IMG/VR virus record: IMGVR_UViG_3300009285_000018
Location: 1 to 45,887 of that record
Reading direction: 5' to 3' (one strand)
Origin: a virus
Length of the DNA stretch: 45,887 bases
Shown: piece by piece, positions 1 through 45,887 of the stretch
How the letters are laid out: each line of letters opens with the position of its first letter
How positions within the stretch are numbered: the first letter of the stretch is position 1
Made by a program: the position numbers and the translations under genes
Notes under the pieces: model-generated
Seen by the model: the letters and a program-made list of their open reading frames with translations, nothing else
Database searches by the model: none
Told to the model about the DNA's origin: nothing

Positions 1-77
1 ACGGAAATGGAAGGCCTTATAGAAGTTTCCTACTATTCCAACAAAATCTATCGCCGCATAATCATTGATTCGGATTC
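1..77. repeat. 77-bp terminal direct repeat, identical to 45811..45887. Either a circular-assembly overlap or a terminal redundancy.
   Basis: The first 77 nt (acggaaatggaaggcc...gattcggattc) recur exactly as the last 77 nt. The unique unit is 45,810 bp. Confidence 0.95.
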
Positions 78-183
78 GTGGCATGAAGCCGAAAACTATA
101 GGGATTTTGCATCCGAACTTGTCGCGTACCATGACGAAGCGCGAAAACTTGAACGCAAATTGCCTAAAATACGAACATGGTAA
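1..183 (+). CDS. C-terminal part of a hypothetical protein whose ORF wraps the contig junction. It starts at 45661 and is about 110 aa in the circular genome.
   Basis: Frame 1 is open from position 1 to the TAA at 181..183. It is in frame with the ATG at 45661 once 45811 is equated with position 1. Confidence 0.55.
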   Translation, partial: TEMEGLIEVSYYSNKIYRRIIIDSDSWHEAENYRDFASELVAYHDEARKLERKLPKIRTW

Positions 184-350
184 AACTCACACTCAAAAAC
201 AACTGGCTTTCATTGGTCGTTGAAAACCTTGAACTTCTCAAAGACGCTTTCGCGGACGGAGCGATACCAACCATGCTTTATGACGGGGATGAAGAAGAAA
301 AAATCGTGGAACTCCAAAATCTTATTGACTACCTAAATAAAACCAACTGA
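177..350 (+). CDS. hypothetical small protein (57 aa, below the ORF-track cutoff)
   Basis: Translated by hand as MVKLTLKNNWLSLVVENLELLKDAFADGAIPTMLYDGDEEEKIVELQNLIDYLNKTN. It shows an ATGGTAA start/stop overlap with the upstream ORF and is followed 1 nt later by the next ATG. Confidence 0.45.
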   Translation: MVKLTLKNNWLSLVVENLELLKDAFADGAIPTMLYDGDEEEKIVELQNLIDYLNKTN

Positions 351-351
351 C

Positions 352-909
352 ATGAAACTCTACGCTACAATTCAATCCGAGCGTGCTATGAAAGGACAGG
401 GGGGAAACGAATACCTCAATATCGTTGTAAAAAACGAATTTCAAGAGGACATTCTAATTCTCACCATTCATCCCGCCCGTAAAGACGGTAGGATACATGG
501 CTACCTCGCCGTGTTAGGAGTAGAAATTCACTCCGATACCACTCAAGGACTGACAACGATACTCCCCACAACTCAACTTGACGCGCCAAAACTACGCAAA
601 CGCCTCATCCACGATCCCCGAACTTGCGAGAACTCCATTCCTTGCTACGACTGCGAAATCACAGAGAAAAGCGCGCCGCCAAAACGCGCCTGCTCAATAT
701 GCGGTGATCCCCTATACGGAGAAGTCCAAGTCCACCACCACAACGAGGATTGCAAAAAATGCGGTTATACCATAATTGCTTCACAACAACATAACTGCAA
801 ATCAATAAAAGGCAAAAAGGAAAAAAGCAAAGAGTGCGGAAATTGCGGACGCCCCGCAACCCAATCTATCGCCAACATAAACAGGTGCGATAGATGTGCC
901 ACACTCTAA
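352..909 (+). CDS. cysteine-rich protein with several CxxC zinc-ribbon-like pairs
   Basis: 185-aa ORF. CxxC pairs are CYDC, CSICG, CKKCG, CGNCG and CDRC. A hairpin terminator follows. Confidence 0.6.
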   Translation: MKLYATIQSERAMKGQGGNEYLNIVVKNEFQEDILILTIHPARKDGRIHGYLAVLGVEIHSDTTQGLTTILPTTQLDAPKLRKRLIHDPRTCENSIPCYDCEITEKSAPPKRACSICGDPLYGEVQVHHHNEDCKKCGYTIIASQQHNCKSIKGKKEKSKECGNCGRPATQSIANINRCDRCATL

Positions 910-927
910 ACGCTAAAAACCAAAAAG

Positions 928-962
928 CCGCGCATTTAACAGCTTGCTATGCGCGGATTTTT
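928..962 (+). terminator. rho-independent terminator
   Basis: Perfect 8-bp stem CCGCGCAT (928..935) / ATGCGCGG (949..956), a 13-nt loop, then ATTTTTG. Confidence 0.7.
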
Positions 963-1149
963 GTTACTTAAAACCTGCATAGTTTCATAACACACCCGTA
1001 TAGATATTGTCAATCCCTCGCGCTTTCGCCAGCGCGCCGGACATGCAAGCGCATCCATCTCTAAATTTCCTAAAATCCCAAAAAAGGCTTCCGACAAAAC
1101 AGAACACCAAGCCACATTTTTTTAACCCAAAATTCCCAAAAGTCAATAA

Positions 1150-1260
1150 CCCCCCCCTTACCCCCCTACCTGTATATATGTATATATATATACTTATATT
1201 AAAAAAAAAATATTATTAACAATAAAGACACATAGGGGGGTAAAGCCAAGGTGGGGGGGG
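1150..1260. repeat. Imperfect inverted repeat around an AT-only core: C8-TTA-C6-TA ... TA-G6-TAA-(9 nt)-G8
   Basis: C8 at 1150..1157 and TTACCCCCCTA at 1158..1168, against TAGGGGGGTAA at 1233..1243 and G8 at 1253..1260. The intervening ~64 nt are almost purely A/T (tgtatatatgtatatatatatacttatattaaaaaaaaaatattattaac...). Confidence 0.8.
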
Positions 1261-1350
1261 ATAAACAAAAAAATGGCTTATATATGCGAGGGGAGATTGA
1301 CAAATAAAATAAAATGGGGTGAAAAAAACAAAAAAATACTATCAGTCAAA

Positions 1351-1394
1351 TGTGGATAACTGTGCTTGACAAACAATTCCTAACAGAATATGTT
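1351..1394 (+). promoter_or_regulatory. DnaA-box 9-mer followed by a sigma70-like promoter
   Basis: TGTGGATAA (1351..1359), N6, TTGACA (1366..1371), N17, TATGTT (1389..1394). The next ATG is at 1416. Confidence 0.55.
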
Positions 1395-1415
1395 TGTTAC
1401 ATACACTCTACTGAC

Positions 1416-1868
1416 ATGATAAAACCATTTAAATTCTTCCCTTCGAAGGGGGACGAAAATCAAATAGAATATCTTTACTTAAAAACCGGATGCTCGGATC
1501 CGCATAATTTGGTTAGGCTTCTTTTGGGTCAGGCGTTCACAAACTGGAAAGAACTTGACTTAAAACACCGCGTGAAAAGTTCGGACCGGCTTCAAGCGCG
1601 CGAAGAAAGAATCCAATGGATCCGTAACAGTTCCAATAAAGAATTCACCGCTTGGCTCAAAGAAATCGAATATCTGCCTCCGGACGAACTACAATTCAAC
1701 ACTTCCGCCCAACATGGTAAATACTACTTTTACGACACCGACGCTCAAGGCAAAAGACACTATGTCTGCGAAATCCGGCATGTCGAAACCGGAAAAACCT
1801 CAATGTTCGATAAAATCGAAGACATTGACGCCACCATACGCAAACTTATCAAGAAAAAACTCATATGA
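1416..1868 (+). CDS. hypothetical protein
   Basis: The ORF track gives 1350..1868. I moved the start to the internal ATG (MIKPFKFF...) because the first 66 nt contain the predicted promoter. Confidence 0.55.
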   Translation: MIKPFKFFPSKGDENQIEYLYLKTGCSDPHNLVRLLLGQAFTNWKELDLKHRVKSSDRLQAREERIQWIRNSSNKEFTAWLKEIEYLPPDELQFNTSAQHGKYYFYDTDAQGKRHYVCEIRHVETGKTSMFDKIEDIDATIRKLIKKKLI

Positions 1869-2179
1869 ATAAAAAACTATCCAAAAATCCCATTCCGGCC
1901 ATAAGTGAAATAACACGCTCTGCCGGCGTTCAGGGATTTGTATTCGGCTTCCGGCCGGATGAGCAATCCGTAACCATCCACTTTGAGAATATCTCCATGA
2001 AAGCCGCGTTCTCAATAGTCATAGCCGCGTTCCAGCAATGTATTGCGCTGGAGCTTAAAAACAATCCTCAATATGATTCCCGACAACGCGGAGTTTTTGA
2101 AGATTTATTGCGGGATTTTCGGAATATCGTGGCCACGGCGAACGCCAAGACCGAAACTGTAAATAAAAAGGTCACATAG
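1865..2179 (+). CDS. hypothetical protein
   Basis: 104-aa ORF with an ATGA start/stop overlap with the upstream ORF. Confidence 0.55.
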   Translation: MNKKLSKNPIPAISEITRSAGVQGFVFGFRPDEQSVTIHFENISMKAAFSIVIAAFQQCIALELKNNPQYDSRQRGVFEDLLRDFRNIVATANAKTETVNKKVT

Positions 2180-2228
2180 ATTCTTTAGAATGGAATTAAA
2201 TAAAAGATTTTAACCCCTCAATAAAACT

Positions 2229-2399
2229 ATGAAAAAAGAAAAGATAACTGAAAAAGAAAATATCATCGTCCCCGTAGAATGGCTAAGTGAATTAGTTAGA
2301 CACTCCGAAATTGCCGAAAAAGATAAAAATCACATAATACACTTGATTGGTTTTATTTCATCTGTGAAAACAATTTTGAAATACGGGATTAAAAGATAA
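2229..2399 (+). CDS. hypothetical small protein (56 aa, below the ORF-track cutoff)
   Basis: Translated by hand as MKKEKITEKENIIVPVEWLSELVRHSEIAEKDKNHIIHLIGFISSVKTILKYGIKR. Preceded by motif copy 1. Confidence 0.5.
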   Translation: MKKEKITEKENIIVPVEWLSELVRHSEIAEKDKNHIIHLIGFISSVKTILKYGIKR

Positions 2400-2418
2400 C
2401 TAACCCCTCAATAAAAAT

Positions 2419-2607
2419 ATGGATATGGATAAAGACGGAAAATTAAGCATACAGAATCGTTGGACATTCAGAATTATGAATGAATTTGATTTTAACTTGG
2501 AATCATTGGCAGATGAGATTATTGATTTACGGCAACAGTTAGAAGTCAAAGATAAAGAGATTACAGAAAGAGATAAGGAAGTTGATAGATTAAATGAATT
2601 ACTTTAA
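2419..2607 (+). CDS. hypothetical small protein, coiled-coil-like
   Basis: 62-aa ORF preceded by motif copy 2. Its stop codon lies inside motif copy 3. Confidence 0.55.
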   Translation: MDMDKDGKLSIQNRWTFRIMNEFDFNLESLADEIIDLRQQLEVKDKEITERDKEVDRLNELL

Positions 2608-2622
2608 CCCCTCAATAAAAAT

Positions 2623-2961
2623 ATGAAAAAAGAAACACTTAAAAAAATAGGAACTTGGCTTGTTAGAGGCGACACAGGACAATCTTCTTTGTCTTTGTGC
2701 GCTGTATATCTTGGGACGGACGAAAAATCACTGAATTATCCTTACGATTGGGGTGATTTTAATAGATGCGTGGGTTTTCTTAATCTTTTGACAAGGGAGG
2801 AAGAAAAGTTTGTTTTAAGAAAAGCGGCACTACAAAATGAAAACTGGAAGAAGATATATTCTGAATGGGCTGACTTAATGATTCTATATCAAGAAAAAAA
2901 CGGCTTAGGTCTTGGAGAAAAATTAAATGTAATCAATTTTAACCCCTCAATAAAAATATGA
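2623..2961 (+). CDS. hypothetical protein
   Basis: 112-aa ORF preceded by motif copy 3. Its C-terminus, NFNPSIKI, is encoded by motif copy 4. Confidence 0.6.
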   Translation: MKKETLKKIGTWLVRGDTGQSSLSLCAVYLGTDEKSLNYPYDWGDFNRCVGFLNLLTREEEKFVLRKAALQNENWKKIYSEWADLMILYQEKNGLGLGEKLNVINFNPSIKI

Positions 2962-3182
2962 AGAAAATAAAATTATTGGTTGATCATGGTGAAGCTAAAA
3001 TCGGAGATGTTTTTATTCAAGGCCTATTTGAATCTCCTCGTTATTATAAATTTACCTCCAGAGAAAACTGGTATTGGAAAGAAGGTTCAAAAATAGAAGA
3101 TAATAGTTTTTTGCCGGCAAGTTGTTTTACCGAAGAATTACAAGATAATTTTGAGATTTTAACCCTTTACCCCCCTCAATAA
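2958..3182 (+). CDS. hypothetical protein
   Basis: 74-aa ORF with an ATGA overlap with the upstream ORF. Its C-terminus is encoded by motif copy 5. Confidence 0.55.
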   Translation: MKKIKLLVDHGEAKIGDVFIQGLFESPRYYKFTSRENWYWKEGSKIEDNSFLPASCFTEELQDNFEILTLYPPQ

Positions 3183-3186
3183 AAAC

Positions 3187-3453
3187 ATGAAAAAAGAAAA
3201 CTACAATTCTATTAAAGGTGTGGTTTCTCTGCTTTGGGTATTGGGTTGGCTACTTGCTATCTTCTTTTTTACAAATCAGCAATTCGTTGTATTTGAAATC
3301 AATAAAAAGTACGAAAAACAATATCCCTGTTTTACATCAGTTGATAAAACAAAATGGTGCGGTGGTGGTTCAAAGGCGATAGAGAATCTACTTGATAAAC
3401 TTAATAGGGGTGAGTGGGCTGTAGATTTTATTCCTATCCTAACTCCCCAATAA
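3187..3453 (+). CDS. hypothetical membrane protein
   Basis: 88-aa ORF with a hydrophobic N-terminal segment, VVSLLWVLGWLLAIFFF. Preceded by motif copy 5. Confidence 0.55.
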   Translation: MKKENYNSIKGVVSLLWVLGWLLAIFFFTNQQFVVFEINKKYEKQYPCFTSVDKTKWCGGGSKAIENLLDKLNRGEWAVDFIPILTPQ

Positions 3454-3457
3454 AAAC

Positions 3458-3631
3458 ATGAAACATGAACCCGAAAAATGGGATTTTAACTGGAGATATA
3501 AGCCACAATGTTGGAAATGCGGCAAAAAAAACAGTTTGAAAGAGTCCGTTTGCGGCCAATGTGGGGAGAAGATCGACGAGAAAGAAGAAGCCAAAGAACG
3601 ATTTAAAAATCCGCGTAAACATTTTTTATGA
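3458..3631 (+). CDS. small zinc-ribbon protein (57 aa, below the ORF-track cutoff)
   Basis: Translated by hand as MKHEPEKWDFNWRYKPQCWKCGKKNSLKESVCGQCGEKIDEKEEAKERFKNPRKHFL, with CxxC...CxxC. Preceded by motif copy 6. Confidence 0.5.
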   Translation: MKHEPEKWDFNWRYKPQCWKCGKKNSLKESVCGQCGEKIDEKEEAKERFKNPRKHFL

Positions 3632-3762
3632 AAACATTTTTGGTTTGGCTTTGGGAAAAAATTCTTCTCCTTATCGTCGTCGCCGCTGGCGTCTATTATT
3701 GGTGGTGGATATTCTCAGACGCATTGTTTTGTTCCGGATGGCTGTGCGATACCGGATTCTAA
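3628..3762 (+). CDS. small hydrophobic protein (44 aa)
   Basis: Translated by hand as MKTFLVWLWEKILLLIVVAAGVYYWWWIFSDALFCSGWLCDTGF. ATGA overlap with the upstream ORF. Confidence 0.4.
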   Translation: MKTFLVWLWEKILLLIVVAAGVYYWWWIFSDALFCSGWLCDTGF

Positions 3763-3767
3763 ATTTT

Positions 3768-4496
3768 ATGAAAATCGAATCTTACTTTCCAGAATATGTT
3801 TTGGCCGCGTTCTCGGAACGATCCGACGGTTCTTGCGCTTCCACCGATCCCGGGGCAGCGGATAACCGCAGGATTTTTCTTTCGGGTCACGGGGTTTCGG
3901 AACGGCAAGTCGCGGTCTCGACGCTTGTCCACTCGGCAATTGTGGAGCCGGTTGGAATTGAGGATATTGGCAATACGCGCGTATGCGACGCGCTGATAAC
4001 CGCCGATTCCGAAGTTTTCCTTTCCGTTACCGCCGCCGACTGCCCTTCCCTCTACTTATTTGACCCCGTGGCGCGCGTTTTGGCGCTTGCGCACTGCGGA
4101 TGGCGTGGAATAGTATCAAACATCGTCCATAACGTAATAAAAGCCATGGTGCAAGGATTTGGCGTAAAATCAGCCAATATACAAGCGTTCATCTCGCCAT
4201 CTATACGTAGTTGTCATTTTGAAATCAAAAAAGACGTGTATGAAAAACTCGCCCCATTCCTTTTTCCATTTGACAATAACGCGACACGCGACTTTATTCC
4301 GGGTCATCGCAATACGCTTGATCTGACGCACGCTATTGTTATGCAATTAATTTCTAACGGTCTTCCTCCGTCCGCTCGTAACATCCGTTTAAATTACGAA
4401 TGTACATTCTGCCAATCCGACCGTTTCTTTTCATGGCGCCGGGACAAAACTCCGGAACGCATGCTGGCTGTTTTTGGCATGCGGAAAACTTATTAA
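3768..4496 (+). CDS. yfiH: YfiH/PgeF family protein (DUF152 / Cu-oxidase_4 fold; purine nucleoside phosphorylase or peptidoglycan-editing family)
   Basis: Family hallmarks are present in order: LVHSAIV, CDALIT, TAADCPSLYLF, LAHCGWRG, LDLTHAI, CTFCQSDRFFSWRRD. I used the internal ATG (MKIESYF) rather than the track start at 3561, because the upstream part overlaps two better small ORFs. Confidence 0.8.
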   Translation: MKIESYFPEYVLAAFSERSDGSCASTDPGAADNRRIFLSGHGVSERQVAVSTLVHSAIVEPVGIEDIGNTRVCDALITADSEVFLSVTAADCPSLYLFDPVARVLALAHCGWRGIVSNIVHNVIKAMVQGFGVKSANIQAFISPSIRSCHFEIKKDVYEKLAPFLFPFDNNATRDFIPGHRNTLDLTHAIVMQLISNGLPPSARNIRLNYECTFCQSDRFFSWRRDKTPERMLAVFGMRKTY

Positions 4497-4525
4497 AATA
4501 ATAAACAAAAAGATGAGAAATAACC

Positions 4526-4708
4526 ATGCCAGCCCGCGCATATAAAATGCTTTTACGCAGTCCCGGCGCGCGCAAACACCGCGAGCATCGTTCGCGCCGG
4601 GGGCGGCGTTATCGGCACGATCATCCTTTGATACTTAATTGGAAAGTGCAACAAGCCGAAGAAGAGGAAAAGAAGTTTCGCGGAAAATTGGACGAAATGG
4701 TACAATAA
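4526..4708 (+). CDS. small arginine-rich basic protein
   Basis: 60-aa ORF containing REHRSRRGRRYRH. Confidence 0.4.
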   Translation: MPARAYKMLLRSPGARKHREHRSRRGRRYRHDHPLILNWKVQQAEEEEKKFRGKLDEMVQ

Positions 4709-4749
4709 AAGAAAGGTCAAGTCAACTGATAAAAAGATGAGGAGGCAGT

Positions 4750-4926
4750 ATGACTATGACGGTCGCAATCGAAGCAATTACGCGCTACATATTCATCTGT
4801 GATGAGTGTGGAGAGCAAAATGAGCTCGGGGAAGACGAGCGTACGGCTGGTTTTGCCCGATGTACCTTCTGCGACAGCGGATTCAATCTTGAAGGATCCG
4901 CCGATAACAGCGATTCTATGCTATAA
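4750..4926 (+). CDS. small zinc-ribbon protein (58 aa)
   Basis: Translated by hand as MTMTVAIEAITRYIFICDECGEQNELGEDERTAGFARCTFCDSGFNLEGSADNSDSML. It is one of the few genes here with a clear GGAGG Shine-Dalgarno (4741..4745). It is preferred over the overlapping track ORF 4799..4981. Confidence 0.55.
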   Translation: MTMTVAIEAITRYIFICDECGEQNELGEDERTAGFARCTFCDSGFNLEGSADNSDSML

Positions 4927-5053
4927 TATCCTCATAGCGCTTTTTGGTTTTTCCGGTGGGGACAATATGCTTGTGGTTTAAAATGGGATTTCTACCATTC
5001 CACGCTACGTCCCCGCCGGAGAAAATCGTAATAAATTTTCTCCAAAAAGCCCT

Positions 5054-5521
5054 ATGACATTAAAACATTTCGTTTGGGCCGCAATTATTGCGCTGGCGAT
5101 TTTCGGCGCGTATGCGACTCTTCGTTCTTTAGGATATGAACTTGACAAAAAAGAGAAAAATAATCGATATTTTCCCACCAAAGAGGTCCGAAAAGACATG
5201 CTCGATCTTTGGTTGGATCGTTTGGCGGATTTTGAGTGCCAAAATTGTCCAGACAATTTCCGGCATTTGGATAAAAATAATCTCTACTCCTACGGCTGCC
5301 TCCAGTTTCAAAAAAATACCTTTTACGCGGAAGTCCGCAGATATAAACTTCTACCTTTTACGGAAGACGCGGAATTGATGAACTGGATTTACGACTGCCA
5401 ATTTCAGAAATCGCTCGCTCGATACATGATTCAGGCTGGTGGTTTCGCGTCTGCGCGCTCCCACTGGTATACTTCGGTTGTGCTGCGTGGACTTGGATAT
5501 CCACCCGTTCCGGAAAATTGA
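5054..5521 (+). CDS. membrane-anchored protein, possibly lysozyme-like or transglycosylase-like
   Basis: N-terminal TM segment FVWAAIIALAIFGAY. An E...S-YGCLQF segment loosely resembles the SLT-type ES...GLMQ motif. The domain assignment is weak. Confidence 0.35.
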   Translation: MTLKHFVWAAIIALAIFGAYATLRSLGYELDKKEKNNRYFPTKEVRKDMLDLWLDRLADFECQNCPDNFRHLDKNNLYSYGCLQFQKNTFYAEVRRYKLLPFTEDAELMNWIYDCQFQKSLARYMIQAGGFASARSHWYTSVVLRGLGYPPVPEN

Positions 5522-5550
5522 CAATATAGTCAAATAGCTGAAACGCCCTT

Positions 5551-6165
5551 ATGTATATAAACATAAAAGATGAAACTCTTTGCATCACTTTCCCGTATGC
5601 AAAGTCGGTAATTGACGCGCTCCGTACTATTCCGGGTCGCGTTTTTAATCCAAAATTAAAACGATGGGAAGTGCCGGTTGAGAACGGCATTGAATGTTTG
5701 CGCGTTTTGGAGCCGCTTGGTTTCAATGTGCATTTGGACGTAAAAAGACGGGTGGAAGCGCTAAAAAAAGAAATTGAGGAATCTGAAGAACTTAAAATAA
5801 ATCCATCTGTTCCATATTCCGGATCTTTGCCGCTTTACGATTTCCAAAAAATCGGAGCGGCTTTTTTGAAAGCGCGTTCAGCCTCTCTTCTTGCCGACGT
5901 TCCCGGTCTCGGGAAAACAATTCAAACGATTGCGGCGCTGGAAGAAATCTCGGGAATAAAATTGGTGGTATGTCCGGCTTCTTTAAAATTTAGTTGGCAA
6001 AATGAAATAAACAAGTGGAAATCGAACGAAATAATTTTTGTGGTTGATGGTTCAAAAGAAGAACGCATTGAAATTTATAAAAACGCGAAAAGTTGCGGAA
6101 ATGGATACTTAATAATAAATTATGAGCTTCTTTTGCACGATTTTGACATACTTGTTGACTTTTGA
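5551..6165 (+). CDS. SNF2-family helicase, N-terminal fragment (motifs I and Ia)
   Basis: Contains LYDFQ, DVPGLGKTIQTIA and VVCPASL..W. It ends at TGA 6163..6165 just before the point where motif II is expected. Confidence 0.85.
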   Translation: MYINIKDETLCITFPYAKSVIDALRTIPGRVFNPKLKRWEVPVENGIECLRVLEPLGFNVHLDVKRRVEALKKEIEESEELKINPSVPYSGSLPLYDFQKIGAAFLKARSASLLADVPGLGKTIQTIAALEEISGIKLVVCPASLKFSWQNEINKWKSNEIIFVVDGSKEERIEIYKNAKSCGNGYLIINYELLLHDFDILVDF

Positions 6166-6598
6166 TATGCTTGTAGTGTGGCAAAAGCTGGAAGAAAAAA
6201 AGGATCAATCCCGTGGAATAAGGGTTTAAAAGGAATATACCATATTTGGCCCAATGGTCGTCCTCCTATTAGCGAAGAAACACGCAAGAAAATTGGACTC
6301 TCGGGAATTGGGCGAACTCCATGGAATAAGGGGAAGCCTTATTTTGAGATCCGTGGAGACAGAAATCCTAACTGGAAAGGCGGAATTACTGGAGAGGACC
6401 AAACCTTGAGAAGTAGAATTGAATTCAAGAATTGGAGCAAAACAGTATTTAAAATAAACGATAAGAAGTGTGCGAAATGCGGATCTAAAAAGGATTTAGT
6501 TGCGCATCATAAAAAAAGTTTCAAGAAATATGTTTCTTTACGCTATGATTCTTCAAATGGAATTATCGTATGTCGTAAATGTCACATAAAAATTCATC
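6166..6598 (+). mobile_element. Homing-endonuclease insertion that splits the SNF2 helicase gene
   Basis: About 430 nt separate helicase motif Ia/Ib from motif II and consist almost entirely of the HNH ORF. The two flanking helicase reading frames differ by +1. Confidence 0.7.
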
Positions 6599-6642
6599 AT
6601 GTTTGCGGCCATAATAAGCGACGAAAGTACAAGGATTTCTAA
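6178..6642 (+). CDS. HNH homing endonuclease with NUMOD3-like repeats
   Basis: Repeats GSIPWNKG and GRTPWNKG, plus SEETRKKIGLSGIG. HNH core is CAKCGS...LVAHH...NGIIVCRKCHIKIHH. GTG start. It is in frame with the upstream fragment across a single TGA. Confidence 0.85.
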   Translation: MAKAGRKKGSIPWNKGLKGIYHIWPNGRPPISEETRKKIGLSGIGRTPWNKGKPYFEIRGDRNPNWKGGITGEDQTLRSRIEFKNWSKTVFKINDKKCAKCGSKKDLVAHHKKSFKKYVSLRYDSSNGIIVCRKCHIKIHHVCGHNKRRKYKDF

Positions 6643-7627
6643 TCCGTCGGCCAAAACCACTAAATTTTTAAAACAACTTCAAACCAAGAAAAAAATTGCC
6701 CTTACCGGCACGCCAATTTCCAATTCTCCAAATGATCTCTATTCCATCATCGACTGGCTGTCCCCGCGCTTTTTAGGAACTTACTACCAATTTTTGTCGC
6801 GTTATTGTATTACCGACGCGCGCTATCCATCCATGATTCTTGGCTACCAAAATCTTAGTGAACTCAAATGGCGCGTGTCGCGTTTTATTCTCCGACGATC
6901 CAAAGAAGAAGTCTTTACCGACTTTCCGTCAAAAACCATCAGTAATATTGTGTTTGATTTGAGCGAAGAGGAACGCGAACTATACGATAACATCCGGAAT
7001 TTGATTTGGGAGGAACTTGAGGCGCTCACCATAACCAAACAAAGTTTGGCGACTATTCCGGTGAAAATGCTTCGACTTAAACAAGCCACCGATCACCCGG
7101 CGCTGATTTCGGACTTGAAAAAATCCTCCAAAATGGAGACGTTGCAGGAACTTTTGAAAGGCATAGTGGAAAGCGGAGAGAAAGTGATTATTTTTTCCCA
7201 ATTCGCAGAAATGGCCAAAAAGATTTTTGACGAAACTTCGGCCTCGCTCATAATTCATGGCGAAGTTCCATCGGAGAAGCGCCAGCAAATTGTCAACCTT
7301 TTTAATACCGAACCATTTTATCGTGTATTGATAATGACCGAAGCTGGCGCGTACGGCTTAAATTTGCAGGCCGCATCTTACGTAATTCATTACGATTCTC
7401 CATGGTCCGTTGCTAAACTTATGCAACGTGAGGACCGTGCGCACCGTATAGGCCAAACTAAGTCCGTCACTGTTTATAACTTAATTGCGCGAAAAACCAT
7501 TGACGAATACGTGCTGAAAAAATTGCACAAAAAACAAAAACTCGCGGTGGAGCTTTTGCAAGATGTCGAGCGCTTGGAAGCGCAGGGAATTGATGAGGAA
7601 GATATCAAATCAATCCTCCGGATTTAG
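6599..7627 (+). CDS. SNF2-family helicase, C-terminal fragment (motifs II-VI)
   Basis: Contains IISDEST (motif II), LTGTPISNSPNDLYS (motif III) and QREDRAHRIGQTKSVTVYNL (motif VI). This frame opens at 6590, directly after a TAA. Confidence 0.85.
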   Translation: MFAAIISDESTRISNPSAKTTKFLKQLQTKKKIALTGTPISNSPNDLYSIIDWLSPRFLGTYYQFLSRYCITDARYPSMILGYQNLSELKWRVSRFILRRSKEEVFTDFPSKTISNIVFDLSEEERELYDNIRNLIWEELEALTITKQSLATIPVKMLRLKQATDHPALISDLKKSSKMETLQELLKGIVESGEKVIIFSQFAEMAKKIFDETSASLIIHGEVPSEKRQQIVNLFNTEPFYRVLIMTEAGAYGLNLQAASYVIHYDSPWSVAKLMQREDRAHRIGQTKSVTVYNLIARKTIDEYVLKKLHKKQKLAVELLQDVERLEAQGIDEEDIKSILRI

Positions 7628-8910
7628 GCATTTTCAAAAAGTGTTTTAGCATCGATCTCTTCTTCTTTTTCCGCCATCGCAATCTCCTCGTCACTCCATA
7701 TCGGAGAGATTTTCTCGTATTTTCGGATGATCTCCACATACTCCGGATACATGGTCCACCGATCCGCGGCGCCCCCCTCTTCCGTATCTTTGCCTTTCAT
7801 TCGTCTGCATACGCGAAGCATTGAAAGATTTTCAAGATACATACGAATCGGAGTGTTGGGATAACCAAGCGCGTTTGCGATTTCAGTGGTAGATTGCTCG
7901 TCTCTTTTTGCCATCTCAAGAATTACCATCTTATTTGTCTGCGGAATGGAATCCAAAGTAGTTTTGTAAATCATATTGATACTGATTTCGTCCAATTTTC
8001 CGAATTGTAGGGCCAGCGAAAATGCTATTGATTCCAATGCTTGTGCAAGACCGGTTGGAATTTCTGCAGACGGCACGAACATCACTTCGTTACGGTTGCC
8101 GGCGTCCCGGATGACTCCGGAACGGGACTTACAGGCAAAGTCGGAAAGAACAATGAGCTCTTCTGTTTGTGCTTCATTTAGTCCCGGAATTTTTTTCTCC
8201 CAATCGATTCCTTGGATGTAAGCATATACCGCGTCTTTTAACTCGCGCTGCATTACATCCTGTATGGCATTATTTTTCAAGCTCCGGCGCGTGACTTCTT
8301 TTCGGTCCGGCATAATAATTCGGTAATTCAAAAATCGCTCGCCAAGCGTGGTGTGCATTTGTTGCGCTAAATCCACAACTTGCGTAGATGCGGCTATCAG
8401 CCCCACTCTTCCTTCCCAATCCCGAATTTGGCCGTTGCCAAATACTTTTTTGAATGATCCGTCCCAAATTTCCCGAAGTTGTGCCATGATTTCGCGCCGC
8501 GCGTCCTGCTGCATGGAAAGAACGCTGGTCCAATCTTTAAAAAGCATAATTTTATTTCCTAAAAGTGGAAGAAGTGAGGCGTCCCGGCCTCCGGGCATGC
8601 CAGAAAGAAACGATTGCGGAGTGAGAAGTGACATCGGATAAATGTCTCCGAGATCGTACAGCGAATTCAAAAATTCCGTTTTGCCTCCGCGTGAAGGCCC
8701 GATGATTATGCACCACGCCGGTTTCCGGCCTTTTAATCTGATAGTTCCGTATGCGCCCATTAGGAATCGGAGGATGTAGGGATCCACGATAAGAAGCCAT
8801 TTATTAAAAACAGCCTCGAGTTCTGTAAATGAAATCGGCTTCAGCGAGTCAAGGTGGATGCGGAGTTTGGCCGCCGCCTCTTGTTTTGCGAAATCTTCTT
8901 CGGATCGCAT
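7624..8910 (-). CDS. P-loop NTPase, putative replicative helicase or primase-associated ATPase with a C-terminal wHTH
   Basis: Walker A-like GPSRGGKTE and Walker B-like IMLFKDW. It lies directly downstream of the CHC2 zinc-finger gene. Confidence 0.5.
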   Translation of the reverse strand: MRSEEDFAKQEAAAKLRIHLDSLKPISFTELEAVFNKWLLIVDPYILRFLMGAYGTIRLKGRKPAWCIIIGPSRGGKTEFLNSLYDLGDIYPMSLLTPQSFLSGMPGGRDASLLPLLGNKIMLFKDWTSVLSMQQDARREIMAQLREIWDGSFKKVFGNGQIRDWEGRVGLIAASTQVVDLAQQMHTTLGERFLNYRIIMPDRKEVTRRSLKNNAIQDVMQRELKDAVYAYIQGIDWEKKIPGLNEAQTEELIVLSDFACKSRSGVIRDAGNRNEVMFVPSAEIPTGLAQALESIAFSLALQFGKLDEISINMIYKTTLDSIPQTNKMVILEMAKRDEQSTTEIANALGYPNTPIRMYLENLSMLRVCRRMKGKDTEEGGAADRWTMYPEYVEIIRKYEKISPIWSDEEIAMAEKEEEIDAKTLFENA

Positions 8911-8914
8911 CTTT

Positions 8915-9613
8915 TTATTTCAAAAATTTTACCGCCTCAATAAAATTTAGATTATGCAGTTTGCATATAAAATCTATAACATCTCCGCCTTCTCCGCATG
9001 CGCCGAAACAATACCATCTATTGTCTGGGTAGATTTTCAAAGACGGAGTTTTTTCATTATGGAAAGTACAGACCACGAATCCAGCGGGATTAGGTTTCAC
9101 AAAATCTGTGATTGGATGCGTTTTGGCAAGCGCAATATCGGCGTCCGTAATATCTCCGGACGCGACTCCTTTGCGTTTCCACTCATCTATCCGCAGTAAA
9201 TGTTCAAGCACCATGATCTGTTTTTTAATTTTTTTGAGTGGCAAATAATAGAATTGATCTTTGCAGATGTTGATCCAAAATTTCTGGTCCCTTTCTGAAA
9301 GCGTTTCGTCTCTATATAGTCCATTAAGGAACATATCAAACAGTTTTTCCAGTCCCTGTTCCAGTATTTTGTACGAATCATGCAGTTCACGCTTTTTCCT
9401 CCGAATGATTGGCAACGCTTCTGGAAAAATTTCAAGTAGTTCGGAGGGTGGAGGGTTTCTATACTCATACTCCGCTCTTTGCTGGGTTATTTCCAGCCAC
9501 TCCGTTTCGCTCGGACAATTTGTTAGCGGAAGATTGTGGCGAAGCCACGCGTTTTGAAAACGTAGATATCCGGGGGCCGGTATCGGAAAGTTATCCACAG
9601 AAGAGATTTGCAT
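8915..9613 (-). CDS. CHC2 zinc-finger (DnaG-primase-type) protein
   Basis: The C-terminal CTFHNEKTPSLKIYPDNRWYCFGACGEGGDVIDFICKL matches the zf-CHC2 pattern CxH...CxxC. Confidence 0.7.
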   Translation of the reverse strand: MQISSVDNFPIPAPGYLRFQNAWLRHNLPLTNCPSETEWLEITQQRAEYEYRNPPPSELLEIFPEALPIIRRKKRELHDSYKILEQGLEKLFDMFLNGLYRDETLSERDQKFWINICKDQFYYLPLKKIKKQIMVLEHLLRIDEWKRKGVASGDITDADIALAKTHPITDFVKPNPAGFVVCTFHNEKTPSLKIYPDNRWYCFGACGEGGDVIDFICKLHNLNFIEAVKFLK

Positions 9614-9665
9614 GGTCCAATTATACTATGGTAAAATGATGGTATCAAATCAGTATTGTGGATAA
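9614..9665 (-). promoter_or_regulatory. DnaA-box plus TAGTATAAT promoter for the primase/ATPase operon
   Basis: Read on the minus strand: TTATCCACA (9665..9657), N28, TAGTATAAT (9628..9620), N6, ATG (9613). Confidence 0.6.
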
Positions 9666-9677
9666 GTGGTTAATACT

Positions 9678-9848
9678 ATGATTCCTAATAAAGACAAAAA
9701 GGCTATTTTATACAAGAAAATCAAGGATTTGCACAAGCTCGGATGGAGTATGGATGAAATCGTAGAATTGCTTTCCGTTTCCAAGTCAACGGTCTTTTTT
9801 GCAATTAGTGGTCGAGCAAAAAGGAAATTAAAAATTAAAAAGAAATAA
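9678..9848 (+). CDS. small HTH DNA-binding protein
   Basis: The segment GWSMDEIVELLSVSKSTVFFAISG resembles an HTH. The C-terminus is basic. I used the ATG at 9678 rather than the GTG at 9666. Confidence 0.55.
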   Translation: MIPNKDKKAILYKKIKDLHKLGWSMDEIVELLSVSKSTVFFAISGRAKRKLKIKKK

Positions 9849-9852
9849 ATTT

Positions 9853-10308
9853 ATGCCAAACGAAGCAGATGTATTTGACGGTATGAAAAAAGTGCAAGCG
9901 CACTTTGTTAAATTCTCCAAGGTTGGAGATTGGTGCAAGGGTACATATCTTGGCAAGCGCGTCATTCCATCTAATTTGAAGCCCGGGGAAATGCAAACTC
10001 TGTACGATTTCAAGATGCACGCTGGTCAATTCCATAATCTTGATGAGAGTAAGCAACTGATTGAAACTCCAGTAGTGATTGAGGCCGATACTTATTGGAC
10101 TGTATCTGGCAAAAAATCGATTGACGATAATATGCGGAATATAAAAGAGGGACAAATTGTAGGATTTCGGTTTGTGAAAATCAATCCGAACAAGAACAAG
10201 GCTTTTAATCCCACAAAGGTTATAGACGTTCTTGAGGGAGCCATGGATCCTGAATTCACGGGTGAGACATCGGACGACATTGATCCAGCCGAAGTGGTGG
10301 GAAATTAA
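9853..10308 (+). CDS. hypothetical protein with an acidic C-terminal tail (a possible SSB-like role is speculative)
   Basis: 151-aa ORF ending in TGETSDDIDPAEVVGN. Confidence 0.5.
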   Translation: MPNEADVFDGMKKVQAHFVKFSKVGDWCKGTYLGKRVIPSNLKPGEMQTLYDFKMHAGQFHNLDESKQLIETPVVIEADTYWTVSGKKSIDDNMRNIKEGQIVGFRFVKINPNKNKAFNPTKVIDVLEGAMDPEFTGETSDDIDPAEVVGN

Positions 10309-10312
10309 AAAG

Positions 10313-11284
10313 ATGAAGTGGACTGTTGAAACAATTCAAAATATAATCAAAGAAAAGATTCCGGAAGGGAGTGTCTTCCCGCAGCATACGGAAAAAGGAC
10401 ATTTCTACGGCGTAAAATCCACGGCGTTCTCTACACCGGAGGACGCTCCCTTCCCGAGCGTTACGGGTAAATTGCAGATTCTTAAAGACGAATCGATTAT
10501 CAATTTCAAAATGAATCAGGCGATCGGTTACGTTTTTAAACATTGGCCGGAGTTTACCGAAGCGAATGTTATGCAGCATTTGGATATGGCTGAAAAACAG
10601 TCCGCTGATATATTTGAGGATGCTGGAGATATCGGGACCAAAATCCATGATGCCAGGCATGCGTATTTTATGGAGTGGATGAAAACCGGCGCGCGACCCG
10701 CGGAAGCCATAAATTTCATTTCGGCCGATGTGTTGCAAGACGTGCGCGCCATTTCCGCGATGAGAGCGCTTGAGAAATTCGTGATTGAAAACGATTACCG
10801 TCCCGCGGCAAGTGAATTGATGCTCTACAACGAAAAGCTCGCGGTCGGAGGAACGCTGGATGATCTTGGTATCATGCGACGGGTGATTGTTTTCGGAAAA
10901 GATCAGTTTAAAAATGAGCATGAACACGAATTACTGGAAAACGATATTACGAATGTTGTCTATTGTTTGAGATGCGAATACAAATTCCGAAACGATTTCG
11001 TTCTCATGGATATCAAAACATCGAATCAATTCAAAGATCATTATTTTTTTCAAGTCGCGCTCTACTATTGGATGTTTTTCAAGCTCGCCAGAATTCGTCC
11101 GGAACGATGCTTTATCTTAAAATTGTCGAAGCGTGATGGAACATATAAAATTGAGGATCTCAAGCGTCCGGGCATGCTCGCAAGCTACGCTCGCAGCATG
11201 ATCCGGACCGATCAGGGGCTTGATTACGTACGGAGCTTGAGGAAAGATAATCAAAGAGTTGTAGGAGAAATTATAAATGTATGA
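10313..11284 (+). CDS. PD-(D/E)XK nuclease (RecB/Cas4-like exonuclease family)
   Basis: Contains GGTLDDLG, LMDIKTS and FFQVALYYWMF, which fit the D...(D/E)xK...QxxxY pattern. I used the ATG at 10313 because the upstream part of the track ORF overlaps the previous gene. Confidence 0.65.
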   Translation: MKWTVETIQNIIKEKIPEGSVFPQHTEKGHFYGVKSTAFSTPEDAPFPSVTGKLQILKDESIINFKMNQAIGYVFKHWPEFTEANVMQHLDMAEKQSADIFEDAGDIGTKIHDARHAYFMEWMKTGARPAEAINFISADVLQDVRAISAMRALEKFVIENDYRPAASELMLYNEKLAVGGTLDDLGIMRRVIVFGKDQFKNEHEHELLENDITNVVYCLRCEYKFRNDFVLMDIKTSNQFKDHYFFQVALYYWMFFKLARIRPERCFILKLSKRDGTYKIEDLKRPGMLASYARSMIRTDQGLDYVRSLRKDNQRVVGEIINV

Positions 11285-11619
11285 CAAATTGTATGGTTTT
11301 AACTTACGAAGGTCTGCTCGGACGATATTCCGAGCTCAAAATTCAACAAAGAAAAACCGAGGAGGAAATTAAATCCTTGAATCCTTTGGTGCGCGAAGGT
11401 ATGGAGTCGCGCGGACTCGATAAGCAGCCGACGAGCGTGGGAGATTTTCTTATCTTGAAAAAGAAGCAATGGAAATATACCGAGGAGTGCGAAACTTTGC
11501 GTCAAGCATTGAAAAACAAAGAATCTGATGAGGAGGCGCGCGGCCTTGCGACTTTTGTCGAGAAGTCGGAATTACAATTTAGAGTGAAGAAAGATGAAGG
11601 AATATCAAAAAAAAAGTAA
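11281..11619 (+). CDS. hypothetical protein
   Basis: 112-aa ORF with an ATGA overlap with the nuclease gene. Confidence 0.5.
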   Translation: MTNCMVLTYEGLLGRYSELKIQQRKTEEEIKSLNPLVREGMESRGLDKQPTSVGDFLILKKKQWKYTEECETLRQALKNKESDEEARGLATFVEKSELQFRVKKDEGISKKK

Positions 11620-11641
11620 ATGTCCTCATCAAAAATAAAAC

Positions 11642-12706
11642 ATGAAAATTCTAATTACGGGAATTTGTGGATTCATTCCACATCATCTTACGGAACATAT
11701 TATAAAGAATACTGATTGGGAAATAATTGGATTAGATAATTTAACATATGCCTCGAGGGGCTTTGATAGATTGAGAGATATTAAGGTTTACAACGACAAA
11801 AGGGTAAAAATTTTTACCCACGATATTACTCGTCCAATTTCTGAAGAGTTATTAAGAGAAATAGGAGAAGTTGATTATATCTTACATTTAGCAGCAAATA
11901 CCCACGTGGATAACTCCATAATTGACCCTGAGCCCTTTGTAATGACAAATGTGGTTGGAACTATGCATATGCTCGATTTCGCGCGTAAGCAGCTAAATTT
12001 GAAGCATTTTCTCTACTTCTCCACGGACGAGATATTCGGGCCGGCTCCAGTGGAAGTAGCGTATAAAGAGTGGGATCGGTATAACTCCGGCAATCCTTAT
12101 TCTGCGTCAAAGGCTGGCGGAGAGGAGCTTTGTTTGGCATATGCCAATACTTATCATATCCCGATACTCATAACTCACACTATGAATGTTTTTGGAGAAC
12201 GCCAACATCCGGAAAAATTCATACCAAAAGTAATTCGTGCGGCTCTGGACAGCCACATTATTCCAATTCATTCCGATAAAACCAAAACCGTTGCTGGATC
12301 CCGTATGTGGATTCACGCGCGGAATGTGGCAGCTGCGATTCTGCATCTTTTGGAATATACCTCGCACGATTCCAGTATTGTAGTCCCGCGTCCGACCTAT
12401 TGGCGTCCGGAATATGCGGATAAGTTCAATATTGTTGGAGAACGGGAAGTGGATAATCTTGCAATGGCGAAATTGATACATAAGATAGTGATGGAAACGG
12501 TCAAAGAACAACGAACTTTTAAATACGAAATGGTTGATTTCCATTCGAGCCGCCCCGGGCACGATTTGCGTTATGCGCTTGATGGTTCAAAAATGAAAGC
12601 CATGGGGTGGTCGTTACCCATGGGATTTGAAGATTCGTTAAGAAAGACGGTTGAGTGGACCGTCCAAAATCCAAAATGGCTAAATATAATTTCTCAATCC
12701 AAGTAG
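11642..12706 (+). CDS. rmlB: NAD-dependent sugar epimerase/dehydratase, dTDP-glucose 4,6-dehydratase-like
   Basis: Contains ILITGICGFIP (GxxGxxG), STDEIFG and YSASKAGGE (YxxxK). Length is 354 aa. Confidence 0.75.
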   Translation: MKILITGICGFIPHHLTEHIIKNTDWEIIGLDNLTYASRGFDRLRDIKVYNDKRVKIFTHDITRPISEELLREIGEVDYILHLAANTHVDNSIIDPEPFVMTNVVGTMHMLDFARKQLNLKHFLYFSTDEIFGPAPVEVAYKEWDRYNSGNPYSASKAGGEELCLAYANTYHIPILITHTMNVFGERQHPEKFIPKVIRAALDSHIIPIHSDKTKTVAGSRMWIHARNVAAAILHLLEYTSHDSSIVVPRPTYWRPEYADKFNIVGEREVDNLAMAKLIHKIVMETVKEQRTFKYEMVDFHSSRPGHDLRYALDGSKMKAMGWSLPMGFEDSLRKTVEWTVQNPKWLNIISQSK

Positions 12707-12927
12707 GAAATAAAAAATTCGGCGTGGATGGATGCGATTCGTTTGATGAGGCGATGGCAAAAGTCGAAAAAGGCGTTTACGAATATAAACTCGCACATTC
12801 GGACGAATTTAAAGAAACCAGCGATTGGACACCCGAAGAACGATTGAATCGCACACGAAACGAGATGAAGCAACCAATAGATGTGCCAGATACTACGTTA
12901 TCGGAAAATACCGAAAATTTAGTATAA
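12676..12927 (+). CDS. hypothetical protein
   Basis: The internal ATG (MAKYNFSIQ...) was chosen to reduce overlap with the dehydratase gene. Confidence 0.45.
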   Translation: MAKYNFSIQVGNKKFGVDGCDSFDEAMAKVEKGVYEYKLAHSDEFKETSDWTPEERLNRTRNEMKQPIDVPDTTLSENTENLV

Positions 12928-12933
12928 ATTAAT

Positions 12934-13167
12934 ATGGAACTCGAAAACATCCAAAAACCGCGTCTTTATTCGACGAGAGAGGTCGCCAAATTCATGGAGA
13001 TAGGGTATTATACCCTTTTTCGTATGTTGCGAGCCAAAAAAATTAAAGCCATAAATGTAGCCCGATCCGGCACAAAGCCGCTTTATCGGTTCAGCGCGGT
13101 GGATGTGCAGGAGTATTATGATACGCTACCTCGTACCAATTTCAAGTTGGAAGACGTCCACAAATAA
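12934..13167 (+). CDS. excisionase/MerR-like HTH (HTH_17-type) DNA-binding protein
   Basis: The segment LYSTREVAKFMEIGYYTLFRMLRAKKIKAI fits the Xis-type HTH pattern. Confidence 0.6.
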   Translation: MELENIQKPRLYSTREVAKFMEIGYYTLFRMLRAKKIKAINVARSGTKPLYRFSAVDVQEYYDTLPRTNFKLEDVHK

Positions 13168-13549
13168 ATTTCATGGAAGAGCGCACTGGTCTAAAAGAAA
13201 AGAATTTACGGATGATGTCTTTGAGTATGCAAAAGCTTTTTGCAGACCAGTTGAACGCGTTGTCTCCTATCCAGTTCAGATCATCTATCGCTTCTTTTTT
13301 GTCACAAGACCCCTCGATACCCTTAACTGCGCGACTATGGCTAAGGCTCTTGAAGACGCCTTTCGTTCCCTTGGAATTCTCGAAGAGGATGATCCTTCGC
13401 ATGTTGCGCGAACGATCCTCGAAGTTTTTAAACTCACTCCCAAGAAAAAAAAGGCGGCGGTATATGGTGTACGGCCGCAGGTCGATACGAAAAATGAAGA
13501 TTACGTAGAAATAATCATTGAAAATTATGCCAACAACTGGAAAAATTGA
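13118..13549 (+). CDS. rusA: RusA-like Holliday junction resolvase
   Basis: PISSWKTSTNKF...HW compares with the RusA N-terminal PPSxN pattern. LDTLNCATMAKALEDAFRSLGILEEDDPSHV compares with RusA DLDNLQKAAFDAL...DD..V. An AGGAG lies 5 nt before the ATG at 13118. Confidence 0.6.
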   Translation: MIRYLVPISSWKTSTNKFHGRAHWSKRKEFTDDVFEYAKAFCRPVERVVSYPVQIIYRFFFVTRPLDTLNCATMAKALEDAFRSLGILEEDDPSHVARTILEVFKLTPKKKKAAVYGVRPQVDTKNEDYVEIIIENYANNWKN

Positions 13550-13859
13550 TTGGAATAAAGTCGTGGCCGATTCCAATGGCGCCTCTTTGTTCTTGCCGGA
13601 AAAGTTTGTAGATCAGGCCAAAGAAAATGAAAAATTACAGGCAGAAATCGGTGAAGACGCGCTTGCTTTGAGTGAAAAAGAGCAACGGCTTGCGAATCGC
13701 CATCAAAATCTGCTCTTTGCAATGCAGGAATGGATGGCGCAATACGGTTATTCTGATATATGGGTGAAGAATATTGGATTCAATGTTGATGCGCTGAAAG
13801 ACGGAAAATTTGTAATAAATGTCGTTGAACCAATGAAAAATCAATCTTATCGCCAATAA
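13527..13859 (+). CDS. hypothetical protein
   Basis: The track start at 13518 is a TTG. The first ATG is at 13527. This is the last gene of the plus-strand block. Confidence 0.5.
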   Translation: MPTTGKIDWNKVVADSNGASLFLPEKFVDQAKENEKLQAEIGEDALALSEKEQRLANRHQNLLFAMQEWMAQYGYSDIWVKNIGFNVDALKDGKFVINVVEPMKNQSYRQ

Positions 13860-13860
13860 C

Positions 13861-13934
13861 AAAAATCGCTCCTCAAACCGCATGAAGGAAAAGATGAGAA
13901 CCTTCAAGGATATCTCGGTTAAGGAGCGGTTTTT
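13861..13934. terminator. Candidate bidirectional terminator at the convergent junction
   Basis: An A5 run, then stem CGCTCCT (13867..13873) / AGGAGCG (13922..13928), with an inner stem TGAAGG (13883..13888) / CCTTCA (13901..13906), then a T5 run. Confidence 0.45.
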
Positions 13935-14060
13935 GTTATTCTCAATTACTCGGCTGGCTCTGCCGGAACTTCCGGTTCAACCGGTTCGTCAGAAGGAACC
14001 GTATCTTCTTTGTTTTCGTCTTCCATAATAAAAAAACTGGTTATCTATAATAATTTCGAC

Positions 14061-14237
14061 CTACTTGCCGGCGTAATTCACTCCTGCCTCGCCCTTGTTG
14101 GCAAAATAGAAAGAAAACGCCATTGATGCAAGTATCATAAAATCTTTCGGATCAATGATTTTCAAAAATGTTCCGGCGACTGTCGCGACTGCCATTAGTA
14201 TAAATACTATTTTTGACGCGCTTTGTAAAATAGTCAT
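14061..14237 (-). CDS. holin-like small membrane protein
   Basis: Two hydrophobic segments, IVFILMAVATVAGTF and FMILASMAFSFYF. An ATGA overlap with the endolysin stop favours the start at 14237. The track start is 14258. Confidence 0.55.
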   Translation of the reverse strand: MTILQSASKIVFILMAVATVAGTFLKIIDPKDFMILASMAFSFYFANKGEAGVNYAGK

Positions 14238-14863
14238 CGTTTTAAAATTATTTTCCATATATCTTCAATCGCCCTTTTTATCGCAAAAATCAATACGTCT
14301 TTGGGCGTGAAATCCATGATATAAGGCAAAGGATCGACCGCGCCCTTGGCTACGTCGTAATTTTTAAGATATGCTTTCAGTCCGCTGGTATATTGTATGA
14401 TCCATGGTGTTGGGTTAATGGAACATTCGCGTATTCCAAAATGCAGATGTACTCCCCTGCCAGCTGGCGCGTTACCCCAGTATGGTGTGGATCCGGAAAC
14501 AATGAATCCGGTATTTCCCATGGTTCCGATTATATATGCGTCCGGAACAGCAAATCCCACCGGAACGAATATGTCTTTAAGATGGCCGAAAGTAAGTTCA
14601 AAAAAATCACCGTTAGCGTCGGGTTTGGTATGTTGCCGGACGTGCCGGCCGTATCCCATTTCATCACGTTTTACTTCAACAATGATTCCGGCGCTGGCCA
14701 GAATGGGAGTTCCCTCAGCCATAGCGATATCAATTCCATTGTGGCCCGGAATACTGACCGCATTCATGTATAAATCGTAATTCTCTCCGAATCCTTGATA
14801 AATATGTCCGGCTGGATATTTTTTGAGAACCGCGCGAAGCGCGGGTATGGTAATCGATTTCAT
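14234..14863 (-). CDS. M23 (LytM-type) peptidase, putative endolysin
   Basis: Contains HNGIDIA (HxxxD) and GVHLHFG (HxH). Confidence 0.8.
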   Translation of the reverse strand: MKSITIPALRAVLKKYPAGHIYQGFGENYDLYMNAVSIPGHNGIDIAMAEGTPILASAGIIVEVKRDEMGYGRHVRQHTKPDANGDFFELTFGHLKDIFVPVGFAVPDAYIIGTMGNTGFIVSGSTPYWGNAPAGRGVHLHFGIRECSINPTPWIIQYTSGLKAYLKNYDVAKGAVDPLPYIMDFTPKDVLIFAIKRAIEDIWKIILKR

Positions 14864-14866
14864 CTT

Positions 14867-15067
14867 TTATTTTATATTAAGGATGATTCCTAAAATTGCT
14901 AAAGCCAAATTGCCGAAAATTCCGGCGATGATCCAGCGCGTAGCCCATGTGAGCCAATCAGTTGAAGCTTTCACTCCGCCCATTTCTTCGTTGAATATGG
15001 AGTAGTGCTCTTCAAGCCACGTTATACGTCGATCTACTTCTTGTTGTCGGTAAGTTTCTTCGGCCAT
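14867..15067 (-). CDS. small protein with a C-terminal TM segment (lysis accessory candidate)
   Basis: C-terminal segment WIIAGIFGNLALAILGIIL. The start is uncertain; 15115, 15067 and 14983 are all ATGs. Confidence 0.4.
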   Translation of the reverse strand: MAEETYRQQEVDRRITWLEEHYSIFNEEMGGVKASTDWLTWATRWIIAGIFGNLALAILGIILNIK

Positions 15068-15288
15068 ATATACTGCGATACCGCAAGCGCTCCGAGTACA
15101 GCCCAAAGCTGCCATGGAAAGCTCACGCTGAATAAAAGCCCAATAGATACCGCCAAAAGCAGTCCATAAAAAAGATAATAACCGGGTTCACGGAAATACG
15201 TTTCCGTGGCTATTTTGACGGCGTAGCGAACGCGGTCAAATCTCGACACTCCCAGTGATTCTTTTTCAAGATTGGGGCCTATGCTCAT
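15034..15288 (-). CDS. small membrane protein (lysis cassette, holin/antiholin candidate)
   Basis: Hydrophobic segments YYLFYGLLLAVSIGLLFSV and LWAVLGALAV. It is the first gene after the promoter at 15297..15305. Confidence 0.5.
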   Translation of the reverse strand: MSIGPNLEKESLGVSRFDRVRYAVKIATETYFREPGYYLFYGLLLAVSIGLLFSVSFPWQLWAVLGALAVSQYIWPKKLTDNKK

Positions 15289-15340
15289 ATGAATATATTA
15301 TACCACAACTTGAACATTTTACCTTGTTGGTTGTGGATAA
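15289..15340 (-). promoter_or_regulatory. DnaA-box plus extended -10 promoter of the lysis cassette
   Basis: Read on the minus strand: TTATCCACA (15340..15332), N26, TGGTATAAT (15305..15297), N8, ATG (15288). Confidence 0.6.
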
Positions 15341-15341
15341 G

Positions 15342-15668
15342 TTATTTGGGTTTCACTTCTACGGTTTCAGCGTTAAGAACTCGTTTCACAAGCTCCACGG
15401 AGTGCTTATCGAATCCCTCAAATAAAGTAAAAGATTTTTGAATGGTACGATATTCTTCTTCTTCCAACAACATGAAGTCCTCTGGCGCGTCTTTGATTTT
15501 CTCTGCAAGTTTGTTTTGATTCATTAGCGCCATGGCATTCAGCTTTAAGGCCGGGATGAAAAGAAGCTCAATGATGGATTTTCGAACTTCGAAAGAAATT
15601 GTTTTTTCTCCTTCCGGTGACGAAATTGTTATGGGATAATTTTGAAGATTTATTTTTTTCATAATCAT
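15342..15668 (-). CDS. hypothetical protein
   Basis: The track start at 15686 is a TTG. The first ATG is at 15668. Confidence 0.5.
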   Translation of the reverse strand: MIMKKINLQNYPITISSPEGEKTISFEVRKSIIELLFIPALKLNAMALMNQNKLAEKIKDAPEDFMLLEEEEYRTIQKSFTLFEGFDKHSVELVKRVLNAETVEVKPK

Positions 15669-15672
15669 CTTT

Positions 15673-16779
15673 TTAATAATAAGCAAGATATTTAAGCACG
15701 CCAGCTACGTATATGGGAATTCGACCAGTGGCTGCTCCGCCACCTCCCGTAGGATCCGTTGCGTCGGCTGCTACGTTGATGATTGCTTGAATTGTTGCCG
15801 TGGTGAAATCTATTCCTACCGCCTTGCCACCTATTCCGGAATTGGCACATTCAATTCTGATGGCTTCAACGATTTGATTGTCAACGGCTCCGTCCCGATC
15901 CACATAGATACCCAATCCACTATTGGAATTAGAATTGCAATCCACAAAAAGTCCAGCCACTACCGCATTAGCGTCTTGCGTGATCCGTATGCCGAAACTA
16001 TTTGTGTCTGTGCCATTCTGCGTAACGTCAATTCCGGGATAAGTTCCGCCGCCAACCGTAATTGCGCCCGCCCCCGATCCGGACGCAGAAACGCTAATTC
16101 CCGCTCCGGTGCCGCCATGCGTAATGGTGATGGCGGAGGTGGATGCGCCGGCGATATTTATGGCCGTGGATCCGCCATCCGTAATATCTATACAAATTGA
16201 AGTTGACGGATTATCAATGGTGATACATTTGGCATCGCTTCCCAATGTTGATCCGACAATAAATTCAATGCCGCGGCGCGCGTCATTCTGAATATGAATC
16301 AACTGGTAGGCCGCGGTTGTTGCCGATCCATATGTAAGCCGATACACCACGTTTCCGGTGGAGTTATAAAGCAAGACTTGACGATTGCCTTGATCGAGAA
16401 TAATCCTTTCACCGGAGGCCGCTGATGAAATTGTGGTGGCGCCAATAGTCCATCCACCGATAGTGCCGGCGGTTGCAGTAATAGTTCCGGAGATTGAAAC
16501 GGTGGTTCCATCCCATTTAAGAAAACTTGTTCCATCTCCCAAAAACATTTTTACCGTGGCGTTCACAAGTCCAACCCAAAGTCCAGCCGTATTGTCGCTG
16601 TATCCTATTTTTTTAATAGAATAGGCGCGAGAAGACACTGCTTCCGCGCGGACCGTTTCAAACGCGCGCGAAGAAGCCCCATCGTGATTATGGGCTTCAT
16701 AGTCCAGCCGAAGCGCTAAAATCGCTTCACGCAGCGCTTCTGGAGTCGTGTCTATTTTGTAGGGATTGGTTTCGGGCAT
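15673..16779 (-). CDS. tail fibre/spike-like protein, glycine-rich and probably beta-helical
   Basis: Gly/Ala/Thr-rich repeats such as GGTGAGISVSASGSGAGAITVGGGTYPGIDV. Located in the tail module. I used the ATG at 16779; the track start at 16800 is a GTG that overlaps the HNH gene. Confidence 0.55.
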   Translation of the reverse strand: MPETNPYKIDTTPEALREAILALRLDYEAHNHDGASSRAFETVRAEAVSSRAYSIKKIGYSDNTAGLWVGLVNATVKMFLGDGTSFLKWDGTTVSISGTITATAGTIGGWTIGATTISSAASGERIILDQGNRQVLLYNSTGNVVYRLTYGSATTAAYQLIHIQNDARRGIEFIVGSTLGSDAKCITIDNPSTSICIDITDGGSTAINIAGASTSAITITHGGTGAGISVSASGSGAGAITVGGGTYPGIDVTQNGTDTNSFGIRITQDANAVVAGLFVDCNSNSNSGLGIYVDRDGAVDNQIVEAIRIECANSGIGGKAVGIDFTTATIQAIINVAADATDPTGGGGAATGRIPIYVAGVLKYLAYY

Positions 16780-16781
16780 AT

Positions 16782-17228
16782 TTAAGTAACGTGTTTCCAC
16801 GCAACATTATGTAAAATTCTCCAAACATTTGCTTGAGAAACTCCGAATAATTTAGCAATTTCGTATTGAGAATAATTTTCCTTACGATATAGATTTTTTA
16901 TTGTAAAGATATCTTTGTTTTTTAATTTTGCAAGTTTATGGTTTTCGCCCGGAAATGAGTGCCAGCGGCGCTTTTTGACACAGTCCAAAACGTTATCCTG
17001 TTGAGTACCTATAAAAAGGTGTTTTGGATTTACACATTTTCTATTATCGCATTTGTGGAGAACGCACATTCCTTCGGGAATTTTTCCAAAATGAAGCATC
17101 CAAGAAACTCTATGAGCATAATGAGGTTTTTTGGGAAAACGAAAGTAACCATATCCATGACCAGCATTTGCTCCTGTCCAATTCCAACAATTTTTTGTTT
17201 TTTTAATTTTGTTAAAAAAGTTTATCAT
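16782..17228 (-). CDS. free-standing HNH endonuclease (HNH_3-like) with a C-terminal HTH
   Basis: Contains CWNWTG...GYGYF...AHRVSW...CVLHKCDNRKCVNPKHLFIGTQQDN, and the C-terminal segment YEIAKLFGVSQANVWRIL. Confidence 0.8.
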   Translation of the reverse strand: MINFFNKIKKTKNCWNWTGANAGHGYGYFRFPKKPHYAHRVSWMLHFGKIPEGMCVLHKCDNRKCVNPKHLFIGTQQDNVLDCVKKRRWHSFPGENHKLAKLKNKDIFTIKNLYRKENYSQYEIAKLFGVSQANVWRILHNVAWKHVT

Positions 17229-19207
17229 ACTTCCAGCAAAATAATATTAGCGACGGACTCAGTGCGGTTCTGATCTGTGTTATTTATTTGTTCCCGTACA
17301 TCAGTCACAAATACAGTGTAGTTATTATCAATGGAATCCGCCGAAGTATAGGCGCGCGCCACCGTGCCTTTTTGGGATCGAGTAATTCCTTTGATAACTC
17401 CAGTATCAGCCGAAGTATAAGTCATCTCTTCCGCGGTGCCTGATTTTAAAACACGCAAACGTCCCTTGCGCGGCATCCATTGAGTTTTATCCACCCGAGC
17501 CGAAGTATTGGCCGAAGTCATGGCTGATACAAAATTGACCGAGAAAGAGTCAACGTCTTCGTACACCACGGTCCGTTTGGCCTCTTTTTCAAGCCAGAGA
17601 TCGGATACAAGCGATTTGCCATCGCGCTGTTCGCGTTGTTTATTTAAAAGCATCACCTCGTCTCCGGCATCGATTGAAAGAGACCAGCGTTTTTTCAGGT
17701 CGGGTACGGGCCGATATTCAAAAGTTACGTCATGCAGCGTCGGTGTTGTGGTTCCGGGACCTACAAGTTGCGCTTTCCAATTCCAAAGTTTTGTAATCAA
17801 TCCGGACGCTATATAAAATTGTTTTTTCTTAATGGCTCCGTCCGTGGCGAATTTTGAAGTTCCGAGCGAAGTAAAAGTTGCTCCGCCGTCAGTGGAGCGA
17901 TATATTTCAATAGTCTGACTCGCAGCCAGCGCGTCATGGTTAATACTTACGCTATTTACGAGTTTGTCCACGCCCCCGATTTGCGATCCAAATTCCGAAG
18001 ATACCACGTTTCCGGAAATCGCGTATTTCGTAATATCGGTATAAGCAATTTTTAGAAGCGTTCCGGTTATGGCAAAGGCGTAGGCGCGGTTGAAAAAATT
18101 AGCGAAAGGAGTGTATTGCACTGTGGCGAATTTTCCGTAAAGTCCCGGCGTCCATACTTCTCCGTCCCATTGCGCGCCTTTGGTTTGTAGATTTTCATTG
18201 AATATAAATGGCTTGGAGAAGTCATAGCTTGAATCCGCCAGTTGATCGTCAAAAATAGGCCATAAACGCGCGCCATTGAACGCAAAAGCCACGGAAAGGC
18301 CGTTAGACGTGCCGGATATCACCATAAGCGAGTAATAACGCGCTACGCCCCAATTTGTGAGGTCTTCCCATGTATAAATCAGATAAGCTCGTTCCGAGAA
18401 TTCATCCCATCGGTAAAGTTCTACTCGTCGGCCCTCTTCCACAAAAAAGTAAGGTGATCCGAAAAGATCTTCAATCTTTGAAATTTTTCTATTTTTCCCG
18501 GCTTGATATGCCGAAGTAAAGGCCGAAAGATTGGTCGCGTAATAAAGCACGTCTCCAGAAAGGGAGGTTACGCGCTCCCCCGAGTATGCGCGGATTCCGA
18601 TTCCTTTCACCGCGCGTACTATGGGGTTCGCGTTCCGGAATGCGGAAACCGCAGATCCGTTCCATCGCGCCATGGTTTTAAGTGTTCCGGACGTGCGCGT
18701 AAGTCCGATAAGCGTATCATTTTTAAAACGCGACATTGAATTTACCGCGCTGATGCCGGCATAGGCGGAGGGCGTGGAGAGGACGCCGGCCGAAGTGATT
18801 TTAAAAAGTTTGGCAGTCCCGGCCTTTATTGAGCCGAGCAGAAGTTCGCCATTATTGACGTTGTGCGCTCCATATTTGTAAGATCCGGAAATAGAAATTG
18901 CCGAAGTGAATCCGTTTTGCAAAGTTATTTTTCCGAATTCTCCCAAAACATCCACGGCCTGACCATCTTTGAAAGTTGCCTTGTCCTCCCATTTAAGTTT
19001 GTGAAATCCGCCGGACCAATCTGTTTGCGTCCAGTAACTCCAGCCGGATCCGGCTAATGAAGCATACGAAATATCGCCAGCGCCCACTTGATTCGCAAGC
19101 GCCGGAGCAACTTCCTTAACGTAACGCGGCTGGGAGGGAGCGCCACGAAGCATAAATCCTTTGTTGTTGATTGCTACGTGATAAAGTGATCTGACTCCGG
19201 TTGGCAT
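17225..19207 (-). CDS. large tail/baseplate-like structural protein
   Basis: 660-aa ORF in the tail module. I recognised no motif. Confidence 0.45.
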   Translation of the reverse strand: MPTGVRSLYHVAINNKGFMLRGAPSQPRYVKEVAPALANQVGAGDISYASLAGSGWSYWTQTDWSGGFHKLKWEDKATFKDGQAVDVLGEFGKITLQNGFTSAISISGSYKYGAHNVNNGELLLGSIKAGTAKLFKITSAGVLSTPSAYAGISAVNSMSRFKNDTLIGLTRTSGTLKTMARWNGSAVSAFRNANPIVRAVKGIGIRAYSGERVTSLSGDVLYYATNLSAFTSAYQAGKNRKISKIEDLFGSPYFFVEEGRRVELYRWDEFSERAYLIYTWEDLTNWGVARYYSLMVISGTSNGLSVAFAFNGARLWPIFDDQLADSSYDFSKPFIFNENLQTKGAQWDGEVWTPGLYGKFATVQYTPFANFFNRAYAFAITGTLLKIAYTDITKYAISGNVVSSEFGSQIGGVDKLVNSVSINHDALAASQTIEIYRSTDGGATFTSLGTSKFATDGAIKKKQFYIASGLITKLWNWKAQLVGPGTTTPTLHDVTFEYRPVPDLKKRWSLSIDAGDEVMLLNKQREQRDGKSLVSDLWLEKEAKRTVVYEDVDSFSVNFVSAMTSANTSARVDKTQWMPRKGRLRVLKSGTAEEMTYTSADTGVIKGITRSQKGTVARAYTSADSIDNNYTVFVTDVREQINNTDQNRTESVANIILLEV

Positions 19208-19210
19208 AAA

Positions 19211-20062
19211 TTATGCTACGCCTCCGCCGTCGATATGATAACTCATGTCTTTGGCCGGGCGAGTTGGTTTTTTACGACGCGCAAATAAATCAAATTCGGT
19301 ACTAAGATCGTTGGCCATGGTGCGTAGATTGGTGAAAGAGAAATGTCCCTCGTCCACCGTAGCCGCGCCTTGCGTGGCTATTTTTCCGGCCAGTGACCGG
19401 TAAAATTTCGCCCCGGTAAATTTCTTTACGCCCTCAATCCAGTCGTTTGCAACGTCAAGGGTGGCGGATGTAGCGGTATAAGTTTGCATGTTGCGCAGAT
19501 ATGAAATTGCCAGACGATTGGCGGTGGATGGTTTATTGCCAAGCACCATTTTATTGGCATCCTGTTGATAACTCCAATTTATGCCAAGTTTTCTGAATCC
19601 TCCGGAAACGGTTGCATTATCTGATTCAAGAACTTCATAAAGATCGATACAGGCCGAAGGACCCGAGTAAACCCGCACGTTGGCCGAAATTCGCATTATG
19701 GCCGTATTGCGCACCACTTGCCGGAAAAATCCGCGCGCGTTCATCTCTTCAATTCCTTGATTGATTGCTTCCGCCCAATGCCTGTCGCGCCAATGCGCGT
19801 ATTTATGTTGAGATTTGATAGTTTGAGAAGTGGATGGCGTAAAAAGCGTGGTTAAGTTTCCATTATCGAGATCGTAATTATAACCCGAGTTTTCCACAAG
19901 GGCGCTGGTGTTGCGAAGCACCGTATAACTTCCTTCGATCACGGGAAATTTTCCTACATTAAATACAGTTGAAGATGCGTCTCCGGCCTTGGAAACCTGC
20001 ACGCTTTTGCCTATATCTCCGAATTCGCGGCGGCATTGGGTTATAAGAGCAGATGTAATCAT
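19211..20062 (-). CDS. hypothetical structural protein
   Basis: 283-aa ORF with its own TGATATAAT promoter 6 nt upstream. Confidence 0.45.
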   Translation of the reverse strand: MITSALITQCRREFGDIGKSVQVSKAGDASSTVFNVGKFPVIEGSYTVLRNTSALVENSGYNYDLDNGNLTTLFTPSTSQTIKSQHKYAHWRDRHWAEAINQGIEEMNARGFFRQVVRNTAIMRISANVRVYSGPSACIDLYEVLESDNATVSGGFRKLGINWSYQQDANKMVLGNKPSTANRLAISYLRNMQTYTATSATLDVANDWIEGVKKFTGAKFYRSLAGKIATQGAATVDEGHFSFTNLRTMANDLSTEFDLFARRKKPTRPAKDMSYHIDGGGVA

Positions 20063-20077
20063 AAGTATATTATATCA
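20063..20077 (-). promoter_or_regulatory. extended -10 promoter, TGATATAAT
   Basis: Read on the minus strand: TGATATAAT (20077..20069), N6, ATG (20062). The TGA stop of the upstream gene forms the TGn of the element. Confidence 0.5.
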
Positions 20078-21817
20078 CGAAATAGCCGAGTCATCCATTG
20101 GTTTGGGCCAACTTTGCTCATCCGAATTTAATGGAAGCGGATACAACTGCTGGTCTGACCGCATATATACAAGATTGGTTGCCGGCGGAGTTATGGTAAG
20201 AGTTTTGGATTCTGCCACTGCTACCGCATCACTGACGTTGATATTTCCAAGTTGACCAGTAAATGAAGTTGATTCGGCGATGGCGATGGCGTCGCTCACT
20301 GAAATATTGCCAAGCGCGGTGTTTGTAATCGTTACTGATTCGGCGATGGCGATGGCGTCACTCACTGAAATATTGCCAAGCGCGGTGTTTGTAATCGTTA
20401 TCGATTCGGCGATGGCGATGGCGTCACTCACTGAAATATTGCCAAGCGCGGTGTTTGTAATCGTTATCGATTCGGCAACAGTTACGGAATCCGATACGTT
20501 AATCAAAGACACAAATACCAAATTCACCGATTCGGCGATGGCGATGGCGTCACTCACTGAAATATTGCCAAGCGCGGTGTTTGTAATCGTTATCGATTCG
20601 GCGATGGCGATGGCGTCACTCACTGAAATATTGCCAAGCGCGGTGTTTGTAATCGTTATCGATTCGGCAACAGTTACGGAATCCGATACGTTAATCAAAG
20701 ACACAAATACCAAATTCACCGATTCGGCGATGGCGATGGCGTCACTCACTGAAATATTGCCAAGCGCGGTGTTTGTAATCGTTATCGATTCGGCGATGGC
20801 GATGGCGTCACTGACACTGATGCTGTTTGTGAAAAGAAGAGTAACCGATTCAGCTGTTGCAATCGCGTCGCTCACTGAAATATTGCCAAGCGCGGTGTTT
20901 GTAATCGTTACTGATTCGGCGATGGCCACCGCGTCGTTGACGTTGACGTTGTAAATAAGAGTGATGGTTATAGATTCTGCCACCGTCACGGCATCGCTGA
21001 CGTTGATGTTGTTGTCAAGAATTATAGTATATTCTTCCGTGGTCTGTACCGTAGCGCTGCCATTATTTCCGCCAAAATTTAATCCAGCTGCTTGAGTTCC
21101 AGTTCCACCAATATAAAATCTTGCGGTGCAATTACCTCCCGCCGACCATGATGTTCCGTTATATTCCTCCGTCGTAACTTTAACTCCGCCATTCTGTCCG
21201 CTGAAACTCAACGCGGCATCTTGAAGACCCGCACCGCCCAAACCTCGTCTTGCAACAGCCATATCACCCCCAGCAGACCAAGAAGTGCCGTTATATTCCT
21301 CGGTAGATACAAGATTATCAACTAAATATCCCCCGAAACATAATCCAGCGGTTTGAGTTCCAGCTCCAGCTGTTTGTTGTCTCGCAGTAGTCAAATTACC
21401 TCCAGCCGCCCAAGACGTTCCGTCATATTCTTCAGTAGTTGCAAGTTCGTCTCCTGCAAAACTTAATCCAGCAGTTTGAGTTCCGCATCCACCTCCTCCA
21501 CCTCTGGCAGTACCCAAATTTCCTCCAGCCCCCCAAGCCGCTCCGTCATATTCCTCTGTGGTATTATCGGCTGTACCTCCGCCCGTATATCCTCCAATAC
21601 ATAATCCAGCTGTTTGAGTTCCAGCCCCACTCGTCAAATGTTTTTGTTCTGAAAGGTCGCCTCCAGCCGCCCAAGCAGCGCCATCGTATTCCTCGGTATT
21701 CACATAATTGGTAGTACCAGACCTCCCTCCAAATCCAAGTCCCGCGGTCTGGGTGCCAGCTCCGCCCATCCCCTGTCTCGCTGTTGCTATATTACCTCCA
21801 GCTGTCCAAGCTCCCAT
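20075..21817 (-). CDS. tail fibre with an N-terminal Kelch-like beta-propeller repeat domain and a C-terminal tandem-repeat shaft
   Basis: About six ~45-aa blades follow the pattern TEEYDG..W..GG.L..AR....G.GTQTAGL.FGG. These are followed by about 14 units of 20-22 aa, ITNTALGNISVSDAIAIAES. Confidence 0.65.
   Translation of the reverse strand: MGAWTAGGNIATARQGMGGAGTQTAGLGFGGRSGTTNYVNTEEYDGAAWAAGGDLSEQKHLTSGAGTQTAGLCIGGYTGGGTADNTTEEYDGAAWGAGGNLGTARGGGGGCGTQTAGLSFAGDELATTEEYDGTSWAAGGNLTTARQQTAGAGTQTAGLCFGGYLVDNLVSTEEYNGTSWSAGGDMAVARRGLGGAGLQDAALSFSGQNGGVKVTTEEYNGTSWSAGGNCTARFYIGGTGTQAAGLNFGGNNGSATVQTTEEYTIILDNNINVSDAVTVAESITITLIYNVNVNDAVAIAESVTITNTALGNISVSDAIATAESVTLLFTNSISVSDAIAIAESITITNTALGNISVSDAIAIAESVNLVFVSLINVSDSVTVAESITITNTALGNISVSDAIAIAESITITNTALGNISVSDAIAIAESVNLVFVSLINVSDSVTVAESITITNTALGNISVSDAIAIAESITITNTALGNISVSDAIAIAESVTITNTALGNISVSDAIAIAESTSFTGQLGNINVSDAVAVAESKTLTITPPATNLVYMRSDQQLYPLPLNSDEQSWPKPMDDSAIS
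20280..20921. repeat. In-frame tandem DNA repeats inside the fibre gene: 66-bp units and a perfect 192-bp higher-order duplication
   Basis: 66-bp units begin at 20280, 20346, 20412, 20538, 20604, 20730 and 20856. The blocks 20346..20537 and 20538..20729 read identically. Confidence 0.85.
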
Positions 21818-21822
21818 ATATT

Positions 21823-22560
21823 TTAAGATTTATTAACGCTATATTCCTGTCTTATTTTCTTTTGAATCTGATTATCAAAATCTTTTAGAACGCTATCTAA
21901 AATTCCATTCTTAATACAGAACAAAATTCCGCTTCGCAGTTGTCCCATTAAATTCTGCCTTTCAGGAATACTTCCATGATTGCCCATTAAAATTGACTGT
22001 CTAATCCAGCGTTTAGTATAAGAAATGAGCTGGTGATTATCCACGTCTGCCAATTCTTCTATGCTCATCCGCTGAGCTTCTCTATTCTTAATATCTGACC
22101 ACTGTTTTAATTCCACAATTCTGGCTTTAGCGGTTCGTTCCTGATTTTTGGCAATAAACATTTTCTTTTCTTTTTCTATCTCTAACAATTCTCTTTCCAA
22201 ATCATCCTTTTCTTCGGATATTTTTTTATCAAGAATTTTAATCTCTACAAGATTTTTCCGATACTCGTAAGAAAGCATAACTAACTCTTGAAACATCACA
22301 TTCTGTTCCCGTACCGATTGCCAGTATTTTCCCGCGGGTGTCGGAAACTTAATCTCATTCAAAACCGAAATTTCCATTTCTGTTCTGGTACGAAACATCT
22401 GAACCTTGACAAATGTTTCTTTTAATTCCTCGGACATATCGCTCAAATCCTTAATATCATTCTCGGTCAAAATGTTGGATTGAGAAATAATGCTGAATGG
22501 CGTTTCATCGTATTCTCCTTTCAACACCATGTCTTTTGTCGTTCTGTTAAATATGTTCAT
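21823..22560 (-). CDS. hypothetical coiled-coil protein
   Basis: 245-aa ORF rich in E, K and heptad-like segments. Confidence 0.5.
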   Translation of the reverse strand: MNIFNRTTKDMVLKGEYDETPFSIISQSNILTENDIKDLSDMSEELKETFVKVQMFRTRTEMEISVLNEIKFPTPAGKYWQSVREQNVMFQELVMLSYEYRKNLVEIKILDKKISEEKDDLERELLEIEKEKKMFIAKNQERTAKARIVELKQWSDIKNREAQRMSIEELADVDNHQLISYTKRWIRQSILMGNHGSIPERQNLMGQLRSGILFCIKNGILDSVLKDFDNQIQKKIRQEYSVNKS

Positions 22561-22575
22561 AAAAATAAAACCGCA

Positions 22576-22800
22576 TCAAAAAGACGCGGCAGTTAAACTT
22601 CCTGTGTTGTTGGGGGTTGGGGGGATGGCAAAACGAGTGGTCGAAATAATGTCCGCGAAAGATGGAAAGAATTTCTCAACCGGAAAGAGTATTTTTTTAA
22701 TAGAAAATCCGCGCCTTGGCTTTTGTGGCTGATTGTCTGAAACTTTTACAGTTTCAGACACAAGTATAGAAAGAGTTTTTGGCTCAACCGATTTTTTCAT
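22576..22800 (-). CDS. hypothetical small protein
   Basis: 74-aa ORF on the same strand as its neighbours. Confidence 0.4.
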   Translation of the reverse strand: MKKSVEPKTLSILVSETVKVSDNQPQKPRRGFSIKKILFPVEKFFPSFADIISTTRFAIPPTPNNTGSLTAASF

Positions 22801-22987
22801 GGGTGTTAATAGTTTCTCCTACTCTTACTTCAATGGTTTGTTGCCGGCAACGCGGACATTCATCGAAACAAATCGGACACCATCCGCTCCGGCACTCTGG
22901 ACACCATTCTCCTTTCATTTTACCACACTTTTCACACATATCAAAATCCGAGGGTTTTGGGATCTTGCAGTGGAAACTGCCGCCCAT
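22784..22987 (-). CDS. small cysteine-rich zinc-finger protein
   Basis: CEKCGKMKGEWCPECRSGWCPICFDECPRCRQ contains four CxxC pairs. I used the ATG at 22987; the track start is a TTG. Confidence 0.45.
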   Translation of the reverse strand: MGGSFHCKIPKPSDFDMCEKCGKMKGEWCPECRSGWCPICFDECPRCRQQTIEVRVGETINTHEKIG

Positions 22988-23744
22988 TCTCGTCAATATG
23001 CTTTACGAATATATTTGTGTCTATAAGAAAAGGATACTTCATTTTTTGGTATTTCGTCCAGCCGGCCTTCTCAAAAAATTTATCCTTTATAACCCGGTCG
23101 CACCATGCCAAATCCGAAGTTCCGGAGACCAAATGGAAGCTGCCGGTTTCGGGATCAAGCCATTTTTTTTCCGGCATCTCAAACACCCGGCGCGTGCGTT
23201 CCCCTCCAACCATATATTCCGAACTTTCTTCCCACATGGCTTTTAAAATAGAGCAGTGGATCAAAAGGCATCCGGTCGGCGCGCCATCAACCCACACCAA
23301 GTCCCCCATTTTCCAGTCCTGATAAAATGATTTTCCCCGACCACGATACACCAAAGGCTCGGGTGGATTTGATTTTGTAAAATAAAGTCCGGATACTACC
23401 GGCACCTTGCCGTCGCGCATATATTTGTTCAGGCGTACGAATGCGTCCGGTGGCAATAGATTGTCCGATTCAACCAAAAGCAGCCATTCCATTTCTTTTT
23501 CTATGGCGGCCCGCACAATCAAATTCTGCGCGTCAGCCACAAGATAACGGAGCGGCGCAAAGGTGGAAATCCATTGAATCATGTCAGTTGCGGACCAGTT
23601 GGTCGGAATAATTTGTCCGTAGCGCGCCATCACCCATTCCATACGTACTGTGCCGGTCGAAGGCGTGCCAATCAAAAGCCGGTTGGTCCATGGACCCTTA
23701 TTTTCAAGGATCAGATTGTTTTCCATTTTGAGAAGTTTACTCAT
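22941..23744 (-). CDS. GT-A fold glycosyltransferase (family 2-like)
   Basis: Contains LLLVESDNLLPPDAF (a DxD-like motif), VVSGLYF and PTGCLLIHCSIL. Confidence 0.55.
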   Translation of the reverse strand: MSKLLKMENNLILENKGPWTNRLLIGTPSTGTVRMEWVMARYGQIIPTNWSATDMIQWISTFAPLRYLVADAQNLIVRAAIEKEMEWLLLVESDNLLPPDAFVRLNKYMRDGKVPVVSGLYFTKSNPPEPLVYRGRGKSFYQDWKMGDLVWVDGAPTGCLLIHCSILKAMWEESSEYMVGGERTRRVFEMPEKKWLDPETGSFHLVSGTSDLAWCDRVIKDKFFEKAGWTKYQKMKYPFLIDTNIFVKHIDENGRQFPLQDPKTLGF

Positions 23745-24261
23745 AATATGATGAATCTTCTTTACGCTTCTCTAAAACAACTTCCATGTTTCCGTTTAAA
23801 TGCCATGTGTTGACAAGAATTTTCCATGGTTTCGGTTTATAAATTTTGTAAAGTCCCTGTCCCAAAGGATCAAAATAATCCCACGTGGATTCGTTACACG
23901 GATTGCAGTGCGTGGGATCTTGAAAATATCCATGGGAGCCGGCGTAGGGCGTAGAAATCATGAATTTACCCCCATATTTGAGTACGCGCCACACCTCATC
24001 CATAAAGCGCAAAAACACCCCGCCATGCGGGTTTATATGCTCAACAAGGTGCGATGCTATGGCTAAATAAGCGCAACGGTCAGGAAGAGGCCAAGGGAAG
24101 CGTTCTACATCGTGCGCAACATCCACCCCGGGAAGTTTACGGTTATCAAGACCAACAAAATCAGGCTGCTTATTGGCGCCGCATCCAATATCTAATTTTA
24201 TCCCTTGATCGTGTTTCCGCAATAAAGCGGCAATCAAAGGACTCATCTTTTCTTTACTCAT
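23737..24261 (-). CDS. class I SAM-dependent methyltransferase
   Basis: Contains motif I LDIGCG, and LKYGGKFMISTP. There is no DPPY/NPPY motif, so it is not an obvious DNA N6-methyltransferase. Confidence 0.7.
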   Translation of the reverse strand: MSKEKMSPLIAALLRKHDQGIKLDIGCGANKQPDFVGLDNRKLPGVDVAHDVERFPWPLPDRCAYLAIASHLVEHINPHGGVFLRFMDEVWRVLKYGGKFMISTPYAGSHGYFQDPTHCNPCNESTWDYFDPLGQGLYKIYKPKPWKILVNTWHLNGNMEVVLEKRKEDSSYYE

Positions 24262-24265
24262 CTTT

Positions 24266-24757
24266 TTAAGAAAATTGGATTTGATATGTCACGTTGACAT
24301 TCTGATTGGTCGCACAGGAACTGGAAGTATAAGTGTTACCGGAAAAAAGCGTGGCATTGGTTGAAGTCGTATTAAAAAGTCCGACATTGGAAAGATTCAC
24401 CGATGCGGTAACGAAAGAATCGGAACTTGCGAAAGCCGCGGTAAATTGAAGTGTTTTAGAAGACGTAATTGAGGTTGATCCGGTTTTGCGTTGCGTGGAT
24501 GACATTATTTCGCCAGCCAATCCGGTTTCAGCGGCTAAGGGCGCGCCACCCGTTCCAAGCGCGATATGAGTAATAGTTTTGGCTCCCGATGCGCCAGCAA
24601 GACCCTTGCAAAGATAATCTTGAAATCCAAGATTTACAACTAAATTTTTTACCCAGCCGGAATCTCCCGCAATTTTTTCCATACTTTTTACGTTCGGCTC
24701 GGAGATTTGAAGCCGGAAAAATCCGTGAACTTTGATCGTGTCTTTATTTTTTGTCAT
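24266..24757 (-). CDS. hypothetical Ser/Thr-rich protein
   Basis: The internal ATG (MTKNKDTIKVHG) was chosen. The C-terminal half is rich in S, T and N (NTTSTNATLFSGNTYTSSS). Confidence 0.45.
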   Translation of the reverse strand: MTKNKDTIKVHGFFRLQISEPNVKSMEKIAGDSGWVKNLVVNLGFQDYLCKGLAGASGAKTITHIALGTGGAPLAAETGLAGEIMSSTQRKTGSTSITSSKTLQFTAAFASSDSFVTASVNLSNVGLFNTTSTNATLFSGNTYTSSSCATNQNVNVTYQIQFS

Positions 24758-24758
24758 A

Positions 24759-25037
24759 CTATTCAAGTACCAGATATGCAACATTAGCGGTCCCAAGAAC
24801 CTTAACGTGCATACCTTTAGTAAATTTATGATCTACGTGATAGATTTCCGACCTTTTGGGGGCGGCGCTTGGCACCACGGCATAAAAAACAACATCGCCG
24901 GATGCGTTTCCATCACGAATTTTTACGGTAGCGTTAGCCGCCGAGGGCGTAATCAGTACGCCTTTAAGGCGAACCTGTTGAGTTGTAGGAATGGTTTGCT
25001 TTCCAACCGTTCCTGAGATTGCAACTTCGAGTAACAT
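24759..25037 (-). CDS. hypothetical small protein, beta-rich
   Basis: 92-aa ORF with its own TGATATAAT promoter. Confidence 0.45.
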   Translation of the reverse strand: MLLEVAISGTVGKQTIPTTQQVRLKGVLITPSAANATVKIRDGNASGDVVFYAVVPSAAPKRSEIYHVDHKFTKGMHVKVLGTANVAYLVLE

Positions 25038-25055
25038 AGTAATTGTATTATATCA
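25038..25055 (-). promoter_or_regulatory. extended -10 promoter, TGATATAAT
   Basis: Read on the minus strand: TGATATAAT (25055..25047), N9, ATG (25037). It shares the 12-mer CGTGATATAATA with the promoter at 20069..20080. Confidence 0.5.
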
Positions 25056-26148
25056 CGGTTCTTTTTACTCGCGCAAGGGCTGTCCTTGCGAGAATTTGAG
25101 AATACACTTCAAAGATTTTTTGAGCATTGTCTTGAATCCAGTGTTTTGAAATCCATTCTTTATTGTGTCGCGCCATCTCCCTCCGTTTGTTCGGATGATC
25201 CACAAGTTCTATAAGCATATTATACCACTCTTCATAAGTATTCGCCAAAAGCGCATGAACCCCGTTATCCACAGCCTCCTTGTAGGGTATCACGTTTGAC
25301 GCCACAATCGGTATCTGAGCCGCCGCGTATTCCTTGATTTTAAGGTCTGATTTACAGTTCCCGAATGAATTATTGATAACCGGCGCCACCGCTATATCCC
25401 ATCCTTTGGAACAAAGCACTTGTGGATAAATTTCAATCGGTTCTCCGGGATCATTCCGCAACTCACCCTCGAATCCACAGGCCGGACAAACTTGATTTAG
25501 TACATTCAAATTAAATACTCCTCCAAGTTCCTGATGCGTCATCCCCATTGTTTCAAACCGGATATTCGGTTTGCGCTCTTTCACAATTCGCTCGATGACT
25601 TTTGAAATCATCTTTAAGTCGTCCGCATGCGCATTGCCACCCATCCAACCAATTCTAATTTTTCCATCGGCTGGCTTGATTATCGGATTGTCCCATAAAT
25701 CTTTATTTAGATAGTTCGGCACAACGTAAATGAACGGATTGTATGGAAAATATTCACGGGCGAGTTGCGGAGTGGAAACCGTGACGCCGGCCGCGACTTT
25801 CGTCATCTCCATCGCGCGATGCACATAAAGCGTTCCCGGATTCCACGCCGGAAATCCCCAAACATTTCGTGGAGATACATGATGCACAAAATCATCAATT
25901 TCAGTAATGAAAGGAATTTTATGGAATAAAAGTTTGTGTAATATTTTTGTGGCATTTTCGCTTCCCATCTCCTGCATCACCACAAGATCCGCGGCATTTA
26001 ACTGGTCATCAGTCGGCATTTGCATAACAATTTCGGTTTCAGCAAGACCCATACGTTTAATAAAAGTTGCTGGTTGCTTACAGCGGAAGTAGCCACATCC
26101 GCCGTCATCTCGAACTACATATAAAATTTTAGGAATTTTATTCGTCAT
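25048..26148 (-). CDS. GT-B fold glycosyltransferase (family 1/4-like)
   Basis: C-terminal IPIVASNVIPYKEAVDNGVHALL resembles the GT4 E-x7-E region. Length is 366 aa. Confidence 0.6.
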   Translation of the reverse strand: MTNKIPKILYVVRDDGGCGYFRCKQPATFIKRMGLAETEIVMQMPTDDQLNAADLVVMQEMGSENATKILHKLLFHKIPFITEIDDFVHHVSPRNVWGFPAWNPGTLYVHRAMEMTKVAAGVTVSTPQLAREYFPYNPFIYVVPNYLNKDLWDNPIIKPADGKIRIGWMGGNAHADDLKMISKVIERIVKERKPNIRFETMGMTHQELGGVFNLNVLNQVCPACGFEGELRNDPGEPIEIYPQVLCSKGWDIAVAPVINNSFGNCKSDLKIKEYAAAQIPIVASNVIPYKEAVDNGVHALLANTYEEWYNMLIELVDHPNKRREMARHNKEWISKHWIQDNAQKIFEVYSQILARTALARVKRTVI

Positions 26149-26603
26149 TTTATGGCTTCGATTACAAGTTCGTAGGGATTTTTTTCAAACTCATTTGGCA
26201 CGCTGTCAAACCAAATAATTTGTTTCTCACCGGCAAATCCCGCGGCCGAAAGATAACGGATCAAACTATCGCGTGTCATATATATCGCGTGTGTAAATTC
26301 CCGGTTGAATGAATCGATGTCTATTCCTCCACCCACGAACTCACGGCATAAAACTTCAAAATCGTCCACCTTAATCCACAATTTTCCTCCCGGCTTCAAA
26401 CATCGATACCAATTCACAAGAACCTCGCCCACTTCTTCGAGGAAATAACGGTCAAGCACATGGAACGAATAAATCGCATCAATGCTGTTTTCCCGAAAAC
26501 CAAGTTTTTTTAAATCATATAAAATATCAACCTCCGGACCGGGTTGGTTCCAGACCGTAGTGACGTTCGGAACTATTCGAGTTGGGCTAAGTTGAATTTT
26601 CAT
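26145..26603 (-). CDS. SAM-dependent methyltransferase-like protein (Methyltransf_11-type)
   Basis: Contains LKPGGKLWIKVDD and a short class I fold. Motif I is not obvious. Confidence 0.45.
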   Translation of the reverse strand: MKIQLSPTRIVPNVTTVWNQPGPEVDILYDLKKLGFRENSIDAIYSFHVLDRYFLEEVGEVLVNWYRCLKPGGKLWIKVDDFEVLCREFVGGGIDIDSFNREFTHAIYMTRDSLIRYLSAAGFAGEKQIIWFDSVPNEFEKNPYELVIEAIK

Positions 26604-27370
26604 AATTGACCGTAGGGTTGTGATTCCAAACTAAATCCGCGACCCCTGTCTTTCCATAAAACAAGTTTATTTCCGAAATCCGAGAGGTACTCTTTATGGA
26701 TCGCCTTTCCCTTCCTTTGACGCCACTTATCGGCATATTTGGGCCAATATTTAATATAGTAATCACAGGTTTTTTCCCACGCTTCAATACTGAATCCTTT
26801 TCCGAAATGTTTGATATCTCCATGCACCGGAATCTGTATTCCGGGTTCAAGCGTAACTTCACGCTGATCCGGAAGATGGTATTTCAAATATGGCGAGTTC
26901 CGGAAAAAGAATACTATCGTACGGAATTCGGGACCAAACCATTGCCGCTCTTTATATGATTTTTCAGAATCTTCGGGTGTAATATGCGCATCATACAAAC
27001 GGCAAGCAATCGCCTTAATGTTCGGGTCCAAAAACAGTCCGTATTCAGTGAAATTATAAATATGCTCGTCGGCGTCAAAATATACGAACCAATCATCCGG
27101 CCCGGCAAACTGTTGCGCCCGAGCGAGTACCATTTGCCGGTTGAACCAATCGGATTTTTCTCTGTCCGGATCCCAAAACGAACCCTCAATTACTTCCTTT
27201 ACTGCTGGATGGGATCGCGCAATTTCCACCGTTCGATCCGTGGATACGTCATCATAAACATAGATTCCTTCGGTACAAAAAGATTTCCAATTATCCAGCG
27301 TATCTTTTAGGATCGCTTCTTCGTTACGGACCTTGGTAAGTCCCCTGATTTTAGGAAGTTCATGAAACAT
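26600..27370 (-). CDS. family 2 glycosyltransferase
   Basis: Contains VRNEEAIL, YVYDDVSTDRTVEIA (compare the DDGSTD motif) and FDADE. Confidence 0.65.
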   Translation of the reverse strand: MFHELPKIRGLTKVRNEEAILKDTLDNWKSFCTEGIYVYDDVSTDRTVEIARSHPAVKEVIEGSFWDPDREKSDWFNRQMVLARAQQFAGPDDWFVYFDADEHIYNFTEYGLFLDPNIKAIACRLYDAHITPEDSEKSYKERQWFGPEFRTIVFFFRNSPYLKYHLPDQREVTLEPGIQIPVHGDIKHFGKGFSIEAWEKTCDYYIKYWPKYADKWRQRKGKAIHKEYLSDFGNKLVLWKDRGRGFSLESQPYGQL

Positions 27371-28400
27371 CTTTAGCTCTGCGATATGGCCTTAATTCCG
27401 ATTCGACTGCAACCGGACCTTCAACTAACTCTTTAGCAATCCGCAAAAAACTTTCTGCCGCTATCACCGCATTATGTTCACGTTTGACGTAGTTTTTCCC
27501 CCACTCAATCGTTTCCGGATTGTAATATCGATCAATCTCCGCAATCAATTCTTCCGGAGTCATTAAAACATTTCCAGAATTCCGGCCGGAGAAATTGGCG
27601 TATTTAATTGCTTGAATATTGTCTTCACGTACTATGCCGGCCGTTCCCCAACGCCCATGCACCACCCCAATCCGTCCAGCCGCAATTCCCTCAAGAACAC
27701 TCCGTCCCATTCCCACCACAATATCCGAGTCCTCAATCGCGCGAGTAACGTCAAAAGCCGAACTGAAATTCATTCCTATTGCTGCGAGCGTGGCTCCGTA
27801 ATGTTTAGCAACCGTGCGTATAATTTCAACTTCGGAGTCGTTTTTCAAATTATAGTTTGAATTAAATAAAATCTGTTTCGGTTTATTTTCGGTAATTTGA
27901 CGCTTCAAATTGAATCGCTCGCAATCAATGAAATTCCGGATGATAGCGGAATCGATATTGTAATCCTGCTTTAATTTTTCCTGCACCTCTTCCGACACCG
28001 AAACGAATTGATTCACTCCTGCGGAAAGAGACGGATGCTCCGGCGCTTTTTCTCCATTTTCCAAAAAGTGCATTGTGCCATGAACCACGCAAATTATCGG
28101 AGTTTTAGGATAGCGCAACCGGAGGTACTCAACAATATGATGATGTGCCGCAATAATCACGTCGTATTCGTGGCTTACTTTTTCCTCCAAGACATACGAA
28201 AATGGGCGCGCGTCTTCCAGATCAAAATTATTGTAGGAACGGATATCTTTTTTCTCAAGTTCATGCGAAATAACCCCGAGATCGGGGCTGAAACATACCA
28301 CATAGTGTCCCATCTTTTTTAATTCGGTCGCGAGAGTAAAAATCCACGTTTCACTTCCCGCAAGCATGGCAAGCGAATTGTTGCCAAGAAGTATTCTCAT
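27360..28400 (-). CDS. GT-B fold glycosyltransferase (family 4-like)
   Basis: Contains MRILLGNNSLAMLAGSETW and GMGRSVLEGIAAGRIGVV. Confidence 0.6.
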   Translation of the reverse strand: MRILLGNNSLAMLAGSETWIFTLATELKKMGHYVVCFSPDLGVISHELEKKDIRSYNNFDLEDARPFSYVLEEKVSHEYDVIIAAHHHIVEYLRLRYPKTPIICVVHGTMHFLENGEKAPEHPSLSAGVNQFVSVSEEVQEKLKQDYNIDSAIIRNFIDCERFNLKRQITENKPKQILFNSNYNLKNDSEVEIIRTVAKHYGATLAAIGMNFSSAFDVTRAIEDSDIVVGMGRSVLEGIAAGRIGVVHGRWGTAGIVREDNIQAIKYANFSGRNSGNVLMTPEELIAEIDRYYNPETIEWGKNYVKREHNAVIAAESFLRIAKELVEGPVAVESELRPYRRAKDVS

Positions 28401-28428
28401 CTTTTTTTTATTTATTTGCTATATGAGA

Positions 28429-28452
28429 CGAAAGGGTCACAAGTTCCTTTCG
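28429..28452 (-). promoter_or_regulatory. stem-loop between the decoration-like gene and the glycosyltransferase cluster
   Basis: Perfect 7-bp stem CGAAAGG / CCTTTCG with a 10-nt loop. No U-tract follows. Confidence 0.4.
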
Positions 28453-28469
28453 CCCGAATTGCAAACAAA

Positions 28470-29135
28470 TTAAACTTGAACGTAGGCCACGTAATTTACG
28501 TTACCCGATCTTACCGTTTTCAGATAAATATTGGTCGAAGTTGAAGCAGAAGCCTGTGATACAAATACGCCTTGTGCAGATACGCCCTTCGCCATATCAA
28601 TAATATTCGCATGTGAGGCTTTCATTTGCACAATCACAAATTTCGGCGTTGTAGCAAGACCATGAGCAACCGCCACAACACCACTCAAAAGTCCTGAAAT
28701 CGTTCCGGAAAGATACGCAGCAAACAGTTTGGCGGACGTAACCGCCCGAGCACTGATCGCCCCGGCGCGAATCGCATTCGCTTTGATGTTGGTGTTGCCA
28801 ACAGCCGATACGCCTATCTTTGCCGAAGTTACCTGAGCTGCGGAAATTGCTCCTTTACGAATCGCGTTTACGGCAATATTCGTATTCTGCACGGCGCTTA
28901 CTCCTATCTTTGCCGAAATAACTGCTGCGGCAGCGAGTTTTATGCTCGTTACGGCTCCAGTTCCGATCTTCGCTGAAGTAATAGCACCCGCCGCTACTTC
29001 CGCGGCAAGTACAGTCCCGTCAGCAATATGAGCGGACGTAACAACGGCTGACTGAATATTGGCTCCATAGATCAGCGCCCCTTTTGAGAACGCTGGACTA
29101 TAAGCCGAGATTGCTTGTCCTCTTGAAGCTGGCAT
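28470..29135 (-). CDS. Ala/Ser/Thr-rich repeat protein (head decoration or fibre candidate)
   Basis: A ~33-aa unit occurs twice: VTSAKIGVSAV.NTNI..NAIR.GAISA. Shorter A.AITSAKIG periodicity is also present. The gene lies directly after the capsid gene. Confidence 0.45.
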   Translation of the reverse strand: MPASRGQAISAYSPAFSKGALIYGANIQSAVVTSAHIADGTVLAAEVAAGAITSAKIGTGAVTSIKLAAAAVISAKIGVSAVQNTNIAVNAIRKGAISAAQVTSAKIGVSAVGNTNIKANAIRAGAISARAVTSAKLFAAYLSGTISGLLSGVVAVAHGLATTPKFVIVQMKASHANIIDMAKGVSAQGVFVSQASASTSTNIYLKTVRSGNVNYVAYVQV

Positions 29136-29147
29136 AAATTATTGAGA

Positions 29148-29196
29148 GATTGCCTCTGGTAAGTCCGGCCAAACCGGTCCACTACCAGAAGCAATC
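29148..29196 (-). promoter_or_regulatory. long stem-loop immediately after the capsid gene (attenuator or RNA stabiliser candidate)
   Basis: 14-bp stem GATTGCCTCTGGTA (29148..29161) / TACCAGAAGCAATC (29183..29196), with one G-U-compatible mismatch. No U-tract follows. Confidence 0.5.
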
Positions 29197-29204
29197 CGAT
29201 TAGA

Positions 29205-30371
29205 TTACGGCTTAAGATTAAAATGATAAGCGGCTGCGTCTCCATTACGGACCTCCATCGTGTATTCACCAACGATCTGCCAATCATTCGAGTCGCCGGT
29301 CTTCCCCAATTTTTCAAGGAAGAAAGCGCGACCTTTCAAAGGCATGATTTTCACCTTTGAAGAATCAAATACTACCGCAACATCGTTCGGCACCCAGCGG
29401 TCAACAATAACTTTCAAGTTGATTCCAAGGTCCGAAACAAACTCTTCTACGGTATAGCCCGCACGTCGAGAATCAAGAGTAGTGCGTCGAAATTCTGAAT
29501 CAAAAGCGGAAATTTTCTGCTTCTGCACGCCTCCCACAAGAATAGTGTCCGGCATAAGCCCGTCATCCCAACAGTTCTTAATCATTGTGTTCAAAACCGA
29601 GGGGATAAGAGTTTCTGCGGTACCACTGTTGTTGTTCGTGGAAGGAATAAATCCTACGAACTCGATTAGCCCGCCCATGTTGTTGTAAACGGTAGCACTT
29701 ACGTCTCCGATACGAACACCCATGATTGCGGTGCGATCAAGTTCCCTTTTGAGTTCACGAAGACGAAGATCAATTTGGTAATCGTCTTCCGATGAAATTC
29801 CGGCATGATCAATCGAGGACGCGGTGCCGGTAACTTTCACACCTTTCGAGAAAATCTGCGTGAAGTTATGAACCAATGATCGAGTTGTCGATTCATCTGC
29901 CGGACCCGCCATGCCCTGCGGACGAGGATGCGCGATTATTTCCCACGTAGCGCCCGCCCCATGAGTTTGAGCCGAAGTACCTCCGGCTCCTCGATTTACA
30001 GTACATGAAGTGCTGGAGACAGCTGTAACTTGGACCACTTCTGTTTTTCCTGAAAGTTTGTTTTTCAGCAAAGTACCCGCCGTGATCTTGGAACGAGTAA
30101 TATGAGACGAAGACAAACGAAGAACAGTTCCGGTGGTGTTCCCGAGCGCCATCTGCGCTGCGGTGCCTCCGGACTGAACTGCGGTTGTCGCGTTCAGCGC
30201 GTCTTCTACCCAAGAATGCTTAGTCTGTGTTGCGACTTCGTTCGAGATACCCATCATCGATACGAAATCTGTGTCATCCAAAAGGATGGCAGCCAAAACC
30301 TCCGAGAGGTCCAACTTATAGACTGCACTTTGGTCAAACGACGCGGCTTGGGTTGGATCTGCTAATGCCAT
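29205..30371 (-). CDS. major capsid protein candidate
   Basis: 388-aa ORF directly downstream of the scaffold-like gene and followed by a strong hairpin. The call rests on size and position only. Confidence 0.6.
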   Translation of the reverse strand: MALADPTQAASFDQSAVYKLDLSEVLAAILLDDTDFVSMMGISNEVATQTKHSWVEDALNATTAVQSGGTAAQMALGNTTGTVLRLSSSHITRSKITAGTLLKNKLSGKTEVVQVTAVSSTSCTVNRGAGGTSAQTHGAGATWEIIAHPRPQGMAGPADESTTRSLVHNFTQIFSKGVKVTGTASSIDHAGISSEDDYQIDLRLRELKRELDRTAIMGVRIGDVSATVYNNMGGLIEFVGFIPSTNNNSGTAETLIPSVLNTMIKNCWDDGLMPDTILVGGVQKQKISAFDSEFRRTTLDSRRAGYTVEEFVSDLGINLKVIVDRWVPNDVAVVFDSSKVKIMPLKGRAFFLEKLGKTGDSNDWQIVGEYTMEVRNGDAAAYHFNLKP

Positions 30372-30390
30372 AAATTTAAAAACGAATTAA

Positions 30391-31110
30391 CTACTTTTTA
30401 AATCCCTTCTGTTTCAACGCATTTCTCAGAATAGCCCGAGATCGCGCCACACCAGTCAATTTAGAGGTGTCTTCAAAAACCCCTGAATCAACTGGGGCCG
30501 GACTTCCGGCGCCAACAGTAGGGGGAGTTTCATGGCCTGCCGGCTGACTGGGCTGACTATTCCCACCCGCCGAATTGCCACTATTGCCCGGAGCAGAAAG
30601 TCCCGCGACTTCTTCCCGAACAAAATCCTCTATATCCAATAATGCCTCCTCGACATTATCGGCTTCACTCAACATATGCGGGTTTTTCAGGATCAAATTC
30701 TTGGTCGATTGCGGAAGTTTCGCATACTCGGATTTGGCGAGTATCGATCCTACTCCCACACTAACCTCGGCTTTTAGAACCTTTCGCTCTGCCTCTATGC
30801 GGGCATCCTGTTCCCTATGGAGAGCTTCCACAAGTTCAGGATCATCGCCTGCGGCGCCAGTCGCCGGAGGAGTCGAAGGATTATTGCGCGAACGCGTAAA
30901 TCCTTTACGCTTCTCGAACGCCTGCTGACGAGCATGATCACGCGTGAGGATGCGATATTCCTCTGCGGAGATGGTTACTGCTCCTTGCTGATTCCCCTGT
31001 GCCCCTTCTTGTGGAGGAGTCGAGGAATTTGCAGGAGGAGTACCTGCACCTTGCTCGTTGCCTCCGGGGTTGGCCGCTTGCGCGGGGGTGGCCGGATTTG
31101 AGGTTGTCAT
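30391..31110 (-). CDS. scaffolding protein candidate
   Basis: Low-complexity P/A/G/Q-rich N-terminus, a charged helical middle and a position upstream of the capsid gene. The start is placed at 31110 because the promoter lies inside the longer track ORF. Confidence 0.55.
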   Translation of the reverse strand: MTTSNPATPAQAANPGGNEQGAGTPPANSSTPPQEGAQGNQQGAVTISAEEYRILTRDHARQQAFEKRKGFTRSRNNPSTPPATGAAGDDPELVEALHREQDARIEAERKVLKAEVSVGVGSILAKSEYAKLPQSTKNLILKNPHMLSEADNVEEALLDIEDFVREEVAGLSAPGNSGNSAGGNSQPSQPAGHETPPTVGAGSPAPVDSGVFEDTSKLTGVARSRAILRNALKQKGFKK

Positions 31111-31167
31111 ATGTGCTTTTATTATACCACGTTTTATAAACAAGCGCAGACAAGCGCCTGTGGATAA
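31111..31167 (-). promoter_or_regulatory. DnaA-box plus extended -10 promoter of the scaffold/capsid operon
   Basis: Read on the minus strand: TTATCCACA (31167..31159), N29, TGGTATAAT (31129..31121), N10, ATG (31110). Confidence 0.6.
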
Positions 31168-31171
31168 GTTT

Positions 31172-31483
31172 TTAGTTCAAAAATAAATCAAATTTTTTCT
31201 GTCCCCGCACGTTTTCCACCACCACTTCCAGTTCCTCACCCATTACCGTATCAAAATTGATAAGTTCGCCGTAACGATTGGTTTCAGTCATGCAATTTTT
31301 CTTCTCAAGCCGTACGCGCCCAAGCGCGTCTTTTATTTTCATATCAAAAGTAAGTCCGGGAGTATCGGATATCGAATGAAGCCAATCAATTTTATTTCCC
31401 GACGCCCTAACTTTTTTTGAAACTTCCCCCGAAGAGACGTCGAAAGAAAGAGGGGGCGTGTCCGTTGAATTTATTGGTTTCAT
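31172..31483 (-). CDS. hypothetical protein
   Basis: 103-aa ORF. Confidence 0.5.
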   Translation of the reverse strand: MKPINSTDTPPLSFDVSSGEVSKKVRASGNKIDWLHSISDTPGLTFDMKIKDALGRVRLEKKNCMTETNRYGELINFDTVMGEELEVVVENVRGQKKFDLFLN

Positions 31484-31488
31484 TTTTT

Positions 31489-31635
31489 TTATTCTTCGTT
31501 AGATTTTTTTTTAACGACGAGATTTCCGTCTTTGGTGTAGGCAAGTTCAACATTCTCAATCGGAATCCACTTGCCGTTCTCATCTTTTTGAGCGGGGACC
31601 ATTTTCCCGTCGTGTTTTATCATTGGAACTGTCAT
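31489..31635 (-). CDS. hypothetical small protein (48 aa, below the ORF-track cutoff)
   Basis: Translated by hand as MTVPMIKHDGKMVPAQKDENGKWIPIENVELAYTKDGNLVVKKKSNEE. Confidence 0.4.
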   Translation of the reverse strand: MTVPMIKHDGKMVPAQKDENGKWIPIENVELAYTKDGNLVVKKKSNEE

Positions 31636-31652
31636 ATTAGTATGTTCGCTTT

Positions 31653-31811
31653 TTACCTTTTTTCTTTTTGTGAGCCACGTTTTTTGCGCTCGCCATAGAC
31701 AGCTTTACCGCCGCCTTTTGGTTTGCAGCCATGCACAAAGTGATGTTCGCCGGCCTCGACCGTGAATACTCGACCGCCGTTTTTTATACAATCAAGAAAT
31801 GCTACTGGCAT
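31653..31811 (-). CDS. hypothetical small basic protein (52 aa, below the ORF-track cutoff)
   Basis: Translated by hand as MPVAFLDCIKNGGRVFTVEAGEHHFVHGCKPKGGGKAVYGERKKRGSQKEKR. Confidence 0.4.
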   Translation of the reverse strand: MPVAFLDCIKNGGRVFTVEAGEHHFVHGCKPKGGGKAVYGERKKRGSQKEKR

Positions 31812-31913
31812 GTTAGTCAAAAAGATAGCTTTCTAATCCCCAAATGGGGCATATCACAAGTATAACAAAAGCCGCAACGATCAGCAAACATAATAATTGT
31901 TTCAGAAATAATT

Positions 31914-34900
31914 TCATTTTAGCAACCTTGATTCAAATAATTCTTGTCCACCAGGGGGGAGTTTTTCAAAAATCCTTTCAGATCGCGGGCGCTCAAATCG
32001 ATCATACGACTTTCGATCAGGTTCAATATCCTCATCAAGCGCATCCCATGCCGAGACAAGCGCGTCTGCCTCATCTTCTTTTCCGGCATTTCGCAATTCA
32101 GCCACTTTCCGCTTCGCTTTCGCAACCTCGAATTTATATCCGATAGCCGCCCGTTCCGTCTTGCCAGTTTCTACTTTCAAAACAGTCGGAAGTCCAAACA
32201 TCCTCGCCCAAAGTTCGCTAAACGGCACCCCCTCCGCAAGCAAATCTCCTCTTGGTCCTATAATAGAAAATTTTCCATTCCTATCCGGCCCCTTAGAATA
32301 TGATCTCCAAAAATCTTGCCAGTTTTTCGTGTCAACGCCGCCGGGAATACCAAAAGTTTTCAACGCACGCGTCAACTCTTCATGCGCGTCATCCAGCGCT
32401 TCGGCGTTTCCGGATTGAACAGATTGAAACATATTAATAAAATCAAGTCCGATTTTTACTGTGGCTGGATATCGCTGTTCAAGCGGTCCGAAACCAACCG
32501 ACTTAGTAAAATCGGCCCCATACGCATCTTTCATGGCTCGGACAGTTACCGAAGACGCAGTGTAATACCTGAAAACTTTATCCCATTGTCCGGTCCGGAT
32601 CCAACGTCCGGTGGTGTGCAAAAATTCTATATTCCATTTGTATAAAAACGTCGCAATATTTCCCCCGCCTCCGTAGGTTATGCGCGCGCTTGAGCCCCTC
32701 CGATACGGAAAGTTTGTTTCATCAATCACCGAACGCGCCATTTCATTAAAGGCCAATTCCATGTCTCCGGCTTTCAACGCCGCCCTCACGCGATTCGCCT
32801 CAATCGGACTCATGCCGTCCAAGTCAAGCATTTTCTCAGCTTTGTTCCACGATATTTTTCCTTCATTGTAAAGTTTGATCGCGTTTTCAAAATGCGAACG
32901 TGTGGCAAAATATGCAGTTCCACGTCCGGTGCTATCCGCAACGCCAACCGGAGCAAGTCCGATTTCCGCAACTTGTTTTACTTTGCCCGCGGCAGTTCCA
33001 ATGTCCGCACCGAACGCTTGCGATGTTTCATTCAAAAATCCTTTTCCCCGAACCTCCGCAAGTCCTTCCGGCGAAAACCCCTTTAATGCGGCTTGCCCCA
33101 AGAATTCCGGACCAAATTTCGTATAAAGCAAAATATTATTCATCAATACGTTCCTAAACCAAGTTGTGGGGGAATCCAGCGCATTGATATAAGCATAGGA
33201 AAGCATGGATTGGTTCAGCTTTCGTCCAGCATCGGCCGGAAGCCGGATCCCCAATTTTTGCGAAATCCTACTCGTTACCTCATCAAGAAATTTGGTAAAT
33301 CTTCCTTCGTATCCCATTTTTTCCAAAACCGCTGACCGGTAAGAAGTCCTGAATTCAGACGGCACCTTATCATGCAACTCGTGCGCGCGTCCGATCGATT
33401 CATTTAAAAATTTTGCCTCCGATCCTTGTCGCGCGTAGATATCCATCAATTTCAGCGGATCATCCACTCGAATATAATTTCCTCCCCGTTTTTGCTTCGT
33501 GGCAAAAAATTCCTTGCCGGTTGGAATGGTGGCGCCCGCCTTATATCGTTCTATAATTCCGCCAATATCAATAATGTCCGGAAGGTAATATCCAAATTCA
33601 TTTTTTTTGTAAAATTGCTTTTCAACCCCAAGTGCGGGACCATGCTGTTCAAAAAAGCTGGAAACACCGTCAACAATTTTCAGAAGATCAGCTTTTATCT
33701 GCGGAGTCAAATTGGGATTATTCACGATTGCATTTTGATCTCCTCGCATGTGTGCGTCAACCAACCGTCGCTCATTCGTAAATTTCGCCGCCGCATAATC
33801 CCCCCAAATGGTTCGCGATTCATCCATAAAGGATTGCGCGTATGTTCGTGAAAGCCGGTATCCGTTTTCCAAGTCAAGCCACGTATCATAAATCGGTATG
33901 CCGGTTTTTCGCTGCACCGATTCCATCCAGCTTCGCGGAGGAGAAACGTATTGCCCCACCCATTTAGTCCATAAACTTGCCTGTCCGGTTCCGAAAAACT
34001 CTCCGAGTCGATTGGTTTCCGAAAGCGTTTTGGTCACATTCACGTATTCCGCGTTTGTCAATTCTCCCACCGCCCTTTTTCCAGTGAGCGTACGGATAAT
34101 CATATCCGTTACTGCCGGTTCGAATCCGCCGACTTCTGAAATCAGATAGATATTATCCACCTGTTTTCTGGTAATGGGACGATTCTCGCTACCCGGGTAA
34201 GGTTGAGAGATGGGTTCAATTTTTTTACCTTTTTCGATTCTTTCAATAACTGTTTTGAATTCATTGACCAAAGATTGCGTATCAATTTCGGCCACATTCC
34301 GTCCGGATCTTTTGGCCACTTCCTCTTTTATAATATCCAAAAGCCGCATTTCGGGTTTTGAAAATTTGGTTTCTCCGGCAAAAAGTTTTTGGGATAAGGA
34401 ATCAAACAAAGCGCGACTGCGAAGGTCCTTCGGTCCCACCCACTCCGGAAAGGTGGACTTAAACGCAATCGTTCCCCTCGTTATAAATCCTCCTCCGCCG
34501 GCTCCAGTCCCCTCAACAACATCAACGCCCATTCTTTCCCCCTTGACCGCATTTGCCATTTCAGTAAACACTTCACTGGATGCGGCTTGAATTTCTTCAG
34601 GAACAGGAATTTGTTTCGTCTCGACCACATTCTTCTCAATCTTCACAATCTGAGACTCAACTTCAAATTCTTTTCCTCGCGCGCCCCGCACTCCACCTTC
34701 ATCCCCCAAACCAAAACGGCTCTTTATTTTTCCGACAAGACCTTCAACCTGCACCAACGAAACTTTGACGCTGTTGTCGCCCGCCGGAGTAATTTTTATG
34801 ACCGCCTGTCCCGAGCGTCCGGTGCGCGCCGCGACCTCATTTGAATAAGATTTTTCCGTTGAAATATAGATTGATGCCGGGCCATCTTTTTTTACTCCCG

Positions 34901-35780
34901 CTTCTTGGGCGAGTTTTTCTTCCGACAATCTCAACTGTTCTTCAATCGGTCCGACATCCGCGACTTTTTCTCCGGGCGCGAGTTTTTTCGGAGGACGGAC
35001 CATACTTCGAATTCCTTTTGCGAATATTGCGGTCGCAATCGTGTAATCCAAAATCTGCCGGCCGCCTTGCGCGTAGGCATATACCGTTGATACATTGTCA
35101 CCCCATCCGTTTCCACGGGCAACCATATACTCTTTCAACATAGTTCCATATAAAGGATCAAGTTCCCCAATACCGGGGAGAACATCTGGTTTTTCAACTT
35201 CCGATACGGCCAGTTTTTCAACGCCTTTAAGCGACAACGGACTCACTCCTTCCCGGAAAGGACGGGAAACTTGCGATACAATATTAGGAACAGATTTAAT
35301 GAAAAATTCCGGTAGGCCGATTGCGAGCTTCACCGGAAATTCAACGGTACGATATCCGATGTGACTTACTTTGTCCGTGGTGGACATTTTGTCCCATACC
35401 TCTTGAGGCGGCATCAGATTTGCTGCCACTCCGCCTCCAAAACCAGCGCCGATTACCGAGCCGAACGGCCCGCCAACCAAAAAACCGCCAACAGTGCCAA
35501 CGCCTATCGGAGTGCCGACTCTTTTTAACAGTTGCGCGGCCGGACTTGAGCCAGCTTGTTTTTCATAGTATTCCCGAGATCCCACCACGCCGCCAAATTT
35601 TTCTATCTGTTCCTGTTCAGAAATATCACCATGAATTCGCACCGGAGTTTCTTCCGAGCGAAAACTGCCGGGTTCGGGCGGAGGAGGAGTAGAAGTTACC
35701 ACAGATTGAGGTTGAAATCCGCGCATGCGCGTTTGATACTCCTCCTCAAGTCTTTTTTGAAAATCATTGGATAATGCCAT
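31914..35780 (-). CDS. 1288-aa virion-associated protein (internal/ejection protein candidate) with an N-terminal glycine-zipper hydrophobic segment
   Basis: Contains GVGTVGGFLVGGPFGSVIGAGFGGGVAANL. It is the largest ORF in the window and lies in the head module after the portal. I recognised no catalytic motif. Confidence 0.5.
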   Translation of the reverse strand: MALSNDFQKRLEEEYQTRMRGFQPQSVVTSTPPPPEPGSFRSEETPVRIHGDISEQEQIEKFGGVVGSREYYEKQAGSSPAAQLLKRVGTPIGVGTVGGFLVGGPFGSVIGAGFGGGVAANLMPPQEVWDKMSTTDKVSHIGYRTVEFPVKLAIGLPEFFIKSVPNIVSQVSRPFREGVSPLSLKGVEKLAVSEVEKPDVLPGIGELDPLYGTMLKEYMVARGNGWGDNVSTVYAYAQGGRQILDYTIATAIFAKGIRSMVRPPKKLAPGEKVADVGPIEEQLRLSEEKLAQEAGVKKDGPASIYISTEKSYSNEVAARTGRSGQAVIKITPAGDNSVKVSLVQVEGLVGKIKSRFGLGDEGGVRGARGKEFEVESQIVKIEKNVVETKQIPVPEEIQAASSEVFTEMANAVKGERMGVDVVEGTGAGGGGFITRGTIAFKSTFPEWVGPKDLRSRALFDSLSQKLFAGETKFSKPEMRLLDIIKEEVAKRSGRNVAEIDTQSLVNEFKTVIERIEKGKKIEPISQPYPGSENRPITRKQVDNIYLISEVGGFEPAVTDMIIRTLTGKRAVGELTNAEYVNVTKTLSETNRLGEFFGTGQASLWTKWVGQYVSPPRSWMESVQRKTGIPIYDTWLDLENGYRLSRTYAQSFMDESRTIWGDYAAAKFTNERRLVDAHMRGDQNAIVNNPNLTPQIKADLLKIVDGVSSFFEQHGPALGVEKQFYKKNEFGYYLPDIIDIGGIIERYKAGATIPTGKEFFATKQKRGGNYIRVDDPLKLMDIYARQGSEAKFLNESIGRAHELHDKVPSEFRTSYRSAVLEKMGYEGRFTKFLDEVTSRISQKLGIRLPADAGRKLNQSMLSYAYINALDSPTTWFRNVLMNNILLYTKFGPEFLGQAALKGFSPEGLAEVRGKGFLNETSQAFGADIGTAAGKVKQVAEIGLAPVGVADSTGRGTAYFATRSHFENAIKLYNEGKISWNKAEKMLDLDGMSPIEANRVRAALKAGDMELAFNEMARSVIDETNFPYRRGSSARITYGGGGNIATFLYKWNIEFLHTTGRWIRTGQWDKVFRYYTASSVTVRAMKDAYGADFTKSVGFGPLEQRYPATVKIGLDFINMFQSVQSGNAEALDDAHEELTRALKTFGIPGGVDTKNWQDFWRSYSKGPDRNGKFSIIGPRGDLLAEGVPFSELWARMFGLPTVLKVETGKTERAAIGYKFEVAKAKRKVAELRNAGKEDEADALVSAWDALDEDIEPDRKSYDRFERPRSERIFEKLPPGGQELFESRLLK

Positions 35781-35784
35781 GTTT

Positions 35785-37071
35785 TTATCTTCCGAATAAC
35801 GACTTCAGAAATGAACCGGCTTTCTGAATGGTTTGTTTCGCATATCCAAGTCCGCCCCGTGGAGACGCCCCAACCGGTGCGGGAGTACGCGATCGTCCCT
35901 CTGGTTGCGAAGGCACTTGCGACGCTTGCGGAGTAATTCCGGTTTCAGGAGGAACAGGACCATACATCTCGCCCTGAGGAAGATTGAATTGCGAAGAGAC
36001 ATCGTTAGTTTTTACCGTGCGCTGTTTTACGGTTTGCAAAATAACATCCGGAAGATTTTTCATTATATCCGAATCACCGATTTGAAGCTGTTCTTTGGTA
36101 GCACCCACATATCGCTCATATTGCCTATTGCCGATATCCTTATAAAGACTTCCGTCAGTAGATTGAATCCAGTCACCCGGACGAGAATTTTTCTGCGGAC
36201 GGATAGATGCGGAATCGAGTTCCACGAAATCTCCGACAGCCTTAGTCCTGCCTTTTGAACCGAATGGCGTTTGTTGCGATTCGGAGGTAAGGATCTCCGG
36301 ATGGAGTTCTCCGGCCGGACCCGGCCGCAGAATAGATGGCGCGGAAAAAATCGTATCGCCAATCTTAAAAACATTTTTACCTTCGCGCGCCGAAACTTTC
36401 GGATCCACTTTGCCAGCGACCGTAAATCCGCCAAGAATTCCGGTCGTAAGAATAAACCCGGGTTCGGTTCCTTTAGTAATGCGAATATCGCGAATTTCTC
36501 CATTAGAATTTGTTTCCACGTTCGCAATAAATCCTTCCACCGGAATTCCGGGCTTACGATTTTCCGAAAGGTCAATAGCGGCCTGTGTATCAAGCCATTG
36601 ATTTTTCGCGGAATCAAATTCCAAAAGCGCCTGCGTGGAATCGTCTCCAGCGCGTTCCATGTCTGCCACATTTTCCCGCAAAATAAACAGTTTCTGCTCT
36701 AAATTAGCGTTTTGTGATTTTAAAACAATTAGCGGATCGTTGCCGTATCTATACACGCTTTCCTTATATCCGTTCTCCACCTCACGGTTCAAGCGCGGAA
36801 GATCCTGAAAATCTTTAACAATGGAAAGAGATTTTTCGCGTTGAAGTCCCGAAATGAGAACCTCAATATCAGACCGCTGTGATCGAGAAAATCCCGGATG
36901 GGCGTAAAGTTTTTGGTATTCAGCAATTCCGCTATCATAATCTCCCGGCGCCAATTTGCCGTCTTCGCCAAGGCGGTCCATTTTAATTCTCACTCGATCA
37001 AGCAAAAATCCGTAATCCGGGGAACTTGGTTGTTTGCGGAGGAGAAGTCCTCCAAGGTCAAAAGATGCCAT
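35785..37071 (-). CDS. hypothetical virion protein
   Basis: 428-aa ORF between two large head-module genes. Confidence 0.45.
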   Translation of the reverse strand: MASFDLGGLLLRKQPSSPDYGFLLDRVRIKMDRLGEDGKLAPGDYDSGIAEYQKLYAHPGFSRSQRSDIEVLISGLQREKSLSIVKDFQDLPRLNREVENGYKESVYRYGNDPLIVLKSQNANLEQKLFILRENVADMERAGDDSTQALLEFDSAKNQWLDTQAAIDLSENRKPGIPVEGFIANVETNSNGEIRDIRITKGTEPGFILTTGILGGFTVAGKVDPKVSAREGKNVFKIGDTIFSAPSILRPGPAGELHPEILTSESQQTPFGSKGRTKAVGDFVELDSASIRPQKNSRPGDWIQSTDGSLYKDIGNRQYERYVGATKEQLQIGDSDIMKNLPDVILQTVKQRTVKTNDVSSQFNLPQGEMYGPVPPETGITPQASQVPSQPEGRSRTPAPVGASPRGGLGYAKQTIQKAGSFLKSLFGR

Positions 37072-37072
37072 A

Positions 37073-38809
37073 TTATTTAAAAAGCTCGTTTAATTTTTTT
37101 AAAGTCGCGGGACCAACGCGGCCAAATCCTGTTGATAAGGGATCTCCAGTGGAAACTATGCCTTGCGCAGCTTGGAATTGCTGCAATGCTTTCTGAGTTG
37201 CCGGTCCGAAGTATTCAGTTTCAAATCCTACGGATCCCGGCTGGCCGGGAGCGGAAACCGCAAATCCCTGCTTATTCAAAAACTGCTGCAACGATTTCAC
37301 ATCCACGCCGGTTGCTCCAAAATCAAGTTGCCGCGCAAAAGGAGTTACTGGCGCCGGCGCGGGTTGGGCCGGAGATTGCTGTGGAACAGTCGAAGGAATG
37401 TTTGGAGCGACAGTTTCCGGAGGAGTTGTGGTGTGGGTATCAGGCGCGGCAGTTCCGGCTTTTTGGGTTTCCAAAAGAGTTTTTACCGCGGTTTCGGGCG
37501 GAGTAGTAACGGCCTGCTGCGGAGATTGGACAGCGGCAACGCCGGAAGCAACGGCTTTCGTAACCGCCCCCGAAATTCCCAAATCGGGATTTTCCGCCAA
37601 AAATAGTTGCGCCTGTTGGTAGATATTAGCTTGTTGCGAAGATACTACTTCAGCCGCGGCGGAAAGAAGTTTTGTGAACGGATCCTCCACATTGACGCCG
37701 GTTCCCTTCAACTCATTCAAGCGCATCACCGCCGTATTCACGTCCAATGTTTGCGCGTATTTGTTAAGAACACTTTGTGAAAACAGGTCCGCGCCGGATT
37801 GCATGGAAAGCTGTTTGCCAGTCGCAATTTGATTTTGGTAATTCAAAAGTTCCTGTCGCGCGTTCAGAGAATCGTACACCGAGCCGATGGATCGCACGTC
37901 GGAAACTGCAAGCACATTCTGGGAATTGCGAGTTTTAAAAAGATCATTCTGCTCTTTATCCAAACGTCCAAAGAATCCGGAAGCCGAACGATCTGCAACA
38001 TATGTGTCTCGCGCATACGTCCAATATTCCCGAGCTGAGGCGTAAGTTATTTCTCCAATTTTTACCGCACCCATAGTCGCGCTATTGGCAATTTCTTTAT
38101 TGTAGCCGTCAAGAAGCGACACCGCGTTGGAGTATCCGGATAGGCTGGAGATGGCAAAATTTTTCAAATTGTTTTCAATGCCGGCCTCGGTTTTGGAGCG
38201 GTTCAAAGATTGCAGTTGCAAATCGTAAAGGGAAACGAGTTCTTGATTTCCGGCAATAAGCGCCTTGGAGCGCTCGGCTGAAACGCGGTTGATTTGCTCG
38301 TCAAGTATGGGCGAAGTTTTATCTTTTACCGCGAACTCAGTGCGGTTTTTCATCATGTCTTTTACCGCGTCAAACTTTTTGGTTTCAGCCTCCACAAGCT
38401 GTTTTCGTATAGCGTCTTTTACAGAATCATTTGGAGACGAAGCAAGCTGATCGCGCAACCACTCAATAGTGGAATCAAGAGAAGTTATACCGGCGGCATT
38501 GTTTATAAGGCGTCCCGTGTAGTCATCCGCGAACTTCTTTTGCTCAATGCGCTGTTTGAGCGTGGCAACTTCCAGACGCATGCGCTTACGCTCTTCCGGA
38601 TCATCCGATACGCGTTTTAGTTGCTCTTGCCGATACGTAAGCTGAGCGTCAAGCGGAAGATTTTCCTCGTTGACAGCAGTTTGAAAACGAAGTTCATCCT
38701 GCGCGTTTCTAATCGCGAGTTGATTGGCATAAGACCTCATCATGGTTTCCACAAAAACATCAAGTCCTTCGCCGCGTATTTCTTTTTCGCTGATTCTCTC
38801 GTAAGCCAT
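37073..38809 (-). CDS. virion protein with a C-terminal peptidoglycan-binding (PG_binding_1-like) domain
   Basis: The C-terminus GATGVDVKSLQQFLNKQGF...YFGPATQKALQQFQAAQGIVSTG...GPATLKKL fits the PG_binding_1 pattern. The N-terminal part is coiled-coil-rich. Confidence 0.6.
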   Translation of the reverse strand: MAYERISEKEIRGEGLDVFVETMMRSYANQLAIRNAQDELRFQTAVNEENLPLDAQLTYRQEQLKRVSDDPEERKRMRLEVATLKQRIEQKKFADDYTGRLINNAAGITSLDSTIEWLRDQLASSPNDSVKDAIRKQLVEAETKKFDAVKDMMKNRTEFAVKDKTSPILDEQINRVSAERSKALIAGNQELVSLYDLQLQSLNRSKTEAGIENNLKNFAISSLSGYSNAVSLLDGYNKEIANSATMGAVKIGEITYASAREYWTYARDTYVADRSASGFFGRLDKEQNDLFKTRNSQNVLAVSDVRSIGSVYDSLNARQELLNYQNQIATGKQLSMQSGADLFSQSVLNKYAQTLDVNTAVMRLNELKGTGVNVEDPFTKLLSAAAEVVSSQQANIYQQAQLFLAENPDLGISGAVTKAVASGVAAVQSPQQAVTTPPETAVKTLLETQKAGTAAPDTHTTTPPETVAPNIPSTVPQQSPAQPAPAPVTPFARQLDFGATGVDVKSLQQFLNKQGFAVSAPGQPGSVGFETEYFGPATQKALQQFQAAQGIVSTGDPLSTGFGRVGPATLKKLNELFK

Positions 38810-38814
38810 AAAAT

Positions 38815-40515
38815 TTAACGATTAGGAACTGGAGCCGCCCCGGCCGCTTGCTGATTTTGCGCCGCCACCGCTCCAGATTGTGAAGCCGCCGGCGCGTTAC
38901 CGGGCGCGGGAGATGGAGCCTCACCGGGTTGGTTTTGACCCTCTTGCAAGCGCGGCAAAAGCGCTGGCTGGCGCGCGACTTGCGGACCCAAAATCGGATC
39001 GGACAAATCTTTTTTCATCAATTTCTTTTCCAGATGCGGCTGTTGCACTCCGACTTCGCGCATAGCCGTATCCTGTGAGATCAAACCGCTTTGGAATTTA
39101 TTTATGGTATCCACAATCTGTCGGATAAGAGTGGATGGTATGTAAACTTTATTGCGGTAATCTCCGTTGATTATTTTTTTGGTTTCCGGATAGTAAAGTT
39201 CGTAAAGTTTTAAAATATTGCGATTAAGCGCGGTCAGGGCCGCGCGATACTGCTTGGATCTCGGATTCAATTTCCGTATCGTGCCTTGAAACGCTAAAGC
39301 GAGCGCCCGGCCGGAAGCGTTGGCAACTTGCGAGGAAGAGAGAAGAGCTTCGGATACGCCGGAGATTTCAATAATTGCATTGCGGCGCGACTTGGCGTAA
39401 GTGTCGGTGATGTATGGATCGCCGGTTTTTTCAAACGCATGAAGTTCCCCGTCTTCCGGCACGGAATAAATCCGCGAAAGTCCGGCAACAAGCGCTTGCA
39501 TGCCTTCCACGTTTTTCCCCCAAAGGTTGACCGATGAAATCCATTTCAATAAATTCGCTAAATCATTATTGGTGCGATTATGCGACATCTGCGGATCAAG
39601 CACGTCTTCAAGATCAGATTTGCCGAATGGATGATTTGGCGTATAAGTATTTTTTACATGAAGCAGCGGAACAAATCCCCAGTTGTGAAAATAATAATCA
39701 AGCAATTTATCGTTTATAAAAATCGCAAAAATCTTGTCAGTCCAGTATTCCTCAATATCCACCATCGGCTGATTAGTGTCCGGATCGGAACGGCCAAGAT
39801 TAGAAGTTTTTATGGATGCCTCGATTGTAACTCCTTTGGCGCGCGCCGCCTTGCCATAAAGCATATTGGCTTTGGTCCATGAAATTCTTGAAGAATCAAT
39901 AAATCCCAAAAGCCGCTTGAATCCGCCATCGGCAAAAATCGGACGAATGGCTCCGGGATTTTCCACGTGCGCAAAGCGGATGCGCCATTGGCCGGCCGCG
40001 TCCGGAGATACCGGATTGCCGTCATCATCCACTTTTTCCATCCATGGCCCCTTAAGAAATCCGTCGCCGTAAAGCGATCCGCCCTTGGACCACGCGTCGA
40101 ACTCAACCTCAAAATCATTGTCTTCCCAAACCTTCAAAACCAATTTTTCCTTGAGTTCGGCTTTTATTTCCAAAAGTTCATCGGTCGGATCATCAGTTGG
40201 ACAATTCACTTCCGGAGGATCGTCGAAAACAAGAGACGAAATGTTATCCACAATCACCGCGCAATAATTGTCCGTGCGCTGGGACGCGCCCGGAGGTTCG
40301 TTTTGCGACCAATGGTCGCCCCGGTAAAAACGCTCAAGAAACGTGTATCCGGCAAACTGATAGCCAGTGGCGCCGGCTTTGGCCGCCACGCCCGATACAC
40401 GCGCAGTCAAATCGTGTTTAGTGTCGTCTTTGTGTCCGATAAATTCCTTATTCAGCTCAAACTCAAATTTGAGCCGTTCCGCATCCGTAGTAAATTCTTT
40501 TTTTGAGAGTGGCAT
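38815..40515 (-). CDS. portal protein candidate
   Basis: About 566-aa ORF immediately downstream of the large terminase, with a P/A/Q-rich C-terminal tail. I used the ATG at 40515; the track start at 40521 is a TTG. Confidence 0.65.
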   Translation of the reverse strand: MPLSKKEFTTDAERLKFEFELNKEFIGHKDDTKHDLTARVSGVAAKAGATGYQFAGYTFLERFYRGDHWSQNEPPGASQRTDNYCAVIVDNISSLVFDDPPEVNCPTDDPTDELLEIKAELKEKLVLKVWEDNDFEVEFDAWSKGGSLYGDGFLKGPWMEKVDDDGNPVSPDAAGQWRIRFAHVENPGAIRPIFADGGFKRLLGFIDSSRISWTKANMLYGKAARAKGVTIEASIKTSNLGRSDPDTNQPMVDIEEYWTDKIFAIFINDKLLDYYFHNWGFVPLLHVKNTYTPNHPFGKSDLEDVLDPQMSHNRTNNDLANLLKWISSVNLWGKNVEGMQALVAGLSRIYSVPEDGELHAFEKTGDPYITDTYAKSRRNAIIEISGVSEALLSSSQVANASGRALALAFQGTIRKLNPRSKQYRAALTALNRNILKLYELYYPETKKIINGDYRNKVYIPSTLIRQIVDTINKFQSGLISQDTAMREVGVQQPHLEKKLMKKDLSDPILGPQVARQPALLPRLQEGQNQPGEAPSPAPGNAPAASQSGAVAAQNQQAAGAAPVPNR

Positions 40516-40569
40516 AGTCAATTATATTATACTACCAAATCCGCTTCTCTGGTATATCGATTATCCTCA
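40516..40569 (-). promoter_or_regulatory. TAGTATAAT promoter of the portal gene, with an 8/9 DnaA-box-like site in inverted orientation
   Basis: Read on the minus strand: TAGTATAAT (40534..40526), N10, ATG (40515). The terL TAG stop is part of the element. TTATCCTCA lies on the plus strand at 40561..40569, 26 nt upstream of the promoter element. Confidence 0.45.
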
Positions 40570-43354
40570 CAGGCACTTTTTGCCCGCTTTTCTGCGCAAA
40601 TATATCCTCCACCCGATTGGCAAATGGATTAAAGTCAAATCTCGTAACCGTGTTTTTAAACATTTTCCGCTCCAAGTACCATATCCCCATTCCCAAACAC
40701 ATCACGTCATCCTGTTCCAATTTTTTGTCCGTTATGCCTTTTTCCGGATTGTACTGGTAATTTCCCATCTGCTCTTCCAGCTGCGTAATGTGATACCCGC
40801 GAATTGCGCCGAATTCCGGATTCAGTTCAATAACTTTATTTTCCGGATCGAGTTCGGTTTTGCGATTGCGCGTCATGGCCATCAATAAACAAAAAAGCAT
40901 ATCCGCCTTGTCGCCGCCGGCATTAAAATCCAAAACATCCGTCATCCCCATTTCTACCAGCATCTTTTTTATAATCACCCCGCCCATGGCGCCCGAATCG
41001 TGCAGAAATTTCGCGCCGTTCCATTCCCGCTGCAGCATACGCGCCCGAGCCAGCACCGCGAATGGACTGCCGCCCCGAATTTCTTCCCGAAAAGAAATCC
41101 GCACTTTCCGCAAATGCTTCGGAACTTTTTCATTCAAACATTCCGTATAATCCAAAACGTAAAAAACAGTCGGATCTCCGGTGTCGGCAAATCCCCAGTC
41201 GCCAATCACTAAATACTTATGTTCATACTTCGGCATTTCCGGCACATCCGCATCCCATATGCGCTCAATCAAAATTGAATCAAACATTTTTTTGCCGGTA
41301 GTCACGAACTCGCCGAACATCACCTGCCGGTACTTGGCCGGATCGGTGGATCGAATCTGCGCCGCAATCCGGTCACGTTCGACTGGACCCAAAAATATAT
41401 TGTCCGAAATTTTTCCCAAAAGCGTCCACCATCCCTCCTCGCCCTTCAAGCCCAATTTCGAAATATGAAAAAAATATTGGTGCGACGGCTTATCCACTTC
41501 CGGAGTGGAAACCAAATCCAGCGGCCCGCCAAAGTCAATTAGCCGCGACATGATCTTTGCCGGCAATTCCTGCTTCAAGTGCAGCGAGTTGCCGCTCCAC
41601 GCCACTCTTCCGTTCCTACGGACCATTAGTGTATGATTTTTTTCCAAAGCAAGACACGCAATGTTCCCCGAGTAAAAAACCTTTTTTACGGAAGCATGAG
41701 CAGTATTTTTAGGATGATGGTTGATACGCGGAAACTGTCCACGTTTTCTGAACTGAATCCGATAAAAATCCAGTGAACCTTTTATTTTTCTCCCCTTAAT
41801 AAAACCTCCCGATCCTCCTCTGTCCGCTTTCAAAGACGGGACGAGGCCAATACGCAAACAAAGCTCCATCACATCATCGGCAAGGCCCTTGCTTGTCGTG
41901 CCGTATATACCGCAACCCTTTCCACTTTTCTTATATGAACCGTCACCGAGAATCAGTCCGTCAAAAAGAAGCCGGAGCAAACGCGGAGAAAGGTTTAGCG
42001 TCTCTCGCGGAATTCTTTTGTTTTCAGCAAGACATGGAACAAAATACTTAATAAATTCCGCGAGTTGTTTGTCAAAAACATGATATCCGACTTTGTTGTT
42101 TAAACTCCAAGAAAACCCCATCGAATCAAGCAGTTTTGGAATCACATAAAATGCCTTTCCTTTTTCAGTTTGTGAAATTGTGATTCGACCTTTCCACACC
42201 GAACCTTCCGAAATGTAAAGCCCGAGAAAAAGCAGAAAATCTTCAACTACAACTTTGCGTTCTCCACGAACATATAGTCCACTTCCGGACATCTTATTTC
42301 TATACGCGGGAATCATAAAATAAGCCGATTCACGACCGGTTGCCGTAAAAGACTGGTTCAACTTAAACTGTTTTCCGATAAGGTTCCCCGCTTCCTCAAA
42401 AGCAAACGATCCATATTGATTTGCCCCTTTGCTTTTTGCAACCAGCATCTTATGGTTCGGGGTAACAAGAAGGTCCGTAAACTGTTGTTTCTCTCCTCCG
42501 AACTGGATCATGTCGCCTTCGTACGGCTCGTTAATAACACTCTTCACTTTAACTTTTTCCACCAATCCGGTTTCAATATTTATTGACGGAACCAATTCGC
42601 CGATAGCAACATTATAAAATTTCTTCCAACCAAGATCAGTAAGAACTTCCGTGTCGTCGCTATAACATTGCGCGCACTCATCATATGAAATATACAAATA
42701 CGGAGTCCCGGCAAGCGACGAGGCCTGATCTTCTCCGGTGGGAACCGCCTTATACGAAGTCCCGTTCTTAAAAAAAATCTGCCGTTTTTGAACACTGTCC
42801 GAAACATAGAAATCCGGGATGATACATTTATTATTTATCGTGTTCCCGGCAATCGTAGAGATGAGTTTCGACGCCAAAATATCCACAATATAATCAAATC
42901 CGGCTTGCGCCTGATTAGAGTGCGGACTTAAATTCAGCGTGCCGCAGCGGATTGCGGCCCATTCTTTGCCTTTGGCGCGGACTCCAACCTTATAATAATT
43001 GTACCAAACATGTTTTACCGAAGTGACAAGCGTTTTACCCCAACGGTTTGACGGCACCAGAATATTTTTTGAAAAATCCGGATTACGCGCCAACAGCTCA
43101 TCAAACTCTCCGCGCGATTTCCATGTTCCAAGCAAAGCCCCCAGATCGTACGCTTGCTCGGATTGAGTGCGCGTTGTCATCCAAAGCCATAATTTCTGCC
43201 CGTCGTGCAATTTCACACCCAAAAGATTTTCCGCAAAAAATACCGGATCCTTTTTTCCGGCACGCACCTTGTCTAAAAACTCGCGTTGCTCCGGCGTCAA
43301 ATCCGCAAGCAATGCTTCACGGCTCATTTTTTCTATATTAGTATGATTCCCCAT
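40532..43354 (-). CDS. terL: terminase large subunit interrupted by an intein
   Basis: Contains a Walker A-like RWGKT, Walker B LYISYDE, the STP motif after the intein, and nuclease-domain acidic motifs (VIGDWGFADTGDPTVFYVLD). The protein is 940 aa in total, or 580 aa without the intein. Confidence 0.85.
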   Translation of the reverse strand: MGNHTNIEKMSREALLADLTPEQREFLDKVRAGKKDPVFFAENLLGVKLHDGQKLWLWMTTRTQSEQAYDLGALLGTWKSRGEFDELLARNPDFSKNILVPSNRWGKTLVTSVKHVWYNYYKVGVRAKGKEWAAIRCGTLNLSPHSNQAQAGFDYIVDILASKLISTIAGNTINNKCIIPDFYVSDSVQKRQIFFKNGTSYKAVPTGEDQASSLAGTPYLYISYDECAQCYSDDTEVLTDLGWKKFYNVAIGELVPSINIETGLVEKVKVKSVINEPYEGDMIQFGGEKQQFTDLLVTPNHKMLVAKSKGANQYGSFAFEEAGNLIGKQFKLNQSFTATGRESAYFMIPAYRNKMSGSGLYVRGERKVVVEDFLLFLGLYISEGSVWKGRITISQTEKGKAFYVIPKLLDSMGFSWSLNNKVGYHVFDKQLAEFIKYFVPCLAENKRIPRETLNLSPRLLRLLFDGLILGDGSYKKSGKGCGIYGTTSKGLADDVMELCLRIGLVPSLKADRGGSGGFIKGRKIKGSLDFYRIQFRKRGQFPRINHHPKNTAHASVKKVFYSGNIACLALEKNHTLMVRRNGRVAWSGNSLHLKQELPAKIMSRLIDFGGPLDLVSTPEVDKPSHQYFFHISKLGLKGEEGWWTLLGKISDNIFLGPVERDRIAAQIRSTDPAKYRQVMFGEFVTTGKKMFDSILIERIWDADVPEMPKYEHKYLVIGDWGFADTGDPTVFYVLDYTECLNEKVPKHLRKVRISFREEIRGGSPFAVLARARMLQREWNGAKFLHDSGAMGGVIIKKMLVEMGMTDVLDFNAGGDKADMLFCLLMAMTRNRKTELDPENKVIELNPEFGAIRGYHITQLEEQMGNYQYNPEKGITDKKLEQDDVMCLGMGIWYLERKMFKNTVTRFDFNPFANRVEDIFAQKSGQKVPVRIIDIPEKRIW
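41588..42667 (-). mobile_element. 360-aa intein with a LAGLIDADG homing-endonuclease domain inside terL
   Basis: It starts with CYSDDTEVLT (residue 230), straight after the Walker B segment DECAQ. Block B is LVTPNHKMLV. The two LAGLIDADG-type motifs are LFLGLYISEGSV and LLFDGLILGDGSY. It ends with VAWSGN, followed by Ser as the +1 residue. Confidence 0.8.
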
Positions 43355-43369
43355 GGTTCGACAAAAAAT

Positions 43370-43897
43370 TTATTCTACGGTAGCGGCATCTTGAAACGCA
43401 TGTTCGAATTTCGCTTGCTCACGCGAATCTTCACGCACTTTTCCTAAAGCATGAATTCGGGAGTCTTGGGATTTCATGGCTTTGAAAATCGAATCAGACA
43501 TAATTCGCTGCTCGTAAGCGGTCAGCGAATTCGGATCGTTGCGATACTTCGTCATTAAATCTTCATAAAACTTCGCGCCCAAATTCAATGCGTAAGAAAT
43601 TCCGCGCTGCGTAGCCTCTTGATTGGAAACAATATTTCCGGTAAGACGAGTTTCTTGTTCTGTTGACGGAGTCAAAGAACCCGCGGCGCGTATCCGGATG
43701 AGTCCGGCGGCGGTTTTGGTCCTTTGAAGATATGAAAACCAAGAACTCGCACTATACCCGGGGACAAGTGGTACAATTTCTTCGCGAAAAAACTTGGCGG
43801 CATTTACTTTTCCGTCATGCTCGAGTAAGTTGTTATACTTTTCGAGGATACGGACGTAGTGTATGCTGGAAGTGAATTTTGAATTCCAACGTCTCAT
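43370..43897 (-). CDS. small terminase subunit candidate (position only)
   Basis: About 175-aa ORF directly upstream of terL. The start is placed at 43897 because TGGTATAAT lies inside the longer track ORF. Confidence 0.35.
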   Translation of the reverse strand: MRRWNSKFTSSIHYVRILEKYNNLLEHDGKVNAAKFFREEIVPLVPGYSASSWFSYLQRTKTAAGLIRIRAAGSLTPSTEQETRLTGNIVSNQEATQRGISYALNLGAKFYEDLMTKYRNDPNSLTAYEQRIMSDSIFKAMKSQDSRIHALGKVREDSREQAKFEHAFQDAATVE

Positions 43898-43945
43898 GCG
43901 TATATTATACCATAATGCCACCAAAAACATATACCCTGTGCATAA
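43898..43945 (-). promoter_or_regulatory. DnaA-box variant plus extended -10 promoter of the packaging/late operon
   Basis: Read on the minus strand: TTATGCACA (43945..43937), N24, TGGTATAAT (43912..43904), N6, ATG (43897). Confidence 0.55.
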
Positions 43946-44236
43946 ACCACTTGCATAGATTGATTTTTTTTGCTAAAATTTATGCAGAAAAAGGTCTTTA
44001 AAAATAAATTTTTGACCGAGGGCAAATCCTCTATACTTCTTGACTTACAAAATAAGTGGTAGCACTACCACTAAACGTAAAATGAAAACTACATTAAAAA
44101 AAACTAAAAATAAATAATGAAACTGATTTATAGCGGGGGGCGCGGGCGGGGCGCACGGAAAAAACAGGACATTAAAAAAACACACCGGCGGGCGGGTTTT
44201 TTTGTTACAATAAAAAAAGAATAAGTCAATAGCAAC

Positions 44237-44310
44237 TGTGGATAAGAGGGTTTGCAATATGTTGCAAGATATAATACTATAGAGATATGAAAGGTCGTGG
44301 GTGTGGATAA
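44237..44310 (+). promoter_or_regulatory. Two direct DnaA-box 9-mers flanking a plus-strand early promoter and a TTGCAA-TATG-TTGCAA dyad
   Basis: TGTGGATAA (44237..44245), N6, TTGCAA (44252..44257). TATAAT is at 44270..44275 and TACTAT at 44275..44280. A second TGTGGATAA is at 44302..44310. The next ATG is at 44330. Confidence 0.55.
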
Positions 44311-44329
44311 CTAAAAAGCAAATAAAAAA

Positions 44330-44494
44330 ATGAGGCAAATAGCAGAAATAAAAAATGCCGGCGTTGAAGTGTGGACGGATAAATTCGGTAACTACACACT
44401 AAAAATTGGTACGCGCGTTGCGGCCGTTGTATCCGGAGACGATACGAAACGCATCAATGAGCTTACTAACTTTTTGAAAGGACTTGAAAAATAA
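44330..44494 (+). CDS. hypothetical small protein (54 aa, below the ORF-track cutoff)
   Basis: Translated by hand as MRQIAEIKNAGVEVWTDKFGNYTLKIGTRVAAVVSGDDTKRINELTNFLKGLEK. It is the first plus-strand ORF after the divergent intergenic region. Confidence 0.45.
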   Translation: MRQIAEIKNAGVEVWTDKFGNYTLKIGTRVAAVVSGDDTKRINELTNFLKGLEK

Positions 44495-44755
44495 CATGGC
44501 CAAAATCTACGAAGAAGAATTGAGCGAAGATGAAGAAATATTGGCCGAAGAATTGGGGCTCGGGGACTTTATAGAACATAAAGAAGAATCGGAAATATAG
44601 CCGTTGATCGCGCGCGTTTCACCGCAAAGGCATGAAGCGCGCGCCATTGAGCGGCAGTTATTGCAAGCGGCCGCCGTTCCTTGAAAAAAGATGAATCAAG
44701 AAGCAATTTTTGAAACCGCTAAAAAATTGGTCGCACCGTACGGCCTGAAAATACC

Positions 44756-44989
44756 ATGACAATCTACGAAATCAAAGAGAGAACACAAAAAAGCGCGCCA
44801 TACTTCTTTACAAAAAATGCCCTGAAATTTTTCGGCCAAACCATGCAAAGCTTCAAGATACATAAAATAGATGCCGAACATTACGAAATTACCGCACCCA
44901 TGAAGGATAAGGACGGCCGAAACATGGGAACAACCCGCCGCGTTTTTAACGCCATTACAAATGAACTTGAAACAACCCGCCATGATTAA
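44756..44989 (+). CDS. hypothetical protein
   Basis: 77-aa ORF. Confidence 0.5.
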   Translation: MTIYEIKERTQKSAPYFFTKNALKFFGQTMQSFKIHKIDAEHYEITAPMKDKDGRNMGTTRRVFNAITNELETTRHD

Positions 44990-45335
44990 ATACAATAAAG
45001 AAAAACGCGCCTTCATTGGCCGTATAAAATCACTGGACGGAGAAAGATGGATCGCCATTGAACATAAACTCGGCATTGACTCATCACCGCCAACCATGCA
45101 AGAAATAAACGATCTGCAAATCCGAATATATACCATGATCGGAGGAGGCATGCTCGGAGAATTCGCCATGACGCAACCCGCTGATTTTTATATTGATTTA
45201 CGCGTTGGCCGCCTCCCATATCCTAACCGCCGAATATATCACGCCGTGGAAATTTTACGCGGCCTTGCGCTATATCTCGGGCTCGATCCCTCCCGCCTAA
45301 AAAAGCCGGAATTTCGCGGCTGGTGGATCACATAA
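44982..45335 (+). CDS. hypothetical protein
   Basis: The track ORF is 44961..45335. The ATG at 44982 gives an ATGATTAA overlap with the upstream stop. A terminator follows. Confidence 0.5.
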   Translation: MIKYNKEKRAFIGRIKSLDGERWIAIEHKLGIDSSPPTMQEINDLQIRIYTMIGGGMLGEFAMTQPADFYIDLRVGRLPYPNRRIYHAVEILRGLALYLGLDPSRLKKPEFRGWWIT

Positions 45336-45388
45336 ATAAAAAAAGTGTAAAATTACCCGCACGCGCTACAAGCGCATGCGTCAAAAAC

Positions 45389-45417
45389 ACCCGCTAATAG
45401 CTTGCACGGGTTTTTTT
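45389..45417 (+). terminator. rho-independent terminator
   Basis: Stem ACCCG (45389..45393) / CGGGT (45407..45411), then a T7 run. The loop CTAATAGCTTGCA resembles the loop of the terminator at 928..962. Confidence 0.55.
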
Positions 45418-45586
45418 GTTACCGCCGCCGCAAGCTACCGGCCGGAGGGATCGCCGCGGCCGAACGCGCCGCCCGATCCCGCCACTCCGCCACGCCGTTT
45501 TTACCCCCAAATCCACTCCGACACAACAGAACACCAAGCGAAATTTTTGATTCATCTTTTTCCACAATCGCCACAAAATAGTACAT

Positions 45587-45623
45587 CCCGTATTGCGCTG
45601 AAATCCATTCTACGCAATACGGG
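45587..45623. promoter_or_regulatory. perfect 11-bp palindromic arms (operator or hairpin candidate)
   Basis: CCCGTATTGCG (45587..45597) and CGCAATACGGG (45613..45623), separated by 15 nt. It lies 38 nt upstream of the ATG at 45661. No T-run follows. Confidence 0.6.
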
Positions 45624-45660
45624 GCTGACTATTGCAAGCGGCCAGTACCTTAACAACAAC

Positions 45661-45887
45661 ATGAAAATCCAACTCAAAGAAGCAACCGCAGACCTCACGA
45701 AACTTCTCAAAAGAGCAAAAATCCGCCTTGATGATTGGTACACCCAAACCGACAAAATCAATGAAGCCATACAGGAAGTAGGACTTGTGATCTGTCTTGA
45801 TTGGCACTGTACGGAAATGGAAGGCCTTATAGAAGTTTCCTACTATTCCAACAAAATCTATCGCCGCATAATCATTGATTCGGATTC
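45661..45887 (+). CDS. N-terminal part of the wrap-around hypothetical ORF (continues as 78..183)
   Basis: ATG at 45661 (MKIQLKEATADLTKLLKRAKIRLDDWYTQTDKINEAIQEVGLVICLDWHCTEMEGL...). The frame is open to the end of the window and in phase with 1..183. Confidence 0.55.
   Translation, partial: MKIQLKEATADLTKLLKRAKIRLDDWYTQTDKINEAIQEVGLVICLDWHCTEMEGLIEVSYYSNKIYRRIIIDSD
45811..45887. repeat. Second copy of the 77-bp terminal direct repeat
   Basis: Exact match to 1..77 on direct reading. Confidence 0.95.

Follow-up and report, generated by a model that had tools for sequence, protein, structure and literature searches.

DnaA is the one DNA-binding regulator that nearly all bacteria have, and the amount of it signals whether a cell is ready to replicate. 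DnaA-dependent origins of plasmids and phages include P1 oriR, pSC101, F and RK2; these origins also need a Rep protein with iterons, or low-affinity arrays together with a DNA-unwinding element. At oriC, high-affinity boxes lie at the edges of a 40-100-bp gap or AT-rich stretch (PMC4451416). DnaA is also an established activator, repressor or roadblock of transcription, depending on the position of its consensus 9-mer, and the bacterial promoters that it regulates include dnaA, nrdAB, mioC, guaB and uvrB of E. coli and the regulons of B. subtilis and Caulobacter (PMC8203912; PMC11317965). At the asnC terminator, a single box at the gene end affects RNA polymerase in an orientation-dependent manner (Schaefer and Messer 1988, 1989, as cited in PMC10950094). 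Two phage systems are known. DnaA stimulates lambda pR, the transcription from which drives the lambda replication genes (PMC8203912). In the iss region of T5, consensus and near-consensus DnaA boxes in non-coding DNA are conserved across a phage group (bioRxiv 10.1101/866236). A search of a full-text literature library returned the lambda pR and T5 iss reports, but no phage whose boxes are linked to promoters throughout the genome.

The window analyzed here, the whole 45,887-nucleotide stretch of IMG/VR record IMGVR_UViG_3300009285_000018, resembles the bacterial DnaA-regulated promoters in that the consensus 9-mer lies in or adjoins the promoter. It departs from them in being a phage genome in which nearly every head-of-unit promoter is boxed, and its boxes are mostly single and perfect, near -47 of promoters that lack a -35 and would produce leaderless mRNAs. 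The boxes are about 30 times as dense as on the E. coli chromosome (10 per 45.8 kb versus 32 per 4.6 Mb), and DnaA of E. coli favors double boxes. The proposed likeness to lambda pR and ori-lambda is that host DnaA would modulate transcription of phage replication genes; however, lambda has one promoter, weak downstream sites and a contact with the RNA polymerase beta subunit, whereas consensus boxes occur here genome-wide, upstream of replication, lysis, capsid and packaging promoters. The eight boxes of T5 iss form pairs 3 bp apart in inverted repeats of the terminal repeat, have a proposed role in the arrest of DNA entry and are not linked to promoters. The window boxes are instead dispersed and single, and 3-bp pairs occur only in some relatives (L086, L131). 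Nor are they concentrated in one short locus, unlike datA and the DnaA-box clusters of B. subtilis; they occur about once per 4.6 kb, with at most two to three in any 400 bp.

The window is a complete circular assembly with a unit of 45,810 bp. Bases 1-77 are identical to 45811-45887, an overlap that represents the assembly circle, and a long terminal repeat is absent. The phage belongs to a family of groundwater phages of roughly 45 kb. Most of its proteins lack annotation, and no tRNAs or Rfam families were found in the window. When 36 kb of the window was compared with 50,697 GenBank phages, Megablast gave no matches, and neither did single-protein locus searches with the small terminase subunit (TerS), a 428-aa protein or the product of 19211-20062. 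A portal profile had no match in 185,579 representative genomes, and thus provided neither a prophage nor a host name. Only one of ten NCBI portal clusters carries an organism name, Parcubacteria. Clues to the host come only from a single portal homologue, which was binned in a Parcubacteria MAG, and from the 0.1-um groundwater sources, and the host is possibly a member of the Parcubacteria/CPR.

The first-pass annotation had reported at least ten perfect copies of the box, six of them intergenic, and one variant. All ten copies of TTATCCACA were recovered with position and strand, against 0.35 expected; 100 dinucleotide-preserving shuffles gave a mean of 0.35 and a maximum of two, and an order-3 Markov model predicts 0.64. 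Sites with at most one mismatch number 31 versus 10 expected, including the reported variant TTATGCACA at 43937..43945. Six of the ten exact boxes are indeed fully intergenic, although non-coding DNA makes up only 5.7% of the 45,810-bp unit in the curated ORF map (binomial p = 6e-6). The other strongly enriched words come only from a 66-bp tandem repeat in a tail gene (20271-20926), making TTATCCACA the top dispersed word in the window. In the family set, 794 kb of non-redundant relatives with the window counted in, the 9-mer occurs 85 times versus 8.6 expected (p = 1e-53). In an earlier scan of about 600 kb of relatives, with the window left out, it was the most enriched of all 9-mers (p = 7e-33). 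The enrichment therefore holds against composition-matched nulls in the window and extends across the family. Single-mismatch variants are only 1-2.8-fold enriched genome-wide in the family and have no clear positional pattern.

The same annotation had described four minus-strand promoters with one shared architecture, preceding the genes that start at 9613, 15288, 31110 and 43897. Read base by base, all four contain a box, N24-29, an extended -10 of the form TnGTATAAT, N6-10 and ATG, and they head the primase/MCM-like helicase, lysis, scaffold-capsid and TerS-packaging units. The predicted lysis promoter consists of a perfect box at 15332..15340 (minus strand), 1 nt past the upstream stop codon, followed by N26, TGGTATAAT at 15297-15305, N8 and ATG at 15288; an M23 peptidase is encoded downstream in the cassette. 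The predicted scaffold and major capsid promoter has a perfect box at 31159..31167 (minus strand), 4 nt past the upstream stop codon, then N29, TGGTATAAT at 31121-31129, N10 and ATG at 31110. The predicted promoter for the small terminase and packaging genes uses the minus-strand variant box at 43937..43945 (TTATGCACA, of the TTATNCACA class), with N24, TGGTATAAT at 43904-43912, N6 and ATG at 43897.

The primase region contains two such promoters back to back. A perfect minus-strand box at 9657..9665 is N28 upstream of the extended -10 TAGTATAAT (9620-9628, minus strand), which is predicted to drive the primase gene, N6 from its ATG at 9613, and with it the replication operon (7624..9613, minus strand). 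A perfect plus-strand box at 9591..9599, in the first codons of the primase gene, is N29 upstream of the extended -10 TGGTAAAAT (9629-9637, plus strand), a fifth promoter of this type that had been missed. It faces a small gene with weak helix-turn-helix (HTH) matches at 9666-9848. The two boxes thus form an inverted pair, 57 bp apart, that brackets both divergent promoters. The operon encodes a DnaG-type primase (8915-9613, minus strand), assigned by Zn_ribbon_DnaG matches and by Toprim domains in the L099 orthologue, and the 428-aa protein (7624-8910, minus strand), a predicted MCM-like AAA+ helicase with a C-terminal winged helix whose AlphaFold model (pLDDT 87) has MCM proteins as its top Foldseek matches. 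As a candidate reader of the box this ATPase was downgraded, since the model matches MCM and the putative recognition helix differs between clades that share the same box.

At two early rightward promoters the box has the opposite orientation. The perfect box at 1351..1359 (minus strand; TGTGGATAA on the plus strand) lies 6 nt upstream of the -35 of a predicted sigma-70-type promoter, TTGACA-N17-TATGTT (1366..1394, plus strand). The full site reads TGTGGATAA-ctgtgc-TTGACA-N17-TATGTT, and the promoter would drive the gene starting at 1416, an ATG in frame with ORF 1350-1868. The perfect box at 44237..44245 (minus strand; TGTGGATAA on the plus strand) has the same relation to the main early rightward promoter, TTGCAA-N17-TACTAT (44252..44280, plus strand), in the site TGTGGATAA-gagggt-TTGCAA-N17-TACTAT. 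The 6-nt spacing to the -35-like hexamer that had been claimed for both sites is exact. The main early promoter overlaps a palindrome, TTGCAAtatgTTGCAA (44252-44267), that is conserved in L003/L034 and L033. A further perfect box at 44302..44310 (minus strand), at about +16 to +24 of this promoter and 19 nt before the first early ATG (44330), lies at a distance of 65 bp from box 44237 and shares its orientation. A relaxed box, TTTTCCACA, is at 45558..45566 (plus strand) in the 325-bp non-coding gap 45336-45660. At both early promoters the box is at the same distance as at the extended -10 promoters, with its orientation reversed.

The box therefore has a reproducible position relative to the core promoter in five forward cases (N24-29) and two reversed cases (N6 to the -35). 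At the extended -10 promoters, which lack a -35, a single box is centered about 47 nt upstream of the predicted start point, and the mRNAs are probably leaderless or nearly so because the -10 elements are only 6-10 nt before the ATG. In the family, an exact box occurs within 61 nt of a strict extended -10 in 11 forward and 7 reverse cases, with about 1.3 expected for each, or 18 co-occurrences versus about 2.6. The spacing of 24-29 nt in the window widens to 12-34 nt in the family, with distances clustered at 10-14 and 25-33 nt; helical phasing of these distances is only suggestive (Rayleigh p about 0.02, n = 11). Across IMG/VR, the pattern box-N22-30-TGGTATAAT gave at least 118 matches, about one-third of those listed being one repeated sequence. 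The possibility that the box is a core promoter element read by a sigma factor was rejected, because both orientations occur at the same distance and the spacing is variable.

Although the intergenic DNA cannot be aligned, diverged relatives keep the box positions at the scaffold, primase, lysis and TerS promoters, where homologous promoters carry either the box or TT(A/T)TNCACA variants. At the scaffold promoter the box is conserved in at least 12 lineages. The exact box is found in L034, L035, L037, L071 and L044, and variants are TTATACACA (L001, L029), TTATGCACA (L027), TTTTCCACA (L026), TTATCCCCA or TTATCCCCT (L030, L028) and TTATAAACA (L002). The inverted pair at the primase promoters occurs in at least seven lineages, including L099 (64 bp), L083 (63 bp), L087 (55 bp) and L097 (75 bp, with TTATGCACA); L100 and L098 have variant box pairs, and L030 has box-N29-TGGTAAAAT at 7613, as at 9591. 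The lysis promoter of L100, TTTTCCACA-N26-TGGTATAAT-N8-ATGagcataggccc at 3124, has spacing identical to that in the window. At the TerS promoter, L032 has an exact box at N22, L081 has TTTTGCACA, and many lineages have box-like elements in either orientation. Of the early sites, L033 retains box-N6-TTGACA of site 1351 (at 3005) where the other flank has diverged, and box 44237 is conserved in L033 (6270) and L020 (5317) with flanking gTTG..TTGACT. Box 44302 is not conserved in L033. Direct pairs with spacings of 53-66 bp are found again in L019, L069, L056, L075 and L086. By our own count, about two-thirds of the variants at homologous promoter sites change only position 5 or A3 to T, which fits the published relaxed consensus TT(A/T)TNCACA. 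The two sequence checks suggested with the first-pass annotation, enrichment against matched nulls and conservation of box positions, thus both came out in its favor and give good sequence-level support for a promoter-linked cis-regulon whose element is identical in sequence to the DnaA box. The regulon proposed in the first-pass annotation stands to that extent, but the trait is recurrent rather than universal in the family; the closest IMG/VR relatives (L001/L006, L002/L004 and L026) have no exact box or only one.

We infer that host DnaA, rather than a phage protein, occupies the boxes. The bases flanking the boxes are biased (A at -2 in 74%, G at -1 in 55%, G at +1 in 52%), and the resulting 12-mer consensus, AGTTATCCACAG, equals E. 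coli oriC R4, cagAGTTATCCACAGtag, at 12 of 12 positions; R1 reads GTTATCCACAG. Neither Bac_DnaA nor Bac_DnaA_C was among the matches listed in the Pfam scans, one batch of which listed 25 of 51 families. The best tblastn E-value for DnaA domain IV in the window was 0.84, using approximate E. coli and B. subtilis queries. Nor was a DnaA AAA+ homologue found in the window, where the one AAA+ protein that ends in a winged helix is MCM-like. In the DNA available, the box-bearing relatives do not have early genes in common. The match to R4, the lack of a detected domain IV-like phage protein and the unshared early genes together favor host DnaA, and with moderate confidence we take as the best reading that the boxes are host DnaA sites at which DnaA would act as a transcription factor and possibly as an origin binder. 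Evidence from E. coli counts against this assignment. Of its 32 single boxes with the consensus sequence, ChIP-seq finds only 13 occupied, and double boxes spaced 2-3 bp apart are preferred (PMC11317965), whereas the predicted phage boxes are single; only 3 of 86 have a neighbor at offset -12 that matches in at least 7 of 9 positions, and the double-box arrangement is not enriched. The variable box-to-(-10) spacing with its weak phasing, the scarcity of exact boxes in the closest relatives and the slight enrichment of single-mismatch variants also weigh against it.

A phage-encoded late-gene regulator or origin binder that converged on DnaA-box specificity would make host DnaA irrelevant, or merely outcompeted. 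The many unannotated proteins leave room for such a binder, and the patchy distribution of the boxes among relatives is expected if they are tied to an accessory gene. Candidates are the 60-aa product of the weak HTH gene (9666-9848), which begins right beside box 9657, an HTH_17 protein (12934-13167) and the 428-aa protein, which is family-wide and has a conserved C-terminal winged helix. However, in the DNA available the box-bearing relatives share neither of the two HTH genes and none of the early genes near the control region. The 428-aa protein is MCM-like, and in MCM the winged helix does not read sequence. The putative recognition helix of the 428-aa protein is not the same in the window clade as in L087/L089, although both have the identical box, and L086 has six boxes and no 428-aa homologue within 10 kb of its helicase. 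Identity to R4 over the full 12-mer would require coincidence or mimicry, and the window yielded no domain IV-like sequence. A phage binder is therefore improbable.

It is likewise doubtful, and no more than a minor possibility, that the boxes serve replication, with the pairs as DnaA-dependent origins that load the phage MCM-like helicase or host DnaB, the single boxes soaking up DnaA against host initiation, and the closeness to promoters reflecting scarce non-coding DNA. The early control region and the primase promoters lie between paired boxes 53-75 bp apart, and in several lineages the gaps are AT-rich, resembling the edge sites and 40-100-bp gaps of oriC (PMC4451416). These conserved pairs look origin-like, a departure from the earlier picture of promoter sites. 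Neither an initiator nor a DNA polymerase was recognized among the proteins of the window, the roughly 30-fold box density fits a sink for DnaA, and the cumulative GC-skew minimum falls at the control region (43.5-45.8 kb). The skew simply follows the direction of transcription, however, and, unlike in known DnaA-dependent origins, the gaps between the paired boxes hold promoters. The single boxes keep a set distance and orientation to the extended -10 far above chance, and this spacing is kept at homologous promoters across lineages. An exact box is present in only 5 of the 15 non-coding gaps of at least 40 nt, and all five hold a head-of-unit promoter. The replication and transcription roles are not mutually exclusive.

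Less probable again is that the boxes are DnaA-dependent, orientation-specific roadblocks that insulate units from upstream read-through, as at asnC. In every lineage, 0-5 nt separate the scaffold and lysis boxes from the preceding stop codon, and these boxes always read TTATCCACA in the direction of transcription. No intrinsic terminator was noticed at these two junctions, the terminator scan having covered 43300-45887, the control region, where it gave nothing above shuffles. Published work describes DnaA as blocking RNA polymerase in an orientation-dependent way (PMC11317965; Schaefer and Messer 1988, 1989, as cited in PMC10950094). Yet the same architecture occurs without co-directional upstream transcription at TerS, where box 43937 faces the divergent control region, at both boxes of the primase pair and at the reversed boxes 1351 and 44237. 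The asnC box belongs to a host locus beside oriC, whereas the phage box is always coupled to a downstream promoter, also where nothing reads in.

The remaining boxes are intragenic. Those at 25265..25273 (plus strand) and 25421..25429 (minus strand) form an inverted pair 147 bp apart in a glycosyltransferase gene (25048-26148), and no box occurs at the homologous place in L001 and L002. The box at 40244..40252 (plus strand), in the portal gene, encodes an invariant I-V-D-N motif. L033, which has a 100% identical portal, carries this box too, and one is also at the homologous position in the more distant L049 and L082. Its conservation with this motif may thus be partly a by-product of conserved codons. 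The notion that the enrichment as a whole is a statistical, compositional or coding artefact, to which this site lends the suspicion that the count rides partly on codons, is refuted, as no shuffle reached three copies, the Markov expectation stays at 0.64, the box is the top 9-mer in independent relatives, and 60% of the copies sit in the small non-coding fraction.

If host DnaA is the reader, the phage family would have placed high-affinity sites for it at the heads of transcription units. At the late promoters without a -35, DnaA at about -47 may help RNA polymerase; we hold this with lower confidence, and the direction of the effect is a guess. At the main early promoter, the upstream and downstream pair might damp early transcription by roadblock or looping, again with lower confidence. 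Every copy made of the phage genome brings about ten strong sites with it, and replication would therefore progressively titrate free DnaA. Titration by total phage copy number is possible, and could produce a copy-number-dependent switch and a starved host origin. One box pair may also be a DnaA-dependent origin, given that a primase and an MCM-like helicase are encoded whereas neither an initiator nor a DNA polymerase is recognizable. A bolder extension, which we consider rather unlikely though worth stating, is that host DnaA is the master clock of the whole groundwater phage family, possibly of Parcubacteria/CPR, in place of a transcription factor of its own. On entry, DnaA would fill the approximately ten boxes and hold back the early promoter; it would license the phage origin as well as the late promoters without a -35; and multiplication of the genome would then titrate DnaA, flipping the programme and shutting off host chromosome initiation.

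Because the boxes are perfect and conserved, the idea is directly testable with DnaA from any model bacterium. If it is correct, AGTTATCCACAG at about -47 of promoters for leaderless mRNAs would be a cis-signature usable to annotate uncultured phages. Phage replication, capsid, packaging and lysis promoters would be wired to DnaA, giving the virus a simple, portable way to sense host physiology without regulators of its own, and amplification of the sites would set the timing from early to late expression. Should the master-clock reading also hold, it would be the first case of the bacterial replication initiator running a regulon that spans a virus.

The 9-mer TTATCCACA is the textbook DnaA box. 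The first-pass annotation listed ten perfect copies, all at correct coordinates, and the over-representation it claimed holds under composition-matched nulls, which give 0.35 copies (dinucleotide shuffles, maximum 2) or 0.64 (order-3 Markov). All other strongly enriched words in the window come from a 66-bp tandem repeat in a tail gene. Six boxes fall in non-coding DNA, only 5.7% of the genome (p = 6e-6), in agreement with the claimed intergenic placement. No sequence outside the 9-mer is shared among the ten window copies; pooled flanks of 86 distinct family sites give a consensus of A at -2 and G at both -1 and +1. The enrichment extends to 100 loci (L001-L100) collected from related contigs, with 85 exact boxes against 8.6 expected (794 kb, window included, shared 21-mers removed). 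When the window was left out and about 600 kb from relatives was scanned for all 9-mers without bias, the box came out as the most enriched (53 observed versus 5.65 expected, p = 7e-33), followed by the box shifted by one base. GC content ranges from 32% to 52% among the family phages. The box is frequent, not universal: several relatives carry 2-6 per 20 kb, and the closest IMG/VR relatives (L001/L006, L002/L004, L026) carry 0 or 1 exact boxes.

The window is a closed genome of 45,810 bp, since its bases 1-77 recur at its end. It belongs to a tailed phage, and its recognised genes include those for an SU10-type major capsid protein (29205-30371), portal (38815-40521), large terminase (40532-43354, minus strand, interrupted by a LAGLIDADG element), DnaG-type primase (8915-9613), tail proteins, an M23 peptidase within the lysis cassette, exonuclease, RusA, sugar-modifying enzymes and methyltransferases. 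The late genes, read leftward, extend from 43897 to about 14061. The early genes begin at about 44330 and continue rightward across the junction as far as about 13859; nested among them, in reverse orientation, is the primase operon (9613 to 7624). No close phage was found in GenBank at the nucleotide level. Portal homologues belong to a large uncultured family, many members of which are on 43-46-kb contigs; homologues of the portal and helicase number more than 130. The portal family comes from Rifle and Hainich groundwater, 0.1-um filter fractions among the sources, and one homologue was binned in a Parcubacteria MAG.

Several genes have features of their own. The large terminase is 940 aa versus 576-594 aa in relatives; its LAGLIDADG_3 domain (aa 461-515), common to related locus L033, is probably an intein or homing-endonuclease insertion. 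The SNF2 helicase gene (5551-7627, plus strand) is in two parts, 5551-6165 and 6599-7627, with an HNH/NUMOD3 endonuclease ORF (6178-6642) between; it is intact (543-552 aa) in L097, L099 and L100, and is interrupted at a similar place in L098 by a different ORF (PDDEXK). The 66-bp (22-codon) repeat, about 10 copies at 20271-20926, lies within a 580-aa tail-region gene (20075-21817), with 100% identity over part of the array. Five small tandem genes (2229, 2419, 2623, 2958 and 3187; region 2180-3453, plus strand) each have a near-identical 19-nt ttaacccctcaataaaaat before the ATG, which could be a repeated translation/transcription signal or reflect recent cassette duplication. A CxxC-rich 185-aa early protein (352-909, plus strand) with at least four zinc-ribbon-like motifs and without a family match is kept in L027/L036, L033 and L052, and may bind nucleic acid.

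The motif TnnTATAAT, followed by 6-10 nt and an ATG, occurs at nine places in the window, including 43904-43912, 40526-40534, 31121-31129, 25047-25055, 20069-20077, 15297-15305 and 9620-9628. Nearly all of 30 lineages have it in front of TerS as well, and it is present at scaffold promoters of L001-L100. Transcripts from the nine window promoters would begin at the start codon or immediately before it. Because the -10 element is only 6-10 nt from the ATG and a Shine-Dalgarno sequence is missing from almost all window genes, leaderless or near-leaderless mRNAs are predicted to be the family standard. The distant relative L012 has a clear AGGAGG.

Four of the nine promoters head a transcription unit, and boxes are found on those four. 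The shared architecture first proposed for these minus-strand promoters, a box followed at a narrow range of spacings by an extended -10 element (TnGTATAAT), is present at TerS (variant box 43937, N24, where N is the nucleotides between the two elements), scaffold-capsid (box 31159, N29), lysis (box 15332, N26) and primase/helicase (box 9657, N28). At a fifth boxed promoter, box 9591 precedes a plus-strand TGGTAAAAT at N29; this box and box 9657 face each other over 57 bp, with two back-to-back promoters between them. Forward boxes occupy roughly -53 to -40, with the -10 hexamer set at -12 to -7. At both early promoters (1366-1394 and 44252-44280) a reversed box does lie 6 nt upstream of the -35, and at -51 to -43 it occupies the same place as the forward boxes. 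Box 44302 lies about 16-24 nt past the early start site, with 19 nt left to the first early ATG; it has the orientation of box 44237, which is 65 bp away. Boxes 25265, 25421 and 40244 are intragenic with no obvious promoter link.

Positional conservation in relatives is seen at the scaffold, primase, lysis and TerS promoters and in the early control region. The scaffold-promoter site comes immediately after the previous gene's stop codon. The box there is exact in L034, L035, L037, L071, L044 and the window itself, and is a variant in L001 and L029 (TTATACACA), L027 (TTATGCACA), L026 (TTTTCCACA), L030 (TTATCCCCA), L028 (TTATCCCCT) and L002 (TTATAAACA); this box is absent from the most distant lineages. 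The inverted pair at the primase promoters recurs in L099, L083, L087 and L097, and with variant boxes in L100 and L098. The lysis promoter of L100 reads TTTTCCACA-N26-TGGTATAAT-N8-ATG, with spacing exactly as in the window, and an exact box lies at N22 in the TerS promoter of L032. Direct box pairs 53-66 bp apart are found in the early control region of L019, L069, L056, L075 and L086. Within 61 nt of distinct exact boxes, strict extended -10 elements number 11 forward and 7 reversed, about 1.3 being expected for each. The box-to-(-10) distances fall into two clusters, 10-14 nt and 25-33 nt, with a hint of a periodicity of roughly 10 bp (p about 0.02).

The early control region contains other signals. 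A palindrome, TTGCAAnnnnTTGCAA (44252-44267), overlaps the main early promoter's -35 and is kept beside a DnaA box in L003 and L034 (about 2040) and L033 (about 6240); it resembles the operator of a separate dimeric regulator. A seven-codon mini-ORF (44287-44310, plus strand; ATG AAA GGT CGT GGG TGT GGA TAA) would begin at the predicted early transcription start, and its TAA is that of box 44302. The non-coding 43946-44236 (about 290 bp), which separates the TerS and early promoters, has AT-rich runs alternating with G- or C-rich blocks (for example, cccgcccgccgg), is partly kept in L033, and could be an origin, packaging site or small RNA; no Rfam family was found in it, and terminator-like matches did not exceed shuffles. 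In L006, a close relative without exact boxes, the TerS promoter region (about 6100-6210) has a direct repeat of ttCCAATTCCAAA that may be the site of a different regulator at the same place.

The identity of the binder is suggested by the site itself. The family 12-mer consensus AGTTATCCACAG is identical to R4 and nearly identical to R1 of E. coli oriC, as read from the MG1655 sequence. Of the variants at homologous sites, most differ at position 5 or have T in place of A3, and both positions are free in the published DnaA-box consensus TT(A/T)TNCACA quoted in bioRxiv 10.1101/866236. A phage-encoded protein reading the boxes is an unlikely alternative. Small early genes, including two HTH candidates, were not common to box-bearing relatives in the available DNA. 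No DnaA-like domain was among the matches listed from Pfam scans of the window (one batch listing 25 of 51 families), and tblastn with approximate queries found no domain IV. The sole conserved winged-helix ATPase (7624-8910, minus strand, 428 aa) is family-specific, with no Pfam, PHROG or PDB sequence match, and its gene adjoins that of the DnaG-type primase. Its confident AlphaFold model (pLDDT 87), an AAA+ core with a C-terminal winged helix, best matches eukaryotic and archaeal MCM subunits; by this model, the protein is a replicative helicase partner of the primase, not a DnaA-type initiator. Given the R4-identical 12-mer, the variant positions that fit the DnaA consensus and the failure to find a phage binder, host DnaA would be the most economical binder of the boxes. 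Of 32 consensus single boxes in E. coli, only 13 are occupied, and DnaA favours pairs spaced by 2-3 bp, according to PMC11317965; such pairs are not enriched among the 86 distinct family sites. Locus L086 (3690-3710 and 6530-6550) and the unrelated IMG/VR contig L131 have two or three boxes, spaced by 2-3 bp, immediately before a TTGACA -35, the double-box layout preferred by E. coli DnaA and used by T5.

DnaA boxes are present in P1 and plasmid origins. DnaA is established as a transcription factor (PMC8203912; PMC11317965) that stimulates lambda pR (PMC8203912), a DnaA-box array is established in the T5 injection-stop region (bioRxiv 10.1101/866236), and a DnaA roadblock at asnC is established (cited in PMC10950094). 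None of these is a family-conserved, phage-wide set of perfect boxes at fixed positions upstream of leaderless-type promoters, and a full-text literature search returned no report of a phage-wide, promoter-linked set of perfect boxes. A scan of IMG/VR for box-N22-30-TGGTATAAT gave at least 118 matches, about a third being one repeated sequence. Among the matches listed (L103-L219; 3300045988 and others), about 34 contigs of 80-150 kb share an identical TTATCCACA-N29-TGGTATAAT, which is probably a segment conserved within some unrelated group of phages. Since several unrelated contigs among the matches listed place a box 4-10 nt before a TTGACA -35, DnaA-box-linked promoters may be commoner in phages than recognised.

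Finally, the proposal that the boxes define a regulon is supported as far as sequence and comparison reach. A conserved element identical to a high-affinity DnaA box has a set upstream place at promoters heading the replication, lysis, capsid and packaging units, and is also present at both early promoters. A purely replicative or titrating role for the boxes is improbable beside this placement, and the idea that they are DnaA roadblocks insulating units is very doubtful as a general account. Each of these two roles can be compatible with host DnaA acting at promoters. One box pair may double as a DnaA-dependent origin; the phage encodes a primase and helicase and lacks a recognisable initiator or polymerase. 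DnaA bound at about -47 would contact RNA polymerase and tune initiation, and at late promoters with an extended -10 alone it would be a plausible upstream helper. At the early promoter, the upstream box and the box at +16 to +24 would together resemble a repressor/roadblock layout like that of dnaA's own promoter (PMC8203912). Such a circuit would read the amount of free DnaA; as replication multiplied the boxes, free DnaA would be drained, providing both a timing switch for the phage and a brake on host initiation.

Follow-up and report, generated by a model that had tools for sequence, protein, structure and literature searches.

In the modular evolution of lambdoid phages, unrelated modules are reportedly joined by homologous recombination at short conserved stretches between genes; such linker or boundary sequences are said to have been described by Susskind and Botstein in 1978 and by Clark et al. 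in 2001. The PeSLs (promoter-early stem-loops) of T4-type phages are elements of ~100 bp in which a strong sigma70 promoter is combined with a terminator stem-loop; their cassettes are transcriptionally insulated and can be excised as mini-circles during infection (Arbiol et al. 2010, PMC2839356; Comeau et al. 2014, PMC4122927). The SAS (Start-Associated Sequence) of Cluster K mycobacteriophages is a 13-bp sequence, 5'-GGGATAGGAGCCC, with a Shine-Dalgarno (SD)-like core; its 11-19 copies are scattered through half of a genome, many of them with a 17-bp inverted-repeat extension, and no role as a recombination breakpoint has been reported for it (Pope et al. 2011, PMC3203893). In SD-less bacteria, A-3, A-6 and low structure are the reported determinants of a start (PMC6847099), and a distance window has been reported for termination-reinitiation (PMC10666635). 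Here we describe a phage repeat for which the best reading is that it behaves like the T4-type PeSLs and resembles the mycobacteriophage SAS, being a member of neither family.

The window (the whole 45,887-nucleotide stretch that was analysed) is the complete, circular, 45.8-kb genome of a phage. Within a co-directional, tightly packed run of genes from 1350 to 4496 lies a low-GC island (2185..3631, + strand; 32-36% GC vs about 45%), which constitutes the cassette array. The first-pass annotation had claimed a six-copy repeat, each copy at the start of a small ORF, and this is borne out: a unit of ~35 nt (about 25-47 nt) occurs six times on the + strand, each time ending at the ATG of a small ORF (2229-3631). 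Perfect copies of AACCCCTCAATAAAA are found on the + strand at 2212, 2402, 2606 and 2941, and copies with two mismatches, on the same strand, at 3170 and 3441; the gap from copy to ATG is 1-2 nt at each of ORF1-ORF6. When up to three mismatches are allowed, the window contains 12 matches to AACCCCTCAATAAAA, against 2.7 +/- 1.6 expected (0/100 shuffles reached 12), and a repeat finder returned both a 32-nt unit in six copies (75-100% identity) and a 47-nt extended unit in four. Copies of the unit are confined to 2208-3463.

The unit (TTTTAACCCCTCAATAAAAAy, which contains no G) is built from two halves: a 5' half, TTTTAACCCCTC, and a 3' half, AATAAAAAy-ATG-AAAAAAGAAA; the sequence ATGAAAAAAGAAA lies directly 3' at 2229, 2623 and 3187. 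The claim that no other gene uses the unit proved correct for the C-rich 5' half, which is specific to the array, but not for the A-rich 3' half, which is an idealised form of a start context that is found genome-wide. As with the SAS, the unit is asymmetric, has a single orientation and stands shortly upstream of the ATG, by a few bases, in non-structural genes that belong to different families; in both cases the upstream stop is sometimes inside the repeat, and a role in translation is suspected but unproven. The unit differs from the SAS in being G-free, in lacking an SD, in its clustering within one array and at mosaic boundaries, and in its departure from the SAS consensus. The lambdoid linkers differ in another way: they are sporadic and join functional modules of several genes, whereas here one unit, with what appears to be a recognisable expression function, stands at each boundary of a single-gene array.

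The units and the ORFs that they head, all on the + strand, alternate as follows. Unit 1 (2208..2241; TTTTAACCCCTCAATAAAACT-ATG-AAAAAAGAAA) heads ORF1 (2229..2399; 56 aa), a homologue of which (76% nt identity) is present in another array, L141; no ORF from upstream terminates inside this unit. Unit 2 (2397..2421; TAACTAACCCCTCAATAAAAAT-ATG) contains the ORF1 stop codon and heads ORF2 (2419..2607; 62 aa); other backbones have ORF2 homologues in their arrays (L136-139, 76% aa identity; L142, 79% nt identity). ORF2 ends at a TAA at -18 in unit 3 (2603..2635; TTTAACCCCTCAATAAAAAT-ATG-AAAAAAGAAA), which heads ORF3 (2623..2961; 112 aa; PHROGs 15291 and 1229, neither with an assigned function). ORF3 homologues in other contigs (63-75% identity) keep the unit on their 3' side; an AlphaFold model of ORF3 (pLDDT 52) was too poor for a fold search. 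ORF3 reads through unit 4 (2937..2969; TTTTAACCCCTCAATAAAAAT-ATGA) as NFNPSIKI* and ends at the overlapping TGA, and this unit heads ORF4 (2958..3182; 74 aa), which has 96% nt identity to a gene in the unrelated backbone L012/L022/L010. The last two units are degenerate: in unit 5 (3157..3199; TTTTAACCCTTTACCCCCCTCAATAAAAAC-ATG-AAAAAAGAAA) ORF4 ends at a TAA at -7, and in unit 6 (3439..3463; CTAACTCCCCAATAAAAAC-ATG) ORF5 ends likewise at a TAA at -7 (…ILTPQ*). They head, respectively, ORF5 (3187..3453; 88 aa), which has a hydrophobic segment near its N-terminus and 97% nt identity to a gene in that same unrelated backbone, and ORF6 (3458..3631; 57 aa), a zinc-ribbon protein with 82% nt identity in L010.

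Apart from an MKKE start the six proteins are mutually unrelated, and therefore they are not duplicated genes. Pfam and PHROGs gave no function for most of the cassettes, and exact-protein look-ups of ORF2 (with both possible starts) and ORF5 returned no match. At the left edge of the array there is a further element (2167..2200, + strand), AAAGGTCACATAGATTCTTTAGAATGGAAT, which is a degraded copy of AAAGGTCGTATAAATTCTTTAGATGAAT; the latter heads the arrays in L012 and L037, and resembles a leaderless ATG preceded by a TATAAA -10 box.

Another key property of the unit is that it carries stops in all three frames, at -18, -7 and +1, and that every one of these three positions serves real ORFs. 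Three-frame stops within -30..+4 are present in 6/6 units and in 10/44 other genes. The earlier observation that upstream ORFs enter the unit in different frames is thereby confirmed, with three frames in use (TAA at -18, TAA at -7, and the TGA of ATGA). We extended the survey of spacing to 38 junctions from five backbones. The distance from stop to ATG is -4 in 13 of these, +4 in eight, exactly +15 in five and another value from +5 to +19 in nine; it exceeds 20 in three, the maximum being 32. Thus 22 of the 38 junctions, at -4 to +9, lie in the range (overlap or within ~10 nt) of termination-reinitiation, and a further 13, at +11 to +19, in the range of variable efficiency (PMC10666635). A role in termination-reinitiation, which had been one of several suggestions, fits this anatomy (three-frame stops, with spacings clustered at -4, +4 and +15), and we infer it from that fit. 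Set against a restart is the +15 to +19 class: reinitiation is already inefficient at such spacings in E. coli and Haloferax (PMC10666635).

The start sites themselves were scored with a context matrix that was trained on the 44 non-array genes only. The six array starts obtain 9.1, 7.5, 9.5, 7.8, 5.4 and 4.3, compared with 1.7 +/- 5.0 (maximum 9.8) for the non-array genes and -5.1 +/- 5.1 for all ATG trinucleotides. The G content from -25 to -1 is 1.3% in the array vs 15%, and the mean MFE from -30 to +30 is -1.5 kcal/mol vs -5.5 +/- 3.4 at other starts; across the units it ranges from 0 to -4 kcal/mol, i.e., they are nearly unstructured. The units have no SD, as had been noted, but this is not peculiar to the genes of the array: SD-like motifs upstream of the 44 other genes are at chance level (3 observed, 2.7 expected). 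Because the genome does not use SDs, the resemblance of CCCCTC to an anti-SD, to which attention had also been drawn, is without evident relevance. The features of the array starts match both the determinants described for SD-less bacteria (PMC6847099) and the distance window of reinitiation (PMC10666635). Shared with SD-independent 'Kozak-like' starts are A-3, A-6, low structure and an AAA second codon, and with termination-reinitiation gene pairs the ATGA overlaps and the gaps only a few bases long (PMC6847099, PMC6728339, PMC10666635). On the other hand, those systems are general statistical tendencies of genomes, and not a discrete repeat with a C-run and a stop for each frame.

Evidence that the unit coincides with sites of exchange was derived from comparative data that are metagenome assemblies throughout. 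Cassettes joined by unit-type junctions are present in about 25 related contigs, whose backbones are of several kinds and have no other relationship to one another; further unit-bearing arrays are present in L136, L141, L142, L046 and L050. A presence/absence polymorphism of 204 nt (2422..2625, + strand) comprises ORF2 plus one unit, and is exactly one ATG-to-ATG period: in L029/L042 a 3.6-kb flank matches the window at 100% identity, and the next 2.4 kb at 99.96%, yet exactly these 204 nt are missing. The crossover lies within 20 identical bases, AACCCCTCAATAAAAATATG, at 2402-2421 and 2606-2625, and L029/L042 retains a chimeric unit that has the left flank of unit 2 and the right flank of unit 3. 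This junction is repeated in eleven further contigs from several samples, and ORF2 lacks a counterpart in all 12 otherwise near-identical contigs. The case mirrors that of ORF192 in RB49/phi1, where, as is typical of PeSLs, close relatives differ by one ORFan and a single chimeric repeat remains. Also shared with PeSLs are the short conserved repeats that bound small ORFans in hypervariable regions, and the use of these as linkers for exchange between otherwise unrelated sequences.

Exchange extends beyond this indel. ORF4, ORF5 and ORF6 are found, at 96%, 97% and 82% identity, in a phage whose remaining sequence has no similarity to the window, not even in a tblastx comparison; ORF3 homologues with their unit are followed by three different genes across contigs, and ORF4 is preceded by any of three genes and followed by either of two. 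It had been suggested that the unit is a recombination boundary at which small cassettes are shuffled, and comparison of related contigs for the motif as a breakpoint agrees with this: cassette content varies, and the breaks are at the unit. All mosaic boundaries are at -6..-20 or +3..+21 relative to the ATG, a position which on its own is no proof that the repeat is the substrate, since dense gene packing forces viable recombinants to break at junctions. A blastn search of INPHARED phages with 1300-4600 and an IMG/VR search with the neighbouring 172-aa protein each returned no match.

Bearing these data in mind, we favour, as on balance probable, the reading that the unit is a portable translational junction (a stop plus an SD-less restart or start) which doubles as a homology patch for the exchange of cassettes. 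The array would be read as a single polycistronic message; in this phage its expression would start upstream, and in other backbones a promoter at the head of the array would drive it. An incoming ORF would be terminated by the unit whatever its frame, at the TAA at -18, the TAA at -7 or the TGA of ATGA, after which the unit would present a G-free, unstructured, A-rich start site, with A at -3 and -6, a pyrimidine at -1 and AAA AAA as codons two and three, that may suit a host without SD pairing. Ribosomes would probably re-initiate after termination at the -4 and +4 spacings, and load afresh at the longer ones. The same 20-45 nt recur at each gene boundary, and also in the arrays of co-occurring phages; therefore homologous or short-homology recombination between units could delete, insert or replace single ORF-plus-unit cassettes and leave expression intact. 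Such recombination would explain why the arrays are mosaic and why the copies are nearly identical, and we infer that the repeats are a cause of the exchanges and not mere markers of them.

If read in this way, the unit provides a concrete sequence grammar for the gain, loss and exchange of single ORFan genes between unrelated phages: where initiation does not use an SD, one seam of 25-45 nt would keep an inserted gene expressed and supply the homology for the next exchange. The PeSL idea, which concerns transcriptional cassettes in T4-like coliphages, would be extended to junctions that act in translation and to groundwater phages that are uncultivated. The differences are considerable: at 25-45 nt the unit has neither a sigma70 promoter nor a GGGG…CCCC stem-loop terminator, it is often inside the upstream ORF, and it appears to supply a translational stop and start in a proposed polycistronic array. 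In practice, the unit is a simple search handle for hypervariable, possibly counter-defence, accessory gene arrays in metagenomes; it accounts for the breaking of assemblies of these phages at this locus; and those who build polycistronic constructs in SD-less hosts might use it as a junction that is compact and independent of the reading frame.

The C-run (TAAC4-8TC) is missing at 15/40 junctions, and both its length and its distance from the ATG vary (0-12 nt). Polymorphism is not lower in the units (8.0%) than in the ORFs (6.4%; p = 0.43), and the exact sequence of the unit shows no sign of special constraint. These properties, and the similarity of the low-GC island to 33-38% GC phages that bear similar arrays, would be expected of a passive scar from one low-GC donor lineage, homogenised by recombination, in which only a generic A-rich start context matters. 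We think this unlikely: TTTAACCCC..AATA is retained beside ORF3 homologues at ~70% aa identity, with indels nearby, the unit recurs in at least five backbones in a constant place and orientation, and the three-frame layout of stops is a coherent design feature.

A slim prospect, in our judgement, is that the C-rich 5' half (TTAAC4-8TC) is specifically recognised, either as a promoter by a T3-like single-subunit polymerase from a donor or co-infecting phage, or as a binding site by a new translational or recombination factor. Were this so, each ORF-plus-unit would be an autonomous, self-expressing mobile cassette, and such cassettes would circulate between unrelated phages whose hosts are uncultivated groundwater organisms, possibly CPR. 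Under the portable-junction reading the C-run may serve as a spacer that stays unpaired, or may anchor recombination in register. C-runs in general are not enriched, and on reading the array sequence we found no consistent partner for pairing between the C-run and distant G-runs. A Chi-like or genome-wide role for CCCCTC/GAGGGG was also considered and rejected (12 and 4 copies, where 9 and 5 are expected; outside the array there is no excess).

We give little credence to the idea that each unit is a promoter, by which the cassettes would be separate transcription units with near-leaderless mRNAs, made by a T3/T7-type polymerase or with an alternative host sigma factor. The unit is long, conserved and asymmetric, its orientation is constant and so is its position ahead of the ATG, and leaderless starts are common in this genome. 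Moreover, TTAACCCCTCAATAAA aligns with the promoter of T3 RNA polymerase, TTAA-CCCTCACTAAA, at 14/15 positions with one gap, a score that only 0.02% of shuffles reach. But T7/T3-type promoters have a fixed spacing to +1, a length of ~23 bp and a genome-wide dispersal, and the unit departs from this pattern: it is restricted to an imported array, its C-run varies in length and distance from the ATG, its exact sequence is under no extra constraint, and the cassettes work in unrelated backbones. Neither an RNA polymerase nor a sigma factor was detected in the complete genome among 50 ORFs searched against Pfam and PHROGs (including every non-overlapping ORF of >=90 aa), PDB sequence searches with the 1288-, 660- and 428-aa proteins without known function gave no match, and no DxDGD motif was found, although remote polymerase homology may escape such searches.

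Nor does any unit carry a sigma70-like promoter on the + strand, in agreement with the earlier statement that there is no good sigma70 -10; the best -10-like hexamer, AAAAAT, would place the start of transcription inside the ORF. Terminator-like sites are likewise absent from the units, the only + strand sites in 1..6000 being at 1918 and 3675, and no Rfam family matches them (a sub-threshold sxy hit at 1155-1245 is outside the array). Elsewhere in these phages promoters are canonical and leaderless, of the form TGnTATAAT or TTGACA-17-TATTAT, and a separate canonical promoter-like element stands at array heads. In the window, TGnTATAAT is found 6-10 nt before the minus-strand ATGs at 15288, 20062, 25037, 31110 and 43897, and at no unit; the minus-strand ATG at 9613 has a TATAAT without the TG extension, together with a TTGATA -35. 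The suggestion of a phage-specific promoter or leaderless-start signal is therefore unsupported.

Targets of T4 RegA and RegB are a shared single-stranded sequence that overlaps the start codons of many unrelated early-type genes. The unit has just this layout, it is unstructured and therefore accessible, and its array-specific C-rich half is otherwise unexplained, so that it could be envisaged as an RNA operator or processing site, for co-repression by a phage or host RNA-binding protein in the manner of RegA or for cutting by a nuclease in the manner of RegB. This we regard as quite improbable: no candidate RNA-binding protein was identified, the cassettes are the only proteins that the backbones have in common, and the C-rich half is variable, is absent from the 15 junctions mentioned above and shows no extra sequence constraint.

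Finally, an integron attC-like site for a dedicated site-specific recombinase is scarcely credible. In its favour are the precise excision of one cassette and a layout with a repeated boundary, in which promoter-less cassettes of one gene each share an orientation and would be read from one end. An attC site, however, has an integrase beside it and imperfect inverted repeats by which it can fold as single-stranded DNA. Pfam and PHROGs show no integrase or recombinase gene in or beside the array or genome-wide, the unit has neither such a fold nor a hairpin of inverted repeats (MFE about 0), crossovers are spread over about 40 nt and not fixed at one point, and imprecise events occur, as in L028, where a unit is joined out of frame into the middle of ORF6.

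The following were also set aside. Most exact 17- to 20-mer matches (L001-L009, L011, L013-L021, L023-L027) are single, unrelated and at chance level, in cellular or other viral DNA; an antisense sigma70 promoter on the reverse complement of unit 1 is a lone, weak 9/12 match; and on inspection of the sequence, an A AAA AAG heptamer does not lie in the frame that a frameshift would need. With respect to structure, one exception was noted among the units: the variant in L012 (GAGGGGATAACTAATCCCCC) can form a hairpin.

The array occupies 2208-3463 of the plus strand, where six successive ORFs of 56-112 aa (ORF1 2229-2399, ORF2 2419-2607, ORF3 2623-2961, ORF4 2958-3182, ORF5 3187-3453, ORF6 3458-3631) each have their ATG adjoined by one copy of a repeated unit. 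The first-pass annotation had reported this repeat, correctly as judged by motif scan, repeat finder and ORF positions: on the plus strand, AACCCCTCAATAAAA occurs without mismatch at 2212, 2402, 2606 and 2941 and with two mismatches at 3170 and 3441. Matches to AACCCCTCAATAAAA with up to three mismatches number 12 against 2.7 expected, a count reached by no shuffle; the repeat finder returns six 32-nt unit copies and four 47-nt extended copies. The six proteins are mutually unrelated except for an MKKE start that is itself part of the nucleotide repeat, and the array is a low-GC island (32-36% GC vs ~45% elsewhere). We consider it probable that the unit serves as a portable junction for translation and, in addition, as a homology patch in cassette exchange: the array message would be polycistronic, the units would act as internal stop and ribosomal restart points, and their repetition would supply the homology through which cassettes (the array ORFs) are exchanged.

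The start side of the unit is built like other starts in this genome. No use of Shine-Dalgarno (SD) sequences was found (GGAG/GAGG lies upstream of 3 of the 44 non-array genes, vs 2.7 expected); these 44 genes are A-rich and G-poor at -10 to -2, and favour A at +4, +6 and +7, and 77% of them carry a pyrimidine at -1. A start-context weight matrix trained on them only gives 9.1, 7.5, 9.5, 7.8, 5.4 and 4.3 for the six array starts, compared to 1.7 ± 5.0 for the non-array genes (maximum 9.8) and -5.1 ± 5.1 for all ATG trinucleotides; AATAAAAAy-ATG-AAAAAAGAAA is therefore a near-ideal form of the genome's own start context. The array-specific part of the unit is only TTTTAACCCCTC, C reaching 48% at -20..-11 vs 16% in other genes. 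The unit is also nearly G-free (1.3% vs 15%), and the -30..+30 interval at array starts is practically unstructured (mean -1.5 kcal/mol vs -5.5 ± 3.4 at other starts). The unit thus has the low structure and the A residues at -3 and -6 that are reported to promote initiation in SD-less bacteria (PMC6847099). Two chance 20-mer matches in cellular contigs (L025 1460-1479; L027 1390-1409) lie directly 5' of seemingly real gene starts (MKKLIIATVV... and MKKINATVSN..., respectively), so this may be a workable start context elsewhere too.

The unit closes reading frames as well. Its consensus has TAA at -18 and -7 and, at +1, the TGA of ATGA, each in a different frame; three-frame stops within -30..+4 occur at 6/6 units vs 10/44 other genes, and the window uses them for ORF2 (-18), ORF4 and ORF5 (-7) and ORF3 (+1). 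One frame (TTA ACC CCT CAA TAA) reads L-T-P-Q-stop, which accounts for the recurring LTPQ-stop C-termini of ORF4 and ORF5. Stop-to-ATG spacing at 38 junctions between neighbouring cassettes, from five backbones, is -4 (n=13), +4 (n=8), exactly +15 (n=5) or otherwise +5 to +19 (n=9), and exceeds 20 at only three, with a maximum of 32. Since the workable range for termination-reinitiation covers -4 and +4, is variable at +11 to +20, and gives way to a need for independent initiation at longer gaps (PMC10666635), the unit is capable of serving either process; we infer that ribosomes do restart or initiate there.

The proposal that cassette content might vary among related metagenomic contigs, with the motif as breakpoint, was borne out: content varies, and in all informative pairs homology ends at a junction, either 6-20 nt 5' of the ATG or 3-21 nt 3' of its A. 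Exact-motif scans gave largely chance matches, the real relatives being L010, L012, L022, L028 and L140-142; exact-protein look-ups added ~25 contigs. Scaffold L029/L042 (45,089 nt) matches window 42229-45887 at 100% identity and 1-2421 at 99.96%, but positions 2422-2625 are missing from it; this segment spans ORF2 and one unit and equals exactly a single ATG-to-ATG period. Its remaining unit is a chimera of the unit 2 left flank and the unit 3 right flank, which places the crossover inside 20 shared bases, AACCCCTCAATAAAAATATG. Another 11 contigs, drawn from several samples, have the same junction. The alternative junctions are unlikely to be assembly chimeras: they recur across independent samples, and the repeats, at 20-47 nt, fall short of the k-mer sizes indicated by contig names (k141, k127) and by the 77-nt terminal overlap of the window.

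A phage of ~38% GC (L010/L012/L022) shares ORF4 (96% nucleotide identity), ORF5 (97%) and ORF6 (82%) with the window and nothing else over ~25 kb, tblastx included; there, ORF5 is separated from ORF4 by a 151-aa gene and from ORF6 by four genes. The neighbours of ORF4 change with the contig: before it lies ORF3, a methyltransferase-like gene or a gene of 117 aa, and after it ORF5 or the 151-aa gene; contig L031 is window-type on its left and L012-type on its right. ORF3 homologues (~70% identity) keep TTTAACCCC..AATA on the 3' side, one of them having three different following genes, and homologues of ORF1 and ORF2 occur within unit-bearing arrays of the low-GC contigs L136, L141 and L142. Imprecise events also happen: at L028 2690-2840 a unit runs into the zinc-ribbon ORF6 homologue at an internal ATG, with the frame shifted by one base and a 21-aa product as the result; either imprecise recombination produced this fusion or it represents a pseudogene. 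Unit-like sequences inside ORFs of contig L046 (795-830, …TAATCCCCCCAATAAAG…; 2271-2300, ATGAAATTAACCCCCCAACAA) are possibly decayed junctions after gene fusion. Boundary position is not proof that the repeats are the cause, because in such tightly packed genes any viable recombinant breaks at a junction; in the proposed reading the repeats would bring about the exchanges and not merely mark them.

It is unlikely, albeit conceivable, that the unit has no function and is a scar left by a low-GC donor. Polymorphism is 8.0% in units vs 6.4% in ORFs (p = 0.43), with no extra constraint detected on the unit, and the C-run of its 5' half (TAAC4-8TC) is variable in length and absent in 15/40 junctions. 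This C-run is array-specific in every backbone examined, and polymorphism in the array ORFs has the third-position bias expected of real genes.

A role as promoter for an RNA polymerase strikes us as improbable. The unit core TTAACCCCTCAATAAA does resemble the T3 RNA polymerase promoter, TTAA-CCCTCACTAAA (14/15 matches plus one gap, reached by 0.02% of shuffles), but no polymerase gene able to read it was found: Pfam, PHROGs, a PDB sequence search and a motif search detected neither RNA polymerase nor sigma factor in the window. No sigma70-like promoter or intrinsic terminator was found at any unit on the plus strand, and no Rfam family matches. Real promoters of the array-bearing phages look different. 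TGnTATAAT lies 6-10 nt upstream of the minus-strand ATGs 15288, 20062, 25037, 31110 and 43897, and TATAAT without the TG extension, with a TTGATA -35, at the same distance from minus-strand ATG 9613; boxes this close to starts imply widespread leaderless mRNAs. L046 has TTGACA-17-TATTAT-8-ATG. An array-head element, AAAGGTCGTATAAATTCTTTAGATG, in L012 (9245-9305) and contig L037 (244-270) consists of a -10-like box followed by a leaderless ATG, and a degraded copy lies at window 2167-2200, overlapping the 3' end of a 104-aa gene. This arrangement fits one promoter per array with units as internal junctions, and the unit is, as far as sequence can tell, not a transcription signal. A second AAGGTCGTA ~33 nt upstream of the array-head element in L012 could be an operator. 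That the unit itself is an RNA operator or processing site we consider doubtful; that it is an attC-like site is very improbable.

Like the PeSLs of T4-type phages (PMC2839356, PMC4122927), the unit is a repeat at ORFan boundaries, remains as a chimeric copy after a single-ORFan indel, and accompanies exchange between sequences that are unrelated; it is not a PeSL because the defining promoter and terminator are absent. Start-Associated Sequences (SAS) of Cluster K mycobacteriophages have the same placement, but the unit is not an SAS, since sequence, SD-like core and distribution differ (PMC3203893). The unit is best described as a conserved linker for modular shuffling, probably acting via translation in an SD-less system. 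Shuffling linkers have precedents; the comparative result here is clean and offers a mechanism, open to testing, by which ORFans may turn over in uncultivated phages.

Bases 1-77 recur exactly at 45811-45887, a terminal direct overlap that makes the window a complete circular (or circularly permuted) genome of ~45,810 bp; scaffold L029/L042 spans its end-to-start junction. Minus-strand genes encode an SU10-type major capsid protein (29205-30371), an SPP1-type portal (38815-40521) and a 940-aa large terminase (40532-43354), probably with an intein because a LAGLIDADG domain lies inside it (residues 461-515). A low-GC HNH endonuclease ORF (6178-6642), apparently inserted as a free-standing homing endonuclease, divides an SNF2-type helicase (5551-7627) into ORFs 5551-6165 and 6599-7627; a second HNH gene is at 16782-17228 (minus strand), and an exonuclease and a RusA-like resolvase are also encoded. 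Host-like genes comprise PgeF/Cu-oxidase_4 (3768-4496), a nucleotide-sugar epimerase (11642-12706) and a methyltransferase and glycosyltransferase block within the structural region (23737-27370, minus strand). Groundwater metagenomes (PRJNA292723; 'ANAN16-1' scaffolds) are the source of identical and near-identical contigs, and MAGs of CPR/Patescibacteria, DPANN and Bdellovibrionales contain the closest relatives of the epimerase (55-65% identity).

Lying 5' of the array-bearing operon, a 440-nt non-coding region (909-1350) may be an origin or regulatory region. It contains a hairpin with 22-nt arms (914-970), TTTTTTAACCC…AATAACCCCCCCCTTACCCCCCTACC (1118-1172), a (TA)n-rich core, inverted C8 and G8 runs (GGGGGGTAAAGCCAAGGTGGGGGGGG, 1235-1260), and three G-box direct repeats (1252, 1287 and 1315), one with TTGACA within it. 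TTACCCCCC is common to this region and unit 5, and of the ten plus-strand TAACCC sites two are in the region and five in array units.

Follow-up and report, generated by a model that had tools for sequence, protein, structure and literature searches.

What does a phage make from a SNF2 ATPase gene that is interrupted by a homing endonuclease ORF: one protein, two polypeptides or none? We found this arrangement in an uncultured phage of ~45 kb, in which the SNF2 gene lies in three cistrons in the order N-fragment, HNH, C-fragment (positions 5551..7627 of the window, that is, of the whole 45,887-nt stretch of DNA analysed). The first-pass annotation had offered three answers, namely a compact intron, two polypeptides made around a free-standing endonuclease, or a pseudogene. 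Our analysis indicates that a free-standing HNH homing endonuclease has very probably produced a two-piece SNF2, of the kind known from mobE in Aeh1 nrdA.

Layout of the locus and fit of the fragments to unsplit SNF2 proteins

The SNF2 N-fragment (5551..6165, + strand) is an ORF of 204 aa that ends at a TGA (6163-6165), the HNH homing-endonuclease gene (6178..6642, + strand) is an ORF of 154 aa with a GTG start, and the SNF2 C-fragment (6599..7627, + strand) is an ORF of 342 aa in the +1 frame. The last 44 nt of the HNH gene are shared with the start of the C-fragment (6599..6642, + strand). These ORF coordinates and the Pfam HNH match given below bear out the first-pass annotation, which had described a SNF2 gene broken just before motif II by an HNH/NUMOD3 ORF, with the upstream part stopping at the TGA, motif II onward resuming from 6599 in the +1 frame, and the gap taken up by the 154-aa ORF with its 3′ overlap. 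An in-frame TAA stands three codons upstream of ATG 6599, and this ATG is therefore the sole plausible start of the C-fragment.

The exact N-fragment protein was recovered on 17 contigs and the exact C-fragment protein on 15 (JGI, Logan, ENA), and an independent ENA contig (L002) matched positions 6428..7747 of the window at 99.8% and without gaps. An assembly artefact, which had been named as a possible source of the stop and the frame change, is ruled out by this recurrence and by the gap-free match. Recoding of TGA was rejected, as 15 of the window's 43 long ORFs terminate in TGA and code 11 gives open frames of up to 1288 aa. Read-through into an N-fragment/HNH fusion was rejected as well, since most alleles have a spacer whose length is not divisible by 3. 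In the window the N-fragment and the HNH ORF do share a frame, as first noticed (6178-5551 = 627), but this is due to chance, the spacers of other alleles being 12, 14 or 30 nt. A +1 frameshift at TTT-TGA was likewise discarded; the resulting tails, read from the junction alignments, are short and unconserved.

Profile searches placed the two fragments side by side on one enzyme. The N-fragment matched positions 12-120 of the Pfam SNF2-rel_dom profile (E 2.7e-11), with a weak HARP match too, and the C-fragment matched positions 128-289 of the same profile (E 2e-25) as well as Helicase_C (E 3.5e-25). PF00176 and PF00271 are thus matched across both fragments, covering motifs I-VI and both lobes, and a profile of the family hit the Sulfolobus SNF2/Rad54 core (PDB 1z63) with an E value of 2e-92. 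The N-fragment has a HARP-like domain at its N-terminus as well as ATPase motifs I (GLGKT) to Ib, and ends in ...HDFDILVDF-TGA; the C-fragment starts at motif II (MFAAIISDEST) and carries motifs III-VI and the C-terminal lobe.

Close homologues (~120) are single proteins of 540-570 aa, and 119 of the best 120 are unsplit. Alignment with uninterrupted homologues, a check proposed in the first-pass annotation, set the insertion point: the N-fragment aligned to residues 1-198 of the unsplit protein P0001, and the break reads ...HDFDILVDF / MF-AAIISDEST against ...HDFDLIKDH-EW-xAIVCDEAT in the 119 unsplit homologues. Together, the fragments correspond residue for residue to the full unsplit protein, with zero residues lost or gained. 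The unsplit gene is the norm, which speaks against an ancestral two-gene SNF2 without an endonuclease. In an AlphaFold2 model of P0001 (pLDDT 88.6), loop 193-198 ends at the break and is followed by strand 199-206, and some homologues carry a 6-residue insertion in this loop region. The modelled insertion site is thus a surface loop just before the β-strand that bears motif II (DExx). Among relatives from cultured phages, none exceeded 37% identity for SNF2 or 38% for HNH.

The inserted ORF matched Pfam HNH (PF01844) with 26.8 bits (cut-off 21.4) and PHROG HNH endonuclease families, while its NUMOD3 score of 18.5 bits stayed under the cut-off of 20.4. PWNKG/NUMOD3-like repeats lie at the N-terminus, and the CxxC...HH...N...CxxC...H nuclease at the C-terminus. 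The catalytic and zinc residues C98, C101, H110, H111, N127, C132, C135 and H140 do not vary among 8 homologues, and the protein measures 147-154 aa across alleles. A search of the HNH profile against PDB sequences gave no significant match, and no solved HNH structure was detectable in this way.

Spread of the endonuclease, probable co-conversion and selection

The same three-gene layout at the same site was identified in at least 9 diverged phages. It is found in L003/L004, L005, L006-9/L176, L010, L011, L093 and L174, and in L012 on the 3′ side only. Wherever the contig includes the internal region of a split allele, the endonuclease is present. Between alleles, the HNH proteins are 61-73% identical and the SNF2 parts only 41-62%, so that the endonuclease is better conserved than the gene it interrupts. 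In a neighbour-joining tree of SNF2, which is rough, split alleles are scattered among unsplit ones, and the nearest SNF2 relatives of the window, P0254 and P0001, are both unsplit. An HNH-profile search of IMG/VR and JGI metagenome contigs for further split alleles returned only distant relatives (≤51% identity), and none of these, at 160 loci, adjoins SNF2.

Comparison of the window with its unsplit sister P0254 at the protein level revealed 97% identity over aa 1-130, ~50% over aa 131-217 of the fused sequence and ~95% beyond, so that a diverged tract of ~87 aa surrounds the insertion in an otherwise near-identical protein. The tract is closest to the split alleles L093 (48/74) and L010 (41/70), and not to P0254 or P0001. 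We consider it a probable co-conversion tract (5941..6640, + strand; N-fragment aa 131-204, the HNH gene and C-fragment aa 1-13), the signature of homing, which probably arrived with the endonuclease gene. Many independent losses could explain the patchy distribution alone, but not this tract.

The first-pass annotation had also considered a pseudogene. Here the insertion would have inactivated SNF2, with the fragments being decaying remnants, or one of them alone still functional, and the phage would cope without an intact SNF2. The position of the break inside the RecA-like domain is in keeping with this idea, and so are signs of drift in the HNH gene of the window, which has a GTG start and has lost the stop codon usual elsewhere. 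However, full-length frames and all ATPase motifs are retained in both fragments in at least 9 alleles with saturated synonymous sites, and the stop and start codons are exactly conserved. Outside the co-converted tract, moreover, the fragments are 95-97% identical to unsplit P0254. For the SNF2 fragments, pS was 0.7-1.0 (saturated) and pN 0.25-0.44 across alleles; between the window and L001, dN/dS was ~0.10 for the C-fragment and ~0.18 for the N-fragment. For HNH, pN was 0.19-0.34 against a pS of 0.53-1.1. Judged by these substitution patterns, the N-fragment, the HNH gene and the C-fragment are all under purifying selection. The HNH lineages are deeply diverged and their whole clade sits in split SNF2 genes; the fragments have therefore long stayed intact while split. 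A dead gene is thus contradicted by three intact and selected ORFs, and we regard it as unlikely.

These data favour the answer of two polypeptides around a free-standing endonuclease, for which the exact fit between the fragments, conservation of the stop and of the ATG, the patchy distribution and the co-conversion tract all argue. Reassembly of the fragments would follow from this reading, with indirect support from the conserved stop and ATG, from purifying selection and from the position of the break at a boundary between loop and strand. As the break lies inside RecA lobe 1, reconstitution needs tight co-folding, and we found no example in the literature of a SNF2 enzyme reconstituted across such a break.

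Junction elements and the fate of the insert

Both junctions, TTT-TGA-TAT on the 5′ side and T-ATG-TTY on the 3′ side, are invariant in at least 9 diverged split alleles; at an unsplit site of the P0254 type, the sequence reads ...HDFDEMPKEWDVIVADEATRV... A promoter scan predicted a sigma-70-like promoter for the HNH gene (6143..6171, + strand; TTGACA-17 nt-TATGCT with an upstream TG). Its -35 element lies within the last exon codons (F-D-I), and its extended -10 is the invariant TTTTGATAT, the TGA stop included. From the end of the predicted promoter to the HNH start codon there are 6 nt in the window and 6-8 nt across alleles, and given this putative position the HNH mRNA would be leaderless or have a very short leader. 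The predicted promoter is kept in 8 alleles, L005 having TTGACT as its -35. In the whole window only one other comparable promoter stands 6 nt before a gene start, that of the primase operon (9648..9620), and the two are of the same design. This recurrence and conservation suggest that the HNH promoter may be functional.

The 5′ junction also carries an imperfect 19-nt tandem direct repeat (6141..6178, + strand), with copy 1, TTTTGACATACTTGTTGAC, at 6141-6159 and copy 2, TTTTGATATGCTTGTAGTG, at 6160-6178. Copy 2 is one base out of frame, by which TTT-TGA is created. The repeat was found in every allele with a 5′ junction, and concerted evolution of its copies was not significant (permutation p = 0.11). 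Folding energies further pointed to a weak hairpin that spans the N-fragment stop and the HNH start (6159..6187, + strand), with -7.3 kcal/mol in the window and -1.2 to -11.3 kcal/mol in other alleles. Its z-scores mostly lie between -0.4 and -2.5, with one of +0.76, and are mostly not significant, while it is the sole junction helix retained by RNAalifold; the support for this predicted hairpin is marginal.

On the 3′ side, the HNH gene and the C-fragment overlap in most alleles by the 8-nt ATGTTTAA. The window has lost the TAA of this overlap, and its HNH is therefore 13 codons longer. A GTG start on a leaderless mRNA is expected to initiate poorly, and given this start and the loss of the TAA, the HNH copy of the window may be weakly expressed or beginning to decay. 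No Shine-Dalgarno sequence was found before any gene in the window, and its absence before ATG 6599 is therefore normal for this phage.

We considered whether the insert might instead be a compact group I-like intron of 439 nt (6163..6601) with its core inside the HNH ORF, the first of the answers offered, in which splicing would join ...GAC TTT to TTT GCG... and restore a single-chain SNF2. In every allele the would-be 5′ exon ends in T and the would-be intron in G (TTT|TGA ... ATG|TTY), and the spliced product, ...ILVDF-FAAIISDE, would equal the length of the P0001 class. Phage introns usually have a stop codon directly behind the 5′ splice site. The exon-end U and intron-end G are nevertheless weak evidence, since a Phe codon, a stop and a start codon explain both too, and the entire ATG, not just its G, is invariant at the 3′ junction, which fits a start codon better. 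As already suspected, the insert is too short for a separate intron core, as the ORF leaves only 12-30 nt free on its 5′ side and 0 nt on its 3′ side. The covariance-model check proposed for a group I intron was run with Rfam, and no family matched at gathering thresholds, nor did group I (RF00028) match even at E≤10. RNAalifold on 7 diverged alleles gave no conserved covarying helices; the consensus energy was -17 kcal/mol over 608 columns and the covariation term, at +0.84, was unfavourable. The MFE was that of shuffled sequence (z-score -0.84). Synonymous-codon identity was flat along the ORF (0.29-0.57) and rose only in the overlap with the C-fragment, and the alignment showed no internal guide sequence covarying with the variable exon ends. 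Taken together, with no Rfam match, conserved structure, covariation or excess folding energy, these results make an intron very unlikely.

A single chain could in principle also come from split-intein repair or from translational bypass of the T4 gene 60 type. Split-intein halves flanking an endonuclease gene have been described in fractured phage genes (PMC2677866). Here, however, the fragment ends fit the unsplit homologues residue for residue and leave no intein halves of ~100 aa or ~35 aa, the C-fragment start has no Cys/Ser/Thr nucleophile, and there are no intein blocks, while a stop codon and a frame change stand at the insertion. As for bypass, Phe codons flank the insert, a stop follows right after the first and the weak hairpin lies over this stop, resembling take-off and landing sites. 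Against this, ribosomes would have to cross 436-480 nt holding a translated, conserved and selected ORF, compared with 50 nt in gene 60, and landing would not require a conserved ATG. We therefore judge both routes extremely improbable. The broader notion that the insert is removed or skipped, by an unrecognised RNA excision independent of a group I-like core or by very long-range ribosomal bypass, has an equally slight chance of being right; its bypass version would need a hop from the invariant TTT-TGA, with the weak hairpin next, to ATG-TTY 436-480 nt downstream, ~10 times that of gene 60.

Proposed mechanism, known systems and meaning

Based on the above results, we propose that the cassette ends the upstream part by its TGA, leaving an N-fragment which would keep the HARP-like domain and motifs I-Ib. 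The endonuclease would be expressed from the sigma-70-like promoter built partly of the last exon codons, and the 3′ end of the cassette would supply the downstream ATG, overlapping the HNH stop in most alleles, for a C-fragment with motifs II-VI. The two SNF2 polypeptides would then assemble non-covalently into one ATPase, which we infer from the fact that both pieces contribute to the central sheet of RecA lobe 1. Homing would spread the cassette among related phages: the endonuclease would cut or nick an unsplit allele close to the conserved stretch that encodes motif II, and repair would copy the cassette and flanking exon sequence from the donor. Endonuclease activity, its target, promoter use and translational coupling are proposed here from the sequences of the alleles.

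Intron-encoded HNH enzymes such as I-HmuI, from the group I intron of the SPO1 DNA polymerase gene, are likewise small phage homing enzymes with a conserved replication gene as target and co-conversion of flanking exons. Unlike I-HmuI, the ORF described here has no ribozyme around it, and its domain order differs. The closest likeness is to mobE in Aeh1 nrdA (Friedrich et al. 2007, as covered by the review PMC2988022). In both cases a free-standing HNH gene sits in a conserved, functionally critical region of an essential DNA-metabolism gene of the phage that is uninterrupted in related phages, and creates two cistrons whose products must reassemble, as we propose for SNF2; in both, a promoter just upstream of the endonuclease gene lies in a hairpin over its translation start, each of these elements being predicted here. 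In contrast to mobE/nrdA, the host gene is a SNF2 ATPase and not an RNR, with the break within the RecA-like ATPase lobe, and the phage belongs to an uncultured lineage that is not related to the T4-like phages. The endonuclease here is small (147-154 aa), with NUMOD3-like repeats N-terminal and HNH C-terminal. A sigma-70-like promoter is predicted for it, with a start that appears leaderless, whereas that of mobE is a T4-type late promoter.

Reassembly of the pieces of split genes is described for mobE/Aeh1 nrdA, for mobA and the T4 topoisomerase gene, and for seg and gene 43 (PMC2988022). In the T4 topoisomerase large-subunit gene (genes 39/60) with mobA, and in gene 43 of Aeromonas phage 25 with seg43, an endonuclease gene also stands between halves that co-assemble (PMC2988022); our locus has no 50-nt bypass element, and it differs in the enzyme concerned and in the endonuclease family. 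Fractured genes in phages and metagenomes (Dassa et al. 2009, PMC2677866) share the three-cistron arrangement. In them too, a hairpin/promoter element, predicted in our case, precedes the endonuclease gene, and the 3′ end of that gene extends into the beginning of the downstream fragment. Split-intein halves, in contrast, are absent here, and ligation of the fragments by trans-splicing is therefore impossible.

We found no earlier report of an endonuclease-split SNF2 in the searchable literature. On our reading of a two-piece SNF2, SNF2 ATPases would join RNR, topoisomerase and DNA polymerase among the few phage enzymes broken by homing endonucleases. The comparative record is unusually clear, with at least 9 split alleles that have diverged from one another, a sister protein from an empty site that is nearly identical, and a co-conversion tract. 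For annotation, we recommend naming the two SNF2 ORFs as components of a single enzyme, and not as truncated genes or pseudogenes. If the halves do reassemble, the break would be a naturally selected split site in RecA lobe 1 of a SNF2 motor, useful for split-protein engineering and for folding studies of such enzymes. The locus would illustrate how a selfish gene that brings its own stop, promoter and start codon can make its insertion into an essential gene tolerated.

Break point of the interrupted SNF2 gene

The locus comprises three plus-strand ORFs, whose coordinates in the first-pass annotation proved exact in an ORF check on the window. The SNF2 N-fragment (5551..6165; 204 aa with GLGKT) matched Pfam SNF2-rel_dom positions 12-120, with a weak N-terminal HARP-like match, the HNH ORF (6178..6642; 154 aa, GTG start) scored above the Pfam HNH cut-off and slightly under that for NUMOD3, and the SNF2 C-fragment (6599..7627; 342 aa) matched SNF2-rel_dom positions 128-289 plus Helicase_C; PHROGs assignments agreed. 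ATG 6599 is the sole usable C-fragment start, because a TAA three codons upstream closes the frame. TGA, which terminates 15 of the 43 long ORFs in the window, serves this phage as a normal stop codon. The three-ORF arrangement is reproducible across independent contigs: 17 contigs carried the exact N-fragment protein and 15 the exact C-fragment (three data sources), and an independent ENA contig matched 6428..7747 at 99.8% without gaps. The best PDB match of the SNF2 ATPase was 1z63.

A search with the fused N+C protein returned thousands of relatives, and among the best 120, which were inspected, 119 were single proteins of 530-580 aa, many of them on 43-46-kb contigs, presumably whole genomes from the uncultured family to which this phage belongs; no cultured relatives of the phage were found. 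Judged from these sequences, an uninterrupted SNF2 gene is the normal state. One such gene, encoding P0001 at the syntenic locus L001, is 77% identical to that of the window. Interruption before motif II, as initially proposed, was borne out by the alignment, which gave the exact break: homologues read ...NYELLLHDFDLIKDH-EW-xAIVCDEATRISNP..., and the window N-fragment ends in ...NYELLLHDFDILVDF and the C-fragment starts with MF-AAIISDESTRISNP. An AlphaFold2 model of P0001 (pLDDT 88.6) places the break where loop 193-198 ends, directly before strand 199-206, which bears motif II. This loop holds a 6-residue insertion in some homologues and therefore tolerates change. Relative to unsplit homologues, the fragments have lost and gained zero residues; intein halves are excluded on this ground, and an intein or bypass is an extremely improbable account of the locus.

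Recurrence and mobility of the insertion

Every HNH homologue at 57-73% identity (P0122-P0128 and others) occupies one and the same site within an SNF2 gene, with the same insertion at related loci L003/L004, L005, L006-9/L176, L010, L011, L093 and L174, and the 3' side only at L012. In these split alleles both junctions are invariant: the N-fragment ends as xxx-TTT-TGA-TAT, followed by a spacer of 12-30 nt before the HNH ATG, and the 3' junction reads T-ATG-TTY. The HNH stop and C-fragment start overlap as ATGTTTAA in most alleles. In the window, the TAA normally overlapping the C-fragment start has been lost (6604..6606), adding 13 HNH codons and giving a 44-nt overlap, and the HNH start (6178..6180) is GTG instead of the ATG shared by all other alleles; together these changes may mean that this copy is beginning to decay or has been tuned down. 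The reading frame shared by HNH and N-fragment, pointed out earlier, is not conserved in other alleles.

Two variant alleles were observed. At L012:108-653 the HNH protein has 181 aa and carries an additional Cys-rich extension at its C-terminus; the C-fragment starts MPF. At L175:4001-4661 the N-fragment ends F-TAA, and the ORF start that comes next, at the contig end, is another one (ATGCCAGTCGGA...); the same site may hold a different element here. An imperfect 19-nt tandem direct repeat (6141..6178) covers the last exon codons, then the stop and spacer. All alleles with a 5' junction contain it, and the TTT-TGA stop as well as the -35/-10 spacing arise from it; its copies are 14/19 identical in the window and up to 17/21 in L008, and similarity within alleles was not higher than between alleles (p = 0.11).

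For the same genome pairs, amino acid identity was 61-73% for HNH versus 41-62% for the SNF2 parts, and an NJ tree built on the C-terminal part of SNF2 showed split and unsplit alleles intermixed. Clustering at 90% identity groups the unsplit 541-aa sister protein P0254 with the window's C-fragment. Between P0254 and the window, identity is 97% for N-fragment aa 1-130 and about 95% from C-fragment aa 14 on; it drops to only about 50% in the stretch made up of N-fragment aa 131-204 and C-fragment aa 1-13. This diverged tract shows no likeness to P0254 or P0001 and has its nearest matches in two split alleles, L093 (65%) and L010 (59%). The HNH proteins of L093 and L010 are 65% and 73% identical to that of the window, the latter being its closest relative. 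A tract of this kind is what co-conversion during homing from a diverged donor should leave behind. More remote HNH homologues never neighbour SNF2 (160 loci, IMG/VR and JGI metagenomes), indicating that this HNH clade is site-specific.

Expression signals and the intron alternative

The invariant TTTTGATAT is at once last Phe codon, stop and extended -10 element, and TTGACA lies 17 nt upstream in F-D-I codons. Together they form a putative sigma-70-like promoter (6143..6171) ending 6-8 nt ahead of the HNH start codon. A single further site of this kind lies 6 nt from a gene start in the window, at the head of the primase operon (TTGATA-17-TATAAT; 9620..9648, minus strand, ending 6 nt before the ATG). 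Several other window genes carry TGnTATAAT-like boxes 6-8 nt before their starts. No Shine-Dalgarno sequence was found at any gene of the window, where upstream regions are A/T-rich, so its absence before ATG 6599 is no argument against independent translation; leaderless mRNAs may be common in this phage.

A weak hairpin spans the N-fragment stop and HNH start. Because its 5' arm is the -10 element, it could mask the HNH start in read-through transcripts but not in promoter-initiated ones. The same arrangement has been described for I-TevI and mobE (PMC2988022) and for fractured genes (PMC2677866). Hairpin energies were marginal.

The compact intron considered in the first-pass annotation is highly unlikely. 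Rfam gave no match in the whole window at gathering thresholds and no group I match in 5900..6900 at E<=10. The insert does follow the U...G boundary rule, but the Phe, stop and start codons account for this equally well. All that lies outside the ORF is a 5' stretch of 12-30 nt, with nothing left on the 3' side. For seven diverged alleles, the RNAalifold consensus energy was no lower than -17 kcal/mol across 608 columns and the covariation term was positive, the window segment folded no better than shuffled sequence (z = -0.84), and synonymous-codon identity was even along the HNH ORF, rising only in the C-fragment overlap.

Selection and putative homing elements in the genome

That the SNF2 gene is dead, a pseudogene option raised at first, also appears improbable: pN was 0.19-0.44 for all three ORFs despite saturated synonymous sites between alleles, dN/dS between the window and L001 was about 0.10 (C-fragment) and 0.18 (N-fragment), and the catalytic and zinc residues of HNH are invariant. 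The exact break, the recurrence and the co-conversion tract instead favour the remaining option, two polypeptides separated by a free-standing endonuclease, and we consider it very likely that a homing endonuclease split the SNF2 gene. The locus showed every membership feature tested for likeness to mobE, the free-standing HNH gene splitting nrdA of Aeromonas phage Aeh1, and would work like it, with cleavage and subunit assembly putative.

Elsewhere in the window, a GDP-mannose 4,6-dehydratase/NAD-dependent epimerase family gene (11642..12706, plus strand; Pfam E 4e-45) may have an auxiliary role at the host surface or in sugar modification. In L003, from a related 44.9-kb phage, a second HNH relative, more distant at 36% identity (L003:7939-8187), directly follows the split SNF2, and an HNH_3 gene lies further on at the contig end; several homing-endonuclease genes seem to accumulate in the genomes of this family. 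The large terminase (40532..43354, minus strand; 940 aa, PHROG terminase match at aa 600-904) appears to carry an intein of ~360 aa with a LAGLIDADG_3 domain (41588..42667, minus strand), starting CYSDDTEVLT just after a Walker B-like ...YISYDECAQ and ending ...VAWSGN before S. If true, the genome would carry two homing elements, this one and the HNH gene. Since no earlier report of an SNF2 gene split by a homing endonuclease was found in the literature, the SNF2 ATPase appears to be a new target of such gene splitting.

Follow-up and report, generated by a model that had tools for sequence, protein, structure and literature searches.

The window, the whole 45,887-nucleotide stretch of DNA that was analysed, is the complete genome of an uncultured phage, ~45.8 kb long with a 77-nt terminal overlap. 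Positions 22941-28400 hold eight co-oriented genes, all on the minus strand and all where a previous sequence-only reading had placed them; they are as tightly packed as it claimed, with intergenic gaps of -11, -4, -4, +10, +1, +4 and -8 nt (Table 1). The cluster encodes a GT4 glycosyltransferase (GT), a GT2-like enzyme (GTA2), a methyltransferase (MT)-like protein (MT2), a GT1-like enzyme, two small proteins (one of 92 aa, the other termed small176), the methyltransferase MT1 and the GT-A enzyme GTA1, and is flanked by an SU10-type capsid gene on one side and by fibre and adaptor genes on the other. No transmembrane-grade hydrophobic segment was found in any of its enzymes. It divides into an accessory set specific to the clade and a conserved triad of much wider occurrence. 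Homing endonucleases are frequent around the region.

Table 1. Coordinates of the cluster genes and of related features in the window, with the evidence for each assignment.
Position (strand)	Feature	Place	Evidence
11642..12706 (+)	dTDP-glucose 4,6-dehydratase (RmlB)		PDB 1g1a, 1.7e-50; TIGR01181, 1.6e-71
19211..20062 (-)	SU10 adaptor-like protein		PF24175, E 3.9e-4, below cut-off
20075..21817 (-)	Fibre protein	downstream of cluster	phrog_27227, 7e-44
22784..22939 (-)	Possible Cys-rich ORF, 51 aa, four CxxC	right after GTA1	ORF list; putative
22941..23744 (-)	GTA1, predicted GT-A-fold, GT25-like glycosyltransferase, 267 aa	third, most conserved gene of triad	AlphaFold2 (AF2) + Foldseek
23737..24261 (-)	MT1, class I SAM methyltransferase, 174 aa	second gene of triad	Methyltransf_11, E 4.2e-4; phrog_6636 methyltransferase, E 7e-8
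24266..24757 (-)	small176, predicted tail-collar-fibre/fibre-adaptor-like virion protein, 163 aa	first gene of triad	AF2 + Foldseek
24759..25037 (-)	Conserved 92-aa protein		no family assigned
25048..26148 (-)	GT-B glycosyltransferase, GT1/GT4-like, 366 aa		Glyco_trans_1_4, E 5.9e-6; phrog_7162, E 1.7e-41
26145..26603 (-)	MT2, class I methyltransferase-like, 152 aa		Methyltransf_11, E 6.4e-9, profile positions 36-95 only
26600..27370 (-)	GTA2, GT-A glycosyltransferase, GT2-like, 256 aa, DAD motif		Pfam Glyco_tranf_2_4, E 1.1e-9
27360..28400 (-)	GT-B glycosyltransferase, family GT4, 346 aa	first gene of cluster	Pfam Glyco_transf_4, E 5.5e-15
28470..29135 (-)	Repeat protein, 221 aa, about 21 pentapeptide-like repeats		PHROG tail-fibre families, 1.8e-11
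29205..30371 (-)	SU10-type major capsid protein	two genes upstream of cluster	PF17236, E 7.3e-69

Both GT-B genes proposed earlier belong to the accessory set and were confirmed by profile searches. The GT4 enzyme has same-position homologs in the relatives L003 and L004 (54-58% identity) and also in L100-L104. The GT1/GT4-like enzyme, for which the Glyco_trans_1_4 match falls exactly on the Pfam cut-off, belongs to a PHROG glycosyltransferase family (phrog_7162), matches the C-terminal region of MshA (3.7e-7) and has distant homologs within GT/MT cassettes of other phages. GTA2 is 67-70% identical in relatives, and its sole named matches are weak ones to GmaR (0.078) and SunS (0.005), both protein- or peptide-directed GT2 enzymes. 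In a homolog alignment, the glycine-rich SAM motif I of MT2 is absent in all seven clade genomes, with ELS-P where DxGxG is expected, and by its sequence MT2 is possibly non-catalytic or non-canonical. Within the clade, no cluster gene is better conserved than that of the 92-aa protein (69-79% identity in L003 and L004); its tblastn matches are confined to close clade members, and no significant family match was obtained.

The triad follows the order small176, MT1, GTA1, the stop of MT1 overlapping the start of GTA1 by 8 nt. MT1 has an intact motif I (DIGCG), and its profile matches the methyltransferase 3dli in the PDB (1.2e-5). The claim of two class I methyltransferases stands for MT1 but is qualified for MT2 by its missing motif I, while DPPY/NPPY motifs are, as previously noted, absent from both. 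GTA1 is not recognizable as a GT by sequence: its Pfam match has an E of 0.087, and single-sequence and profile searches of the PDB found nothing. Its AlphaFold2 model (pLDDT 73, pTM 0.75), however, shows a GT-A fold, and Foldseek relates it to STIV A197 (E 2e-6) and human COLGALT1 (5e-5), as well as to LH3 and Mimivirus R699. Visible only by structure, GTA1 thus appears to be a GT-A enzyme of the GT25-like type, nearest to STIV A197 and the collagen O-glycosyltransferases, and carries an invariant E92-x-D94. Two GT-A genes had been proposed; Pfam bears this out for GTA2, the predicted fold for GTA1. STIV A197 is an essential viral GT with a proposed role in capsid glycosylation (PMC10551542); COLGALT1 and LH3 are protein O-glycosyltransferases.

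For small176, the start of which was set to the ATG at 24755-24757, Foldseek comparison of the AF2 model (pLDDT 75) with the PDB returned the Sf14 neck, the Bas63 connector, the GP4 fibre-tail adaptor and A511 gp105, and comparison with BFVD, where the best match reached E 5e-8, returned tail-collar fibre, tail fibre and minor tail proteins, which points to a virion-type structural protein. The GTA1 and small176 models are both of moderate confidence (pLDDT 73-75). Whereas both small proteins had been described as Ser/Thr-rich, this holds for small176, which is Ser/Thr/Asn-rich with about 24% Ser/Thr, and not for the 92-aa protein (14%). The small176 family alignment has a mean column identity of 70% and conserved sequons at N121-L-S (29/32), N129-T-T (24/32) and N155-V-T (32/32), and the protein is a candidate acceptor.

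Linkage within the triad extends far beyond this genome. MT1 and GTA1 are present downstream of small176 in 59 of the 60 testable viral loci (small176-seeded, with at least 2.5 kb downstream), and in 80 IMG/VR loci seeded with GTA1, MT1 and small176 nearly always lie upstream of it. Metagenomes hold 2155 protein clusters of GTA1 homologs, with 1508 representatives at the 50% level, and no member of the family occurs among 50,697 GenBank phages; triad-holding MAG bins belong to very different phyla with different envelopes. Natural MT1-GTA1 (P0254; domain E-values 6e-65 and 2.6e-108) and GT2-GTA1 fusion proteins indicate that the activities belong to one pathway. Elsewhere, insertions inside the triad include extra MTs (eight times), RmlB (three loci), a sulfotransferase and GT2. 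Inteins are usually found in strongly constrained proteins, and in P0250, P0258 and P0255 they occupy the two most conserved motifs of GTA1. Together with the intact state of the cluster genes (48-73% identical across relatives) and a triad identity of ~55% between phages with capsids only ~25% identical, this points to strong purifying selection.

Six of the seven ~45 kb clade genomes keep the cluster order and position even where HNH, Amidase_2 and further genes have been inserted, and the accessory cassette upstream of the triad differs between relatives. A census by Pfam, covering 134 ORFs upstream of the triad at 14 other loci, yielded GT2 (seven), SU10_MCP (six), MT families, GT1/GT4 and epimerase; the layout, running from major capsid protein through a variable GT/MT cassette and the triad to the fibres, is thus a general one. 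In L004 the four accessory enzymes are present but the triad is missing, so that the two layers can function apart.

The downstream fibre protein joins an N-terminal Kelch-like propeller, a domain that turns up near the triad in many loci, to C-terminal 22-aa tandem repeats (TRF period 66, 10.2 copies), and the adaptor-like protein is 59-61% identical in L003 and L004. For the putative Cys-rich ORF there was no Pfam match; small ORFs of 47-86 aa also follow GTA1 in L005, L007 and L102-L104. The repeat protein next to the capsid gene, earlier taken for an Ala/Ser/Thr repeat protein and a possible substrate, is a pentapeptide-repeat solenoid rather than a mucin-like tract, with a strict 5-residue period and with its repeats preceded by a conserved N-terminus and followed by a C-terminal domain (weak pentapeptide matches: HetL, 0.006; Np275/276, 0.12). 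Its homologs in relatives measure 104, 152, 167, 185, 229 and 241 aa, the repeat number varying freely and independently of the enzymes, and a role as substrate finds no specific support. It probably serves as a fibre of the head or tail or as a decoration protein.

The dTDP-glucose 4,6-dehydratase-like gene noted away from the cluster was verified as RmlB, with a TIGR01181 score below the equivalog cut-off, and lies in the early/middle region. Homologs occur in the relatives L026 and L102, and elsewhere directly upstream of GTA1 (L055/L057) or between small176 and GTA1 (L067). RmlB would supply a 4-keto-6-deoxyhexose nucleotide sugar.

Che8 gp110 and Corndog gp38 are essential virion GTs of mycobacteriophages (PMC12363180) and are assigned to Pfam GT25. 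GTA1 resembles them as a GT25-like enzyme by structure, whereas its sequence likeness to these proven virion GTs is marginal: a seven-sequence search gave 13 bits, and hhalign of the GTA1 profile against both aligned their catalytic core at a probability of 28% (P 6e-4). The Che8 and Corndog systems use the same enzyme classes as the present cluster: they also hold GT2 enzymes and sugar O-MTs, in one case fused (GT2-MT), and the Corndog glycosylation genes likewise lie inside the structural operon. Unlike Che8 and Corndog, which use a TylF-type sugar O-MT, the present phage has in MT1 a generic Methyltransf_11 enzyme, which could methylate protein instead.

On the basis of these results, we regard virion glycosylation with methylated sugars as the best explanation of the cluster, and as a modestly probable one. 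The sequence-only reading had proposed virion decoration, possibly with methylated deoxy-hexoses, from the late-operon position, which tells timing and not target. This best-supported reading is strengthened by the same position in six of seven clade genomes, the GT25-like GTA1, the triad linkage and the occurrence of RmlB inside the triad. The results themselves establish gene content, families and folds, the packing and position of the operon, its conservation, the fusions and the lack of DNA-modification genes; that the acceptor belongs to the virion, which protein serves, what the sugars are and that the methyl group goes on sugar and not on protein are inferred.

Lipid-linked polysaccharide pathways that rely on host enzymes for initiation and export are just as typical a setting for soluble GT4 and GT2 enzymes. 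The enzymes might accordingly act late in infection on lipid- or wall-linked O-antigen, capsule, teichoic acid or S-layer glycan, and could, with host initiating transferases and exporters, mask receptors on debris or neighbours, block superinfection or aid release. O-antigen and capsule loci typically combine GT4, GT2 and GT1 enzymes with MTs and RmlB, soluble GTs are able to work at the membrane face, Pfam annotates GT25 as an LPS-biosynthesis family, and the accessory cassette is hypervariable between relatives, like surface-polysaccharide loci. However, no flippase, polymerase, GtrA/B, initiating phosphoglycosyl transferase or membrane protein appears in the cluster or in the rest of the complete genome; the virion operon, not a moron or lysogeny module, holds the cluster, and no integrase was seen; the core enzymes nearly always accompany a structural protein of the virion; and a host-specific acceptor is hard to square with GTs ~55% identical across hosts with such different envelopes. 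We consider such remodelling of the host envelope unlikely.

Still less probable is a non-virion protein target, be it a non-structural protein of the phage or a flagellin, pilin, translation factor or defence factor of the host, modified for takeover or anti-defence. The protein O-glycosyltransferases among the structural neighbours of GTA1 and a 'GT4 in conflict systems' family in the upstream census fit this idea, as do the GmaR and SunS matches of GTA2, although the latter are weak (E 0.005-0.08). Takeover genes are normally early, whereas this cluster has capsid genes on one side and tail genes on the other, and the presence of four GTs speaks for an oligosaccharide more than for one inactivating sugar; nor would this reading explain the close linkage to a tail-collar-like protein.

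We give little credence to a product unrelated to the virion, be it a glycosylated small molecule or a glycoconjugate that is free or bound to lipid, or to largely decaying cargo. The lost SAM motif of MT2 and the homing endonucleases would fit; the purifying selection suggested by intact genes, triad identity and intein positions argues against this, and the genome lacks biosynthetic genes for an aglycone. DNA hypermodification, in which the GTs would glycosylate hydroxymethylated bases to evade restriction, is effectively excluded because the complete genome lacks a thymidylate-synthase-like hydroxymethylase (the sole 'thymidylate synthase' PHROG match falls inside the TerL intein), a TET/JBP dioxygenase, a DNA cytosine MTase and a dNMP kinase; neither MT1 nor MT2 has a DNA-MTase motif, the cluster lies outside the replication module, and RmlB-derived 6-deoxyhexoses are not known as DNA modifications. 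In favour of DNA hypermodification are the classical role of phage GTs as DNA glucosyltransferases and the GT/MT combination in 5hmC glycosylation systems described in a preprint (bioRxiv 10.1101/2023.12.21.572611).

Virion glycosylation would then proceed as follows. Late in infection, a cytoplasmic phage system would equip at least one surface protein of the virion with a methylated glycan that probably contains a 6-deoxyhexose, with RmlB feeding dTDP-4-keto-6-deoxyglucose into the pathway. In the core layer, GTA1 would attach a sugar to a virion protein, for which the adjacent small176, the downstream fibre and a capsid or decoration protein are candidates, and MT1 would methylate the sugar; the accessory layer (GT4, GT2-like, MT-like without SAM loop and GT1-like; 25048-28400) may extend or vary the glycan. 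The triad that would form this core is common to thousands of uncultured phages.

The first and last 77 nt of the window are identical, and this exact terminal overlap shows that it is a complete genome, assembled as a circle and about 45,810 bp long (see the table). On the minus strand, the late region encodes, in order, the large terminase subunit with its LAGLIDADG intein, an SPP1-type portal, three large proteins, a scaffold-like protein and the SU10-type major capsid protein (MCP), followed by a 221-aa repeat protein, the eight genes of the cluster, a 245-aa protein, a 580-aa fibre, an SU10-adaptor-like protein and a 660-aa tail protein. All eight cluster ORFs are present as first read. 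They lie between the MCP gene and the fibre and adaptor genes with intergenic gaps of -11 to +10 nt, and none of their products contains a hydrophobic segment of transmembrane grade. A promoter scan of the cluster returned 21 promoter-like sites compared with 21.4 in shuffled sequence, that is, no excess. The late genes are preceded by A/T-rich leaders without Shine-Dalgarno-like sequences, a hint that the host seldom relies on such signals. The last three genes, encoding a 163-aa collar-like protein (small176), a methyltransferase (MT1) and a GT-A-type glycosyltransferase (GTA1), are referred to as the triad.

Features of the viral genome, with positions in the window
Feature	Position (nt)	Strand	Family match or detail
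Terminal overlap	1-77 = 45811-45887		exact, 77 nt
Cu-oxidase_4/YfiH ('laccase domain') homolog	3561-4496	+	E 2.4e-45
SNF2-family helicase gene	5551-7627	+	ORFs 5551-6165 and 6599-7627
HNH/NUMOD3 homing-endonuclease ORF	6178-6642		
dTDP-glucose 4,6-dehydratase (RmlB)	11642-12706	+	
HNH_3 homing-type ORF	16782-17228		
Fibre protein	20075-21817	-	N-terminus, phrog_27227, E 7e-44
Repeat tract in fibre gene	20271-20926		period 66 nt, 10.2 copies
Terminator-like hairpin	22590-22570		
Possible 51-aa ORF	22784-22939	-	four CxxC pairs
GTA1	22941-23744	-	GT-A fold (predicted)
MT1	23737-24261	-	Methyltransf_11-type
small176 (163 aa)	24266-24757	-	
92-aa protein		-	
GT-B glycosyltransferase	25048-26148	-	GT1-like
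MT2	26145-26603	-	Methyltransf_11-type
GT-A glycosyltransferase	26600-27370	-	GT2-like
GT-B glycosyltransferase	27360-28400	-	GT4
A/T-rich leaders (examples)	28401-28422; 30372-30393		
Repeat protein (221 aa)	28470-29135	-	
MCP	29205-30371	-	PF17236, E 7e-69
1288-aa protein	31914-35780	-	
Terminase large subunit	40532-43354	-	phrog_2, E 4e-13

Several features outside the cluster deserve mention. The terminase intein of about 360 residues extends from C229 to N588, directly after a Walker-B-like YDE motif; a PHROG 'thymidylate synthase' match of this protein (phrog_85, residues 227-340), considered as a candidate hydroxymethylase, falls inside the intein and was discarded. An HNH/NUMOD3 ORF splits the helicase gene in two, a second homing-type ORF lies among the tail genes, and the laccase-domain homolog in the early region is unusual phage cargo. 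The 1288-aa protein, whose gene separates the scaffold gene from the portal-proximal genes, is only 26-32% identical in close relatives, matches nothing in Pfam or PHROG and may be an internal or ejection protein. The fibre protein starts with six Kelch-like blades and ends in about ten 22-aa repeats, whose coding tract includes a 192-nt duplication of 100% identity; its Kelch-like domain is found again near the triad in many unrelated loci. The possible 51-aa ORF directly after the GTA1 stop codon is zinc-ribbon-like, and relatives likewise carry small ORFs downstream of GTA1.

The sequence-only reading had assigned four glycosyltransferases and two class I methyltransferases to the cluster. 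Pfam and PHROGs place both GT-B enzymes and the GT2-like GT-A enzyme in families consistent with these folds, and sequence searches also support the identity of RmlB. NCBIfam holds no specific name for any cluster protein, and single-sequence searches of the PDB with the four glycosyltransferases gave nothing significant. The two methyltransferases are of the same Pfam type, but only MT1 keeps the D[IL]G[CG]G motif; MT2 is devoid of the glycine-rich SAM-binding motif. As determined by alignment of the window with six relatives, motif I (E/DxGxGxG) of MT2 is replaced by ELS-P, and the Pfam match covers only the C-terminal 60% of the model. All seven genomes of the clade (the window, L003, L004 and the L100-L104 set) have lost the motif, and yet MT2 remains 48-50% identical among them; it may serve the glycosylation cluster as an adaptor or be a pseudoenzyme. 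From the dTDP-L-rhamnose pathway (RmlABCD), RmlB is the only one of four enzymes encoded in the genome; the host would need to supply RmlA, RmlC and RmlD, unless the 4-keto-6-deoxy intermediate is used otherwise. The two small ORFs had both been described as Ser/Thr-rich, a description that fits the 163-aa protein but not the 92-aa protein. Likewise, the supposed Ala/Ser/Thr repeat protein downstream of the MCP gene repeats strictly every five residues, with weak similarity to pentapeptide repeats, and its homologs vary from 104 to 241 aa by gain or loss of repeats. It is probably a fibrous or solenoid virion protein and not a mucin-like acceptor tract.

GTA1 cannot be classified by sequence, as Pfam, including GT25, gives no direct match. 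Because profiles of the GTA1 and small176 families also retrieved nothing significant from the PDB, we turned to fold prediction for both proteins, which yielded AlphaFold2 models of moderate confidence. The GTA1 model, built with 32 homologs, displays a GT-A fold (pLDDT 73, pTM 0.75), and all nine Foldseek matches in the PDB at E <= 1e-3 are GT-A enzymes, namely STIV A197, COLGALT1 and deposited glycosyltransferase structures. The best match is STIV A197 (2c0n; E 2.1e-6, TM 0.46/0.61, 16% identity), followed by COLGALT1 (GT25; 5e-5) and then LH3 and Mimivirus R699 (range 5e-5 to 3e-3). Furthermore, E92 and D94, which form an ExD variant of the DxD-type metal-binding motif, are invariant in the 32 homologs. 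The GT-A assignment of the first reading holds at the level of the fold, and the model predicts a GT-A glycosyltransferase that is GT25-like by fold. Inteins usually reside at conserved sites of strongly constrained proteins; among metagenomic GTA1-family proteins they are found at the G|C(T)LIH motif (P0250 and P0258), at the ExD motif (P0255) and, within MT1, at QKDPTHC. Natural fusions also occur: MT1 and GTA1 are joined in P0254 (domain E-values 6e-65 and about 3e-108) and in P0269, which carries an intein in its methyltransferase part, and a GT2-like domain precedes GTA1 in P0244, P0246 and P0249.

The small176 model (pLDDT 75) matches neck, connector and fibre-adaptor parts of solved phage particles and also the N-terminal domains of entries whose annotation reads tail-collar fibre, tail fibre or minor tail protein. 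The predicted structure thus points to a tail-collar-like virion protein, and its Ser/Thr/Asn-rich segment forms the structured C-terminal part. Three sequons recur across 32 homologs (N121-L-S in 29, N129-T-T in 24 and N155-V-T in all 32); they could be a matter of chance in an Asn/Ser/Thr-rich beta protein or mark sites of modification. A 142-aa protein at the corresponding position of the relative L004 was considered as a divergent homolog without the Ser/Thr-rich part and rejected (hhalign probability 0.1%).

The GTA1 family comprises 2155 homolog clusters in a metagenomic protein collection; the best 120 of these are at least 59% identical, and none of the 120 has a Pfam assignment. Screening 1.84 billion cluster representatives exhaustively with an HMM retrieved 1508 at E <= 1e-3. 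With GTA1 as seed, 80 IMG/VR loci were compared; where the sequence extends far enough, MT1 and small176 almost always precede GTA1 directly and in an unchanged order. With small176 as seed instead, 60 loci had a downstream stretch of 2.5 kb or more, and in 59 of them both MT1 and GTA1 follow on the strand of small176 (median offset, 679 nt); since the two sets share contigs, they are not independent samples. Genes inserted within the triad elsewhere encode homing endonucleases (ten cases), extra class I methyltransferases (eight), a sulfotransferase and a GT2 enzyme, and RmlB homologs accompany three of the GTA1 loci. In 16 loci whose SU10-type capsid protein is only about 25% identical to that of the window, GTA1, MT1 and small176 are 57%, 56% and 52% identical, while in L003, with a capsid 89% identical, GTA1 again reaches 57%. 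The triad hence evolves independently of the capsid, a sign that the module is exchanged or, alternatively, that divergence is saturated under strong constraint. MAG bins were rejected as a guide to the host: contigs with the triad fall into Saccharibacteria (three), Shapirobacteria, Gemmatales, Aquaspirillum, Caldilinea, Gemmatimonadota and an Omnitrophota SAG, a spread that is too scattered and probably reflects binning noise. Several CPR bins are among those holding the triad, as is the Omnitrophota SAG.

No GenBank phage matched the region at the DNA level, and tblastn of GT4, small176 and GTA1 against 50,697 GenBank phage records was equally negative, so that there is no cultured relative for comparison; the best cultured capsid match to the MCP is 33% identical. 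The metagenomic relatives (L003, L004, L100/L101, L102, L103 and L104) comprise some with capsids 74-89% identical to that of the window and others reached via GTA1 homologs. Within this clade the order is MCP, repeat protein, GT4, GT2-like, MT2, GT1-like, 92-aa protein, 163-aa protein, MT1, GTA1, variable fibres and adaptor. It is complete in six of the seven genomes, window included, with occasional inserts (HNH, Amidase_2 or an extra methyltransferase); L004 is missing the last three genes of the cluster. Between capsid gene and triad, lineages differ widely: L008 encodes six glycosyltransferases and five methyltransferases, and L005 a TPR-GT1 protein, an epimerase and a GT2 enzyme. Among 134 ORFs upstream of the triad in 14 loci, GT2, methyltransferase, GT1 and GT4 families dominate, along with SU10-type capsids; ORFs in the loci were called by a crude procedure. 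Several E-values of this analysis derive from very small search sets. A different modification cassette lies directly after the capsid gene of the unrelated, uncultured Manatee Spring podovirus (L001, MW202801.1; 5142-10173) and encodes a radical-SAM-like oxidoreductase, a glycosyltransferase, a PhyH dioxygenase, a methyltransferase, a NodB-like deacetylase and a second glycosyltransferase. In Streptomyces phage KimJongPhill (L002), a UDP-glucose dehydrogenase, a methyltransferase and a glycosyltransferase are encoded just upstream of the terminase. Our literature search found no earlier description of the triad or of glycosyltransferase cassettes in SU10-like uncultured phages.

The nearest known parallels come from mycobacteriophages. 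According to PMC12363180 and PMC12619734, which cite Freeman et al. (2023, Cell Host Microbe), Che8, Corndog and Myrna use soluble glycosyltransferases of their own to O-glycosylate subunits of the capsid and tail tube, and Che8 gp110 and Corndog gp38 are described as essential (PMC12363180). For comparison with Che8 gp108-110, Corndog gp35-38 and Myrna, the Che8 and Corndog genes were retrieved. Che8 gp110 and Corndog gp38 belong to Pfam GT25, Che8 gp109 and Corndog gp37 are GT2-like, Che8 gp108 is a GT2-TylF methyltransferase fusion and Corndog gp35 a TylF-type methyltransferase. These phages and the window share GT2 enzyme(s) and SAM methyltransferase(s); the small GT25-type GT-A enzyme of Che8 and Corndog has its candidate counterpart in GTA1, GT25-like by predicted fold. 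Corndog genes 35-38 are part of the structural operon, flanked by portal and protease; the cluster of the window likewise lies among structural genes, whereas Che8 genes 108-110 occupy the right genome end. In its enzyme classes, for GTA1 by predicted fold, and in the way it is placed in the genome, the system of the window therefore corresponds to theirs. The GTA1 profile picks gp110 out of a set of just seven Che8/Corndog proteins, and in a weak hhalign alignment with gp110/gp38 (probability 28%, P 6e-4) the catalytic cores correspond (WLLLVESDN...PVVSGLYF versus WLVVLEDDA...PVVSLYL); blastp of GTA1 against the Che8/Corndog proteins gave nothing below E 0.2. The systems differ in methyltransferase type (Methyltransf_11 versus TylF), in the two GT-B enzymes present only in the window and in the almost constant linkage of its core enzymes to a tail-collar-like protein. 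Moreover, the window represents an uncultured, SU10-like podovirus-type phage, in contrast to the actinobacteriophage siphoviruses or myoviruses Che8, Corndog and Myrna, and its MCP ends in ...AAAYHFNLKP without a Ser/Thr-rich C-terminal extension to act as acceptor. On sequence grounds, the system cannot be called a homologous member of the Che8/Corndog type.

More distant systems offer parallels in fold or logic. STIV A197, the known structure that GTA1 matches best, is an essential, minimal viral GT-A enzyme proposed to glycosylate the MCP in the cytoplasm with host nucleotide sugars (PMC10551542). STIV is, however, an archaeal virus of another realm, its acceptor itself is only proposed, and neither a methyltransferase nor a collar-like protein is encoded alongside. 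The chlorovirus PBCV-1 uses a virus-encoded cytoplasmic pathway to attach a methylated, rhamnose-containing (6-deoxyhexose) glycan to its capsid protein, N-linked at non-canonical sites; its A064R combines two glycosyltransferases and a methyltransferase in one protein, and its nucleotide-sugar enzymes are virus-encoded. The MT1-GTA1 and GT2-GTA1 fusions and the phage RmlB follow a logic like that of this eukaryotic giant virus. COLGALT1, LH3 and R699 share the GT-A fold with GTA1 at 12-13% identity and TM values of about 0.35-0.4; enzymes of the COLGALT1/LH3 type are protein-directed O-glycosyltransferases, and the window encodes neither collagen-like Gly-X-Y repeats nor a lysyl hydroxylase.

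Taken together, the cluster is real, and its interpretation as a machinery for virion modification is plausible and strengthened by the analysis; on balance, we lean towards a virion protein glycosylation system. The acceptor could be the collar-like protein, the fibre or a capsid/decoration protein. Remodelling of host envelope glycans is an unlikely alternative: soluble GT4, GT2 and GT25 enzymes do also act on lipid-linked intermediates, but this explanation does not account for a virion protein being linked to the enzymes almost without exception, for their position within the structural operon or for the absence of any membrane component. Gtr systems require the flippase GtrA, the bactoprenol glycosyltransferase GtrB and a serotype-specific membrane glycosyltransferase and lie in lysogeny modules, and neither Gtr-type families nor an integrase was found in the genome. 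A protein target outside the virion, which has no specific support, is also unlikely. Glycosylation of phage DNA bases is effectively excluded, as enzymes of the T4 alpha/beta-GT type need hydroxymethylated DNA, and the complete genome encodes no enzyme able to make such a base, be it a dCMP/dUMP hydroxymethylase or a DNA C5-methyltransferase plus TET/JBP.

What virion glycosylation would gain from this analysis is, judged from gene content, a putative widespread three-gene core beside a variable glycan cassette. More tentatively, the triad might constitute an undescribed, horizontally mobile core for virion glycosylation, composed of a tail-collar-like acceptor, a dedicated methyltransferase and a GT25-like glycosyltransferase and common to thousands of uncultured phages of many environments, with the glycan diversified by adjoining lineage-specific, hypervariable glycosyltransferase/methyltransferase cassettes, as O-antigen loci do for bacterial surfaces. 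In the parts of the literature covered, experimental proof of phage-encoded virion glycosylation is confined to a few actinobacteriophages, whose recognition by antibodies it changes (PMC12363180, PMC12619734). If the proposal is true, virion glycosylation would be common among environmental phages and not peculiar to that group, and phage particles would bear glycan 'serotypes' that adjust how they adsorb, how stable they are or how they escape host surface defences. With a glycosyltransferase family of 2155 clusters that has no cultured representative, the triad could provide a recognisable signature for the annotation of viromes, and as a unit of structural protein, methyltransferase and glycosyltransferase it could serve site-specific protein glycosylation or the engineering of phage surfaces. 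The variability of the cassette between capsid gene and triad suggests that the glycans of the phage surface are under diversifying selection, which, if so, would add an extra axis to phage-host and phage-environment interactions.

Follow-up and report, generated by a model that had tools for sequence, protein, structure and literature searches.

Plasmids of the ColE1/pBR322 type prime replication through an R-loop made by RNA II, with a DnaA box for helicase loading; RNA II is about 550 nt long and highly structured, and priming needs RNase H and Pol I. In lambda-type phages, the packaging site is arranged as cosQ-cosN-cosB, upstream of the small-terminase gene. For the Lactococcus phage c2 (Ceduovirus), the origin has been defined experimentally; it is a non-coding stretch where early and late genes diverge, with the first two early promoters on either side (PMC7150918). 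Neither a ribosome-binding site nor an open reading frame (ORF) of at least 100 bp is present, and there is a non-coding PE1 transcript, the length of which matters (PMC7150918). At the lambda origin, transcription is coupled to initiation (PMC3985674), and DnaA itself is a known transcription factor (PMC8203912). T5-like phages have conserved DnaA boxes in a non-coding injection-stop region, for which a non-origin role has been proposed; T5 itself has eight of them, set within inverted repeats as pairs with a 3-bp separation (bioRxiv 10.1101/866236).

The window analysed here is the whole 45,887-nt stretch of IMG/VR record IMGVR_UViG_3300009285_000018. Its interval 43898-44329 (432 nt) lies where early and late genes diverge and, judging from its sequence, is the region controlling both in an uncultivated tailed phage of groundwater (Table 1). 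As in c2, two early promoters, P1 and P2 (predicted, but conserved in position), flank a non-coding unit, here of 219-227 nt, between divergent gene blocks. By blastn there is no sequence homology to the c2, bIL67 or 923 origins and the lineage is unrelated; unlike in c2, both promoters here have boxes, one strand of the unit is rich in purines and includes a G-run, and no RNA structure could be detected. The likeness to c2 should thus be read as functional analogy only, not as family membership. A transcription-primed origin, as yet a candidate only, is our leading inference because the c2 origin is the closest known layout, and the conserved 220-base non-coding unit may prime replication. 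For the region as a whole we tentatively favour, with a confidence that falls a little short of even, a control region with promoter-coupled DnaA boxes and a conserved P1 unit acting as a c2-like, transcription-mediated origin. Should the P1 unit prove to be an origin of this kind, the c2 type of design would reach far outside the dairy phages.

The locus also resembles that of ColE1/pBR322, in that a promoter lies upstream of a G-rich segment on which an RNA:DNA hybrid could persist and a DnaA box is found just downstream, but neither an antisense RNA nor a comparable structure was seen. Single boxes in or next to sigma-70-type promoters recall DnaA-regulated promoters (dnaA, nrdAB and lambda pR; PMC8203912, PMC3985674), whereas in this phage and throughout its clade a box at about −45 is a regular feature of promoters of all three kinds, early, late and non-coding-unit. 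Compared with T5, single boxes stand beside promoters. Literature searches returned no described case of phage-wide, systematic DnaA boxes at about −45, and to our knowledge no such use in one phage and its clade has been described.

Table 1. Predicted features of the divergent region and perfect DnaA boxes elsewhere in the window. All transcription starts are predicted, placed 7 nt after the −10 element.
Feature	Position	Strand	Remarks
Start codon of 175-aa gene (small-terminase position, first late-operon gene)	43895-43897	−	Public gene calls; 22 homologues align from start
Late promoter, extended −10 TGGTATAAT	43904-43912	−	TG(G/T)TATAAT kept at same position in all relatives
Variant DnaA box TGTGCATAA, fits consensus TTATNCACA	43937-43945		Centre 44 bp upstream of late start, 45 bp upstream of P1 start
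First early promoter P1: TTGCAT, 17-nt spacer, (TGc)TAAAAT	43951-43979	+	
Predicted non-coding transcription unit, P1 to terminator	43986-44203	+	nhmmer profile matches 43986-44205
Conserved motif AAGGTCTTT, predicted 5' end of P1 transcript	43991-43999	+	Resembles AAAGGTCG after P2
Block I: T-run, then small hairpin GAGGG-caaa-TCCTC (44018-44031); family consensus TTTTTTATGAGAGGGCTAACTCCTC	44004-44033	+	Alignments
Block II: hairpin AGTGGTA-gcac-TACCACT; family consensus GGTAnnGCTACCC	44055-44072	+	Alignments
A-rich, purine-rich tract, loose 7-nt periodicity	44073-44132	+	84% A+T here
G-rich block GCGGGGGGCGCGGGCGGGGCGC	44133-44154	+	G > C here in 12/12 phages, sequence variable
ACAGGAC; family consensus near-invariant heptamer ACAGAGC	44164-44170	+	Alignment
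Intrinsic terminator, bidirectional type: A7, imperfect GC stem, T7	44174-44203	+	Inverted repeat
Perfect DnaA box, 6 bp upstream of P2 −35	44237-44245		Centre at −46
Second early promoter P2: TTGCAA, 17-nt spacer, TACTAT	44252-44280	+	
Conserved motif AAAGGTCG, at or just after predicted P2 start	44290-44297	+	
Second perfect DnaA box, in predicted P2 leader, about +15 to +23	44302-44310		
First early gene, 54 aa, no known family	44330-44494	+	Not conserved in relatives
Dispersed perfect box, 6 bp upstream of TTGACA-17-TATGTT	1351-1359		Centre at −46
Inverted perfect-box pair (9591-9599 and 9657-9665)	9591-9665		Centres at −48 and −39
Perfect box upstream of leaderless late-operon internal promoter	15332-15340		Centre at −46
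Two inverted perfect boxes inside glycosyltransferase-like gene	25265-25429		No obvious promoter nearby
Perfect box upstream of near-leaderless late-operon internal promoter	31159-31167		Centre at −49
Perfect box inside portal gene	40244-40252		No obvious promoter nearby

Boundaries and predicted promoters of the divergent region

An earlier, sequence-only reading placed the first late and early start codons at 43897 (minus strand) and 44330 (plus strand). Both are correct, and public gene calls and 22 homologues back the 43897 start. The same reading took this to be the largest non-coding region of the genome, which is not clearly so: interval 910-1349 measures 440 nt against 432 nt here, and grows to about 505 nt if the next gene begins at 1416. 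A 97-aa minus-strand ORF across the region, suspected to be spurious, probably is so; relatives have merely 21-58-aa, non-conserved ORFs there. The 35-aa plus-strand ORF of the public annotation (44117-44224) is called in this phage only and is not conserved either. Early proteins differ from relative to relative.

That the region is an early/late switch is borne out by the divergence of the genes and by the alignment of relatives, in which one late and two early promoters are conserved. The late mRNA is predicted to be leaderless, with the −10 element ending 6 nt upstream of the 175-aa gene start, and the same TGnTATAAT-N6-10-ATG layout is found at 15288, 20062, 25037 and 31110. P1 aligns with TTGACA/TTGACT-16/17-TAnAAT in all 13 sequences compared (the window and 12 relatives), and P2 with the relatives' TTGACA/TTGCAA-17/18-TAAGAT/TATAAT. 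In this phage, each matches 8 of 12 consensus positions. A simple promoter scan, in which promoter-like sites were no more frequent in the region than expected, listed neither of them, P1 being passed over because it matches only these 8 positions. The two TTGCAA copies (44252 and 44262) and the TATAAT (44270) that had been described as an overlapping dyad are present, but the supposed dyad is a direct repeat, because TTGCAA itself is palindromic; the first copy lies 17 nt upstream of TACTAT (44275-44280).

Short motifs near the predicted starts are shared with relatives. On the locus strand, CGACCTTT is found in L011, L014, L016, L017 and L018 and the related AAAGGTCA in L013, and the plus-strand AAAGGTCG motif is present in L056 and L059. 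AAAGGTC was rejected as a genome-wide operator; it is not enriched genome-wide, nor is the AAGGTCTTT motif. A minus-strand promoter driving the unit was also rejected, there being no conserved promoter in that direction.

With the covariance models of Rfam 15 run over the whole window, no match was obtained at the gathering score, and within 43850-44400 there were chance-level matches only; a tRNA search found nothing. Comparison by blastn of 43300-45887 with 50,697 phage records gave no match to any cultured phage. To find the host, reference genomes were searched with a portal profile, without a match, and with the pattern of elements, for which the one match was inside a gene and was dismissed as chance. 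Near-identical assemblies contain no informative SNPs in the region.

Dispersed DnaA boxes and their promoters

The two perfect TGTGGATAA boxes were confirmed at 44237-44245 and 44302-44310, in the same orientation and 65 bp apart, as was the variant TGTGCATAA at 43937-43945 (TTATGCACA on the minus strand). Two perfect boxes within 65 bp are not due to chance, because only 0.33 are expected genome-wide. The 45.8-kb genome in fact has 10 copies (at 1351, 9591, 9657, 15332, 25265, 25421, 31159, 40244, 44237 and 44302), eight of them elsewhere, so the perfect box is not specific to the early/late region. In 442 kb, comprising the window and 32 related loci, there are 44 perfect boxes where 3.8 are expected, an approximately 10-fold enrichment; permuted control 9-mers reach at most 19 copies in the same sequences. 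At least 16 of the 44 are non-coding, though non-coding sequence makes up 9.9% of the total (p = 2e-6), and this even though the ORF caller used predicts too many genes. Coupling to promoters does not account for all boxes, since about 20 of the 44 are intragenic and lack an obvious promoter.

At seven promoter-like sites, the box centre is located 44-49 bp upstream of the predicted transcription start. The variant box is midway between the late and P1 starts, and the boxes at 9591 and 9657 lie on either side of two divergent promoters that overlap each other, one for the primase operon and one for a small helix-turn-helix (HTH) gene. The layout, a box followed after 1-13 nt by a −35 element and, 17 nt further, a −10 element, recurs in L013, L017, L018, L029, L040 and L043, in a comparison that covered about 20 kb per relative. 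With one mismatch allowed, 10 of the 13 aligned sequences (the window and 12 relatives) have a box on the P2 side, against about 0.056 expected per region, and five have one on the P1 side, in four of them at a fixed 47-49 nt before the unit; in L013, L018 and L023 this is the place of the variant box. L036 likewise has two boxes 65 nt apart, and in the further family members L053, L056 and L057 boxes also flank the unit. As at DnaA-regulated promoters, a TTATNCACA box is thus within or adjacent to the promoter and is kept in relatives. Judged by their positions, the 9-mers are dispersed and promoter-coupled and do not form an origin-type array.

Host DnaA would bind these boxes as a transcription factor. 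It would probably be an activator, because box-carrying P1 promoters tend to have poor −35 hexamers: classed by eye from the alignments, the −35 is non-consensus in seven of eight P1 promoters with a box and in two of nine without (one-sided Fisher p ~0.012). The late promoter and P1 share one box, a second sits just upstream of the P2 −35 element, and the third is in the P2 leader. If the boxes do bind DnaA at promoters, this phage lineage reads the replication-initiation state of its host to run transcription, a simple mechanism that would suit phages of slow-growing subsurface bacteria. A bolder version, which we consider rather doubtful, is that the groundwater phage clade wires the host initiator into its whole programme, early, late and origin-transcript promoters being activated through single boxes at about −45. 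The DnaA-ATP level of the slow-growing host, and with it the host's readiness to replicate, would in that case control gene expression as well as R-loop-primed replication.

The boxes behave operator-like at promoters, and the phage encodes candidate small HTH proteins at 9678-9848 and 12934-13167, a 56-aa HTH gene directly adjoining the inverted pair at 9591/9657. A phage-encoded regulator could therefore bind the 9-mer in place of host DnaA, the identity to the DnaA box being coincidence or mimicry. We regard this as unlikely: the motif is the exact universal DnaA consensus, and the tolerated variants TTATGCACA, TTATCCCCA, TTATCAACA and TTGTCCACA resemble weak DnaA boxes (bioRxiv 10.1101/866236). 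Moreover, the enrichment reaches relatives with about 50% portal identity and unrelated early genes, and no phage protein has a DnaA-type DNA-binding domain.

Two perfect boxes and a consensus-fitting variant within 375 bp, in the same intergenic region as a 58-nt tract with 84% A+T, bring to mind a bacterial oriC, in which host DnaA would oligomerise on clustered boxes and melt the adjacent AT-rich tract, where the helicase would be loaded. Nearly all genes point away from the region, no phage-encoded initiator was recognised and cumulative GC skew has a local minimum at about 44,100. The layout of boxes beside an AT-rich tract, on which the sequence-only reading had based its candidate origin, is nevertheless not borne out. 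The ten boxes are spread over the genome, with a fixed box-to-start distance at the seven promoter-like sites; the two perfect ones here are at least 85 nt from the tract and are cut off from it by the G-rich block and the terminator. No 13-mer or trinucleotide repeats of the kind found in unwinding elements adjoin a box, there are only two or three boxes in the region, and relatives usually have just one on each side. The tract does exist, but it is only the fifth most AT-rich 60-mer of the genome, the first being at 1173, and what relatives keep is a purine strand bias rather than A+T richness. As for the skew check that had been proposed, the global minimum is at about 2,087, near the alternative of 1150-1360 named at the time, the maximum is at 13,827, and the skew largely follows gene direction. 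Unwinding of the DnaA-trio type was rejected because the box is too far from the GC block. The region is not built like a bacterial origin and an oriC-like origin, which we consider very improbable, is not supported. Two perfect DnaA boxes and an AT-rich tract are insufficient to call a phage origin.

The conserved non-coding unit and its possible roles

With an nhmmer profile, each genome gives a single copy of the P1 unit, which in every case separates the terminase-side gene from the early genes; no paralogues were found elsewhere in the genome. The unit is present with exact internal spacing in at least 20 relatives. L001/L022 and L014 carry it as well; L014, left out of profile building, still matched (E = 8.5e-26), and a public gene call overlaps the unit there. 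From the −10 element to the terminator, the length is 219-227 nt in 12 phages. Among the relatives compared no ORF is conserved, the plus-strand ORFs being 14-43 aa long and differing between phages.

Blocks I and II are separated by exactly 26 nt in every phage matching the pattern. The heptamer follows block II after 91-95 nt in seven phages, and an ACAGRR heptamer after 91-101 nt in 11 of 12 aligned sequences. If the P1 unit is an origin, block I, 26 nt, block II, about 93 nt and ACAGAGC would make a search signature for origins of uncultivated phages. In relatives, the tract after block II is 58-84% A+T and 66-81% purine, with 47-63% A against 10-24% T; as far as the alignments tell, the conserved property of 44073-44132 is purine bias, not A+T richness. 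The G-rich block reported at 44135-44151 was confirmed and extends over 44133-44154; GCGGGCGGG is repeated at 44188-44196. Terminators of relatives have a hairpin that differs each time, followed by an uninterrupted plus-strand T-run, and L050, L053 and L056 have no terminator. The predicted P1 RNA does not fold with unusual stability (z = −1.1), and consensus folding of 12 homologues gave two tiny hairpins only, with compensatory pairs in 0 of 7, so a highly structured RNA was rejected. An unstructured RNA fits a primer or hybrid role, and also a purely DNA-level site.

Such a site could be one for packaging (cos or pac), with the G-rich block as the terminase cut site, blocks I and II as small-terminase binding sites and ACAGAGC as the termination element, as in lambda cosQ-cosN-cosB. 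Like lambda cos, the unit is directly upstream of the terminase genes, and its GC-rich block has conserved blocks on either side, with set distances of 26 nt and 91-95 nt. In every case the unit immediately precedes the gene at the small-terminase position, and it is found together with that family of proteins; the predicted structure of this 175-aa protein, a winged-helix-like N-terminus followed by long helices, would be compatible. The lack of a conserved RNA structure would also suit a packaging site, and three assemblies break inside the unit. These contig ends, however, are at three different places (44208, near the heptamer and in block I) and were rejected as evidence for cohesive ends. 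A fold search with the 175-aa protein structure gave no significant match, terminases included, and no family match was obtained either; for the large terminase, protein searches against phages and the PDB and Pfam typing yielded nothing usable for packaging type. Unlike in lambda cos, the flanking blocks differ in sequence and are not repeats of one binding site, the sequence of the G-block is not conserved, and the unit has a conserved promoter at one end and a terminator at the other. A duplex cutting site would have no use for the purine/pyrimidine strand asymmetry, which is strong and conserved. We therefore think packaging quite unlikely as the function of the unit.

The conserved promoter, the 5' motifs, the two small hairpins and the near-invariant heptamer just before the terminator, together with the co-directional early genes, would also be expected of a regulatory RNA that has no origin function. 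One form would be a cis-acting leader in which read-through into the early genes is gated at 44174-44203 by anti-termination or attenuation; the other, a trans-acting, unstructured, purine-rich RNA that binds protein. The boxes would then be transcriptional only. More terminators are present in the early region, at 925-960 and 45385-45417, and the tail CGGGTTTTTTTGTTAC is common to those at 44193 and 45407. Block II has G-U-compatible changes on the plus strand (in L011 and L059), and in relatives further removed, the corresponding position holds an RNA that is clearly structured. Against this stand the absence of covariation and of a stable fold in the unit itself, and the three members in which the terminator is absent. 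Early read-through is not needed, because every phage examined has its own P2 after the terminator. No candidate RNA-binding regulator is conserved, the early proteins being different between relatives. A regulatory RNA of this kind is possible, but on the unlikely side.

Returning to the transcription-primed origin, the RNA-like strand of the unit is 64-74% purine. With the stability parameters used, the unit is among the top 0.03-0.5% of genome windows for hybrid-over-duplex stability, and the G-rich block ranks within the top 0.03% of 60-nt windows for favouring an RNA:DNA hybrid. When this purine-rich, G-rich segment is transcribed from P1, a stable RNA:DNA hybrid would remain and prime or open the origin; as in pBR322, DnaA bound to the adjacent box may aid helicase loading. 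Switch and origin would then coincide in the region, by a transcription-mediated rather than an oriC-like mechanism. A second conserved non-coding hub, at 910-1412, has the AT-richest stretch of the genome, G/C-run inverted repeats, one box and an equally high hybrid propensity, and is an equally good origin candidate.

Organisation of the control region

Homologues of the 175-aa protein encoded beside the control region (43898-44329), a portal profile and a DNA pattern together yielded more than 20 distinct related phages, whose intergenic regions were aligned. All aligned relatives share the control-region layout listed in the table. The window's first and second predicted early promoters, P1 and P2, each match 8 of 12 consensus positions and were not listed by a simple promoter scan; they were assigned because they align with stronger promoters of the relatives. 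The recurrence of the late promoter, P1 and P2 in every alignment supports the early/late switch proposed in the sequence-only reading, and the motifs it described are all present where it placed them.

Features of the control region (window positions) and structured RNAs of more distant relatives (L0xx, related phage loci)
Feature	Position	Strand	Details
Late promoter	43912-43904	minus	TGGTATAAT; ATG at 43897 is leaderless
Variant box	43937-43945		centre at -44 from late start, -45 from P1 start
P1	43951-43979		TTGCAT, 17 nt, TAAAAT; most relatives have TTGACA/TTGACT
Non-coding unit	about 43986-44203
Perfect box	44237-44245		6 bp upstream of P2 -35
P2	44252-44280		TTGCAA, 17 nt, TACTAT
AAAGGTCG	44290-44297		motif conserved close to P2 start
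Second perfect box	44302-44310		inside predicted P2 leader
First early gene	ATG at 44330		54 aa
Structured RNA, L029	6700-6925	late-gene
Structured RNA, L040	6960-7190	late-gene
Structured RNA, L036	7310-7535	late-gene
Structured RNA, L027	2085-2325	late-gene
Structured RNA, L033	2340-2575	late-gene
Structured RNA, L043	5575-5790	late-gene
Structured RNA, L037	6610-6845	late-gene

The unit between P1 and the terminator carries an AAGGTC-type motif at its 5' end and two conserved blocks, I (family consensus TTTTTTATGAGAGGGCTAACTCCTC) and II (GGTAnnGCTACCC), separated by exactly 26 nt of unconserved sequence. Block II is followed by 91-95 nt of purine-rich sequence, which includes a G-rich block, and then by a near-invariant heptamer, ACAGAGC (ACAGGAC in the window phage). 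The 3' end is usually an intrinsic terminator with its T-run unbroken on the plus strand, and the distance from the P1 -10 element to the terminator is 219-227 nt (12 phages). A profile search found exactly one copy per genome, always in the same position. Across the relatives no open reading frame is conserved, Rfam has no match, and secondary structure is not conserved either (compensatory changes in 0 of 7 predicted pairs, fold z-score -1.1). Conservation lies in the primary sequence, the spacing and the strand composition. Purines make up 64-74% of the strand (A 47-63%, T 10-24%), and in the G-rich block every phage has more G than C. As a result worth keeping we single out the unit, a new non-coding element that is single-copy, precisely spaced and situated upstream of the terminase genes.

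This element is absent from more distant relatives, those with portal identity of about 50%. In its place, ahead of the terminase-side gene, they have a structured RNA of around 200 nt, with compensatory changes in 14 of 24 predicted pairs and conserved strings that include GTTATTACTTCCGG and CCGCTTATTAATGG. It has no match in Rfam and may represent an undescribed phage RNA family.

DnaA boxes upstream of promoters

In the window genome there are 10 copies of the perfect DnaA-box 9-mer (0.33 expected), and in the window plus 32 related loci (442 kb) there are 44 (3.8 expected), while 200 permuted 9-mers gave a mean of 4.2 and a maximum of 19 in the same 442 kb. The boxes noted in the sequence-only reading are real but an incomplete set, and, not being specific to the control region, they leave that reading's proposal of a classic oriC layout unsupported.

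With the transcription start defined as 7 nt past the predicted -10 element, seven promoter-like sites have a box centred at -44 to -49. They are the late promoter, P1 and P2, the primase promoter, the promoter at 1366-1394 and, inside the late operon, the internal promoters that precede 15288 and 31110. The order of box, 1-13 nt and -35 element is repeated in at least six relatives. In 13 aligned sequences (the window and 12 relatives), 10 have a box with at most one mismatch beside the unit on its P2 side and five have one on its P1 side, four of the latter fixed at 47-49 nt before the unit; about 0.056 such boxes are expected per region by chance. Flanking boxes are likewise found in the new members L053, L056 and L057. 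By our own classification, the -35 hexamer is poor in 7 of 8 P1 promoters with a box versus 2 of 9 without (one-sided Fisher p about 0.012); a poor -35 beside a binding site is typical of activator-dependent promoters. We regard the clade-wide placement of boxes at about -45 of promoters as a result worth keeping. About 20 of the 44 boxes are intragenic, roughly six-fold above chance, and these possibly have a further role, such as DnaA titration or internal promoters.

None of the phage proteins scanned contains a DnaA-type DNA-binding domain, and the early genes vary between relatives, which makes host DnaA the simplest candidate binder. DnaA is an established transcription factor (PMC8203912), and DnaA boxes conserved in a non-coding region of phage T5 have likewise been proposed to have a non-origin role (bioRxiv 10.1101/866236).

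Possible functions of the unit and of a second non-coding hub

Of three readings of the unit, we rank a transcription-primed origin first, without confidence. A purine-rich, RNA-like strand ending in G-runs has a composition that favours RNA:DNA hybrid over duplex DNA, and the unit lies in the top 0.03-0.5% of genome windows for hybrid-over-duplex stability as estimated with nearest-neighbour values. In the pBR322 origin DnaA assists helicase loading, and the box just downstream of the unit recalls this arrangement. The P1-unit-P2 layout also matches that of the Lactococcus phage c2 origin, where the first two early promoters of a divergent early/late region flank a non-coding sequence; its PE1 transcript is non-coding, with a length that matters, and the origin replicates a plasmid without phage proteins (PMC7150918). 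The P1 unit would then act in a c2-like manner.

The fixed block spacing and the adjoining terminase genes would also suit a packaging site, which we place below the origin reading: composition is strand-asymmetric, block I is not a repeat of block II, the G-block is variable, promoter and terminator bracket the unit, and three contig ends within it are scattered. A regulatory leader or small RNA is plausible because early genes follow in the same direction, but P2 is present as their own promoter in every phage examined, the terminator is missing in three members and the unit RNA lacks covariation.

The control region may function as an origin by a c2-like or ColE1-like mechanism. Cumulative GC skew, suggested earlier as a check, has only a local minimum there (around 44,100). 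The global minimum, about 2,087, is nearest to a second conserved non-coding hub (910-1412), an equally good candidate for an origin or cos. The hub comprises a terminator (about 925-960), a C-rich, G-poor stretch and an inverted repeat pairing C8...C6 (1151-1171) with G7...G8 (1234-1260) around a TA-repeat/poly-A core. No 60-mer of the genome is more AT-rich than this core (at 1173); the tract in the control region, earlier singled out, ranks fifth. Nor is the control region, at 432 nt, clearly the largest non-coding region as had been stated, 910-1349 (possibly to 1415) being at least as long. The hub also has a perfect box at 1351, 6 bp ahead of TTGACA-17-TATGTT, its sequence is as hybrid-prone as the unit, and an equivalent hub is present in relatives L009, L013, L016 and L017.

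Genome and gene content

The window is a 45,810-bp circle plus a 77-nt assembly overlap, and groundwater metagenomes contain near-identical contigs. The phage is tailed: a long late operon on the minus strand, from 43897 to 14061, has recognisable genes for portal, major head protein and large terminase. On the plus strand, early genes extend from 44330 over the junction as far as 7627; replication-type genes include an SNF2 helicase, a primase zinc-ribbon protein, an exonuclease and RusA. Blastn of 43300-45887 against 50,697 phage records revealed no DNA similarity to cultured phages, and a protein search found none for the terminase.

Every gene of the window lacks a Shine-Dalgarno sequence, with A-rich sequence upstream of the starts instead. 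At least six genes (43897, 31110, 25037, 20062, 15288 and 9613) begin 6-10 nt after TATAAT, four of them with a TGn extension, and so have little or no leader; several late genes are effectively leaderless, since they start 6-10 nt past TGnTATAAT. Such starts may help to narrow down the host.

The large terminase (40532-43354, minus) has 940 aa versus 580-607 aa in relatives. Its insertion of around 357 aa begins with Cys after ...YDECAQ, contains a LAGLIDADG domain (E = 3e-8) and ends where the host protein resumes at ...SLHLK; this insertion in the ATPase domain resembles an intein that carries a homing endonuclease. The SNF2-type helicase (5551-7627, plus), a single 529-548-aa gene in relatives, is in two pieces (204 and 342 aa) with an HNH endonuclease gene (6178-6642) inserted between them; the latter has its own promoter, TTGACA-17-TATGCT, and its GTG start is leaderless. 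The primase-type CHC2 zinc ribbon forms the C-terminus of a 232-aa protein (8915-9613, minus), followed after 4 nt by a 428-aa protein without family match (7624-8910, minus), a two-gene order shared with L013.

Host-like metabolic genes (3561-4496, 11642-12706 and 22941-28400) include a sugar-nucleotide 4,6-dehydratase, a YfiH/Cu-oxidase_4 family protein, which relatives have too, and, within the late operon, a run of glycosyltransferase- and methyltransferase-like genes, called from N-terminal sequence alone. Five small genes in a row at 2205-3190 (plus; starts 2229, 2419, 2623, 2958 and 3187) share a string of around 20 nt, TTTTAACCCCTCAATAAAAAT, immediately before the ATG; TAACCCCTC occurs four times versus 0.1 expected.

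Two early non-coding stretches share a 32-nt direct repeat, TCCGACAnAACAGAACACCAAGC..ATTTTT (1090-1121 and 45517-45548, 91% identical), and a terminator tail, CGGGTTTTTTTGTTAC, is common to 44193-44208 and 45407-45422. The region 45336-45661 (around 326 nt, C-rich on the plus strand, terminator at about 45385-45417) is probably non-coding. Public annotation calls a 205-aa open reading frame from 45376, the N-terminal half of which is low-complexity and Pro-rich; the ATG at 45662 is more likely the true start. In L005, an otherwise near-identical assembly, 18 mismatches and a 1-nt insertion cluster in 145 nt (44501-44645) covering a 34-aa early gene, with zero changes in the control region; the pattern suggests either a recombination patch or a hypervariable early gene.
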